Positions 1 to 63,332 are shown, numbered from the whole stretch's first letter. The stretch is DNA of 63,332 nt, filler included, from Octopus bimaculoides (GCF_001194135.2; 6 parts of 5 records of this genome joined end to end with filler, not necessarily neighbours in it), one strand, 5' to 3'. The notes: generated by a model from the sequence alone, not told the origin. Program-made: numbers and translations.

Positions 1-31
<31 letters not shown>

Positions 32-1508
32 TTGCTATTATGCTAAACTGTCGTATGTCTAAATTTAGCCAAATGCGTTTTTTCCGATATTTATTTTTGC
101 TTGCAACAGCCGCTTCTTTTGGCCAAATTATCATATCTCCAGCTGCTTCAGATGCCTAATTTTTAGTTGATATGATAGTGTTTGCTACAAGGCACCATTA
201 GTAGTGTTTGTATAATATTCTCACTTGAACACTGTTGAGCTGCAACATAAAAATAAATAGAAATAATGATTGCTTTTTATCATTTTATTTCATTCATATC
301 TACTCTCAACTCATTTTTACCACTGACCACCCTTTCACTCTTTTTCACCATTCCCCATTATTCCCATCTCTAACCATCTTTCACCCCCCCCCCCATGCTA
401 TTTTAACATTTTTTTCTATTCACCTTCTTGTACAATCACAGCACCCTATGACATTTCTTCTCACTGCCATCCTTTTGTCTCTTTCCGGCTGAAACCCAGT
501 TATTCTCACCCACCCGTATATAATATGAGGTGGTCATGTATCTCCTGTACGACAAGAAACCCGTACCTGTCCCTTCGGTCGTACTTTAACCTTTCAACAC
601 CCAGTATAATGTCCCCCCCTCCCTTTCTGCTGTCCTCCCACTCATTCAAGGAAGCTTTTTGGTCTTGTGTGCTATGTGGCAACCTCTCTAGCGTTGGTGT
701 CACTAAAAATGCAACCAGTACACTCTGTCTAGTGGTTGGTATTGAGAAAAGGGCATCTAGCTGTAGAAGGCAGAGCAAGAATTGTAGCATGATGCAGTCA
801 ACCCATCCACCTGATGCCAGTATGGAAAGACAAACTTTAAATGATGATGACTTTTGTCGTGTTTTGTAGGAAATATATTGTAATTTAATGCATGACTTCT
901 TCTAATTAGATTATTTAATAGAATGTTTCAAAATAGACACTTTTCTTGTACATTGTTGCTTTGTTGGTCTGAGCTAAATGTCTTTTGTGAATGTCGAGAG
1001 AGTTGTTATTAATTGAACTCAAAATGAATAAAAAACAAAATATGGATAAGTTTACATCATGAGCGTTTTTCTTTTGCTTTCACATTATTTCAATTTATTA
1101 TCACTTCTACTTTCTATATTAAATGATGATATCTCCAAAAGATTTCTTATTACTAAATAGGTGTTGTTGCTGTTTAGCTCCAAGTTGGCGCCAATCTACC
1201 AGACTCATAACCCTCTTGCATTCGGATTATTCTGTCAAATGTAATCCTTATTTATTCCCATTGTTTTGAATTAATCATGGATTATCTCATAGCTTTGAGA
1301 TTTCGATGATATGATTGTTTATTTTTAGAATGGCATTGTATAGTAAGTGTGAGAGGCAGGATCTGGCCAGTTTGTCCATAAAATACCACTGATGTGGCCT
1401 GTTTAAATACTAATAGGTCAAACATCACTTTTATTTTTTGTTAGGAATACTGTATGCCATACTATACTGTCCACTTTTAAAAATTTCACAGTAATATAAA
1501 ATATAGTA

Positions 1509-1745
1509 AAGCGGTGAGCTGGCAGAATCGTTAGCATGCTGGGTGAAATGCTTAGTGGTATTTTGTCTGCCGTTACGTTCTGAGTTCAAATTCTGCTGAG
1601 ATTGACTTTGACTTTCATCTTTTCGAGGTTGATTAAATAAGTACCAGTTACTCACTGGGGTCGATGTAATCGACTTAATCCCTTTGTCTGTCCTTGTTTG
1701 TGCCCTCTATGTTTAGCCCCCTGTAGGCAATAAAGAAATAAATAT
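1509..1745 (+). mobile_element. tRNA-derived SINE family C (CpG-decayed copy)
   Basis: GCGGTGAGCTGGCAGAATCGTTAGC...GAGTTCAAATT...AATAAGTACCAG...GGGGTCGATGTAATCGAC. Relatives lie at ~24341-24545, 30540-30705, 47850-48010, 51340-51480 and 53430-53775. Confidence 0.8.
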
Positions 1746-2140
1746 AGAATATAGTAGTTTGAGGGAGGTTTAACTGCTGCTTCTTGCATGTAGAGTGGCC
1801 ACATAAATAATCTTCTTCATTTGCTCCTCACAGGATCTTATTATTATGTTGTACAAAAAAAAAAAAAGAAAAAAACAACAACACAATAATGAATGAATTA
1901 AAAGTTGCAGAAACATCATTATATTGACTAAAATCTTGTCACTGGCGTGAATACATACAAAGGGTACATTGTCCAATTCTGAAAACATATAGTCATATTC
2001 AAACCTCACTTCTCTTTTCTATTTGAATATTTCTTCATGCTAAATCACTTTATTGATCTTCATTGATCTAAGTATTCATTTTAGTCTTAAGTTTCTATTA
2101 AAACTGTTTACGTGGATTAGTACTGCCAGAGGGTGTTGTT

Positions 2141-2175
<35 letters not shown>

Positions 2176-2425
2176 NNNNNNNNNNNNNNNNNNNNNNNNN
2201 NNNNNNNNNNNNNNNNNNNNNNNNNNNNNNNNNNNNNNNNNNNNNNNNNNNNNNNNNNNNNNNNNNNNNNNNNNNNNNNNNNNNNNNNNNNNNNNNNNNN
2301 NNNNNNNNNNNNNNNNNNNNNNNNNNNNNNNNNNNNNNNNNNNNNNNNNNNNNNNNNNNNNNNNNNNNNNNNNNNNNNNNNNNNNNNNNNGCAAATTAAG
2401 ATCTGAAGAGTCTCCAGCAAATTAA

Positions 2426-2461
2426 GATCTGAAGAAGGAATTCTAATTCCGAAATATCATT
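2426..2461 (+). ncRNA. Minimal type-I hammerhead ribozyme motif
   Basis: GAT-CTGAAGA-A-GGAAT-TCTA-ATTCC-GAAA-TA-TC-ATT: intact core, perfect 5-bp helix II, palindromic ATAT helix III, AUC cleavage triplet and a 3-bp helix I. Confidence 0.65.
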
Positions 2462-2590
2462 GGACTACAGTTTACCAAGTTACAACAGGTATACAGTCCA
2501 TTTTTTGTTCTATATTGCATTGTTATACCTTCCTAAACTTTTTATTCTTTACAAACGATACACAATGCTTCAAGCGAACTACAATACTCT

Positions 2591-2627
<37 letters not shown>

Positions 2628-3177
2628 CTTTATATTTCATTTCATTTCTGAGCTATTTGTGGAAGTGAAAATTACAGATGTTTATTATGACATTTATTCT
2701 GTAAAACTGAAGTGAAACTAGAATGACTAAAGCCAGGGAAATGGTTGCCTGTATGGTTAGGTCATTCACAGTGATGCAGCTTCTGGTTTGACCCTGCCGT
2801 GTGGTACCCCAGGTAAACATCTTATTCCATACACTCAGATTGAACAATGTCGGGTGAGTGAAATTTGGTATAGAAACTGTGCAAAAGCCTGTTGTGTGTG
2901 TGTGAATATGTAAATGTGTGTATGTGTGTGTCTTTTTATACCAAGTGTCTTAACATTGACACCACCTCAGCACTGACATTATGTCCCCTCATAATAAAAC
3001 ACCTGACAATACAAAAATGTCTAATGAAATAAATTGCTCGAATGACAAAGAGGGGTTGGCATTAGGAATGGCATCAGGCTGTAGAATACTGTCACAAGAC
3101 GAAGGGCCATATAACATGTGCTAGCATGGAAGAAACTGCACCTAAATATGATGATGATGATAATAAGGCACATGGAT

Positions 3178-3217
<40 letters not shown>

Positions 3218-3240
3218 ACGGGCTCCTACATATGTATGTG

Positions 3241-3637
3241 TATAGGCGCAGGAGTGGCTGGGTGGTAAGTAGCTTACTTACCAACCACATGGTTCCGGGT
3301 TCAGTCCCACTGCGTGGCACTTTAGGCAAGTGTCTTCTACTATAGCCTCGGGCCAACCAAAGCCATGTGAGTGGATTTGTTAGACGGAAACTGAAAGAAG
3401 CCTGTTGTATACACATATATGTGTGTTTGTTTCTGTGTCTGTGTTTGTCCCCCCAACATTGCTTGACAGCTGAGACTGGTGTGTTTATGTCCCCGTAATT
3501 TCGTGGTTCGGCAAAAAGAGACCGATAGAATAAGTACTAGGCTTACAAAGAATAAGTCCTGAGGTCGATTTGCTCAACTAACGGTGGTGCTCCAGCATGG
3601 CTGCAGTCAAATGAGCAAGACAAATAAAAGAATAAAA
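3241..3637 (+). mobile_element. tRNA-derived SINE family A (internal TA/TG microsatellite)
   Basis: TAGGCGCAGGAGTGGCTG...GGTTCAGTCCC head; body AAAGCC.TGTGAGTGGATTTG; 3' GATAGAATAAGTACTAGG...GGTGCTCCAGCATGG. It recurs more than 15 times in the window. Confidence 0.85.
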
Positions 3638-3861
3638 TATGTATATACATAGTGTGTCTGTGTGTGTGTGTGTGTGTGTGCGTATTTCCTCTTTGATAGT
3701 AATTTTATATTCTCCTCAAATCAAGGCTCTTTTGAGAAGTTAATGGTCACCATTGAATAATAAATATCATTTTGACTCTTTTACTATTATCGATTCCTTC
3801 ATTCAAACCATATTTAGTGCACACCAAGCAAGACACATCTGATACATACATACATATATAC

Positions 3862-3932
<71 letters not shown>

Positions 3933-6900
3933 GTTACAGTTTTGCTATTTAATCATTTTTATTTCCTTTATATAATTCATCTTCATGGTTATTAAGTTTA
4001 TTGCATTTTCTTAACCTCTTTATCACTCTTCCAGTTTTTGTTGGCATATTGTAAGGCATATTACAGCATTAATCAGTCATTTAGTGAGTGTCGTTCTCCT
4101 AACTTGTGTCTTTATTGGCCATTGCAGTTACACACTTGGCACATAAAAGTATATTATTATTTCCTGATGTCTCTTGTTTATGACTTTCATATTGGCAATA
4201 TGGAGATGAATTCTGCTCATACTTTCAGTGAAACATGCAGCTGAAAGGTTTAAAGGTATAATGGAATGTTCCATGAGACATCAACATAGGTGTGTGGTTA
4301 AGGGGTTTGCTTCTGAACCACATGGTTTCTGGTTCAGTCTCACTGCATGGCACTCAGACCAAGTGTTTCTACTGCAACCCTGGGTCAACTAAAGCCTTGT
4401 GAATGGATTTGGTAGGCAGAAAGTGGAACATTAAACACACCATCTCAGTGTGATTGTTGCCAAGGCCGCTGACTGGCTCCCGTGCCAATGGCATGTAAAA
4501 AGCACCATTCGAGTGTGATTGTTGCCAGTGTTGCCTTACTGGCACATGTGCCGGTGGCATGTGAAAAACAACATTTCAATGTGGTTGTTGCCAGTGCTGC
4601 TGGACTGGCTCCCATGCAGATGGCATGTAAAAAACACCTTTTGAGCATGATTAGTATCTTAATTGGTGATCTGGTATTAGAACTAAAGACTATTTCGTTG
4701 TGAAACAAGTCATGTTAGCCGTCATAAAAGTACAAAGACTTTTCCATTCATTTTTGTTTATTTCTTAATAGTATCATACACTATAAAATGTTGTAAAGTT
4801 TCGTCACATTTCAGCAATTAAATAATTGTTAATAAGATTTCAACTGCATCTGTTGAAAGTCAGTTATTGGCAAGTTTTTATGAGTCACCGGTGATTTCTG
4901 TTGTCTCTTTTTGTTTTCTTTTTTGTTCTCGTTGTTCTTCACTTTTACACTTTCTTAATTATGTTCTTCGTTCAACATGGGAGTGGTTAATATCTTTTAC
5001 ATGTTGGTTTGACATAGAAAGTATTTTTTTTGTAATGCTGTAACCATCTTGTTTTCCATCTGTGTGTCAGGGATCTTTCTATACGTTTTTTTTTGGTTTT
5101 CAACTTTTAACTTTTAAGATTTGTTACTCCTTTTGAATTTAAGTTTCTTTTATTTTCATTATTTTTTTTTTACTTCATTCCTAGCATTCCCTTTCCCCCC
5201 CCCCAAAAAAAAACAAAAAAAATTTTTGTCATTTCACTTATTTTCTAAATTGCATTTAAATCGGGTTTTCGTTCTATAATATTCCAGTTGGTATGAGTAC
5301 ATGACTGATATGTAGTTGAACTCTTAAACTAAATTGATATTTATCTTCTCAAGGTGTGAATATACTACTGAACAGCATGATACAATGTTTTACCATGGAT
5401 ACAACATTAGCATTTTAAAATTAATTCTTTTTTTTTTGTGCGTGTTTAGGGATAAAAACAATCTGTAGTAGTTTGATAGGATTCTTTCTTTTTCTCACTT
5501 TTGTCTGCTTTTATGGATTTCTATGAAAATCACTACTTTTGTTTCATATAATTTGAGAAATAATTAAGAATTCTATAAAAATAAGTCATTTTAAGTGTTT
5601 TGAACATACATTTATATGAAATTTTTATGCAAGGTTTAAATTTAGATAACCTTAAAAGCGAAAGTTTGTAGTGTAGAATGAGGAATGGTGTCCGACAGGT
5701 TGGTATCAATAAGCAATAAAATATACAACTACGCTATTGTTATTTATTTTCTTTTTCTGTTATTTAGATAAACTAATGTTGATTAATAATTATCTGTTAA
5801 TAGTTATTGGTGGAATTGTTAGAGCATTAAACAAAAATGGCCTTGTGATATTTGTTCCAGCTCTTTACATTCCGAGTTCAAATCACACTGGGGCCAACTT
5901 TACCTTTTCTCCCCCCCCCCCCCGCTTTGAGGTCTGATAAAATAAACTACCAGTCAAGTTCTGAGGTTGAGGCAATCACCTGACACCTTCCTCTTTAAAT
6001 TTGCTGGTTTTGTGCCTAAATCAGAGATAACTTTTAGTTTCTATTTTATTTTGCTCTATAACAAGAATATGAAGGCTAAAAGAAAATAGACGTACCAAAG
6101 AAATGAAAATGAAACGTAGACACTCACTTTTCATTTGCTATCTGCTTCATTTTTTACATTTACACAGAGCACTCTTTAAAAATGTAAGCACGTATATACA
6201 ATAATTTTATATGTGTAAAAAAACTGTTATCTGCTTTGAGAAAGTAATTTTTCTCATGCAGCAAAAATACTTTTATTCTCCTATAAACCAGACACACACA
6301 TACGTATGCATCTCTCTTATGAATAAGGCTATCTTCCTGTCGCAATTCGGCTACAAATTTGCACTGTCTGTTATATTCAGATATAAAGAATTCTTTAATA
6401 GAAATTGGATTTGCATTCATCAATTCATGTTGAATAGCAAACTTGAGTCCTCTTCTGTTTTTATCACATAAAGAAAAATATATTTAAAGCATCAAACCGT
6501 TTTCTTGTTTTGGATATTCTTCATTCTCTTTTGTATACTACTAAAATTTCAATATTTTCCCAAGAACATAACAGAAGTTTATATTTTAGTTTTAAATTCT
6601 TCTAAACAATACTTCTGGATAAGCCAGTATTAGAGAGATATTTTTATATTTTCTTTTACAAAGTAAAATGTACCATGTATTTATTTAAAAGAAACTATTT
6701 TCCTCTTTTTCCATATTTTTTTCCCAATTTTGTTTTTTTTCTGTACTGTTTACAAATCTCCAAATTCCAAGCCATTTTTTCTTAAAAGTTCAGTATTTCA
6801 GTTATAATATTTTCTGAAATATATTTTCCTCGGCCTGCTATTTTTATCTTTTTTTTCCACTGCTATGTTTGCACACATCAGTGACTTCAATTTCCCCCCC

Positions 6901-8214
6901 CCCTTTTTTTTATATCTAATTTCTTGATATGAAGCTACAATGTCTTGCAACATATTCACATTCCTTGTATCACCATATTTACGTTTCACTTGCTTTATGT
7001 CATTATTTTTTATGTTACTTTTTCTTTAAACAAATTACAAAAAATAAATGAATAAATAAATAAATGAATAAATACATAAAAAACAATCAAATGCAATTTT
7101 TATTTTAAGAACTGAAAAACTTACTATATGTTTTTAAAAATGTTATCATTAAATAATCTTTACTTTTTATGCATCTTCTGATTTTTATAACATCCTCTGA
7201 ATATTTTTATCCTGATGACTTTTTTTCTTTTCATAAGAAAAAGCTTGGTGAAACTATTGTGAGAATCTCACCACCACCATCACCACTGCCATCATCATCA
7301 GCATCATCATTGTTTGTATCTGTTTAATTGGTTTGTTTTCCCTATGCATTTGATTGGAGAATTCTGCAATACTGCTACTTTCCGTTTGACATCGTAGGCA
7401 GTGTAGTTACAATGCTTGCTTTGTTGCGATGTGGTTTCAAGTTCAGTCCTACTGCATGGAAACTTGACCCATTGTGTGTGTATAAATATATATATATATA
7501 TGTGTGTGTGTGTATGTTCTGAGCAGGACAAAAGTGCAAAGGGGGTCTTAAATTTACATTTTTTTGTTACACCTGGGGGGCTTCATGTGGGACCACAACC
7601 ATTGAAACTAGGTATTAAATATAACTCGATTTCAAACACACTAGCAAAAGTCTCCTAGCAAAACTTTTGCCCTTTTACACAAACATACAAGACATTCACA
7701 TTGATATAATCGTGTCTAAGATGGCCCTAGGCCCCAGACTTCTTAGAAAGGGAACAACCGATCATATAAACCCTAGTACTTTATTTACCGTCCTTGAAGG
7801 GACATTACGCAATTCTGACGTCAGTGAGATTTGATCACAGAATGTAAAGGGTTGAAAGAAATAGTGTAAGGCATTCTTTCACTGATGCTAATATTAATAA
7901 GAATTACAAGAATTTGTGCCACTGATATGCAGACATTTCTGTTCTTGGACAGCTCAGCTCATGCTCTTCCAATTGCTGAGGGTTCATTTATTCTTTCACT
8001 TGTTTCATTTATTGGACTGTGACCATGCTGGGGCACCACCTTCAATGGTTTTAGTCTATCAAATTGACTCTGGTACTTTTGTTTTGTTTTGTTTTTTTTT
8101 ATAAGTCAGGTAGTTATTCTATTATCAGTCTGTTTTGCTGAACCACCAAATTACAGGGGCATAGACAAACAAAAATCCGTTTTCAAGCAGTGTGGGAATA
8201 CACACGCACACACA

Positions 8215-8276
<62 letters not shown>

Positions 8277-8710
8277 NNNNNNNNNNNNNNNNNNNNNNNN
8301 NNNNNNNNNNNNNNNNNNNNNNNNNNNNNNNNNNNNNNNNNNNNNNNNNNNNNNNNNNNNNNNNNNNNNNNNNNNNNNNNNNNNNNNNNNNNNNNNNNNN
8401 NNNNNNNNNNNNNNNNNNNNNNNNNNNNNNNNNNNNNNNNNNNNNNNNNNNNNNNNNNNNNNNNNNNNNNNNNNNNNNNNNNNNNNNNNNNNNNNNNNNN
8501 NNNNNNNNNNNNNNNNNNNNNNNNNNNNNNNNNNNNNNNNNNNNNNNNNNNNNNNNNNNNNNNNNNNNNNNNNNNNNNNNNNNNNNNNNNNNNNNNNNNN
8601 NNNNNNNNNNNNNNNNNNNNNNNNNNNNNNNNNNNNNNNNNNNNNNNNNNNNNNNNNNNNNNNNNNNNNNNNNNNNNNNNNNNNNNNNNNNNNNNNNNNN
8701 NNNNNNNNNN

Positions 8711-8757
<47 letters not shown>

Positions 8758-9181
8758 TGGGCTTCCACTCAGATTCCATCCATCAAATTCATTCAGATGG
8801 CATTGCTTAGTCTAGGACCATAATAGAAGACAATTGTCCTGAGATGTCCAACAGTGAAGTTGAACCCAAAACCACATGGTCAGGAAAGGGATTTCTTAAC
8901 TATGTGATCATGTCTGCATCTACACAGATCTGCCTGTGCCATTTTTGTCCAAAAGCCTTTTGATTTAAGAATACTCTTCCATGATTCAAAGAAATATTCC
9001 CTATAAGCTCCTGTTTTATGAATTATTTTTTTTTATTTCATTTCTCTATGAACGAGCTTGCAGTAGCATCTTGTGTTGGGTAACTTTGCAACGGATTTGA
9101 GGTTGAGGAAGAAGAGAATCTAACTGATGCATTTGAATTTTAAACTTTTCATCAACTTTAATTATTTTTCAAATTTATTAC

Positions 9182-9600
9182 CTAGGAGCGGCTGTGTGGT
9201 AAGTAGCTTGCTTATGAACCACATGGTTCCGGGTTCAGTCCCACTACGTGGCACCTTGGGCAAGTGTCTTCTACTATAGCCTCGGGCCGACCAAAGCCTT
9301 GTAAGTCGATTTGGTAGATGGAAACTGAAAGAAGCCCGTCGTATGTATATGTATATATATATATATGTATGTGTGTGTATGTGTGTGTGTATATGTTTGT
9401 GTGTCTGTGTTTGTCCCCCCAACATCGCTTGACAACTGATGCTGGTGTGTTTACGTCCCCGTAACCTAGCGGTTTGGCAAAAGTGACTGATAGAATAAGT
9501 ACTAGGCTTACAAAGAATAAGTCCTGGGGTCGATTTGCTTGACTAAAGGTGGTGCTCCAGCATGGCCACAGTCAAATGACTGAAACAAGTAAAAGAGAGT
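9182..9600 (+). mobile_element. SINE family A, full length
   Basis: Collinear with 3241-3637 and 59043-59418. Confidence 0.9.
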
Positions 9601-10657
9601 AAATAGCTTGTGAAGCATTCATTCTAAGTCCTGTACAACATTACAAAAAATACCCTTTTCCGAGTCAACATCAGCAAAGTATTTTCTCAATGTATTTTCG
9701 TGTTTGTTAGTATTTCTCTTAATTTTGACGTATCTCTGTATATTTCTGCTTTTTGTTTCCTCTCTTTCTAAACCTTGCCGTGTTTCGATATCTGGAATCC
9801 TTCAGCTAAAAGGGAATTCTAAAAGTATGAGTTATTTCAAGAATAACTAAATCATTTATCATGTTTTTTGCACTTTTTCTCATTTCTTCCCAAATATGTG
9901 CCCAATTTTATTGCAGTTTCTCGGCCTATCTTAGCTATTCCCCACCCCCACCTGCCCCTGTTTTCTCAGTATTGTGTTCCTCTGAGACAATATTTTTCCT
10001 GTGCATTGACGTACAGCAGAAGAAGAGTACAGTTTGACTGTAAATTTGATATCAACCATCACAATGGGTGAAGAAACACTATTTTATCTCATCTTTATTT
10101 CGAGATAAAAAGACATACATCTTGTGTGTTTTAGGCACACAAACAAACACACAAACACACGCACGCACGCACACACACAAACACAGAGCGGAAGAGAGAA
10201 AGATATACCTGTGCATGCACAGAACACAAGCATCACCGAGGTAGCAAGAGGACGATGGTGGCTGTGATAGTGGTGTTGATGATGATGATTGAGAGGAAAT
10301 GGTTGTGGAGGAGAACCAGTTGTGGCTGATTTCTGTTGAAGACTTGTCATCATCACCATCGTCGTCGGTGTCATCGTCGTCGTCGTCATCATTGTCACGA
10401 CCACCAATGAGCTGTCGATTGGCAGAATCTGTAGAGCAGTGGGTGAAGCACTTGGCAAGAATTAGTTGCAACACTTCAAATATACTCAGTTCAGATGGCG
10501 CCAACACTGGCATTGCCTTTGGCGCCAACACGGATGTTGCCTTTCATACCCCTGCTTCTGGAGATCCTGATAGATTTCTTTCCCCCCCCCCCCACCAATA
10601 TTTGCAGGCCTGTATCTGAGTCAAAATAAATTACTATTCTAATAACCGCCACCACCG

Positions 10658-10751
10658 CCATCATCATCATCATCATCATCATCACAATAACCATCATCAT
10701 CACCATTAACATCATCATCATCATCACCATTAGCATCATCATCATCATTAG

Positions 10752-10796
<45 letters not shown>

Positions 10797-10822
10797 AATC
10801 ACCATCATCATCATCATCATCA
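10658..10822 (+). repeat. Degenerate (CAT)n microsatellite
   Basis: Direct reading; it is the source of the poly-Met/poly-Asp pseudo-ORFs. Confidence 0.95.
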
Positions 10823-11292
10823 CATGCTTTTGCTTTCCTCTTTTTTCTTCTTCTTCTTCTTCCAATGTCGGCATCTCTTGTTCGCTTTCCAAAGTGCCCA
10901 TTAAGTACCTCCTTAATCTTTCTCCCTGTTTTCACTTTGTCTGAGAACTCAGTAATTCAATTGTAGACTCCTTCTCCGTATTTCCTTCCCAAGTCTTTCC
11001 CGCTCCGTCCTCATCTTACCCACCTTCCATTATCAATCCACGATGCCTTTTATCTATTTCCATTTGGTTCCTAGTGTCTATGGTGACATCCATTACGGGG
11101 CAGCTACAATAAAATCTTCCTGGCCCCCATCAGCCAATATCTCGGATGCTGGATTCTTTCCACACCTGTCTGGCTGCGATCTACCTTTTAATTTTAATGA
11201 ATATTGCTGGTGCGTGTATTGGTGAATTCTTCCAAAATAGCGCCAAGTCCAGAAAAACTAATTGCAGCACAGAAAGCTTGAAAAATAATGAT

Positions 11293-11293
<1 letters not shown>

Positions 11294-11324
<31 letters not shown>

Positions 11325-11752
11325 TTTGCCTCTCCCTGTCTTTTCACACTCTTTCTCTTTCTTTTTTTTCTTTCTCTCTCTTTCACTTTGCCTCTCCCTG
11401 TGTCTTTCATTCTCTCTCTCTCCCCCTCTCTTTCTCTCTCTCCCCCTCTCTCCCCCTCTCTCCCCCTCTCTTTCTCTCTCTCCCCTCTCTTTCTCTCTCA
11501 CCCTCTTTCTCTCTCTCCCCTCTCTTTCTCTCTCCCCCCTCTCTTTCTCTCTCCCCCCTCTCTTTCTCTCTTTCCCCCTCTCTTTCTCTCTCTCCCCTTT
11601 CTTTCTCTCTCTTTCTCCCCCCTCTCTCCCTTCTCTCTTTTTCTCTCCCTTCTCTCTTTCTCTCTTTCTCTCCCCTCTCTCTCTCTTTCACTTTGTCTCT
11701 CCCTGTGTCTCCTCATTCTCTCTCTCTCTCCTGCCACTCTCCTCCTCTCTCT
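11294..11752 (+). repeat. Long C/T-only low-complexity tract
   Basis: Almost pure pyrimidine strand of CTCT/CCCC/TTT variants. Confidence 0.95.
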
Positions 11753-12098
11753 CCAAACACCCATACACAATATTACAGAATCTAACTTGGTATTTTTGCT
11801 CCACTCCATTCAAATGTTGATGTTCCTCTTTTCTTCTTGACTAATATTAATTAGGAAAATATATTAAAAAAAAAAAACAATTAAAAAACAAAGCATTAAC
11901 TAAATTAATTGAGATGCACTTCTTATCTATTCTGACCACACAAGCTCAAAGAATCTAACTTGAAGATATTGTTCCAAAAAATCCAGTGTTTTTGTTTCCA
12001 TCAAATGTTGCTTCTCTTCATTCTCTGCTTGTGAAATTCCATCTCTTAAAAAAAGGGTTATCTCCTCCGCACCTTTGAAATTATTACTGTTGTCTTTA

Positions 12099-12284
12099 TT
12101 CTTTTACTTGTTGTAATCATTTGACTGGGGCCATGCTGGGGCACTGCCTCTTAATCAAAGAAATTGACCCCTGGGCTTATTCTTTGTAAGCCTGGTACTT
12201 ATTCAGTCGGTCTCTCCTGCCAAACTGCTAGATTATATGGGGACATTAACACACCAAAGTCGGTTGTCAAGCAATGGTGGGGTA

Positions 12285-12315
<31 letters not shown>

Positions 12316-12500
12316 GATACACACACACAGATATATATATTATGGGCTTCTTTCAGTTTCCATTTACCAAATCCACTCACAAGGCTTTGGTCAGCCTGAG
12401 GCTATAGTAGATGACACTTTCTCAAGGTGCCATGCAGTGGGACTGAGCCTGGAACCACATGGTTGGGAAGCAAGCTTCTTACCACACTGCCACTCCTGGC
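12099..12500 (-). mobile_element. SINE family A, reverse copy
   Basis: Reverse complement of the family A consensus. Confidence 0.85.
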
Positions 12501-13484
12501 TGTTATTTAAGTCTACAAAACTAATATTTTAAACTTCATTTTTTTTTTTTCTTTTTCTGTCTTTGATTTTGACATTAGTTCTATCTTTGGTAAAATAACG
12601 AGTTTAGATTTCACCTGAATCAACTATGGAACACTATGTAGCATAGGATGGGACATGCAAGTACATACACACACTCACTGACTGTTTCAGTAAATTGTTG
12701 GTATCGTTAATAAATATTTATGAGATTTTTAACAAGTATTTATGACTATATCAACATTATGGCAGTATGAACATCAATTAGTCTGTATTAAGTTGGCACT
12801 TAACGTTTCGCAGAAAAATTTTGCACATTTCGACTTTTGATTCTGCTAAATAAATTTTAAAGAGTCAGCTTTTAAATGGTTTTTGGGCAACGAACTGTAT
12901 GTTTAAGTAAAACTAATCACAACGTGCATCTTTTTTTTTGTTGTATTTAGTCTTATTTTATGACTGATTCTCTAACCAAAATGATATAATAATTAGTATC
13001 TCCTGTTCCATCTCTTCCCATGTACACTCACATGCACAGACACATGCATATATACACCTATATACAGAACTGGTGTTCATGGTGGTGATTTTGTTAAAAA
13101 TTCTTTTGATAATGGTGGGCAAACTTTACATTGTTCAAATAATTACAGTTTTATTTCATCCTCTGGTTTAATGTTCTCCTCACCAGGTTTGCATGCATCA
13201 GTCAGAATTTGTTGAGGCAGATTTTTACTGGCCAGATGCCTTTCCTGTCACCAACGCTCACCTGTTTCCAAAACAGGGTATTATTTCCCTGAGACTGGAT
13301 ATGTTTTCATGAAAAGACAGGAAACAAGGGCACTGTTTGTATGATGGTGATGTTAATTTATAAGCCACACACATAACCCATGCACACACACACACATACC
13401 AATGCATACACATGTATGTATTTATCTATATCTATACTCACACGCACACTCAAACACACACACACACACCACACACACATATAT

Positions 13485-13645
13485 CATCATCATCATCATC
13501 ATCATCGTTTAACGTCCGCTTTCCATGCTAGCATGGGTTGGACGATTTGACTGAGGACTGGTGAAACCGGATGGCAACACCAGGCTCCAGTCTGATTTGG
13601 CAGAGTTTCTACAGCTGGATGCCCTTCCTAACGCCAACCACTCAT
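13485..13645 (-). mobile_element. RTE LINE extreme 3' end
   Basis: (CAT)n-CGTTTAACGTCCGCTTTCCATGCTAGCATGGG...CAGCTGGATGCCCTTCCTAACGCCAACCACTC. Confidence 0.85.
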
Positions 13646-14190
13646 ATATGCATGTATACGCACACACAGACTCACACACATACATACACACATATATGTA
13701 TATATATATATATTTATGTATATATGTATGTATACACACACACATGTGTATATATATATACATATGCACACACACTCTAATATATCAATACACATGCACG
13801 CACACACATTTATATGACAGAGCAAATCCACTCACATGGCTGTGGTCAACCAAGACTTGAGTAGAAGACACTCGCCCAAAGTGCTGCACAGTGGGACTGA
13901 ACCTGGAACCGTGTAGTATTGGAACTTGTACTATTGGCATAAATTCTGAGGCTGAACACAGATGATGTGACTAACCCCAGCACTTGACTGCTTCTCATCT
14001 ACCTTGGTTGGATAAAGGGCAAAATAGCCCACTGGAATGTTTGCACTCAGAATGTAGAGAGATGTAACAAAAAGCCTGCTTTGTATTCTTGTCCACTGAT
14101 TCTGCCAAACAATGTAATGGGTGGGTTGAATTCATTTTACTTTGTCCAACAGACACATTGTTCATACGATGTTTCCTTATGTTTTTACAG

Positions 14191-14278
14191 GTACCTTGAT
14201 GATGTTGCGTTACACCATCTCATTGATGCCTTATGCAAACTCTCTTCTGAATCAATGGAATTAGCTTATTCAAACAGG
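14191..14278 (+). CDS. MON2: Internal exon of MON2 homolog (Golgi/endosome trafficking, Sec7/ARF-GEF-like family)
   Basis: Acceptor ttttacag|G at 14190/14191 and donor AGG|gtaagt at 14278/14279. It encodes [29 protein letters not shown], which matches the human MON2 segment as I recall it ([30 protein letters not shown]). Identification is from memory; BLASTP would confirm. Confidence 0.88.
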
Positions 14279-14354
14279 GTAAGTACACCACTTCCTAGTT
14301 CATAAACTAACGGTACATATATATACGCTGGGGGCATGTAAAAAAATCAACTTT

Positions 14355-14755
14355 TGAACGTTGGGCCTGATGGAGGCAAAGTACCTGAGTTCTTTTCGAG
14401 CATTGGGCCTCACGGAAGCAAAGTGGCTGAGTTCCTTTCAAGTGTTGGGCCTCATGGAGGCAATGACCGAGACCTTTGGCATTATTTTGTGCTTGAGAAA
14501 AAGATGTATCAAGCCGAGCAGAATCACAGTTGTGGCCGATACCAGTGTCTTGCAAATGGCACCCAGGCTGGTGGCATGTAAAAGCACCCATGACATTCTT
14601 GGAGTGGTTTTTGTGAGGAAAGGCATCCAGCTGTACAAAACCATTCCAAATTAGACTGGAACCTGGCGCAACCTCCCAGCTCTTCAGCCCAGTCAAACTG
14701 TCCAACCCATGGACAATGGATATTAAATGATGATGATGATGATGATAATGATGAT
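14355..14755 (+). mobile_element. 5'-truncated RTE LINE copy with 42-bp triplication
   Basis: TTGGGCCT units at 14361, 14403 and 14445, then the GACCTTTGG...GAGAA C-terminal remnant, 3'UTR and (GAT)n tail. Confidence 0.85.
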
Positions 14756-14851
14756 ATATATNNNNNNNNNNNNNNNNNNNNNNNNNNNNNNNNNNNNNNN
14801 NNNNNNNNNNNNNNNNNNNNNNNNNNNNNNNNNNNNNNNNNNNNNNNNNNN

Positions 14852-14882
<31 letters not shown>

Positions 14883-15299
14883 CATAAATAGAAGATTCAA
14901 AAATTGCACATGTGCGTGACAAAGGAACACATGGAAAATACACACACAAGACAGTTATGCTCTCATTATCAGTTACAAAGTAAACATCATAACAGCTTCA
15001 CCTCTTATATATATGAGTGTATATATTGTTTTTCTCTGGGATGAACAGATTCGTGTCTTGTGTAGTTATTAATTCTTTTGTAAAATGGACACATAAATGT
15101 GTTCCCATTTTCCAAGTTTGCTTTGCTTGTATATACATACATGCAAGCATAAGTGTACAAATATCTGAAAAATCATTCATGGACTTTGCAGAAAATATGA
15201 TCTACATTCACAAGTGAAGTTGGACAATGATGCACCTGTTTCAGTTTAATATATGTCATCAGTTTAGCATGATATCTACTTAGGTTTGTTTTGATGGTC

Positions 15300-15960
15300 A
15301 TCATCGTTGTTGCCAACATCATGGTGTGTCCGTTTTCCGTGCTGGCCTGGGTTGGCCGGTTTGACTGAGGACTGGCAAGCCAGGCTCCAGTCTGATCTGG
15401 CAAGGTTCCTACAGCTGGATGCCCTTCCTAATGACAACCACTCCAAGAGTGTAGTGGGTGCTGTTTACATACCACCAGCATGGGAGCCAGTTAGGCAGTA
15501 CTGCCATCGATCATGTTCAAATGGTGCTTTTTATGTGCCACCAGCATGGGAGCCAATCAGGGGGTACTGGCATCAACTATGTTCAGATGGTGCTTTTTAT
15601 GTGCCACCAGCACAGGAGCCAATCAGGTTGCACTGGCATCAACCCACACTTGAATAATGCTTATTACATGCCACCAGCACAGGTGCCAGTGAGGTGGGAC
15701 TGGCATCGGCCATGACTACGATTTCACTTGCCTCAAGAGGTCTCCTCAAGGACAGCATATCGTCTGACAATTCAAGGGTGCTTTTAAATGGGCTGGTCAT
15801 GTGACACTGGCATCGGTCACAGCTGTGATCTCACTTTACTTGCCGAGTCTTCTCAATCACAATATATCTCCAAAAGTCTTGGTCTCCTGTCATTGCCTCT
15901 GTGAGGCCCAACATTCAAAGGTCATGCTTCACCACCTCATCCCATGTCTTTCTGGGTTAG
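15300..15960 (-). mobile_element. 5'-truncated RTE LINE copy
   Basis: The minus strand reads RKTWDEVVKHDL*MLGLTEAMTGDQDFWRYIVIEKTRQ, then the tandem AAAAGCACC 3'UTR and a short (GAT)n-like tail. Confidence 0.85.
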
Positions 15961-16361
15961 TAACAAATATTTTTATGTACTGAAAAATGATGAATAATGT
16001 TTGGCTGATTTAAGTTTTAATATCACATTTTGTTTTGTTCAGATTTGCTGTTTCATTAAACATATTGTTATTTTAAAACGAATTTACTTCTTACCAGATG
16101 TTATTGAACTTGGTTACACATATCTTGGTTTCTCACTTTCAAAAATTACAAGTCACCAGAGTGTGTTTATTAAATTTAAAATTCTTTTATTGCTCTGCTT
16201 ATGTCTATAAAATTCTCTATTAATGTCCATTGTAGGAAAATAAATTTGCTCCTGAACATAATATCAGACGTGAAGTCAGTGCAAAGACGCTTTATGAAAC
16301 ACCTCACACACACACACGTGCATACACACACACACACATGCATACACACACACCACATATA

Positions 16362-16400
<39 letters not shown>

Positions 16401-16701
16401 NNNNNNNNNNNNNNNNNNNNNNNNNNNNNNNNNNNNNNNNNNNNNNNNNNNNNNNNNNNNNNNNNNNNNNNNNNNNNNNNNNNNNNNNNNNNNNNNNNNN
16501 NNNNNNNNNNNNNNNNNNNNNNNNNNNNNNNNNNNNNNNNNNNNNNNNNNNNNNNNNNNNNNNNNNNNNNNNNNNNNNNNNNNNNNNNNNNNNNNNNNNN
16601 NNNNNNNNNNNNNNNNNNNNNNNNNNNNNNNNNNNNNNNNNNNNNNNNNNNNNNNNNNNNNNNNNNNNNNNNNNNNNNNNNNNNNNNNNNNNNNNNNNNN
16701 N

Positions 16702-16732
<31 letters not shown>

Positions 16733-17394
16733 AATTTGCACATTATACTTATATATTGGATATTTCTTAGATTAGCATCATGTGTAAAATTATTGAATCT
16801 TTATTGTCGGTGAGAATACTGTCCCACTTGATCTTTGGTTGGATTTTCTTTTTGTGAATACTGCATCAATACATTACACTTTACCTGCACAAAAGTAACT
16901 ACTTGTAGGTACTGAGCGGATATCTCTATATCTGCATCTATCTCTGTCTGTCCATTCAAATGCATCAGTATTTGTTCAGGTTGCCTGTTTTTGAATAGAA
17001 AATTCTTCACAAAGCAGTGATTAATCTGATGAACTATTTGAAGTTATCTTTGGAACGAAAAATGATTTATTACGATTAATCTGATTTTATAGGCTTGAAA
17101 TACCATTTAAAAAAAATATATTTTGTTATAGAAAGACTGAATAACTCATCTTTATCACCATTTTACATCTACTTTCCCATGCCTCAATGGGTTTGACAGT
17201 TTTTCCGAGGTAGGATTTTATGGCCTGTTGCTAATCCTTTGTTGTATGTATTCTAAAATTGGGATACACTCAGTAAGATAGTAAGGTTAGATAGTTAAAA
17301 TAATATTTATTTACAGTTGTATATTTAAGAGATGAGGAATTATTTACATTATTTACATTTGACAGATATTTGTCCTAAATCTTGTTTGTTGTTA

Positions 17395-17438
17395 ACACAA
17401 CATTTCGGCTGATAGACCCTCCAGCCTTCATCAGGTGT
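17395..17438 (-). ncRNA. Minimal type-I hammerhead ribozyme motif
   Basis: The minus strand reads ACAC-CTGATGA-A-GGCTG-GAGGGTCTAT-CAGCC-GAAA-TG-TT-GTGT: intact core, 5-bp helix II and 4-bp helix I. Helix III is ATGT here and ACGT in the mirror copy. Confidence 0.75.
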
Positions 17439-17486
17439 GTTGTGGAAATTTCGAACCTGGGTTCTCATTCCTAAGGTATTTTTCGA

Positions 17487-17530
<44 letters not shown>

Positions 17531-17782
17531 TCACTGCCTGGAATCGAACTCGGAATCTTGGTGTTAGTAGCCTGTGCTCTTAACCACTATGCCACATGCC
17601 TGTGGGCAATTATGGAGTGAATTTTAGGGCTTATAAATCTATTATTTTTCTATCCTTCTGGTATTAAGGAAAGATAGGAAAATATTAGATTTATAAGCCC
17701 TAAAATTCACTAATAATAATAATAACAACAACATCAAAAAATACCTTAGGAAATAAGAACCCAGATTCGAAATTTCCCCAAG

Positions 17783-17826
17783 ACATCTAATGAAGGCTGG
17801 AGGGTATATCAACCAAAACGTTGTGT
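17783..17826 (+). ncRNA. Degraded mirror copy of the 17395-17438 hammerhead
   Basis: ACAT-CTAATGA-A-GGCTG-GAGGGTATAT-CAACC-AAAA-CG-TT-GTGT, with core substitutions (CUGAUGA>CUAAUGA, GAAA>AAAA); probably inactive. Confidence 0.6.
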
Positions 17827-18125
17827 TAACAACAAACAAGATTTAGGATAGAAACGGTGTAGAAGCCTATATATTGTATGTGTGTGTGTGTGTGTTTTAG
17901 TATTTGTGTTTGTCTCTTCCTCATTGCTTGTCAACCAGTGTTAGTTTGTTTACATACTTGTTACTTAGTAATTTAGCAAAGATTAATAGAACAAGTACTA
18001 GACTTATTAGAAATAAGGCCTGTGGTTGCTTTATTCAGTTAAGCTCTTCAAAGCTGCAGTTCAGTGACTGAAACAAGTAAAAGATAAAAGATTAGAAAAT
18101 AACCAAAAGCATCTGACCATAGAAT

Positions 18126-18480
18126 CATCATCATCATCATCATCATCGTTTAACATCCGTTTTCCATGCTAGCATGGGTTGGATGATTTGATTGAGGACT
18201 GGTGAACCAGATGGCTACACCAGGCTCCAATCTGATTTGGCAGAGTTTCTACAGCTGGATGCCCTTCCTAACACCAACCACTCCGAGAGTGTAGTGGGTG
18301 CTTTTATGTTCCACCGGCACAAAGGCCAGTCAGGCAGTACTGGTAACGGCCACGCTCAAAATGATGTATTTTACGTGCCACCTGCACAGGAGCCAGTCCA
18401 GTGGCACTGGCAAAGATCTCGCTCGAATGACTCTTCATGTGCCACCGGCACAAGTGCCAGGAAGGCGACGCTGGTAACGA
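18126..18480 (-). mobile_element. RTE LINE 3'UTR copy
   Basis: Same (CAT)n-CGTTTAAC...CAGCTGGATGCCCTTCC body as the other copies. Confidence 0.8.
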
Positions 18481-19037
18481 TGCCATCTAAAAAAAAATAT
18501 AATCTCTCATCCATGACAGCATGGATTAGTGTATGTAAAACCTATGATGGCAAGGACAATTGCTATTGTTTGTACTCTTAAATGTATTTGTTTGAAAGAA
18601 ACAGGTTTAATTTCTCTCAGCTAGAATCATATTATTTAGACAGGAAATTAATTGGTTACATTGATATTTCATTTAGATTGTTAAATATTTGTAATGAGCA
18701 TTAAGATTGCCATGAATGTTTGAATTCAATAGAATGATTATACAGTTTTTGTCACTGTCTAGCAAATTATTTAATCACACTCATTAATTAGAATTCAAGC
18801 AGATATTACAGTTTATAAATTAGCTTTCATCGATGTTTATTCTTTCTTCTAATTATTCGATTTTGTTCGTTGGTTTGTGTGTGTGTGTGTGTGTGTGTTT
18901 TCTCTCCTGCTAACATCTTTGTCTTCTTGCCATTATTCCTCTTCGATTTTTAAAATTTTATTTGTGATGGTGCTCCAATATGCCATAAGCAAATTGTCTA
19001 AAACTGTCGAGGAAAAAAAGATGGGAAATATATATAT

Positions 19038-19078
<41 letters not shown>

Positions 19079-19336
19079 TATATGTGTCAATGCCCTTTGA
19101 TTTGTAATCACACTCACACATAGATATATGTATTCAAATATATGTATATATATACACACATATGCATATATACACACACATATATATGTATAGATATGAA
19201 TATGTATTTACATACATACACACACACACACATACACGCACGCATAGATAGATAGATATATGTATTCATATATTGCGTACTGCAATCATTTTTGAAATCC
19301 GTGTTGCTTATTGTTTGATATATATATATATATATA

Positions 19337-19700
19337 TCATCATCATCATCATCGTTTAACGTCCGCTTTCCATGCTAGCATGGGTTGGCAGAGTTTCTAC
19401 AGCTGGATGCCCTTCCTAACGCCAACCACTCAGAGAGTGTAGTGGGTGCTTTTACGTGTCACCCGCACGAAAACGGCCACGCTTGAAATGGTGTCTTTTA
19501 TGTGCCACCCGCACAAGCCAGTCCAGGGGCACTGGCAACGATCTCGCTCGAAAATCCTACAGGAGCCAGTCAGGCGGTACTGGCAACGGCCACGCTCAAA
19601 ATGGTGCATCTCATGTGCCACCCGCACAAGAACCAGTCCAGGGGCACTGGCAACGATCTTACTTGGCTTGCCGGGTCTTCTCACGCACAGCACATTTCCA
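19337..19700 (-). mobile_element. RTE LINE 3' copy
   Basis: Same 3'UTR; its 5' end encodes WKCAVREKTRQAK*. Confidence 0.85.
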
Positions 19701-21349
19701 TATATATATATATACATATATGCAAACATATGCACTCATATACATGCACATACATATATACACATACATACATATATATGTATAGATATGAATATGTATT
19801 TACACACACACACACACATATATCTATACACAAACATATGCACCTATATATACACACGCACACACATACACACACGCTCATATATATGTTTAGATACGAA
19901 TATGTATTTACGTACACACACACACATACACACACGCTCATATATATGTTTAGATACGAATATGTATTTACGTACACACACACACACACACACACACACT
20001 ATGACATTGAAGCACATACCACAAGCAATTTTTTTCTTTTCGCTAACTAATCTGATCTTTTGCTGAATATATTAACCACACTGTCTAGTCTTGGTATTTT
20101 AAAATAATGTTTCACTCTATGCATGTCAATATTGTTTTTGCCAATGGACACAATGAATGAAGCCCAGTCTTGTGTTTCGGATAAAATTGGTTCACTGTAT
20201 TAATGTCGCCTCTGCCCTTAATGACTCATCATCGTTCATGCATATCTTCTGTATTGGTATTGGTTGGCCAGATTATACAATCCTAATTTGTTCTTAATCA
20301 GTTATTACCATTATCAATGGGTTGGATAAGCATATTTTGCTTGTACCTTCCATTTTGATGTTGTTTCTTATGGCTGGCAACCTTTCCTAAGATTAACCAT
20401 TTTACAGAATTGGCACCAGTGGTATTAATGTTGTTATAGCCTTGTCACAGCCAAAGAGTCTACATTACACTGCTTTTGTCTTCTTTTGAATGCTCCCTGC
20501 CTTACTTCACAGAGGGTCCTGTGTGCATGGTGTCATGGCATCAAAGCTAACGATATTGTGTTGCCTTCTGCAAATCTTGGGAGTCCTCTGTAGTCTTTGT
20601 AGTCTCCATTGTTTTCAAGACAAAATAGAATTGGAATGATGACCATGTGTATGAAAGAGGGGAGTGTAAGGATGAGAGTGTGACAATGGACAGAAAAGAG
20701 AGTGCTGAAATGGTAGGGGAGGGAGGAAAGGAAGAGAGACAGTGATAGTTGTCATGCATTGGTTGTTGGTTGTTTGAGGTTAAACAAAGAAAATGCAAAA
20801 GTGGTTTGATGGGATTGCAAGTGTGTGCCATGGTAAAAGAGGGTGAGCAATGAAGAGCAACAAGGATGGGTGATGATAAGGGTGGTAGACAGTGATAGCT
20901 ATATGATGGCTTTTAATGGGAGTTTGAACAGAAAATGGCAGTAGTTACATGTTGGGATAGCAATGAAGATGTGTCATGGTAAAAAAGAATGAGCAATGGA
21001 GAGCAACATGGAGGAGAGAGGGAGAAAATGGTGGTGACCTGTAGAAAGTGATTGATGGTGGTACTTAATACTAATAGATTTGATGCCATTCCCCACCAGT
21101 GTGTTGCACAGGTATTCTAGTGAAAGAGAAGAGAGGCAGAGTGGCGGTAGGAGAAAGGTAGGATGATAGTCAAAAAAGGTAATGGTAGAAGGATTATTAC
21201 AGACAAATCAGGTGCCATCTCAAATTACACAGGTGACACATTGAAGAAAATAAAGAGTGAGAAGGTAACAAACAGGATATTGGATAAGACTTCACATGAG
21301 TATTAACACGAGTATACTCGGCCAGAGACTCAGTGATTTATATTCCAAA

Positions 21350-21722
21350 CCCCATCACCATACATGCAAGCATCACACAATTTATCCTTCATGTTGAGAA
21401 AGAAACTTTTTGTTGTTAACAGAAATGAGAGCTCTCTGATGGTTTCTCACCTTGTTTTTAGTGGATTGTCTATATTTTCAGTGCATTCACCTTCTCTGTT
21501 AATTAGGTCTCTTAGATAGCAGAAGCTATTAATTATGCTTTTTAGTGAATCTTCTAAGCATTCAAGGGAATTTATTTTACATGTATTCTTACAGCTAATT
21601 ACTCCTACACATCTGTCAAAAACAAAGTCTATTTTTTCTTTCAAACTGACTGTAGCGCCACCACACCTTTTGTGAATCCATCGTTTATGACGATTATAAT
21701 TCCTATGCATTTGTGCATTCAT
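21350..21722 (-). mobile_element. Decayed RTE-type LINE fragment with PHD-like Cys/His insert
   Basis: RWIHKRCGG...FVFDRCVG...INSFCYLRDLI...ECTENI, then after a frameshift RELSFLLTTKSFFLNMKDKLCDAC. Confidence 0.7.
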
Positions 21723-24700
21723 ATTTTCTAATTAGTTCTTCTGTAGACATTGCAAGTTTCATTCCTATGGAGAAAAATTATTATTTCCTACATGTGTTAT
21801 AAAATGGCTGATAGAGTGTGAATTATTTTGTTGTTACATTATGTTGTGTCTCTGAGCAAATCACTTATTTAAAAGGTTTCGTAAAATATCTATTACTTTT
21901 TTTGGCTTGACTGTTTAATTTTGGTGTGTTGGTGGTGGTTGTTTCCCTTTGCAGAAAAGCATTCTTTTGTTTTCGCTCACTTGTAGATCTGCTGTGTGTA
22001 TTTCAGTGGAACAAAAAGTCATGTAAGTTAACAAAAAGAAAAGAAACTTCACAGAGTCTCACATACTTTTTATTTTATTACTTAGCAATTTGAACAGCAG
22101 TTATATCACTTCAATTTTTGCCTCTTGAGAATAAGAATTAGATTGAATTGTGCTAACATTTTACTTTCATTCAAAACACTTAATTTTTAATACATTCTCA
22201 CACAAAAAGGAAAATTTTGATTTCTACAACCTTTAATTTAATTTTAAATAATTGGAAAAGCTCTGTAAATTGATGTAAGAATAATTTTCATGTATCTTTA
22301 GTCATCATATGTAGGAACCCTTCTATCAGTATTTTTCTCATCTTTTTTGTTTACTCAAGTACTTTAAAAAACAAAGTTTGCACTTTTCACATTTTGAACA
22401 ATATTCACAAATTTCCTTTGATTTTATATTTTTGAATTGGGACGCAGGTTTGGCTGTGTGGTTAACAAATTTGTTTTGCACCCCTGTTGTTTCTGGGTCC
22501 AGTCCCAGTGTATGTCAACATTGGGTATTGGGGCTTCTATAGCCTTGGCTGACCAATGCTTTGTATGCTCTGTGAATGTACATGTGCAGGTGTGTATGTG
22601 TGTGTGAGTTGTGTATCTTTCACTGATCTATCTTGGCATACGATTAAGATGAGACCCTAATGGAGAAAAACTACAAAAATAGTGTTTCCAAAGAAACATT
22701 CCTTGTGACATTTGTTCTACCCAAGCTTCATAGATAGTCCCCTGTGACTCACCTTTGTAAATACAGTGAATCAGTGTTTAGTCTGTTAGATGTAAAATAA
22801 ATAAATTAATTAATTAACGCAGCAAAAGATGCAGAATTCCATTGCATTGTAGTATTTGAATTATACCTGATTTTGGACAAATGCCTTCTACTTAGCCTCT
22901 GGTTGACCAATGCTTAGAGTGGAAACTGAGAAGAAGCCTCTCAGTGATGTATGCATGTGTTATGTGGATGTTGTTCTGTACATCTTTGTTAACACATCTG
23001 AGTGAATAAAAAAACAAACAGTGTTTTTGTTTACATTCTCCATTAAAATACAGCAGATAATGTCTAAGAACCAATGGAATGAGAAAGAAAATATACTTCA
23101 TTTGGTAAACAGAGAAGTGTTGTAACAGGAAAAGCTTGTGGCCATAGAAAATTGACCTCAGCAAGTTTTGAGTAACCAGGCCCAGCATAAAACATGTAAA
23201 AAAAGCAAATGAATTACTATTCAGTTTCATGGATGTTTTTTGTTCAGTATTACAAACATCGATTTGCTGTGTAAAGCCCTCATGCCAGGGCTTCCTGCCT
23301 AACCAGGTGTGGTTCTAATTTGCAATTTGATGGACTGAATTGGTGTGAGTTGTATGTCTTGGCCATGCACACAGTCACCCTCTGTGTGTCTCACATCTTT
23401 TGGCTACTCGCATCAATGTTCATGGAATTAGATAGAAAGTATGTCTCGATTTGTATTCTTGTTTTAATATCATATATAATCATCAGTAGTTGCTTCACGT
23501 ATGCTGTTTGTTGTACAGTTAAGTTAGTGCATACGTAATTAAATTCAGGAATTCAAACATCAAAAAAAAGCATAAATTATATCTGTGATAAAACAGTTTC
23601 AATTTCATGAATATCATTGTGCACATAACAACATTTATGTTACATTAATGTTAAAGGTAAAAATTATTAATGTTAGTTATGACAGCTGCTAATTTCTTAA
23701 TATTTTCTGTATCTATAAAACATTAGCTGCAACAGTATATATCTATCCAACCATTACACATAAGTTCTTGTATAGAATATCAAAACATGCAGAAAATACA
23801 TTAAGAAACATTTCAATAACATTATGTTTTGTAAAATATTAAGGAAAATAAAATGAATTGATTGAGTATTACATTTAATCTATAATATCACTTAGCATGG
23901 AATTTAATTTCTTGGTGAATATGGTTTTTCCGTTTCTGTTATTCTTCCACATTATATGTGTTTCTTCAACTGGAAACTCAGGGATTGGTTGTTTTTCATT
24001 ACTAATGGAATTCAAGTAACTTATTGGCTGTGGTTGTGCGTTGAGAAGTTGGTTTCCCAAGCCCATGGTTCCAAGTTCAGTCTTGGGTGTTTTCTACTAT
24101 AGCCTCGGGTCAACCAAAGCCTTGTGAGTGGATTTGATAGACTGAAACTGAAAGAGACCCGTTGTACATGCATGCATGCAGGCATGCACACACACACACA
24201 CTCATTTATGTATGTGTATGTGTCTTTGTATCTGTGGTTGTCCCTCATCCCTTTTTGACTAGATCGAAATTCACTTTGTTTCACTTGATATTGAAAATAA
24301 AGAATTTTGTAGAATGATGTCATTATTATGCTGGTATTTAAGGTGGCGAGCTCGCAGAATCATTAGCACGCTGGACGAAATGCTTAGCGATATTTCGTTG
24401 GTCTTTACGTTCTGAGTTCAAACTCTGCCAAGGTTGACTTTGCTTTTCATCCTTTTGGGGTAAAAAAAAATAGTACCAGTTATGCACTGGGGTTGATGTA
24501 ATCGACTTAATCCCTGCCCCCAAATTTCAGTCCTTCTGCTTCCAGTAGAAAGGATTATTACGCTGGTATTTGGAACATAAAGTAACATTTTCAGCAATTC
24601 AAAAATATTGATAATTAATACAATATTATTGAGGTAGATTTTCTTTGGCCACATGCCCTTCCTGTTGTCAACCTTTATGTTTCCAAGCAAGGTAAGGTTA

Positions 24701-24769
24701 CCCCATAGCCAGACATGGTTTCACAGAATATTGGAAATGAACAGAATTTATTTACAACTGTGCCAAGAC

Positions 24770-25072
24770 ATTTGAGCGAGATCGTTACCAGTGCCACTGG
24801 ACTGGCTCCTGTGCAGGTGGCACATAAAATACACCATTTTGAGCATGGCCGTTGCCAGTACCGCCTGACTGGCCTTCATGCCAGTGGCACGTAAAAGCAC
24901 CCACTACACTCTTGGAGTGGTTGGTGTTAGGAAGGGCATCCAGCTGTAGAAACTTTGCCAACTCAGATTGGAGCCTGGTGTAGACTCCTGGTTCACCAGT
25001 CCTCAGTCAGATTGTCCGAACCATGCTAGCATGGAAAGCGAACATTAAACGATGATGATGATGATGATGATG
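24770..25072 (+). mobile_element. RTE LINE 3'UTR copy
   Basis: GTAAAAGCACCCACTACACTC...GGCATCCAGCTG...ATTAAACGATGATGATG. Confidence 0.8.
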
Positions 25073-25869
25073 TGCAATGTCAAAACAAAGAGACACTGAT
25101 GCATTAGCACACCCACACACACACACACACACACACACATGCACAACAGGCTTCTTTCAGTTTTCTACCAAATTCATTTACAAGTCTTTGGCCAGTCCAG
25201 GGCTATTGTAGAAAACACTTGCTCAAGGTGCCACACAGTGGGATTGATCCTGAAACCATGTTTAGCACATACGCTTAACTTTGAAATAGAACTTTTTTCT
25301 GTATCCATAGAAATATCAGTGTGTGTACTTGTGTGTATGTCTGTAAGCGTAAGTCTGTATACACACATATATGTACGTTCTTTTGTGCATGTGAAAAGCA
25401 AGAATTATCACTTGGATCCAGAGATCTTTCACATGTATAGAGTTAAGATGAAGCTATATCAGCAATAGATAGGAATGAAATTATTTGAACAATCAACTAA
25501 TGGAGGCGTAAGTTAGGTTAACAGGAAATCAATATCTTAAGTGCACCGAATGCAACTCACTCATCAAGAATAAGTAAGTGACTATAAACCATGAACTGCT
25601 GTGGCAGTCCACTGTAGACTCTAGATAAACCATGTTGTCAAGGAGATTTTATCAGTGCTAAATGTGAATTTAATAGAAGATATGAATCATTTGTTTCTAC
25701 TAAATATTAAAGGCATTTGTGTTGCCACCTGGATATATATATGATATATGAAATGTTTGATATTGTATAATATCATAAGTTTCATATATCATAATAGTGA
25801 TATGTTGGCATTCAAAGCCCAACAAATATTAATTTGATTTCAGTTTGTTCATTTATGACGTCGTTGTCG

Positions 25870-25928
<59 letters not shown>

Positions 25929-26447
25929 ATCTTCAGTTTATGTCCACTTTCCATGCTGGGGGGCTGTCATGGTCCGTAAATTTCTTATTTGGAGTGACTT
26001 CTCCCTTCTAGGTGTCTTGCTTGCTCATTCTTTTTTTTTCTTTTGTGTGTATGGTTCCTGTGGCCGGATGCCATTCCTGACATCAACCACTTCACAGTGT
26101 CCATAGGGTGCATTTTATCATGGCATCAAACACTAAAGATGTTGCCATGACTTGGCATGATCAATGCACTCTCTTCGAATTCTCCTGCCTTCATTCATTC
26201 ATCAATCCTTTTATGACTTGCTTGAACAGGGTGCATTTGATCATGGCACCAACATTCGGGAGGATGCCCTGTCCTCTTTGCAAGACCAGGACTAAACAAT
26301 TCTGTTGACTCTGCATTGTTTGTATTTTTCCCAAGTCAAGAGAGTGAAGAAAAGGGTGTGATGACTGAGGTAGTGGAGGAGATGAGGGTATGAGTAAGTC
26401 AAGATAAATAGCTTATATTGATGGGTACATTCCTAGGATATGATGGG

Positions 26448-26479
<32 letters not shown>

Positions 26480-26482
<3 letters not shown>

Positions 26483-26968
26483 CATCCTTTAACGTCTATT
26501 TTCCATGCTGGCATGGGTTGGATGGATTAACAGGATCTGGCCAGCCACAAGGCTGCCTCAAGCTTCGAGCATGGTCATTGCCAGTGCCGCCTGACTGGCT
26601 CCCATGCCAGTGGCATGTAAAAAGCACCTTTTGTGTGTGGTCATTGCCAGTGCCACCTGACTGGTTCCTCTGCTGGTGGCATGTAAAACACACCGTTTGA
26701 GTGTGGTCATTGCCAGTGTTGCCTGGCTGGCTCCTGTGCCAGTGGCATGTAAAAAGCACCATTTGAGCATGGTCATTGCCAGTGTCACCTGACTGGCATG
26801 TAAAAAGCACCACTACACTCTCAGAGTGGTTGGCATTAGGAAGGACATCCAGCTGTAGAAACCTTGCCAGATCAGATTGGAACCTGGTGAAGTCTCCTGG
26901 CTTGCCAGTCCTCAGTCAAACTGTCCAACCCATGCCAGCATGGAAAGCGGACGTTAAATGATGATGAT
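26480..26968. mobile_element. Two RTE 3' ends joined head-to-head, with 4-5 tandem ~55-60-bp units
   Basis: Antisense tail at 26480-26545 and a sense copy ending in (GAT)n at ~26968. GGTCATTGCCAGTG...GGCATGTAAAAAGCACC repeats lie between them. Confidence 0.75.
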
Positions 26969-27566
26969 AAGATAGATGTTAAAAGATAATGAAGATAATG
27001 ATATATATTATGCATATATATTTGTATATATGTATGTATATTCATATATTATGTATTGAGTTAACAGATTAGATTGGGAGAATCTCTATATTGAAAACAC
27101 TTCGTAGCTTAGTAGCGCCCAAATGATTTGAACGTAGATTCTGAAATCTTTACCAAGGACCAAGTCAGCAGGGTAAAGAATGGTTATAGCGGGAATCCAA
27201 GTGAACAGATATGGAGACAATCGATGCAAATAAACAGATAAAAAGCCTTCAGTCTGATATATACAATATATATTCATGTAAATAAAGAAAATACAAAGAC
27301 TGCAAAATTCCCGGATGACTAACATTCAAGTATAAATATAGATATATATTTATACTTGAAGGTTAATCATCTGAAAATATATTCCTGTATATCAAACCCA
27401 AGGAGTTTTATCTGTTTATTTGCATTATTGCGCATGTATCTATGTATTATGTATGAGTGTGTTTATTTTCATTAGATTAGAAATGAGTTGTGAATGAGTT
27501 TAAATATGAAAATATTCAAACAACTTAGAGAAATGATTGTGAAATTTTATTTATGAGCCAAAAACA

Positions 27567-27633
27567 ACTGGTACTTACTGACTGGTACTTACTGGTACTT
27601 ACTGACTGGTACTTACTGGTACTTACTGACTGG
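27567..27633 (+). repeat. 24-bp composite tandem repeat (ACTGGTACTT x2 + ACTG)
   Basis: Direct reading gives a 10-4-10-10-4-10-10-4-5 pattern. Confidence 0.9.
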
Positions 27634-28500
27634 AGACGTGAAATGGTGTTTGATGCTGCGTCTGGCAGAAATAAGCCATTTATAAAAATGTAATGAAGTA
27701 GTTTAACTCCTTTGTGACTATATCTTTAATGAAATACTCTTCCTGCTTGTTTTGATTAATTTTAGAAATAATTAAGACAGAGGATTTAGGAAAAATAATG
27801 AAAATTTCCAATTTAATAAATTAGTATTTGGAATGCATCATAAAAAAAAAGGACAAAACATATTTTGAAAATTATGACAGGAATATGTGTCTAAGTATAA
27901 AGACTTTGAAATACAAGCTTCGGTATCATCGAATCAGATAGGCTGGCATCAAGATGATTAATTTTATTGTAATTTGCATGAAGCTTTACAATGTATCTCG
28001 GTGACATTAATGTTTGGAGGATAAAAAAAAAAAAAAAAATGAGGAATTTGGGTGAAGAATGAGAGAAAACATGTAGTTGATGTCATTAAACAACCTTATG
28101 TAGGTTCTTTAATGACACTGTAATATTTTACGGAAAAAAACCTTCTTTTGAAATAAAATAATTTAAAAAATGTATTCAAAGAGTTCATAGAAATCTGTTG
28201 TTACTGGCCGGTGATTCTTGTGTGTTGTATAAAAGATATGGTATTCATGAAGGAATTTAACATAATAGAGATCCAGCTGGAGAGGCATTGCTACATTGTA
28301 GAATTGTCCAAAGATGTTGGCAGAAGTAGCCTGACTAGTATTAAATATCTACTATAATAATACTCTTGTGTATTTCTCTGTCACAACATATGAAGGAGAA
28401 AGAAAGGGGTGATGGCAAACTTGGTAGTAGGATGATGGAAGTTCTATGGTGAAAAAAAAAATCAAACAGCATTTCAGCTCTGTGTGAGTATATGTCTCTG

Positions 28501-28747
28501 TATGTAAAAGGGATTCATGTGAATGTATGTGTGTATGTGTGTAAAAGGGAGTCATGTGAATGTGTGTGTGTATGTGTGTAAAAGGGAGTCATGTGAATGT
28601 GTGTGTGTATGTGTGTAAAAGGGAGTCATGTGAATGTGTGTGTGTTTGTGTGTAAAAGGGAGTCATGTGAATGTGTGTGTGTATGTGTGTAAAAGGGAGT
28701 CATGTGAATGTGTGTGTGTATGTGTGTAAAAGGGAGTCATGTGAATG
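28501..28747 (+). repeat. 37-bp minisatellite running into a gap
   Basis: AAAAGGGAGTCATGTGAATGTGTGTGTGTATGTGTGT; AAAA starts at 28506, 28543, 28580 and 28617, with about 7 copies. Confidence 0.95.
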
Positions 28748-28847
28748 NNNNNNNNNNNNNNNNNNNNNNNNNNNNNNNNNNNNNNNNNNNNTTAATTAAT
28801 TAANNNNNNNNNNNNNNNNNNNNNNNNNNNNNNNNNNNNNNNNNNNN
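28748..28847. other. Artificial scaffold linker N44-TTAATTAATTAA-N44
   Basis: Exactly 100 bp; the 12-mer is self-complementary and gives stops in all six frames. Confidence 0.95.
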
Positions 28848-31800
28848 ATATATATATATATATATAGGAAGGTTTGGAGGTGATGTACAGGAATTATATA
28901 TTATAAAAAATAATAAGGTACTCAGATATCTGGATGGGTGTACGTTTACAAATTTTCATTAATGTCACATGTTTTATAAATATTAGCGCTTGCACCTATT
29001 CTTGTAGGTTCTTCAGATATGATTTCATTTCAGAGGATCTGTCTCTTTTTATAGTATTATGGAATGTGTAGGGGTGGAGAGAGATATATAGGGTAGTAAA
29101 AGAGGGTGAGGAATATATAATATTCAAACTTTATCTGTCGTAATAGTTTCTTGAATATTTCAGGATATATAATAATCAAGGTATGGACGGAGCAGAGAAT
29201 ACGTCTGGACTGATATTCATCTGCACAACAACGTAAATAACTGTTTTTATAGTTAGTTTCATGCAATGACCAAAAATGTTCTTCTCCATTTGTGGAATTC
29301 ATTAATCTCCTTCATTCTAGTTTATCGAAAAACTAAGCATTGCAGAAATAGACTTTTCGTTAACTTTGACATGCAACATAAAAGTGTTATAAATGATGAT
29401 TGCAATAACTAGGCAGAAAGCAATACTGTTAAGTCTGTACTTGATTAAATCAGCACCCAGTAATTGGCAGATATTGTATTTAATCAACACTTCAAGAAAG
29501 AAATGAAAACAAACGAGTGAAGTAAATTCATAAACTCATATTGTAGAAGCGTTTAACTAAATACGGGTATTTCGTCCGGCTCTCTACTGATTCTGCCGAA
29601 TATCCGCCTCTTACTAGAACTAAGAATCAGTCACGTTAGTACTTGTGTGATAATATAATATTATTTGGTATCAACAGTATTATTCAATTTTGAGATCGGT
29701 TTCATATTTCGCAAGTTGTTATCGCCCAGATGGATAGATAAAACGTGGTAAACATCGGAAAGAAAGAAATATATAAAGACAAATCAAATAAATGAATAAA
29801 ATGAAATAAAAAAAATATAACGAGATTTTTTTTTCGTTCGTTTTTTGTATGATCGTCATGTTTAACACAGATATTAGATACCAACATTTTCGTTATTTCG
29901 TGCAACTGAAAGTTACATCATGTTTTTTGTTTTTAATTTCATTCTTGGCTTTCGAAATATTTGTCTGTATATCGACAGATAATACCAAATACTCCAATTA
30001 CCAACAGGACTTTTCATGTTTGTTCATAATTGTTTGTGAATCATGCAACGAGTTTAAGGGAATATCTGGGATATTTGATCGGAACAGTTATATTAGTTTT
30101 AGGTATATTTTGAATTTTGTAAAAAAAAAAAAAAAAAAAAAATCGATCGCTTCAAATTCTTCTTGTATACATCGTATACTCTGGAGGCGTGCTACTGCAC
30201 GTACGTTGTTTGTCTAGTTTGTTCTGTTTGAGATAGGCTCTTAATATTCAGCTTATATTATTGATTTCTAACTTAGGCAAAATGCTGTATGTTTTAGAAG
30301 AAGGTAAAGTTAATTGTACTGAAGCAAGTACTTGATTTATATTGCGAAAAAGGTGATAGATAAAGTAAGTCTTGGCGTGATTTGAACTCAGAATGTAAAG
30401 GGATGAATTGAACCCACATGACATTTTTTCAAAAGTCTACCAATTCTTTCAATCTACTAGACTTGATCAGCTTATAATATTGGTTTCACATTTTGACACA
30501 ATTCCAGCAAGTTCGAGGTTTTAAGTTAAGTTGATTATATGGATTCCAGTCCTCAACTGGTACTTAATTTATCGACCACGAAAGGATGAAAAGCAACGTC
30601 GACTTCGGTGGAATTTGAACTCAGAACGTAAAGATGGACGAAATGCCACTAAGCTTTTTGTCCGGCGTGCTAACGATTCTGCCAGTTTGCTGCCCTGATC
30701 GGCTTATAATATTGATTTTTAACATAAGTTTAAAGGCCACACATTTTCTCTTGGTGATTGGGGATTGATCGATTATATCGATTTTATTAATTCTGCATAG
30801 TTGAAAAGCAAAGTCTATGGCAACATTTAAACTAAGAGGCAAAATGATGTTACCAAATACCACAAGGTAATTAATCCGTGATTTAATCAATCCTGTCATC
30901 TATGGAGATTGATTAGATTATACTTCTAATTTCTCTCCTCCTACTGCTCGTTCTAACGATTTTATTAATTGAAATTTTCGTCTTCCCACATAATTTTATA
31001 GTTGATGAAATAAAAATAAAAAGTGCACATTAAAAATCCCATTTGGCATATCAGCAATAGATTATTGCAAACCTACCAATTTAGACGTTTGTTTAAGATA
31101 AAAATTTTCTTTGAGCGATATTTGGTGATAAATCATAAATCGTCCAAGACAAAATCAAATTTGTTTCGTAATCGTTCACATTCAAGCTTTTATATAAATT
31201 AGACTTTAAAGTTTGAGCGAAGTGAACATCAGTCGCTCTAAAAGATTGTAAGATTTCTGATTAATTTAGTCTGAAATTAGTTTTCTTAGAGACAATAGCA
31301 TTACGTTGATGGGTAATATATCATGATTTTAGTTTTCTAGTCACGTAGTTTAATGGATGAAAAGTTTGGCTGCAGCGACAATCGATAGTTTAAAGGACCA
31401 AGTTTAATGCAGTTTAAATGTTAAAATTTTTTCATTGCAAACTATTTACTTTGAGAGGAGACTCTCTGGATAACGCAGCAACCACTAAACACGATGTTAG
31501 ATAGCTAACTTGTGGAGACATTTAATTCCAAATGATGTAATCGGTTTCATAACATATACGTGTCTGTATTTCTTTTAAATTAGCATTATAGTAATTTCGG
31601 ATATTTCATCCGAATTAATCCTGATTAATTGTATATATACTTGGTAATATACCACTAAACACCACAGATATCGACTATCAATTGTTTTCAGTTGTAAATA
31701 ATAATACTAACGTCAATCTCACGGTTGCTGGCTTGATTTCAAATAGTTGAAATGTGTGATTATCATTGGAATTTAATGATGCATTATCATTCTTAAATTT

Positions 31801-31974
31801 GAATTATAATTAACGGTACAACAGATTTCAAGCATACAAGTCTCTTACTCTCAATCCTTTCCGTCGAAGAGCGCAGGATCGAATCGTAAAAGACTTTTCC
31901 ATTCTTCCTTAGCATTAACCAAATACACCTGGTTGTTGTTACTATACTTGTCTTCTTTTTTTTAACAACTACAT

Positions 31975-32330
31975 TGTTCCGGGTTCACTCCCACTGCGTG
32001 GCACCTTGGGCAAGTGTCTTCTCCTATAGCCTCGGACCGACCAAAGCGTTGTGAGTGGATTTGGTAGACGGAAACTGAAAGAAGCCTGTCATATACATTT
32101 ATATATCTATATATATATATATATATATGATTGTGCTTATGTGTTTGTTCCCCCACATTCGCTTGCTAACCGGTGTTGGTGTGTTTACATCCTCGTAAAT
32201 TAGCGGTTCAGCAAAAGCGAACCGATAGAATAAGTATTAGGCTTACAAAGAATACGTCCTGGGGTCGATTTGTTCCACTAAAGGCGGTGCTCCAGCATGG
32301 CCGCAGTGAAATGACAAACGGATAAAAAAA
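31975..32330 (+). mobile_element. SINE family A
   Basis: Collinear with other family A copies; head truncated. Confidence 0.85.
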
Positions 32331-32658
32331 GAATTTATATATATATATATGTGTGTGGGTGTGTACGCAGGTATGGATATATATAGAGATATATCTATGT
32401 AAATGAGTAACAAAGATGTACAGGTGTCAATTCATTACGGCCATTTCAGGCTGCTCCTTTAATTGATTAATGAAAACATTACTTTCATTTGAAAGAAACC
32501 GTTCTTGTCAGGTGACCGCATAGACTCCAATCTAAGCATATAACCATTTTTTGAAACATATTTAGATCGACGTAGCTAAGTGCCTCCATCTAAGTACCTA
32601 ATTCAACTAAATCTTAATTATAGATATATTCATATGTAGATAAGTAAATCGTGGTACA

Positions 32659-33021
32659 CCGTCTGTTACGACGACGATGTTTCCAGTTGATTCGATTCAA
32701 CGGAACAGCTTGCTCGTGAAATTAACGTGCAAGTGGCTGAGCACTCCACAGACACGTGTGCCCTTAACGTAGTTCTCGAGGAGATTGAACATGACACAAA
32801 GTGTATCAAGGCTGGACCTTTGAAATACAGGTACAACAGAAACAGGAAGAAAGAGTGAGAGAAAGTTGTGATGAAAGAGTACAGCCGGGTTCGCCACCAC
32901 CCCCTGCCGGAGATTTAGATGTTTTTGCTCGATAAACACTCACAACGCCCGGTCTGGGAATCGAAACCGCGGTTCTACGACCGCGAGTCCACTGCCCTAA
33001 ACACGGGACCATTGCGCCTCC
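32659..33021 (-). mobile_element. tRNA-derived SINE family D
   Basis: Head GGAGGCGCAATGG...GTTTCGATTCCCAGACC; collinear with 49254-49632. Confidence 0.85.
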
Positions 33022-33043
33022 ACACGATAGGTAGACAGGTATG

Positions 33044-33074
<31 letters not shown>

Positions 33075-33541
33075 CTATTGCGAACGTATGTGCATTCGCA
33101 TATACGTTAAAAGCATCCTTCAGCTATTTTGTTTCAGAAATGATAAAGAGAAAAGTTTGGAGAAAGGAATAATTGTGACGGTAAACGCCAAAGAACAATT
33201 TTGCGTTGTATCCTTGCTGTATCAGCAATGCAGGGCCTAAAGATCATGTATTGAAATATTTTCAGATTTTCTGTGAGGATAAACTGCATCCAAAGATCTA
33301 TAAAATTCAATGACTAGTTGTCATGTTCAGATTTATTTGAAAGACAAACCAAACTGTGATGGTTTGTTACCAACTTAATGTGGCAGTCCCAGGAAAGGAA
33401 AGAATGCTACTGCTATTTAGCCCCAAGAAACACCGTTTCTAGTTGGCTACGTGACACAAGCATTCTGTGTCCTTAAGTTTCCAAACAGGGGAGATAATAA
33501 ACCTAATTGTGTGCATCATTAATCGTCTTTTATCGTCTATC

Positions 33542-33740
33542 TTTTACTTCTTTCAGTCATTAGACTGCAGCCATGCAGGGACAACGCCTTGAAGAATTTT
33601 AATCGGACGAATAGACCATAGTGCTTACTTTTTAAAAAACTCTGGCACCGCTTCTATCGGTTACTTTTGCTGAACTGTTAAGTTACGGGGACATAAGCAC
33701 ACTACTATCAGTGGTCAAATGGTGGTGAAGGACAAACACA

Positions 33741-33781
<41 letters not shown>

Positions 33782-33925
33782 GATTCGGGCTTCGTTCATT
33801 TTCCGTCAAGTAAATCCACTCACGAGGCGTTTCTCGGTCGGTCCAATTCTATAGTAGAAGACAGTTGCCCAAGGTTCCATGAAGTGGGACTGAACCCGGA
33901 ACCAGGTGGTTATAAGCAAGCATTT
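33542..33925 (-). mobile_element. SINE family A, diverged reverse copy
   Basis: Reverse complement of family A, with (CA)n in the same internal position. Confidence 0.75.
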
Positions 33926-35803
33926 TTTTTCAACAAAGCCACGCCTAACACTGTAGGTATTCATTTTGTGTAAAGTCTTTTATAGCAACTTTTAACAATA
34001 ATACCCTAAGTATCACTAAATTTTAATGCGAATAATTTCAACCTGAATATCCGGAGGCAGTAACTGGTTTAGCGTACTTGAAACAAGAACACAGACACTC
34101 TTTAAGCATCTTTCGAAAGTTGGTGCACTTGTTATTTGTTTTTCTGTACATCACCACTCGATGACAAGCAAAGAGAAGAAAAAAATCGGCTTCGTTTTCT
34201 ATGTCAAATATTATGTAAGCATCTGCTCTATATAAAATATGGAAAATATTGCATATCTTTACGTAAGTGTATAAATTGCATATCCCTATCTCGTAAAGAA
34301 TACATATGCGTAATGCGTATATNNNNNNNNNNNNNNNNNNNNNNNNNNNNNNNNNNNNNNNNNNNNNNNNNNNNNNNNNNNNNNNNNNNNNNNNNNNNNN
34401 NNNNNNNNNNNNNNNNNNNNNNNNNNNNNNNNNNNNNNNNNNNNNNNNNNNNNNNNNNNNNNNNNNNNNNNNNNNNNNNNNNNNNNNNNNNNNNNNNNNN
34501 NNNNNNNNNNNNNNNNNNNNNNNNNNNNNNNNNNNNNNNNNNNNNNNNNNNNNNNNNNNNNNNNNNNNNNNNNNNNNNNNNNNNNNNNNNNNNNNNNNNN
34601 NNNNNNNNNNNNNNNNNNNNNNNNNNNNNNNNNNNNNNTATATCGTAAAGATTGCATATGTACGTGTCAAAACGGATGAGTTATTACTTGCCAGCGTTAT
34701 TTCTCCGGTGTGGAAAGTTATAAATTAGACTAGTTAGCAGTCTTAGCAGAGTGTTTGATCAATAAATCAAAATTAGCAATATAAGTTGAGAGAAATTCTG
34801 GTAGATTTCGGTGTTACAGAGATTTATCCTCGGAAAGATAAATAGATTATCTGGCATTAAGGTTGTTATTTATCTTAAGCAAATACTTCATAATTTCTAA
34901 AGAGGAAAATATCGTGACATATATTAGGCTTGCCTAGTAGTATTAGTAGTTGTAATACATTGCCATTACCGCTCTCGAAACTTCTGTTTTTTGTTTGGAG
35001 TACTACAATTGGAAAAACACTGTTTAGAGATTACATCACACATACGTACACGCATACATACACATACACACACACGTGCTCAGAGTTTTAAAAAAAAAGT
35101 CATTTTGAATGAGAAAGTCCTCAGATAGAAAACCTTCATTGCTTAGAGCTAATGACTGTCTTAATAGCCGGCTTGTAATAATACGGAAGATAATGAGAAT
35201 ATGATCATACTCTGAAGAGAAAACATGGGGAATAGACATCGATTTAACTTCACTGAAATGTTTTATATTTTGTCAATTATGTTTATTAAGGATGATACAG
35301 AAAGGGGGAAAAAAAGACTAGATCAGGACGTATCTGATACTGGCATAAAGTAGACATTTGAAAATATACTTCGTATTCCATATGTAGGATGTTGAACTAA
35401 CCAGGATGTTAAGAATGAAGTAGTTGGGGAAAATACAGACTAGGAATTTTTTGTGTCGGAAAATAGAGTGGTTTGGTCAGGCATAAATCAACTCCTAATA
35501 AAAGAAGCATAAGTAGTTCAAGAACGGATGGTTGAGTGACATCCTGGGACGGATAGGGAGGAAGATGGTGGATAACATAAGGCTGGTTGATGACCTGGAG
35601 ACATGGTGGGAAGTATTCATTGGAATCTTCTACCATTTTTATTTCTTTTTCAAGACGAGTATGTTCTAGTTCTAGTGTGCCTTTCGCTCGGCCGTCAGGT
35701 TACAATCACTCCTACAGATATCGTACATGGTTTTAGCGACAATATCGTTTCATGCGAACTTTTTTGGACAGACACCGATGACGTGAGTGATATCTTTCAC
35801 AGT

Positions 35804-36105
35804 AAGGCGGTGAGATGGCAGAAACGTTAGCACGCCGGGCGAAATGCTTAGCGGTATTTCGTCTGCCGTTTCGTTCTGAGTTCAAATTCCACCGAGGTCG
35901 ACTTTGCCTATTATCCTTTCGGGGTCGATAAAGTATCAGTTACGCACTGGGGTCGATATAATAGACTTAATCCCTTTGTCTTTGTGTGTTCCCTCTATGA
36001 TTAGCCCCTTGTGGGCAATAATGAAATAAGAAACGTTAGCACGCCGGGCGAAATGTTTAGCGGTATTTCGTCTGTCTTTCCGTTCAACGTTCAAATTCCA
36101 ACGAG
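35804..36105 (+). mobile_element. SINE family C, CpG-intact, plus partial tandem second copy
   Basis: AGAAACGTTAGCACGCCGGGCGAAATG occurs at ~35820 and again at ~36030. Confidence 0.85.
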
Positions 36106-36357
36106 NNNNNNNNNNGTTGCGTACTGGAGTCGATCTAATCGACTGGCCCTCTCCCCCCAGTGTGGCATAGTCGACATTTTCTATTACAATTCGAAGGTTT
36201 AGATGCATTTCTATGTATTTTGTTGACCCACTGTTCACTAGCGATAGATTGTTGCAGCATAGCAAAGGTGGAGTTGAGATGTGAAGTACCTATCACAAGT
36301 CCAGTAGTATCCGCCATTTCTATCAAAGTCTAGCTTTCGTTTTGAAGGAACGGATCC

Positions 36358-36400
<43 letters not shown>

Positions 36401-37871
36401 GCACACACATACACACACACGCACACACACGCACGCGCGCACACACACACACATGGTGATTAAGTTCTAATATAACTCATCAAAGAAAAGTAGTTTAATA
36501 AACATCAGTGTGCGCACGCATGCGTGTGCGTGTGTATGCGTGCGCACGTTCTGTGCATACAGTGATTTTTATGCAAATAAAATCTTAATTTTCTTCTAGA
36601 CTTATAGTTTGAGTTATCTCCAAGCGAATAAATTCATAGCCATTGCACGTACTGTCCGTTTGTTAAGAGTAGATTAGTCGATGCAATTGTTCCTCAATAT
36701 ATTACTGCTATTCATTTTAGCGAACGTGTGGAAATTTAATATCAGATCTCAGACGAACGAAGCTACTCTACATATGATTTGACGTCCTTACCCACTCTGA
36801 TGTTTATTACACTCGTCTATCTTCTCTTCTTTGGTAAATAATATCATCTAATATGTACTTTAATATTATATATGTTCCATTAAATTATGCAGCAGAAAAC
36901 TATAGCTTTCTGATTTATAATCTTTATTTCGGTTTAGAAGTAAAACTTTTACAAGACCATTCATATACTCTTGTTGTTTAATTTGTGTCGTTGAAGCTGG
37001 AAATGGAAACTAAATTTCTCGTTAATATCGTGTAGGAAATATAGATTACAAATTAAATGGAAGTAGAATAGTTATAAGTGGCAATAGCCTACACTAAGTA
37101 GAAATATTGTTTGGAATATAAGTAAATGGAAATGAAGATACTGGAAGCTATTTATATTAATCCACGTTCTTATTTTATTGCACATCTTTGTGTTTTGCTG
37201 CTATTCCAATATCGATATGGGAAGGCGAGAACAATAAATTTTATTTTATTTGCACTGTAGTTATTTGCTTTCTCCTTTCATCATAAAGAAGCCAGTTTTC
37301 GCTATTCTTCTTACTTCGGGACAACTAAATGTGTTGTTTATTTATTTCAGTCTGGCTCTTTTAAGTTTTGTTGCTTCAACATTAGAGATATTTATGGGCC
37401 TCAAAATGAGTTTAATGAATTCAATACAATCGAGTGATTTCATCGTTTGAATATTTCTGTTAATTATAAGAAGCAATAACAGTTTTCAAATTTCCTTTTC
37501 TTAACAACTGTTAAGAAGTATGATTGTTCTTCGAATTTAGTTTTCCCAAATCTACATTTCTAATGAGCACTAATGATAGCCTCTATTCGACGATTCACTT
37601 TAAATGTAATTTCAAACCGGATCTGTCCTGAGACTATAAATAAATTGAAGTAAATAAACAGTGATTATTACAAGAAGTTTAATTCCAGTATAAGACCGAA
37701 CAGTTAAAATCTTCAAAACCTTCCCGATGTTTATCCTCTAAAAACAAACACGAATTAACTCACATGTGTGTACACATACACATACAAATACATATGCAAA
37801 CACACATATATTCACACAAACACACGTGCGCCCGCGCACGCAAGTACTCCCATCTCTAGCCTTACGAGATG

Positions 37872-37916
37872 CACACAGACCCGGGTCTCTTGGTAGTTTC
37901 CCGTCTTCAGTGTGTG
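37872..37916 (-). ncRNA. Type-I hammerhead motif, second family (one core substitution)
   Basis: CACACA-CTGAAGA-CGGG-AAACTA-CCAA-GAGA-CCCGGG-TC-TGTGTG: 6-bp helix I, palindromic ACCCGGGT helix III, GUC site, and GAAA>GAGA. Confidence 0.6.
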
Positions 37917-38213
37917 ACAAATCACCAAGTAGTGATGAACGCTCGTTCCACTCGCAAAATACTATATGCTTTTTCCAGCGACAAACTATCGTTGATCTCG
38001 AAAAAGGAGAAATTAGCTATATTAAATCTCTGAGCGAGAGTAAATAGTAACAGTACGGAATCGTAAAATATATTTGCCAACTAACTGTGGAAGTCCCAAA
38101 GAGGACGATGTTACTGTTGTTTTTAGCCCCATGAAGACATCTCCTGGTTAACGACACACTGTTTGTGTCCGATTAGTATTTGCGAGAGGGGGTCATCACT
38201 AACTGGTGATTAT

Positions 38214-38258
38214 CACACACTGAAGACGAGTAACCACCCAGAAACCCGAGTCTGAACA
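38214..38258 (+). ncRNA. Type-I hammerhead motif, second family (sister copy)
   Basis: CACACA-CTGAAGA-CGAG-TAACCA-CCCA-GAAA-CCCGAG-TC-TGAACA: core intact, helices eroded at different positions than in the 37872-37916 copy. Confidence 0.55.
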
Positions 38259-38871
38259 TTACGTAAGGCTAGAAATGGGAGCAGTGAACTCCTCTCGCAA
38301 ATACTAATCAGATACACATAGTGTGTCGTTAGCCAACTGGAGGAAATGTCTTCCTGGGGCTAAAAACAACAGTAACATCGTCATCTATGGGACCGCCACA
38401 TTTAGTTGGCAAATATATTTTACGATTCCGTACTGTTACTGTTTACCTCTCGCCCAGAGAGGAAAACAGAAACAGTGTGTATATATATATATATATGTAC
38501 TGACAGATATATATNNNNNNNNNNNNNNNNNNNNNNNNNNNNNNNNNNNNNNNNNNNNNNNNNNNNNNNNNNNNNNNNNNNNNNNNNNNNNNNNNNNNNN
38601 NNNNNNNNNNNNNNNNNNNNNNNNNNNNNNNNNNNNNNNNNNNNNNNNNNNNNNNNNNNNNNNNNNNNNNNNNNNNNNNNNNNNNNNNNNNNNNNNNNNN
38701 NNNNNNNNNNNNNNNNNNNNNNNNNNNNNNNNNNNNNNNNNNNNNNNNNNNNNNNNNNNNNNNNNNNNNNNNNNNNNNNNNNNNNNNNNNNNNNNNNNNN
38801 NNNNNNNNNNNGTGAGTGTGTTAAATAATAAGGCACTAAAAGAGAATGACCCTCCCCAGACGCAATGACAG

Positions 38872-38932
<61 letters not shown>

Positions 38933-38949
38933 CACACATATACGTTTGC

Positions 38950-41030
38950 TCAGCCAGGACTAAGCAACAGCATCCTTTCAGTTTCTTGTGATGATCATGT
39001 GTTGTTCTTGGGCCTCAAGTTATTCATGACAAAATTGACTGTTCCAATGTTATCCTGGCATAATGTATTTATGACTACATCGATCAATAAGTATGGTGTT
39101 TGATCTAAAGGAGCTTTGACTGTTCTTTTTAGCAGGTCGACGAGTAAATAGTTCTTTTACTGTCTCATTACACAAGATATTTAAGAGAGAGGCACATCAT
39201 TGATAGATACGTTGTCATATTCATTCGTCGTTGTTCCTATTTTACAATTATGAAGTTGCACTCTCCTTGTAAAACCTGTATCCTTATTTCCTGTAATAAT
39301 GCAATAATCATTCTGATTGTGTCAGATTCGTTCAGGTTTTTCAAGGCTCATTAATTTATTTTCTTGGACTTCCTTAGCATATATTTTAGTGGTCTCATTT
39401 CTAGTGAGAATAGCATCAGAGATGGTCTCTATGGTATGTCATCCATTAGATATTACATCATATAGTTACTTGTCTAGCTTCAGTGTACTGATTTCGAAAG
39501 TAGCCATATATATACTTCAATCAATGTTTTCAGGAAGCAAAATACAATCTATGAGTGGAGAACAAAACTATTTTCCTTCTCTAATCCAGTTAGACTGTAA
39601 GCATGTTCTTTATATGTTTTCGAACTCCTAATAGAAACTTTATGATCAATATTTACTCGACATGCCCCCAAACGTATTCCTTGACAGTTGATTATTCCTC
39701 TATGATCACATTATTAAATTTGGTACTATTCTAGGGGAACAGGTTGAAGCAAATTGTACACTGTTTGTATATAAAGTTCGGACATTCAATTGGAAGGTAG
39801 CTTTTAGCCAAGATTGTCACCTTTTTCTTAGCTGTCAGCTATGGTTTTGCTATTGTCGATTAAGTGTAATAATAATCCCACTGAAGGCTGACAAGTTGAT
39901 TACAGTAAAAGCATATTGTACCTGAGTCTTTACTATCTTACAGTGTTTCCAACATCATTCCAGAAACATTATTACCATACGTGGTACAGTTTAAGTTTTA
40001 GATAAAATGTGAAATATTCAACTGATATTATATTCAACAGTAAAAGACTGGGAACTGAAATTCAAACTGAAGAAGTAGTTGAAGGTCCCAAAATCTGTCG
40101 TCTCAACATCCTTACTGACAGATATTGTGCTTATTACAGAAGCATCCAAGTAGGTGTTTTTGTTTTTTTGGCCGTGTTTTCAGAATTCTCTGTTCCCTGG
40201 GACGACCGCATCGAGGAGACAAACGAAAGTAAGACGGAGGAGGTGTTTTGATGTGCTTGTGGAGCTGTGCCAAAGCAATGGAATACAAGCAAGGTGTGAT
40301 CTGAACTAAGCAGGTTTGCAGGCCAGTTCCTCTGCAAAACTTAAGGGCCAGTCGGCAGAGAGCCACCAAGTTTGCGGTGGAGGCAGTAGAGATTGTCTGA
40401 AGGTGGCTGTAAATCAAGAGGCGCCAGTCCTTGAAGGAGTAGTGCTACCTGGGGTAGTTCTAATTGCATACAAGCCAGGGCTTGATCAGCTCAGGCTATT
40501 TCATCCAGGTGAAGGTATCTGATTATTGAAAGACCCAAAACACCTAACGACCCCAGGAAACATCACTGATAATATATTCGGGTGCATCACAGGATGGTAT
40601 GTAAAAGAGTTAATCAACCTCTCGTCCAGATAGCTTTCCAGTTTATATTTCCCTCAAGGATGTAGTTATTTTCCCTCTCTTGAGATGGAACTCTTAGGCT
40701 TGAATTTGCTGCACTTTCTTTTCCCTGTTCACTGAGTTTTGATATTGCCCTCGTATTATATTGATTATTTATCTTCCAGCCATCTCCAGCTTTTAATTCT
40801 TGTTTAATAGATATCAGCATTTAATTCTTGCTTCTGAGATATCGTTTTCAGTTCTTCTTTCAAAGATATCAGCTATTAATTCTCGTTTCAGAGTTATCAA
40901 TTGCCATTTCCAAACATCATCACAATTTTCTCTTTCAATTTCATTTGATGAAAGGTGAACTTATTTATTTTATTACATTTCATAAAAGTTTCAACATAAT
41001 TACGGCAACTTTTCTCTCAGGTCCAGATCT
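38950..41030 (-). mobile_element. Very decayed LINE 5' half (ORF1-like coiled coil, then APE endonuclease remnant)
   Basis: Stop-riddled minus-strand remnants TKIYAKE...NDYCIITGNKD...YLLIDVVI parallel APE motifs (VYAP, GDFN, IDY). Upstream LISLKEELKTISQKQE and SQERENNYILEG resemble ORF1. Clade uncertain. Confidence 0.4.
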
Positions 41031-41148
41031 TCTTCTTCTTCTTCTTCTTCTTCTTCTTCTTCTTCTTCTTCTTCTTCTTCTTCTTCTTCTTCTTCTTCTT
41101 CTTCTTCTTCTTCTTCTTCTTCTTCTTCTTCTTCTTCTTCTTCTTCTT
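41029..41148 (+). repeat. Pure (CTT)n microsatellite, ~40 units
   Basis: Direct reading. Confidence 0.98.
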
Positions 41149-41708
41149 GTCTTTGATGACTTATTCTTGTTTATTTCTCTGATATTCCCGAGATGGTGCT
41201 CAACTCTTATTCAAAACTAGAAAATATAAACAAGAATCTATTTACTTGAAGTTGGTTGAACTTTATCTTCTAAATGTTTCTTCCAAAGGCATTAATCATT
41301 ATCATACGCAACTTTGCAGGAGTTTATTCATAATAATGAATCAAAATATATCATAAAATCGTAACTGAAATGAAATCAACATCTTGCAGAAAACGTTTCT
41401 TTATACTTCATTATATTGCATATATCTCTCTCATGGGACATAATCACTACCATTTCCGTGTGCGCATCAATTAAGATTGCTGAGTCAAAATATTTACCTA
41501 CAGCCACGACGTCAGATGCCGTCGTGATATATGTGAATACATACATACAGAAATACATATATACATACATAATACATATTATATATATATGTGTGTGTGC
41601 GTGTGTGTGAGCGCACTGGGATTGAACTCATCAACTAGCCCCCTCTCCAGGAAAATTCGTCGTCGTAACCGACAGAGAGCCAGTGCATACATACATACAT
41701 ACATACAT

Positions 41709-41739
<31 letters not shown>

Positions 41740-41916
41740 GGCGTCGACTGTGTGGTAAGATGCTTGCTTCCCAACTGCATGGTTCCAGGTTCAGTCCCGC
41801 TGCATAGCACCTTTTGTGCCAGGGTATTCTACTATAGCTTTGTGCTGACCAAAGCCTTTTAAGTGAGTTTGGTAGATGGAAACTGAAAGCCCATCGTGTG
41901 TGTGTATATATATATA

Positions 41917-42016
41917 NNNNNNNNNNNNNNNNNNNNNNNNNNNNNNNNNNNNNNNNNNNNTTAATTAATTAANNNNNNNNNNNNNNNNNNNNNNNNNNNN
42001 NNNNNNNNNNNNNNNN
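41917..42016. other. Artificial scaffold linker
   Basis: Same 44+12+44 structure. Confidence 0.95.
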
Positions 42017-42157
42017 GTGTGTGTGTGTGTGTGTGTGTATTTATTTATGTATACTTCACACACACATATGTACATATATATACAAATATATTTATATATA
42101 TATGTGTGTGTGTGTGTGTGTGGGTGTGTGTGTGTGTGTATACAGGGGAGAGACAGG

Positions 42158-42214
<57 letters not shown>

Positions 42215-42546
42215 GATGTTGATGATGATGGTGGTGATGACAACGATAACGACGCAACAATTGCTATCTTCTGTTTATTTGCGAAATATTTCATTGCCAA
42301 TAGAGATCACAATGAATTTGTCTCTTGTGATGGATTAGTATAGCTCATAATTGATGCATTTATATATATTTGTTTCTATACGCCATTTTGTGTGTCTTCA
42401 TGCATGAATATTTATACGTGTACGCATACGTACGTATGTGAGAGTAACTGTGCATGAGTGTATGTATTTCTATTTTGTGTGCATGTATATTGTAGTATGT
42501 ACGTACGTCCACGTATATGTATGTATGTGTGTGTGTGTGTGTGTGT

Positions 42547-42607
<61 letters not shown>

Positions 42608-43544
42608 ATGTGTGCCTTGTCAGTGTATGCATATGTATATGCTTTTATGCTTGCTTGTTATTTCCCATCTACGGTCCAATTATAATTTACCCACTTTTAT
42701 GATAACACCAATTTCCATGGGAATATATCACAGCGTAATTTTCATGTCTTTTTCCTAATCCAATTAGGCTAATTATCTTTCAATGATTTTTTTTTTAATC
42801 TTCAGTTTGAAATGTCAAGTAATTCCAAAGATTTTACTGTAATGAGGGTGATGACCTGGTAGTAATTTTAAAGTTTCGGATAAATACATAGTGAGTTCAA
42901 ATCCTGCTGAAGTCGAATTTGTTTTTCAGCCTTCCGGACACGATAGAACAAAATACCAGTTTATAGTAAGATTGTTGTTATCAGCTATTCTCCTCACTTG
43001 AAATTTCAGGCATTGTGCATTCCGAAATTTTATGTTATCAGTGCCTGAAAAATAAATGGTAAAGACGACTTCGGAGTGATGAGTGATTTGAACTCAGATG
43101 TTTACATTCCGATTTAATACCACCGAGGTCAATGTTGCCTGTCATACCTCAAGAGTAATCTATGTAAGGAGTTTGGTGGTATCGACTAATCTCTCATAAT
43201 TTTCGGATCTTGTGCTTATATCAGAAGCAATTTTTATTAAAAGTCGGTGAGTTGGCAGAATCGTTAGTCATCTAGAATCCCACCGAACTTTACTTTTAGT
43301 CCTTTCAGAATCGATCGTATCGACTAACCTGTATTGATTCTATGTAATTTGAACAAGCTGGCCATAAGGTAGACATGACATAATTTTACTTGAGAGAAAT
43401 GATAATAAGCAATGAAGTAATACTCTGTTTTTCAAACTTCCGGAATCAGTAAAATAGGTATATCGGTATATTCGATATTCCATTATACCCCAATCTCCTC
43501 CTCCTCTCTGCCTGTCTCTCTCTCTTTCTCTCTCTGTCCTATCT

Positions 43545-43602
<58 letters not shown>

Positions 43603-43942
43603 TCTCTCTTATGTTAGACCCCGTGCTCGTGTTAAAAGCAATATTTTTCGGTCGATGTGTCAGCAGAAGGAGACATTGTTTTGCTGTATTGAGCTATGTG
43701 TCTTCGATTTTGAGTTTAAAGCCTGTGAGGTTTCATTTTGCCTTTTATTATTATGGAAGTTGAAAAAGTATGCTATAATTTTATATCAGACACGCTTAAA
43801 TCGATTATAATTCCTACCGTATCAATATCTTTCATTGTGAAAAAAAAAAACAGGATCACTGGATAACGGCTCAAATAACGGTGTTTAGCCTATAGCACTC
43901 ACACGAAATTTCCCTCTTTCGTTAATGCAATACACACATATG

Positions 43943-44033
<91 letters not shown>

Positions 44034-44723
44034 TTGTGTGTGTCTGTATAATTCGTGTGGTTTAATAAGGCACCAATTGTTTCATGCTTAAAGATTTTCA
44101 AATTAGTTCAAGCGTGTCACATAGAAGTGGGATGAGAATATAGTCTTCACACGAGACTGAAATGGATTTCGAAATAAATACACAGATTACTGGAGGTAAT
44201 TTATAAGAATGTCTTAATTATCTCTCTTGCATAAGCGCTGAGATTTGGCAAGAAATTATGTTCACCATTGATTAATTAATTCCCATATTTATAACTGTAT
44301 ATGTATGTACACATATATTCACCCACACATAAAAAACTATAAAATCAAACACACATACGTACACACACACGTGTACATATGTGTTTGTGTGAGTGTGTGT
44401 GCATAATGCATATGCATATATGAATGCGTGCATATATATATATGTGTGTGTGCGTGTACGTATATATGTATATGTGTGTATAATGGTGAGTAAAAGTGTA
44501 CGTGCGCCGCTATATGTATATATAAAATCTCTCTAAAGCTGAGATACAGCAGCAGTACTGGGTATTAACGTGGCAGTCCACAGAAACAGGACGAATGCTG
44601 CTGTTGATTAGCTCCGGGAAGTGATCGCCTCTAGCTAGCTATATATACAGGGTCCGCCATAAGTAACTATATATTTTCTTTTGCTTGTAACTTTTACTTG
44701 TAACACGCACACACATACACATA

Positions 44724-45660
44724 TAAGGCCATCACATAAATAATGCGGTTTATTTTATACTTCTTTTATTTTTCAACATTAAGTTAAAAAAATTCTCTTT
44801 TAATCTAAAATATACTCGCCTTCATTTTCTACAATTCTCTTCCATCTATATGCTGGGTGGGACATCGTTTCCCATTCAAGCTGCTCCAGCCTTTGGAATG
44901 TCATCCTCACTGCATGTGGCTGAGCATTTTCCTGATGGAACAACAATTTTCCTCTTGAAACCCAAAATGGTCGTTTTTCTTCTAGTGCTGACTTAAGCCG
45001 CTCATGTTGCTCACAGCAGATCTCCATTGTTATCGTTTGATTTGGGTTTAAAAGTTCAAAGTGGACTAAACCTTTCATATCCAAGCCAACAGATAGAAAC
45101 TCCTTAAGTGGTGAAGACCTTCTTTAACCGGGGGTGCCGGTGTTTCTCCTTTCCCTGCCCACAGTCTTCGGCGCTTGACATTTTTATAGAGAACCCATTT
45201 CTCGTCACCAGTCACTAATCGGTTGAAAAATGGTTCATTCATGAGACGTGGCAGCAAAGTAGAGCACACAAACACTCACAGCACGCGATTAGACTCAGAA
45301 CGTTTGTGAGGAACCCGTTGACCTAATTTGCTGATTTCTCCGATGACACGCAGGTGTCGATGAATAGTTGAGTGACCAAATCCAAGCTTGTCTGCTAGTT
45401 CCTCAACAGTTACAATGGGATTTTGTTCCACCTGGATTTGCAGGACGTCCTCGTCGAGCTCTTCAGATCTTACAGTACGAGGCTCGTTTTCTAGGCTGTA
45501 GTTTCCGGTTCAGAATTTCTGGAACCACCATTGTCACTGGCTTATTTTCCGATCCCCATATACTGCATTAATATTCCTCGCACTTTCCGTAGTGTTGTTG
45601 CCTTTATTGAACTTATTGAAGCAAAATATACCGAATATGCATTGTCACTTCCATTTTATC
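44724..45660 (-). mobile_element. Degenerate mariner (Tc1/mariner) transposon with internal deletion
   Basis: Frameshifted transposase: HTH region (NKGNNTTESARNINAVYG...WWFQKF), QRVPHK (WVPHEL-like), GDEKWVLY, HQENAQPH, then HPAY fused directly to RWKRIVENEGEYILD*. The SPDLAP/third-Asp segment is missing. A TIR-like end lies near 44724-44750. Confidence 0.9.
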
Positions 45661-45715
45661 TTTGAAAAGCTGTTAAAATTGAACAGCACTCAGGTAGTAA
45701 TTTTCGCTCTCATAG

Positions 45716-46112
45716 ATGCAGGCGTGGCTCTGTGGTAAGAAGCTTGCTTCCAAACCACTTTCTTCCGGGTCAGTCCCACTGCATGCCACCTGAGCAAGTG
45801 TCTTCTACTATAGCCTCGGACTGACCAAAATATTGTGTGTGTATTTGGTAGTCGGAAATTGAAAAGAAGCCCGTCGTGTATATATATATATATGTGTGTG
45901 TGTGTGTGAGTTTTCCACCACCACCACTTGACAATCGGTGCTGGTGTGTTTACGTCCCAGAAACTTAGCGATTCAGCAAAAGAATCCGATAGAATAAGTA
46001 CCACTCTTAAAATAATAAAGACTGGGCTCAATTCATTTGGCTAAAACTTCTTCAAGACATTGCCCCAGCATGGCTGCAATCTAATGACTGAAACAATCAA
46101 ATAATAAAAGAT
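45716..46112 (+). mobile_element. SINE family A
   Basis: Collinear with family A; lies next to the 5' end of the mariner remnant. Confidence 0.85.
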
Positions 46113-47264
46113 AAATATCTCAGCCAACTTCTGAACTATGCCCAGGGTCTAACTTTCTTTGAGAATCTCAAAACTGTTGCCTAGTATGTTTGTGTAACAT
46201 ACCGTGTATGTTGTTAAAGAAGATGTCTCTTGAACGATGATATAAACTGGAAGTGAATGCAGTCTCACATAGTCCAAGCCAAATGAGATTTTTACTATCA
46301 TTTTCTGATATAATCACCAAAATATTATCAGAAGATATACTGTATCAAGCAGAGAGGGTGTAGAAAAGAAACCCTCTTTTGGAATTTTTATTTGCTGCAC
46401 GCAACCAAGCTGGCACGTGTGAATTTGCCAGCTCCTATACAAACTGCGGCTGCAACTCTCAGTCAAGAAATTCTTAAAATACCAAGCTATGGTATTTAAC
46501 AACTGGAACAGCATAATCAGTAAAATCGACCACTCAGCAACCCAAACCTAAAATAAATAAATAAATAAATAAATAAATAAAAAAGGCTTATACGAAGATT
46601 AAACAACTGGTGAATTAGTTTCGGAAGAAATAGTTATCCCGGATACCTCTGGTGGAAGAACCAATGACATTTTTGAGCACGTAATTTTGGTAACAGAGAT
46701 TTGCTTGAGTTGGGGGGGGAAAGTATCAAAAGCATAAGATAACATAGAAACCTGAAAATTTAAAATATATTCAAACATAATTACAAATACGAAGCATTAT
46801 ATAAAACCTGGCTGTAATGCGAGATTCTCCAAACACACACACATACACACACACGTATATATATATATATATATATNNNNNNNNNNNNNNNNNNNNNNNN
46901 NNNNNNNNNNNNNNNNNNNNNNNNNNNNNNNNNNNNNNNNNNNNNNNNNNNNNNNNNNNNNNNNNNNNNNNNNNNNNNNNNNNNNNNNNNNNNNNNNNNN
47001 NNNNNNNNNNNNNNNNNNNNNNNNNNNNNNNNNNNNNNNNNNNNNNNNNNNNNNNNNNNNNNNNNNNNNNNNNNNNNNNNNNNNNNNNNNNNNNNNNNNN
47101 NNNNNNNNNNNNNNNNNNNNNNNNNNNNNNNNNNNNNNNNNNNNNNNNNNNNNNNNNNNNNNNNNNNNNNNNNNNNNNNNNNNNNNNNNNNNNNNNNNNN
47201 NNNNNNNNNNNNNNNNNNNNNNNNNNNNNNNNNNNNNNNNNNNNNNNNNNNNNNNNNNNNNNNN

Positions 47265-47297
<33 letters not shown>

Positions 47298-48849
47298 ACG
47301 GTCTTTCAATTTCTGTCCACCAAATCCACTCACAGACCCTTTGTCGTTCCGATGTTATAGTGGAAGACACTTGCCTAAGGTACCACAGAATGAGACTGGA
47401 CTCGAATCTATGTGATTGGGAAGTAAATTTCGTACCATACAGTCACAGAATATATTTGTCGATAATTAAATTTCCACATTTCATAATTCCATAGTCATAA
47501 CTTCGAAAAGATATATCACGGTTTCAAATACGTTTGAAGATAGAAAATGATTAAGGTTTTCGTTATTTCATATTTAAACTTAATTTGACAAAAAAAAATC
47601 CGGTTTTAAGCTCCATAAATCAGACTAATAATTTTAAAATGTTTAAATATAATTAACAGACCGGTATTTAAAATATAACACCTAAATATTTTATAAATTT
47701 AAACAAATTTAAGCGTTAAATAGATAATGAAAGGAATATAAATATAAGATTTTTTACTTTCCATTAAGAAGTAACTAACATTTACAAGGAACAGTTTTAT
47801 AAAGATAAGAATTTGAATAAAAGCAGTGTTTAAATAAATACTGCCAATGAAAGCGGTGAGCTGGCAGAATCGTTACCGCGCCAGGGAAAACTGCATTCAA
47901 ATGCTACTGGTGTCAACTTTGTCTTTCAGCCATGCAGGGTCAATAAAATAAGTACCAGCTAGACACTAGGTCCATGTAATCGACCTGCTTCCTTCCTCGA
48001 AATTGCTGGCATTGCTCCGAAATTTGAAATCAGTATACTCTGCCATTACAAGGCTCCCAGCAACCAGGATGCTTAGCACGTCGGAAAAAATTCTTTGCGG
48101 CTTTACTTCTGGGTTCACATACCAGCACGGTCAACTTTTTTTAGCCTTCCAAGATTGGAAGGCTAAAAATTACATTGTCAATTACATTGACTGGTGTCAA
48201 TGTAATTGACTAACCCACTCGTCTTAAAACTGCTAGCATTTTTCCAAACTTTGAAGCAATGTATATTGCCAATATGTATCGTATATAAAATATTACTGCC
48301 ATCGCCGCCCTTTGTAATACAATTAATAGAAGACTTTATGTAATTATATTTTGATATGGATATATACGGATCTAGATGGACAGAAGAGAGGAAAAAATAA
48401 ATAACATTTTATCTTGCATGCTATTTGAAACCGAGTACATACTTTTCGAAAATACGTTTTTTAAAAGAAGCATTTTAGAAACATATTTAAATCTCGGACG
48501 ATACCCGTACAATATTCTTGGTCCTGTCTGTTTTCCACATCAGAACAGATGCTTGATATGTCTTAGGAACATACTGTGAAGTTTGCCAGAAAGGATATCG
48601 CTTCTAACACAATCTGGAAAGCGACTGTTGGCAAGATGAAGAGCCTGCTCACAATGCAATCGTCAGCAAGTTTGTTGTAATCTCACACCAGCAAGTCAGA
48701 AATCAGACTGTGTCAAGCATAAGATGTCAAAAAAAAAAACACGGCTGCAGGTTACATCTGCCATGTAGAACAAAGCACTGATCCTCATACAAAATTATAC
48801 TGTTTTCATACTTCTGGTACTAGACACCATTAGGTACTTTTCTAGGGCA

Positions 48850-50200
48850 TGTGTGCTGTGTGTGATGGATGTGTGTGTTCTCTTGCGATATATAGCAGTC
48901 CACTTCCACGTCTTCTTGTTCATTGCCATTGTTCTTCAAACGAATCTTATACATCATCTTTATGTATTCTTTGATGACTTTCTTCCACTTCATCTTTCTA
49001 CCTGCTCTTCCTTTTTCATCCCCTCTTATAGAATATATTCTGTAGTTGATATCCTGTATCTATTGTTTTCTGTTCATGCTCAATTACCTTCCCACATAAC
49101 TCTTGTTTTTTTTCTTCTTAATTCAATAGTTCTCATTCCTATTTTATCTCTACACATCTAATTCTATCTTTCAACAAAACATTCATCCTTCTTATCATGA
49201 CATATTGCATTGTTCTCATTTCGATTTTCATCCTCTTTCTTATCTTACATGTTGTTGGCACTCCGTCGCTTACGACGTCGTGGGTTCCAGTTGATCCGAT
49301 CAACGGAACAGCCTGCTCGTGAAATTAACGTGCAAGTGGCTGAGCACTCCACAGACACGTGTACCCTTAACGTAGTTTACGGGGATATTCAGCGTGACAC
49401 AATGTGACAAGGCTGACCCTTTGAATTACAGGCACAACAGAAACAGGAAGAAAGAGTGAGAGAAAGTTGTGGTGAAGGAGTACAGCAGGGTTCGCCACCA
49501 TCCCCTGTCAGAGCCTCGTGGAGCTTTTTGGTGTTTTCGCTCAATAAACACTCACAACGCCCGGTCTGGGAATCGAAACCGCGATCTTATGACCGCGACC
49601 TGCTGCCCTAACCACTGGGCCATTGCGCCTCCACTATCTTACATATACTACTCCCATATGCCAATATTGATAAAACACATTGGTTGAACACTTTCCTTAA
49701 TGATAAATGTAATATTTTTGTACCAAAATATATTTCTGCGAGTGAGAATATTTTTGGAGGAAAAACTTGTTTGCAAACGGTTCCATCCCACTATTTTCCT
49801 TTTCCTCAATGCTTCTTTTATAACTGACATTCATATCTGACTTACGAATTTACAAATATTCAATTTCTCTATTATTGCATTTTCCATTTTTATTTATATC
49901 ACAAGTGTCACAGATTGTCGGTTATTTGGGCTTCCCCTGGTGCTTGTTTAACTCTACTATTTTACTTGGCCTAATAATTTGGTTTAATGTTCTAATTTTT
50001 CCAATTGCATTTTTGGTGATTGTTATATCATCTGCAAACCTTAGACCCATCAAAGACGCCTTGTTTACCTTTATTTGACTTGGCTCCAAATCTATATTGC
50101 TGAATATAATTTTTTTTTCTTTACCGCACTGAGTCGGTGAATATCTTCCCATTGATGGAATCGTGGAATCTCTCCGTCCACTACTCGTTGTATGAATGCC
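48850..50200 (-). mobile_element. Decayed RTE (BovB-like) LINE, RT and C-terminus, interrupted by a SINE
   Basis: Remnant motifs in order: GLRFADDITIT...KPK, LRKVFNQCVLSILAYGS, RRMNVLLKDRIR and GRAGRKMKW. Confidence 0.7.
49254..49632 (-). mobile_element. SINE family D with 10-bp target-site duplication
   Basis: TATCTTACAT occurs at 49241-49250 and 49635-49644; the element is inserted inside the RTE remnant. Confidence 0.9.
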
Positions 50201-50358
50201 ATTCCGCAAATGGTGGATGAATGGATAATTTCATATATATAAATGTAAAACTCTGTAATTCCTGTTAGCAAATGAAACATGTGTAATGGTGAATAATTAC
50301 CGATAGATTTTACAACTTATTTTGTTTTATATATATATATATATATAATATATATATA

Positions 50359-50458
50359 NNNNNNNNNNNNNNNNNNNNNNNNNNNNNNNNNNNNNNNNNN
50401 NNTTAATTAATTAANNNNNNNNNNNNNNNNNNNNNNNNNNNNNNNNNNNNNNNNNNNN
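50359..50458. other. Artificial scaffold linker
   Basis: Same 44+12+44 structure. Confidence 0.95.
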
Positions 50459-50522
<64 letters not shown>

Positions 50523-50679
50523 GGGTCTGTATATATATATACATATATATATGCGTGTGGGTGGGTGTTAAGTGTAATAATCACAAGAATGAGATAAAAA
50601 TTATCAATAACAATTATTATTATCATCAATATTGTACCCAGTTATTACTGGAAACATCATCACCACCAGCATCACCACC

Positions 50680-51273
50680 GTCATAACAATCACCTCCACC
50701 ATCAAAACTACCATCAGCGCCACTACAACCACCAGTACCGGCACCACGTCACCACCACTACCATTTCTATCACCACCATCATCACCACCACCACTAACGT
50801 CATCGTCATTATTATCGTCATCGTCGTTGTCAGTGGCGGCAGTGGCGGCGGCGGCGGCGGCGGCGGCGATGACATCTCCATTGACACCGCCATTTGCAAA
50901 CTGCAGCTGCAAAAATATTTTAAGAATAAAAATAGTAAGGAAACTTCCGCCAGATTCCAGTGTCATAAATACCAGTTCTAGTCTTCCTAATGTCGTGGCC
51001 ATTATAGTGGGCGTCGGGCGTCGTCGTCGTCATCACCACCACCACTACCATCACCATCACCACTATCACCATCATCATCGTCGTCGTCGTCGTCGACATA
51101 ACCACTGCCATCATCATCATCAGCAGCAGCAGCATCATCATCATCGCTACTGCTACCAATAGCGCCATTTTCAACTCCACCGTCGCCATTTTATTACTGT
51201 TTCATTTCATTTTCTCCGCCTTATTTCTGTAAGAGCGGACAACTACCTGCTGTCAAGGATCTCACACAGTCTC

Positions 51274-51340
<67 letters not shown>
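50680..51340 (+). repeat. Trinucleotide mosaic (ACC/CAT/GGC/CGT) ending in (AGT)n
   Basis: Direct reading. Confidence 0.9.
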
Positions 51341-54300
51341 ACAACTTGGCAGAATCTTTAGCATACCGGACAAATTCCACCTGAGTCGACTTTATCTTTC
51401 ATTCTTTTGGGGTCAATAAAATAAACACTAGCTAAGCACAGGGGTCGAAGTAATCGAGTTAACCCCACCCCTGAAATTTGAAACCATCATCATCATCAAC
51501 CCCATACCATCCGTCTTCTCTACCATATTTACCATCACAACCACTAGTCAACAGTGTTGTGTCTGTTATCACATCTTTAAGCCATTAATTTCATCAATAC
51601 CTACACAAACGCTGATTTGTTTTTCTCACATTAAAATAATTAATAAATATTATCAGCAGGAACACAAACTTCTACCACCACCACTGCCACCGCCCCTCCA
51701 TCGCCACCACCATCACCACCATCATCTCTACCACCACCATCACCTTTACCGTTTCCATTATCAACACCACCACCATCAGCATCATTTCCCATCATCACTG
51801 CGACGACCAACATATATACCACTGTTACTATCTCGTGCTGTGGAGCTCACTCTCGGCTATGTTGTCTTTGATGGTAGGCCGACCCGGTTGTGGTTGACCA
51901 AGGGCTTAAAATTCTGCGCCTTCCACCATCACAAACATTGAGAATCACCATAGCACATCAACAATAAGCAGTGCCAAATGTAGACCTGGTAAGGTTTTAA
52001 AGCAACGTTTAGAAGGCTTAGGGGGTTCCGAGTTGAAAAATTCCATCTAAAGGACGCACAAAAATTAAAAACATTAATAAATCCATCCATCGAGCTATTA
52101 TCTCTGCCCAATTCCTGAGAGGGTCTTAGGGGCCAGAATCCTCAGATTCCTCATCACAACAGTTCTATAAGAAAGCAACCGTCATTGGACTTCCCGACTT
52201 GATTCCCAAACATGACCAGCTGAGACCGTTAAGATTATCCCACCATCTTGTGCTTAGTTGCACGTGACACTTCATAGGGGCCTCTGTCATTGGTGGTAGG
52301 AAAGTGGGACCAGACACATGACCCGAATTCATACAGCAGTGTGAAATTCTGCTAAATATATGCAAGGGTCACGTGGTCCTTGGGTATATTTAACAGGGGT
52401 CCATATTTACCACATGTGACATTTAACTGGGTGACGGATTATGTCTACCTGGGAATAAAGAACAAAACCTACATCACAACCACGACCAACACCACCACCA
52501 CCACCCGTTCAGGAGGAGTGGTCACTTATATGCTACGGTAAAAGGGGAACCGGACCCAAAGAGTTATAAGACTCGACACAGTTATATCCAGGAGGACTTG
52601 CTTTAATGTTTGCTGGTGGAATGACGAAAATGCGAGAACACTTACTGACAAACCTTGATGTTCAATACTTCTGCAATATGTCCGTCTCACGCCTCGAAGT
52701 TCAAGAGGCTGAGTTTACCTGGATTCCAGATTTTGAAGTTGCTTAGGCTGAGAGTACAAAAGCCTCTCACATCTGAATGGTGCGCCAGCCTGTTGAAGGG
52801 GTTACAACGGTGCCAATAGATCTCTTTTTTCATTTTTTCTCTTTCGTGAAAAGGCCGGTCAAATTTGAAACACGTCATGTAAGTTCAAGCCCGTTATAAG
52901 CCGTAAAATACGTTTTCCCACATGCTGGTTCACAGTACAATCGTCCATGAAACTGGAAACTAAATAACAACAAAAAAGAAAAAAGACTAACCAACATACA
53001 GAGGAAATTGTTGTTGCTTAGCTTCGGGTCATTTCTGAACAAGAAGATTTTACATCAAAGGTATTTGTGAATGTATTTTTATTATTATCTAGAACTACAT
53101 TTTTTAATGTGTTCTTTCCTCCTCTAAAGCAGTAGGGTAGTGGGTCTCAAACGGAGCGCCGCAAGACATATCAAGACTAAGCGCGAACTTAAAGCAAAAT
53201 ATAATTAAAAGTTTTCTGAAAATCCATATTAATGTTTGAGTGTCTTCAAAAACGCTGGGATCGACTTCCACTTTCATCTTTCTGGTGTTGATAACACATT
53301 GATCCTGAATCGCCAAAAGGAACCTCCTCAGTCGAGTTCCAAACCAGGCAACACACATGTCGATGTGACTCAGGATATTGATTTTTTTATTCATTATTCA
53401 TGCTATAATGTTACTCTGGGAATTATAGTCAAGATGGCGAGTTGGCAGAATCGCAAGACCGTCTCGTACGATTCGTTCCAGTTTCTGTCCATTCCGAGTT
53501 CTAATACAACTGAGGAGTCACAGCTCCGTTTCTATCTTTTCATTATACACAAGTACAATTCTTGGTTCCAAATTTTGGCACAAGGCTGGCAATTTCGGGT
53601 GCGGAGAGGAGGAGGTCGATTATATCGACTCCAGTTTTCAGCTGGTACTTATTTCATCGGCCTCCAAAGATTGAACGGCAAAGTCGACCTCGGTGGAATT
53701 TGAACTCAGAACTAAGACGGAAGAAACGCCGCTAAGCATTTTGTCCGGTGTGCTAACGATTCTACCTTCGGCACCTAAAGCGGAAGCAGCTAAAAGAAGT
53801 AAATGTGTGAGTTGAGAGAGATAAACTGTAATGTTTCAAAGGACTGTTCCCTCGATCTTAGCGCTCCATAAGACTGGAACTGGTTTGGATTTTCAAAGCG
53901 TTTGGGTTGAGAGAACAAACCTTCCTGACTAAACAGGATTTTAATCTATAAGGGAGTTCAAGCCCAGGTGTCACCGGTATTCGTTTTCAGCCAAGTATAC
54001 TGGAGCAACATGAGATGGAATGCCTTGCTCAAAGACACTACGCGCCACCCTGTTCAAGAGCCCACTATCTAACGACCATGAGCCCCAACCCGCTAACCAC
54101 TAAAACCACGCTTTTTCACACTCTCAGAAGTGACAGGTGAGTGTTCTGTGAACCACTGAAAATTTTGGGACGGGATTAAGAACCGTTGTGTAGCAATCCC
54201 AGCGCCTCCTGGCGGCATGCTAGAATCTATGCTTAATATCATTGGTCGACAAGGAAGAGCGATGGTGTCGGTGTCTGGGCATAAAAAACCATGCTCTTCT

Positions 54301-54951
54301 TTGCCACACATGTTATAACAAACATTATTCTGTATTATTACACGACAAACAATTAGTTAAGAACCAGATTAGTGAGGTAGAGTGAAACAGTGATGGTATT
54401 TGTTTTATAGTCAATGAAATTTAATTTACTGTTGGTTAAAATAAGAGTGAGTGGTGAATTCATGTTTACATTGAAGCAAAGTGAAATGTGTGGAGATTAA
54501 AAACAGAATCACTCAGAAAAAAAAAAACAAGAGCATATGTGAAAGAAAAGAAAAACTGGATTCTCGTTTGCTCTTTATTTCTTTCTTCTCTTTTTTTATT
54601 TTTTGCTTTTTAATCTTCTTTTATATGTAATCTTTACATCTGCACGTTTCACTATTTTTATAGTTCTTTCAGATAAATTTAATTAACTGGATCCGAATTC
54701 AAGGAAGCGGAACTAAATTGTCCAGAGTGAATTAGCGTTGTACTGCCTTTTACGTCGTCTTCACATTCTAACAGCTTTTTGAAAGGAATCGATGACGTTC
54801 TGTAAAGAGAGAGGGAGACAGAGTGACAGAGAGAGAGAGAGAGAGAGAGACAGAGCGACAGAGAGAGAGAGAGACAGAGCGACACAGAGAGAGAGAAAAA
54901 AACGATAGAAAGAGAGGGGGGAAAAACAAGAGAAAGGTGAGAGACAACACG

Positions 54952-54990
<39 letters not shown>

Positions 54991-55159
54991 AAGCACCACG
55001 CACACAGAAGCGCATACCTGCTGACATGCGAAAAGGTGTTATATGTGAGTGTTTATATGCATATATACATTTGTATATGTACATGTCTGTGTGTGTATAT
55101 GCCTTCTTGTGCGTGTGCACGAAAGCACTATGTGTAATTGTTAATATGCGTGTATATGG

Positions 55160-55480
55160 AACAATGATATCCCGACGCTGTATGGGCTCCGTAAGGACCA
55201 CAAAGTAACAACTAATCCTGTAGTGGGACCACCATCAAGACCAGTCTGTGGAGCGAATGTCGCTAGTAACTACAGGATCTCCTACTTCCTCTCAATGATC
55301 ATACGCCCCATAATCCAGATGTCACCTGATGTCTGTGACAGCACGGAAGATCTCCTCAGCAGGATCAACGACTGCAACAACACTTGCAACCTGACAGGGT
55401 GTATAGTGGGTAGCATGGATGTGGTATCACTATACCCATCTATCGACGTGGATTTTGCAGTGGAAAAGTGCGTGGAAATG
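55160..55480 (+). mobile_element. Penelope-like element reverse transcriptase fragment (open frame, runs into gap)
   Basis: The stop-free frame reads IPTLYGLRKDHK...GPPSRPVCGAN...ISYFLSMIIRP...STEDLL...IVGSMDVVSLYPSID. This matches the PLE RT motifs (P.LYGLPK.HK, PxRPI, STxDLL, SxDVxSLYPSI). Confidence 0.8.
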
Positions 55481-55580
55481 NNNNNNNNNNNNNNNNNNNN
55501 NNNNNNNNNNNNNNNNNNNNNNNNTTAATTAATTAANNNNNNNNNNNNNNNNNNNNNNNNNNNNNNNNNNNNNNNNNNNN
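55481..55580. other. Artificial scaffold linker
   Basis: Same 44+12+44 structure. Confidence 0.95.
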
Positions 55581-55829
55581 GTGTCCCTGGGTCATTGAGT
55601 TTGTAGGGTGCAATGTAAGGTGTGTGTGTGTGTGTGTGTGTGAGTGATGAGGTTACAGCAGACTTTCAGGAGACAGGGGTGCTGGTAGTGGTGGTGGTGG
55701 TGGTGGTGGTGGGTGGATGCCCCCCCCCCTCGCCCTTTTTTTTGTTTTTGGTTTTTGCTGTTCCATTGTCAGTTATTATATACCCATACAGTTTAATTAT
55801 ATTGTATTGTGTGTGTGTGTGTGTGTAGT

Positions 55830-56006
55830 GGGGGCACATGGCTCAGTGGTTAGGGTGTTTGGCGGTCATAAGGCCGTGAGTTCCCGGTCCATGGTGGTGT
55901 GTTTTATCCTTGAGCAAGACAGTCTGTTTCATGTTCCTCCAGGCCACCGAGCTGGCAAAGATGAGTAGTAGCTGCATTTCAAAGGGGCCAGCCTTGTCAC
56001 ATCCTG
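55830..56006 (+). mobile_element. Diverged SINE family D-like head/body
   Basis: GGCACATGGCTCAGTGGTTAGGG head and the ATTTCAAAGGGGCCAGCCTTGTCACA body motif shared with family D. Confidence 0.6.
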
Positions 56007-56710
56007 TGTCTGTGGAGTACTCAACCACTTGTATGAGTAGGTTGGTTGTTCCGTTGACCAAAGCAACTGGAACCCTCATCGTTGCAGCCAAAAAAGGACC
56101 AGGCTGTATATATGATCATCGTTAGAACTATAAGGGTACACCTGTCTGTGGAGTACTCAGCCAGGTTGTCCAGTTGACCAAAGCAACTGGAACCCGCATC
56201 GTTGCAGCCAACCAAAGAACCAGGCCGTATATATGATCATCGTTAGAACAATAAGGGTACATATGTCTGTGGAGTACTCAGCCAGGTTGTTCCGTTGACC
56301 AAAGCAACTGGAACCCTCATCGTTTCAGCCAAAAAAGGACCAGGCCGTATATATGATCATCGTTAGAACTATAAGGGTACACCTGTCTGTGGAGTACTCA
56401 GCCAGGTTGTCCAGTTGACCAAAGCAACTGGAACCCGCATCGTTGCAGCCAACCAAAGAACCAGGCCGTATATATGATCATCGTTAGAACAATAAGGGTA
56501 CATATGTCTGTGGAGTACTCAGCCAGGTTGTTCAGTTGACCAAAGCAACTGGAACCCGCATCGTTGCAGCCAACTAAAGAACCAGGCCGTATATATGATC
56601 ATCGCTAGAACAATAAGGGTACACATGTCTGTGGAGTACTCAGCCAGGTTGTTCAGTTGTCCAAAGCAACTGGAACATGCGTTGTCGTAACCAGTGGGAA
56701 ACCAGGCCAT
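56007..56710 (+). repeat. 120/121-bp minisatellite derived from the SINE-D 3' end
   Basis: TGTCTGTGGAGTACTC starts at ~56007, 56143, 56264, 56384, 56505 and 56626. Confidence 0.95.
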
Positions 56711-57324
56711 CCATATATATCATCACCATCATTTAACGTCCGTTTTGCATGCTGGTATGGGTTTGACGGTTTGATGGGAGCTAAGCAAGAGGATTTCCAG
56801 CAACACGTTGTCCCCTTGAGCAAGACACTTGATTTCATGGTACTCCAGCCTTCTCAGCTGGTAAAAACGAGTTGTATCTGTATTGGAAAAGGCCAGCCTT
56901 GTCACATTGAGGCTATGCATGTCTATGGTTTACTCAGCCACTTGTTGCTCCAGACTCCCTTTCGATCAGGGAGGAATGTTGACCTGCTCACCTAGCCAGC
57001 GGGGGTGGTGTCATTCGATGGCTAAAACAATGCAAAAGTGCATTGTGACCAGCGATGTGTAACATCTGCTAGTCTGGTTGGTCATCATCATATATATATA
57101 TATATGTATATGATAGATATTAAACACATATGTGTCTGTGTATTATATTTTTTGGCTTTTACTTGTTTCAGTTATTAGGGTATGGCCATACTGGAGCACC
57201 ATCTCGAATTGTTGAACAAATCAACCTCAGTCTGGTACTTGTTCTATCTGTCTCTTTTGCCAAACTGCTAAGTTACAGGGAACATAAAATTGTCAGTCAA
57301 TGAAAAGGTGAGCAAAATGACACA

Positions 57325-57380
<56 letters not shown>

Positions 57381-57649
57381 NNNNNNNNNNNNNNNNNNNN
57401 NNNNNNNNNNNNNNNNNNNNNNNNNNNNNNNNNNNNNNNNNNNNNNNNNNNNNNNNNNNNNNNNNNNNNNNNNNNNNNNNNNNNNNNNNNNNNNNNNNNN
57501 NNNNNNNNNNNNNNNNNNNNNNNNNNNNNNNNNNNNNNNNNNNNNNNNNNNNNNNNNNNNNNNNNNNNNNNNNNNNNNNNNNNNNNNNNNNNNNNNNNNN
57601 NNNNNNNNNNNNNNNNNNTATATGGTGGGTGTGTGTGCATGTGCATATA

Positions 57650-57689
<40 letters not shown>

Positions 57690-57820
57690 TGTGAGTGAGT
57701 GTGGGTCAATGTTTTCTCCGTCAATACATACAGAACATTCCATTATTCAAGACAACAATGATCATGTTTGAATTTGTTATGCCTTCATCTGCAATTATAT
57801 CCAAACATTTTTTGGGTTGG

Positions 57821-57863
<43 letters not shown>

Positions 57864-58249
57864 ACTCACTCGCTCACAGTGAAAAAGAATGAATATACAT
57901 CAACAAACCCGCACACACACACACACACACACAAGACACACACACACAAGGCACACACACACAAGGCCGCGTATATACACCCAGTGATATGGGACAGTAC
58001 CAAACAACAATCATGGACTCCATTTCTTCTCGGGTTCCAAATCAACAGAAGACAGCCATTATAGGAAGTCAGCTGACACCACCTGACACCCGTCGCACCC
58101 CCACAAGCCCTTCAAAAATCAATGCACAACAAGAGACGGCCTCTCCCAGTCATATCAAACTGACACCATCGCAACCACCAGGGTACAATGGCTTTTTCTG
58201 TTCATTGTGTTCACTTCCATTAAATCTAGATAAAGAGATGCAGGCATGG

Positions 58250-58440
58250 CTGTCATCATCATCATCATCATCGTTTAACGTCCGCTTTCCATGCTAGCAT
58301 GGGTTGGACGACTTGACTGAGGACTGGTGAAACCGGATGGCAACACCAGGCTCCAATCTAAATTTGGCAGAGTTTCTACAGCTGGATGCCCTTCCTAACA
58401 CCAACCACTCAGAGAGTGTAGTAGGTGCTTTTATGTGTCA
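58250..58440 (-). mobile_element. RTE LINE 3' end, followed by a SINE-A fragment
   Basis: Near-identical to 13485-13645. Confidence 0.8.
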
Positions 58441-59042
58441 CCTGCGTGGTAAGAAATTTGCTTCTGATGTACACGGTTCTGGGTTCAGTCCCACTGTGCG
58501 GCTCCCCGGGCAAGTGCCTTCTGCTGTAACCCCAGACCGACCAAAGCTTTGTGGGTGTGTTTGGAAACTGAAAGAAGCCCATTGTGTGGGTGCTTGTGTT
58601 TGTGTTTGTGTGTCTGTGTCCCGTCACTACTTAACAATTGGTTTTGTCACTTAGCGGTTCAAACAAACAAAAAAGATGAATGGAAAAATATCAATCTTAA
58701 AAATAGGCGCAGGAGTGGCCGTGTGGTAAGTAGCTTGCTTACCAACCCCTTACAGGGCTGGAGGTCTCCATCTACCCTGGAGTTGCTTGAAGAATATCAA
58801 AGAGGGCACTGGAATGCCTGTAGACCTTGATTTAACCATCATTTAACCCATCTTTTATTCACATCATTAGTGGTTAGGGTGAGTGGCTCACAATCGTGAG
58901 GTTGTGAGTTCAGTACACTTTCGGTATTGGGTACTCCTTCATAGAGTAACTGCTGCATTTGTTGAGTATATAAAAAGTTTGGCTGCTTGTTTCTCTGGAG
59001 ATTGTCAGAATGATGTAGACGCCTCTGATGAGAACCCATCAG

Positions 59043-59418
59043 AATAAGCGGGAGTGGCTGTGTGGTAAGTAGCTTGCATACCAACCACATGGTTCAGTCC
59101 CCCTGCGTGGCACCTTGGGCAAATGTCTTCTACTATAGCCTCGGGCCAACCAAAGCCTTGTGAGTGGATTTGGGAGACGGAAACTGAAAGAAGCCTGTCG
59201 TATATATGTTTGTGTGTCTGTGTTTGTCCCTCCCAACATCGCTTGACAACCGATGGTGGTGTGTTTGCGTCCCCGTAACTTAGCGGTTCGGCAAAAAGAG
59301 ACCGATAGAATAAGTACTAGGCTTCCAAAAAGAATAAGTCCTGGGGTCGATTTGCTCGACTAATGGCGGTGCTCCAGCATGGCCGCAGTCAAATGACTGA
59401 AACAAGTAAAAGAGAGAG
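59043..59418 (+). mobile_element. SINE family A, young copy
   Basis: Full length with most CpGs retained. Confidence 0.9.
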
Positions 59419-60431
59419 GAACGACATTATAGGGNNNNNNNNNNNNNNNNNNNNNNNNNNNNNNNNNNNNNNNNNNNNNNNNNNNNNNNNNNNNNNNNNN
59501 NNNNNNNNNNNNNNNNNNNNNNNNNNNNNNNNNNNNNNNNNNNNNNNNNNNNNNNNNNNNNNNNNNNNNNNNNNNNNNNNNNNNNNNNNNNNNNNNNNNN
59601 NNNNNNNNNNNNNNNNNNNNNNNNNNNNNNNNNNNNNNNNNNNNNNNNNNNNNNNNNNNNNNNNNNNNNNNNNNNNNNNNNNNNNNNNNNNNNNNNNNNN
59701 NNNNNNNNNNNNNNNNNNNNNNNNNNNNNNNNNNNNNNNNNNNNNNNNNNNNNNNNNNNNNNNNNNNNNNNNNNNNNNNNNNNNNNNNNNNNNNNNNNNN
59801 NNNNNNNNNNNNNNNNNNNNNNNNNNNNNNNNNNNNNNNNNNNNNNNNNNNNNNNNNNNNNNNNNNNNNNNNNNNNNNNNNNNNNNNNNNNNNNNNNNNN
59901 NNNNNNNNNNNNNNNNNNNNNNNNNNNNNNNNNNNNNNNNNNNNNNNNNNNNNNNNNNNNNNNNNNNNNNNNNNNNNNNNNNNNNNNNNNNNNNNNNNNN
60001 NNNNNNNNNNNNNNNNNNNNNNNNNNNNNNNNNNNNNNNNNNNNNNNNNNNNNNNNNNNNNNNNNNNNNNNNNNNNNNNNNNNNNNNNNNNNNNNNNNNN
60101 NNNNNNNNNNNNNNNNNNNNNNNNNNNNNNNNNNNNNNNNNNNGCATACACACAGCAATTAAACAATGACATCACGTGGGCTTGGGGAGGGGGTTGGGGT
60201 GGGGAGCGGGCGGTCGTCCTCTGTCATGCACCTTTGGTCCCCTCCACCCTCCCCAACTTTCATTCATAAAATTTTGTTTGGGTTCAGAAAAAAACGATTT
60301 CGATTTCATTAATTTAATGAGGTCTGAGAAATAATTCTGTGGTGATAGTAGTGATGGTGGTGGTTGGTGGTGGTGGTTGTGGTACTGGCTGTGGTGTGTA
60401 GTGGTGGCGATAGTTGTAACTGTGGTGCTGA

Positions 60432-60468
<37 letters not shown>

Positions 60469-60499
60469 GGTGGTGGTATTGTTATATATGTATTGTTAA

Positions 60500-60874
60500 A
60501 TGTGTTCCCTCTAATTGTAGAGGGAACATGTGGAAGGGGCAGACCCTGGAAGACGTGAGATGAAGTGGTGAGGAAGGATATTCAGGTGTTGGTCCGCAGA
60601 GAGGGGGTTGACAGGGGACCAAGACTGCCGGCGGTTTGCTCTGCTTGAGAAGGAATGTCAAGCTAAATAAAAAGAGCATGGCTGTCCTTGCATACAGGCG
60701 CGTCCCCATGCAACCCCCTCCAGCTGAGCATCCCTAATCCTCCAGGCTCGTGGGTGCTGTTGCCACGTGAAAAGCACCTGTACCGGTGCCGCATAAAGAC
60801 ACCCGTGCCGGTGGTGTGTAAAAGCACCCAGTACACTCTGTAAAGTAGTTGGCATTAGGAAGGGCATCCAGCTG

Positions 60875-60880
<6 letters not shown>
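60500..60880 (+). mobile_element. RTE LINE 3' end (last codons + 3'UTR)
   Basis: VEGTCGRGRPWKT...RKDIQ...LEKECQAK*, followed by the AAAAGCACC-repeat 3'UTR shared with the many short copies. Confidence 0.8.
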
Positions 60881-60918
<38 letters not shown>

Positions 60919-61018
60919 NNNNNNNNNNNNNNNNNNNNNNNNNNNNNNNNNNNNNNNNNNNNTTAATTAATTAANNNNNNNNNNNNNNNNNNNNNNNNNN
61001 NNNNNNNNNNNNNNNNNN
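60919..61018. other. Artificial scaffold linker
   Basis: Same 44+12+44 structure. Confidence 0.95.
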
Positions 61019-61051
<33 letters not shown>

Positions 61052-61199
61052 GTGTAGGAGTGGCTGTGCGGAAAGTAGCTTGCTTACCAACCTCAGGTTC
61101 CGGGTTCAGTTCCACTGCGTGGTGTTTTCTACTATAGCCTCGAGCCGACCAAAGCCTTGTGAGTGGATTTGGTTGGCGGAAGCTGAAAGAAGTGTCTAT

Positions 61200-61300
61200 A
61201 AAACTAGCTTTGAAACATTGAATGGCTATCGAGGATCACCAGAATAGATTAGTAATCAAAAGGGTCCCGAGGTGAAAAACGATTGAGAACCACTCCTCTA
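61200..61300. mobile_element. Possible hAT-type MITE terminus
   Basis: Ends in AAAAACGATTGAGAACCACTCCTCTA, resembling hAT ends of the CAGTGGTTCTCAA type. The partner end was not found. Confidence 0.35.
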
Positions 61301-61703
61301 ATAATCACTAGACCAGCTAGGAATAACAGCTAGTCCTTCCTATAACCACACCGTTATATTCCTGGCATCCTGGAATATACAAGCTATTTGATCACAAGTT
61401 TAATCAAGTAAAGCCTGTCACATCCATACACACATATCTATTGTTGACATCATAAAAATTTATTAACTTCAAGAGAGCGTGAAATAATTCTTTTTAAGGA
61501 ACGGTGAATCCTGAAGCGGATAAAACTATAAAAACAAAAAGTGGAGATATTGGGATTAAAAAAAACCCTTTGATTAGAAAAATCATAAAGCTGAACGTGA
61601 GACTCTAACTCTAATCCCCTGTAAGCATGAGACCAAAACAACGCTTCGAATTTCTCCACCTACTGTAGAAACTTTATCCTTACCAATGAGGATTAAGAAT
61701 TTA

Positions 61704-62305
61704 TATTGGGTTGGCAAGAAGGTAATTTCGTTTTCCGCCACTAGATTGAGTAACGATTTTTTTAATGACTTTTGTCAATGTTATGATTTTTTAGCGATTA
61801 CTTTTAGCTTACTTTAGAAGCAAATTACGTGTAATTTTGCTTACAGCTGTTAGTTCAATTTTAACATGAAGTGCAAAATGAACATTTTTCGCCATATTTT
61901 GCTTTTTTTTTATTTCCGTAAAGGTAAGAAAGCTGCTGAGGTTCACAAAGAGATATCTGAAGTTTATGGTGTTGATTGCTTAACAGAATACACGTCAGAA
62001 ATGGTTTTTAAAATTCCGTTCTGAAGATTTTTCACTCAAAGATGACCAACTTTCTGGTCGACTTACAGAAGTTGATGATGACCGAATAGAAGCTATAATT
62101 GAATCTGATTGTCATATAACTGTGCGAGAGATTGCGGAGAGGTTAAATGTATCACACACAGCAATTGAAAATCATTTAAAATGTCTTGGACTCGTTAAGA
62201 AGCTCGATATTTGGGTTCCACATAAACTGAAAGCATTTCACTTAACGCAATGAATCAGTATTTGAGATATGCATCTCAAACGCAATGAAATTGACCTTTT
62301 TTAAA
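61704..62305 (+). mobile_element. 5' half of a second degenerate mariner element
   Basis: TA-flanked TIR-like TATTGGGTTGGCAAGAAGGTAATTTCG at ~61705 and ATG at 61866. Frameshifted translation gives FRHILLFYFRKGKKAAEVHKEISEVYG...KWF.KFRS.DFSLKD...ITVREIAERLNVSHTAIENHL...KKLDIWVPHKL, with later stops. Confidence 0.9.
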
Positions 62306-63019
62306 ACGGAGGATTTAGTTAATACGAACTTTCTTAAACATTTTGTATGACTTTTTTCTTAAACTTTTTTCTATGATGGATTTCTGCACTGTCAAACCTT
62401 TCAGAGATTTGTTTAATCTCGTTTGAAATTTAACTTTATGAAAGGCAAAAGGAATGAAAAGCATTAACANNNNNNNNNNNNNNNNNNNNNNNNNNNNNNN
62501 NNNNNNNNNNNNNNNNNNNNNNNNNNNNNNNNNNNNNNNNNNNNNNNNNNNNNNNNNNNNNNNNNNNNNNNNNNNNNNNNNNNNNNNNNNNNNNNNNNNN
62601 NNNNNNNNNNNNNNNNNNNNNNNNNNNNNNNNNNNNNNNNNNNNNNNNNNNNNNNNNNNNNNNNNNNNNNNNNNNNNNNNNNNNNNNNNNNNNNNNNNNN
62701 NNNNNNNNNNNNNNNNNNNNNNNNNNNNNNNNNNNNNNNNNNNNNNNNNNNNNNNNNNNNNNNNNNNNNNNNNNNNNNNNNNNNNNNNNNNNNNNNNNNN
62801 NNNNNNNNNNNNNNNNNNNNNNNNNNNNNNNNNNNNNNNNNNNNNNNNNNNNNNNNNNNNNNNNNNNNNNNNNNNNNNNNNNNNNNNNNNNNNNNNATAT
62901 ATATATATATATATATATACAAACAAATAAACATACACACATCCACGACAAACCGAACAGAATACACTGCAAGACAATAATATCAGGCTCCAGAATCATG
63001 CAGTTATACACTACTAAAC

Positions 63020-63260
63020 AACTGAACTACATTATCATATCACTGTACTAAACCACATTATCTTATCACTCTACTGAAGTACATTATCATACCATTCTAC
63101 CAAACTACATTATCATGCCATATACCAAACTACATTATCATAACACTCTTCTAAACTATATTATAATACCACTCTACTAAACTACATTATCATACCACTC
63201 AACTAAACTACATTATCATACCACTCTAAACTACATGCAATATCATACCACTCGATCAGA
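63020..63260 (+). repeat. Degenerate ~26-bp tandem repeat
   Basis: About 9 copies of AAACTACATTATCATACCACTCTACT. Confidence 0.85.
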
Positions 63261-63332
63261 CATCATCATACCACACGCCCTGTCTTTCTCATCATGCCAC
63301 ACTCCCAGACAACATTATCAATTTGCACAGAC

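Follow-up and report, generated by a model that had tools for sequence, protein, structure and literature searches.

Hammerhead motifs in an Octopus bimaculoides window as likely truncated, partly inverted ends of unrelated Penelope-like families

Minimal type-I hammerheads are known from the pLTRs of Penelope-like elements (PLEs) and, in the examined portions of Cervera and de la Pena 2014 (PMC4209133), they are mostly single copies from truncated PLEs. They have the same core as the motifs described below, together with an extra base before helix II, G10.1-C11.1 and a palindromic 15.2-16.2, and these portions explicitly describe opposite-strand pairs 100-700 bp apart, like the pairs seen here, while containing none of the octopus families. 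The PLE signature given in the consulted parts of Craig et al. 2021 (PMC8557442) comprises 5' truncation, an inverted 5' copy and an optional 30-40-bp tail, and an octopus PLE hammerhead is already present in File S2 of that study. Poseidon PAc of Anolis carolinensis (Frangieh et al. 2024, PMC11167929) has two RT start sites, and cleavage is unnecessary for its insertion in vitro. According to the available part of PMC6765202, the SINE-like elements SMalpha and Sjalpha of Schistosoma carry a Pol III-type promoter followed by a type-I hammerhead, SMalpha being tandem and non-coding with a canonical ribozyme. Animal non-LTR retrozymes are also short hammerhead-bearing repeats, for which PLE machinery and descent from pLTRs have been proposed (PMC7229834; 10.64898/2026.07.22.740005); they are defined by head-to-tail tandems with at least two ribozymes on one strand, of which we found none in the window, that is, the whole 63,332-nt stretch of Octopus bimaculoides DNA analysed here. 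Truncated, inverted pLTRs are a known arrangement, and retrozymes as Penelope derivatives are already in print. From the sequence comparisons presented here, we consider it likely that two or three unrelated PLE families left the five hammerhead motifs of the window as 3' ends (pLTRs) that are 5'-truncated and in part inverted. In each case an RT plus GIY-YIG protein of the family's own probably made the copies, and an RT fragment at 55160 shows no link to the motifs. The motifs would then be ordinary, octopus examples of a pattern published in 2014.

Hammerhead-like sequence is indeed present at all five places named in an earlier note on this DNA. However, a strict descriptor (CUGANGA, helix II of at least 4 bp, GAAA, palindromic helix III, UH and helix I of at least 3 bp) was passed by only two of the five, 2429(+) and 17434(-), and the other three are decayed partners that fail it. 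In the two passing motifs, helices I and II accompany the CUGANGA and GAAA-UH core, and 17787 is repaired by the majority letters of its family. The extra base between positions 9 and 10.1, G10.1-C11.1 and the palindromic helix III, which are traits of minimal PLE hammerheads of type I, are all present, bearing out the earlier assignment to the Penelope type. Less secure is the list of helix III palindromes (ATAT, ACGT and ACCCGGGT), some of which stand in broken copies (ACGT in 17787(+), ACCCGGGT in 37910(-)). The three contexts share no sequence when compared with one another, in agreement with the view that they are unrelated. Both hammerhead pairs are inverted, with their members on opposite strands (17.4-17.8 kb and 37.8-38.5 kb), so neither is able to dimerise in cis, and the dimer action envisaged earlier does not fit these loci.

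The motif at 2.4 kb stands apart from the two pairs in having no second copy:

2391..2409, plus strand: 19-nt duplicate of the 5' half of the 2429 hammerhead, adjoining an assembly gap
2426..2461, plus strand: minimal type-I hammerhead with core 2429-2435, an extra A, a 6-bp helix II and GAAA 2451-2454

Its helix III is ATAT, the predicted cut lies after 2458, and helix I is merely 3 bp long. This short helix and the single copy are what would be seen if the motifs were chance matches in AT-rich, repeat-rich DNA, and the bare core pattern is indeed common and not significant (7 matches in the window, with at least 7 in 6 of 100 shuffles). Rfam, moreover, returned only chance miRNA-hairpin matches and neither a hammerhead nor a tRNA family, whether for the whole window or for its sub-regions. 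We nevertheless regard chance as an extremely improbable source, because none of 150 locally shuffled windows yielded any match to the strict descriptor, and the two 38-kb copies have their defects at different positions and are complementary in this respect. For the 17.4-kb motif a chance origin was ruled out by the majority letters, which restore its core. None of seven short stretches folded better than shuffles as single strands, as expected for ribozymes lacking helix III.

The 17.4-kb locus is a head-to-head inverted insertion with the following parts:

17312..17660, minus strand: left arm of the insertion, from a high-copy family, with an ORF-end-like stretch, tRNA-like segment, (AAT)n, hammerhead and tail
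17312..17398, minus strand: tail downstream of the predicted cut, where family contigs have their 3' ends
17352..17468, minus strand: ATG-initiated frame through the hammerhead, possibly the start of a PLE ORF, frameshifted in this copy
17394..17439, minus strand: minimal hammerhead with intact core (core 17434-17428, GAAA 17406-17403, predicted cut after 17399)
17489..17526, minus strand: (AAT)n tract that separates the tRNA-like segment from the hammerhead region
17533..17604, minus strand: tRNA-like segment (A box 17594-17584, B box 17549-17541), an internal, fixed part of the family
17660..17843, plus strand: right arm with an ORF-end-like frame 17661-17696, a decayed hammerhead 17782-17827 and a tail cut short

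In two DNA runs from two organisms, 25,078 and 35,965 contigs fall on this element, and their summed depth, which is not a copy number, is about 1e6 compared with about 45 on the flank. The majority letters of the family restore the hammerhead core and helices (shares of depth in run X4: 17789 G 94%, 17786 C 94%, 17812 G 92% and 17402 G 58%), and the core is thus retained in the consensus of a high-copy family, a point on which the earlier note had made its proposal depend. In the copies seen here, 17787(+) has CTAATGA and AAAA where the core motifs should stand, and helix III of 17434(-) reads ATGT as compared with ACGT in the family majority. The 3' ends of the family gather at two positions, 17339 with 249 contigs and 17312 with 173 in run X4, and their flanks are heterogeneous. 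They lie 27 nt apart, resembling the Penelope 'tail', for which 30-40 nt have been described; this comparison was made for the 17.4-kb family only. Copies that are 5'-truncated and have an inverted partner, a trait of EN+ PLEs, are present at both 17.4 kb and 38 kb. The inverted structure, the abundance and the two 3' ends together match the PLE signature, and also Poseidon PAc with its two RT start sites. The likeness to Poseidon PAc (PMC11167929) extends to an ATG frame that overlaps the hammerhead, a downstream tail delimited by two 3' ends, targets rich in AT, and insertion into its own pLTR. However, Poseidon PAc has a known full ORF, whereas for none of the three hammerhead families of the window was a full-length ORF seen, only ORF-end-like frames.

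The frame at 17661-17696 terminates in VLRKDRKILDL-stop. A loose end shared by 53-71 contigs (agreement about 0.8) continues the family 5' of 17660 and prolongs this frame by ten codons without a stop, ending in IWEP by hand translation, which may be like the C-termini of Penelope and Poseidon. Searches with the ATG frame recovered no long PLE protein (0 matches, 15 matches of 51-297 aa and 5 matches of 325-371 aa, the last five without an RT or endonuclease family). The C-terminal motifs were absent from 107 fetched proteins and from the supplement text of Craig et al., in which protein rows are incomplete, and none of six short motifs from the window was found in that supplement (PMC8557442). 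In viral contigs, degenerate scans for a Poseidon-type and for a Hydra-type RT motif each gave 0 matches, as did a search of metagenome and viral contigs for the 17.4-kb hammerhead as an exact DNA motif.

Compared with the hammerheads in the examined portions of PMC4209133, the 17.4-kb family has in addition a tRNA-like segment with A and B boxes upstream of the ribozyme. No other strict pair of this kind exists in the window, 3 of 200 shuffles contain one, and the boxes lie 100-160 nt upstream of the hammerhead core. The segment is colinear with other SINE heads in the window, although this is borderline, with 1 of 30 shuffles tying, and its T-arm matches a phage tRNA-Gln at E=2 only. ARAGORN found no tRNA in the window, and a lowered threshold gave 171 uninformative calls. 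The earlier note correctly placed the segment in this family, of which it is a fixed part, but the description 'tRNA-headed' does not hold. The element does not start at a tRNA-related head, as a SINE would. Depth falls from the hammerhead (3.5e6 + 2.6e6) to the A box (0.97e6) and then stays similar 5' of the segment (0.47e6 + 0.41e6), where the family runs on into its shared loose end. 'Non-coding retroposons' is likewise unsupported, since two of the three contexts are apparently preceded by the end of a PLE ORF.

This segment raises the possibility, which we consider doubtful, that the 17.4-kb family represents a short PLE derivative that is non-autonomous. It would retain a vestige of the ORF end, be transcribed by Pol III from the A and B boxes and be trimmed through its hammerhead, and a tail-recognising PLE RT would copy it in trans. 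As one of the most abundant octopus repeats, it would then be a Penelope-dependent equivalent of a SINE, an idea we hold to be unlikely, in which a tRNA-derived Pol III promoter captured by the pLTR drives a short RNA with hammerhead and RT start sites, and trans copying of this RNA by a PLE protein yields tens of thousands of dispersed, inverted insertions. This possibility draws on the position of the strict boxes, on the very high abundance in two organisms and on the absence of four consecutive T on the sense strand between 17660 and 17312, an absence that a Pol III transcript requires. Some contigs join the tRNA-like segment to the hammerhead side (X4 records 29 and 30; X15 record 13), and among the 15 inversion joints listed, with 194 more outside the listing, six reach with one side into 17594-17608, where the segment has its 5' border. 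The lack of a long protein in the ATG-frame searches would also agree with it, as would, weakly, the presence of the family in two runs guessed to be RNA. However, depth does not drop at that 5' border and shared sequence continues beyond it, no cluster of heterogeneous loose ends occurs there among those listed (6 per run, with 1318 more), and the right arm has no tRNA-like segment. Moreover, cleavage would part the promoter from the tail, so that the cut RNA would be unable to recreate the whole unit without tandem copies.

The order of promoter-like segment and hammerhead recalls the Schistosoma elements, but compared with SMalpha the 17.4-kb family is dispersed and inverted, has PLE-type ends and a minimal ribozyme, and carries its promoter-like part after an ORF-end-like stretch. 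A Pol III-type module inside a hammerhead-bearing pLTR may be a new part. No published description of such a module in PLE pLTRs was found, the repeat libraries (Repbase, Dfam, SINEBase and that of O. vulgaris from 2026) lying outside the search. SINEs are usually partnered with LINEs, and if a Pol III element were copied by a Penelope-type protein, this partnership would extend to a third class of retroelements. A PLE-dependent SINE would also offer a natural short substrate for an in vitro assay of the PAc type, and would point to a PLE origin for part of the large 'unclassified SINE' fraction in octopus annotations.

The second inverted pair, at 37.8-38.5 kb, is nested:

37847..37964, minus strand: second family, its 3' part, carrying a hammerhead of Hydra type (core at 37910-37904, GAGA in place of GAAA through decay, ACCCGGGT as helix III)
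37965..38285, plus strand: 5'-truncated copy of this family with a probable endonuclease C-terminus 37980-38027, 3' UTR and hammerhead 38216-38256
38285..38460, minus strand: 5' part of the copy on this strand, which the plus-strand insertion likely separated from 37847-37964

The plus-strand copy is flanked by an imperfect 22-29-nt duplication (37936-37964 / 38285-38307), and its hammerhead, 38220(+), has an intact core with one mismatch in helix II and one in helix III. An extra base on both sides of helix II and a 4-bp helix III give this hammerhead the layout of the Hydra clade (Craig et al. File S2), the same as in the PLEs of that clade, including Hydra-1_Obim of Octopus bimaculoides, in the consulted parts of PMC8557442. 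The probable endonuclease end and the microsatellite neighbourhood are also alike, but the 38-kb sequence itself differs from Hydra-1_Obim. A Hydra-like endonuclease-end motif of 16 residues, taken from Fig. S2 of Craig et al. and written after the sequence had been seen, has one match in the window and none in 200 shuffles; upstream of the 38-kb hammerhead there is probably an endonuclease C-terminus. Proteins of the Hydra clade are marked by DKT and RWK motifs in the RT and by an EN that lacks CCHH.

The earlier note had placed all these families under the RT frame at 55160:

55157..55480, plus strand: 5'-truncated fragment of a Neptune/Nematis-type PLE RT, 108 codons, ending at an assembly gap

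This open frame is real and PLE-like, being up to 90% identical to Octopus vulgaris proteins, though it is a fragment, for which Neptune/Nematis serves as a joint label of the two clades. Outside the window itself, a CX2-5CxxC linker as well as a GIY-YIG at the C-terminus are present in close relatives such as P0003 (89% identity across the fragment) and in longer relatives. With the fragment, Pfam gave nothing significant (RVT_1 was weak in one of five long relatives), a PDB search gave weak bacterial RT matches only, and a profile built from 20 relatives detected no further PLE fragment in the window.

That all three hammerhead families are non-coding parasites of this one Neptune-type RT is, in our estimation, very unlikely. 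Their co-occurrence within one 63-kb window would speak for it, but with 190 families, PLEs account for 6.83% of the O. vulgaris genome (PMC13282606 supplement), so such co-occurrence is expected. Minimal hammerheads of their own occur in 4 of 28 loci of RT relatives, 369-680 nt past the matched region, which speaks for the truncated-pLTR reading. In favour of the single system, L003, among the closer metagenome relatives, has a hammerhead that shares the ATAT helix III with 2429; a preprint also argues that animal retrozymes are PLE derivatives (10.64898/2026.07.22.740005). However, the 28 Neptune-type loci have no DNA similarity to any hammerhead site, and the ends of Neptune-type proteins are unlike the ORF-end-like frames of the window. 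The three contexts, moreover, have no common sequence, differ in hammerhead type and resemble different PLE clades, with the 38-kb family looking like the Hydra clade. Nothing connects the 55160 fragment to them, and the proposed single system mobilised in trans gives way to the case that the earlier note had itself set against it, solo or truncated pLTR remnants, which fits best.

For the truncated-pLTR reading, published PLE work suggests how such copies might arise. A source element in partial tandem would be transcribed from the upstream pLTR, and the PLE protein would nick AT-rich or microsatellite DNA. Reverse transcription would begin in the tail downstream of the hammerhead, at either of two sites, and so produce two 3' ends. 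Synthesis would usually halt early and often switch strand, so that a short 3' piece remains, paired with an inverted partner. The hammerhead may cut the tandem precursor RNA in source elements, either as a dimer or with the help of a protein, and is predicted to be idle in the dispersed, inverted and CpG-decayed copies. In the 17.4-kb family, the tRNA-derived A/B-box segment and an (AAT)n tail would reside in the 3' UTR of the master element and be copied along. This segment is most simply an old insertion of a simple SINE that became fixed in the master, and its use as a promoter is putative.

In other records, a family related to that at 17.4 kb was also encountered, and its apparent tandem arrangement, as in retrozymes, weighs against the truncated-pLTR reading. 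The DNA behind it gave no match in viral contigs and two chance matches in prokaryote genomes, and its four proteins, judged by peptide spacing, point to head-to-tail units of 120-129 nt.

The hammerhead motifs are genuine ribozyme motifs, they and the insertion structures around them both being of known kinds, and the five that the earlier note had read as one retroposon system probably represent the truncated ends of separate Penelope-like element (PLE) families. A strict type-I descriptor scan, with 150 local shuffles as control, matched two of the five, at 2429 (+) and 17434 (-), and none of the shuffles (0/150); that the motifs arose by chance is thus highly improbable. Only these two pass the scan; the other three can still be recognised as their partners or relatives despite damage to the core or the helices. 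The short palindromic helices III ACGT and ACCCGGGT are indeed present, but both sit in copies with damaged cores. The hammerhead at 2429 stands alone: it is minimal and intact, its helix I measures 3 bp, and beside a gap lies a 19-nt partial duplicate of it. Searches of the window with Rfam and ARAGORN matched neither the hammerheads nor the tRNA-like segment at 17.4 kb. Cervera and de la Pena (PMC4209133) describe opposite-strand hammerhead pairs and single motifs, as found here, as truncated PLEs. Two more strings, at 7205-7253 (+) and 28984-29016 (-), resemble a hammerhead except for a single mismatch in the core; they have AGCT and AGCGCT palindromes, with a 7-bp helix I at 7212, and may be older copies or chance occurrences.

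The insertion at 17.3-17.85 kb consists of head-to-head arms, ~90% alike, with a junction near 17660.
17312-17660 (-): left arm; in 5' to 3' order an ORF-end-like stretch, ~30 nt, the tRNA-like segment (A and B boxes both strict), the (AAT)n tract, the ATG at 17468, then the hammerhead and the tail 3' of its predicted cut
17457-17449 (-): second B-box-like motif, imperfect, with the (AAT)n tract on one side and the hammerhead on the other
17660-17843 (+): right arm; tRNA-like segment absent, ribozyme decayed
17373-17379 and 17837-17843: tail variant common to both arms, differing from the commonest contig form

Because both arms carry this variant, their sequences suggest one template or subfamily behind the entire inverted insertion. 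We compared all contigs of four runs (two DNA and two guessed to be RNA, from two organisms) with 17061-17870. In the two DNA runs 25,078 and 35,965 contigs matched, and the summed contig depth, which is not a copy number, was 0.4-6 million on the element versus ~45 on the flank, pointing to tens of thousands of copies. In one run (X4) the majority letters restore the core position G5 and helix I (94% of depth each), helix II (92%) and the ACGT palindrome (58%); the weaker positions are CpG sites, as neutral decay predicts. The 3' ends cluster at 17339 and 17312, with unrelated flanks.

Since contigs span the (AAT)n tract, the tRNA-like segment belongs to the family. No drop in depth marks its 5' border, and a continuation beyond 17660 is common to 53-71 contigs, so the segment is internal; the family, previously described as tRNA-headed, runs on 5' of it. 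The frame at 17661-17696 ends VLRKDRKILDL-stop, and the contig continuation, read by hand, keeps it open for ten more codons, by themselves not significant, to end in IWEP. This ending presumably resembles Penelope/Poseidon C-termini. No tRNA module inside a PLE pseudo-LTR (pLTR) was found in the literature searched, within which the internal module is an undescribed variant that merits a genome-wide check. Octopus tRNA-SINEs are named without sequences in PMC4758252 and PMC8967140. The 2026 O. vulgaris annotation gives PLEs as 6.83% in 190 families (PMC13282606); its supplement does not mention ribozymes, and its Zenodo library may include these families.

The left-arm ATG frame passes through the ribozyme, as in the Poseidon PLE of Anolis carolinensis (PAc; PMC11167929). 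An O. bimaculoides entry matches the frame across the hammerhead at 80% identity. Protein searches with the ATG frame returned only short spurious models and fusions, and no long protein for the family. This last result, the absence of a T4 run over 350 nt of the sense strand, and the position of 6 of the 15 joints listed, at the segment's 5' border, speak for a Pol III-driven non-autonomous derivative in the 17.4-kb family, which we nevertheless consider unlikely; a Pol III promoter with a hammerhead is already known in Schistosoma SMalpha (PMC6765202, PMC8490949 and PMC6155905). In O. sinensis, the gene model LOC115224785 isoform X2 (P0104) opens with ~36 residues from the family's ATG frame, after which comes a receptor-like, cysteine-rich protein; the element may provide an alternative first exon.

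Among the records returned by the ATG-frame searches, four from ENA contigs (P0087, P0089, P0090 and P0099) repeat a related motif every 40-43 residues, which corresponds to head-to-tail units of 120-129 nt, a predicted dimer-competent, retrozyme-like arrangement. Judging by their peptides, helix II has a C-G pair in place of the U-A of the 17.4-kb family. PMC7229834 put forward retrozymes as partners of PLEs, a view argued for in a preprint (10.64898/2026.07.22.740005).

The 38-kb family is present in three pieces.
37847-37964 (-): first minus-strand piece
37965-38285 (+): plus-strand piece
38285-38460 (-): second minus-strand piece

The minus-strand pieces have an imperfect stretch of 22-29 nt in common, from which it is likely that a plus-strand copy inserted into a minus-strand copy at 37.85-38.46 kb. 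Each of the two ribozymes is broken at a position of its own, and the layout of both fits the Hydra-clade table of Craig et al. 2021 (PMC8557442 File S2), which already includes another octopus hammerhead, Hydra-1_oBim. A frame at 37980, which precedes the plus-strand core by 240 nt, resembles the Hydra endonuclease end (PMC8557442 Fig. S2); a regular expression composed after seeing the sequence matched only this frame in the window and none of 200 shuffles.

The RT fragment at 55157-55480 starts abruptly after TA/CA-rich sequence, ends at a gap and shares up to 90% identity with predicted proteins of Octopus vulgaris; it is of the Neptune or Nematis type (PMC8557442). In four of the 28 metagenome loci of its relatives, the ORF is followed by a minimal hammerhead whose helix III is ATAT, ATCGAT, ATATAT or ACTAGT, and by its matching ATAT the 2429 motif could possibly be a pLTR of this clade. 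These 28 loci have no DNA in common with the window's ribozyme sites, and no sequence similarity links the three hammerhead contexts among themselves or to other parts of the window, which argues against the single system proposed earlier; that one RT serves all hammerhead families is very unlikely. In the Neptune-type relatives, hammerhead-like 3' motifs with deviating cores lie at L002:2508-2550 and L001:4975-5030, two of the metagenome loci.

Structure, abundance, ends, core conservation and the internal position of the tRNA-like segment are established. If the elements behave like known PLEs, reverse transcription would be target-primed and start from the two tail sites, copies would terminate early and switch strands, and the ribozyme would be active only in tandem source RNA. 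The suggested dimer action is not supported at these loci, as opposite-strand pairs cannot dimerise in cis. Insertion of PAc in vitro did not require cleavage (PMC11167929).

The window is animal DNA with gaps, rich in microsatellites and SINEs, and the protein matches of the RT fragment and of the frame across the 17.4-kb hammerhead place it in an octopus genome. Some of its SINE-like families have tRNA-type heads, and none contains a hammerhead.
3242-3646, 9183-9599, 12095-12554, 15327-15714, 18148-18481, 32652-33023, 35801-36105, 49256-49634, 55830-55960 and others: abundant SINE-like families
27224-27425: nested inverted repeat, ~200 nt, MITE-like
28444-28784: 37-nt minisatellite, ~7 copies, adjoining a gap
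44803-45123 (-): Mariner-type transposase fragment (PF01359, E 9.5e-08)
56044-56646: young 241-nt tandem repeat, two copies 99% alike and one partial
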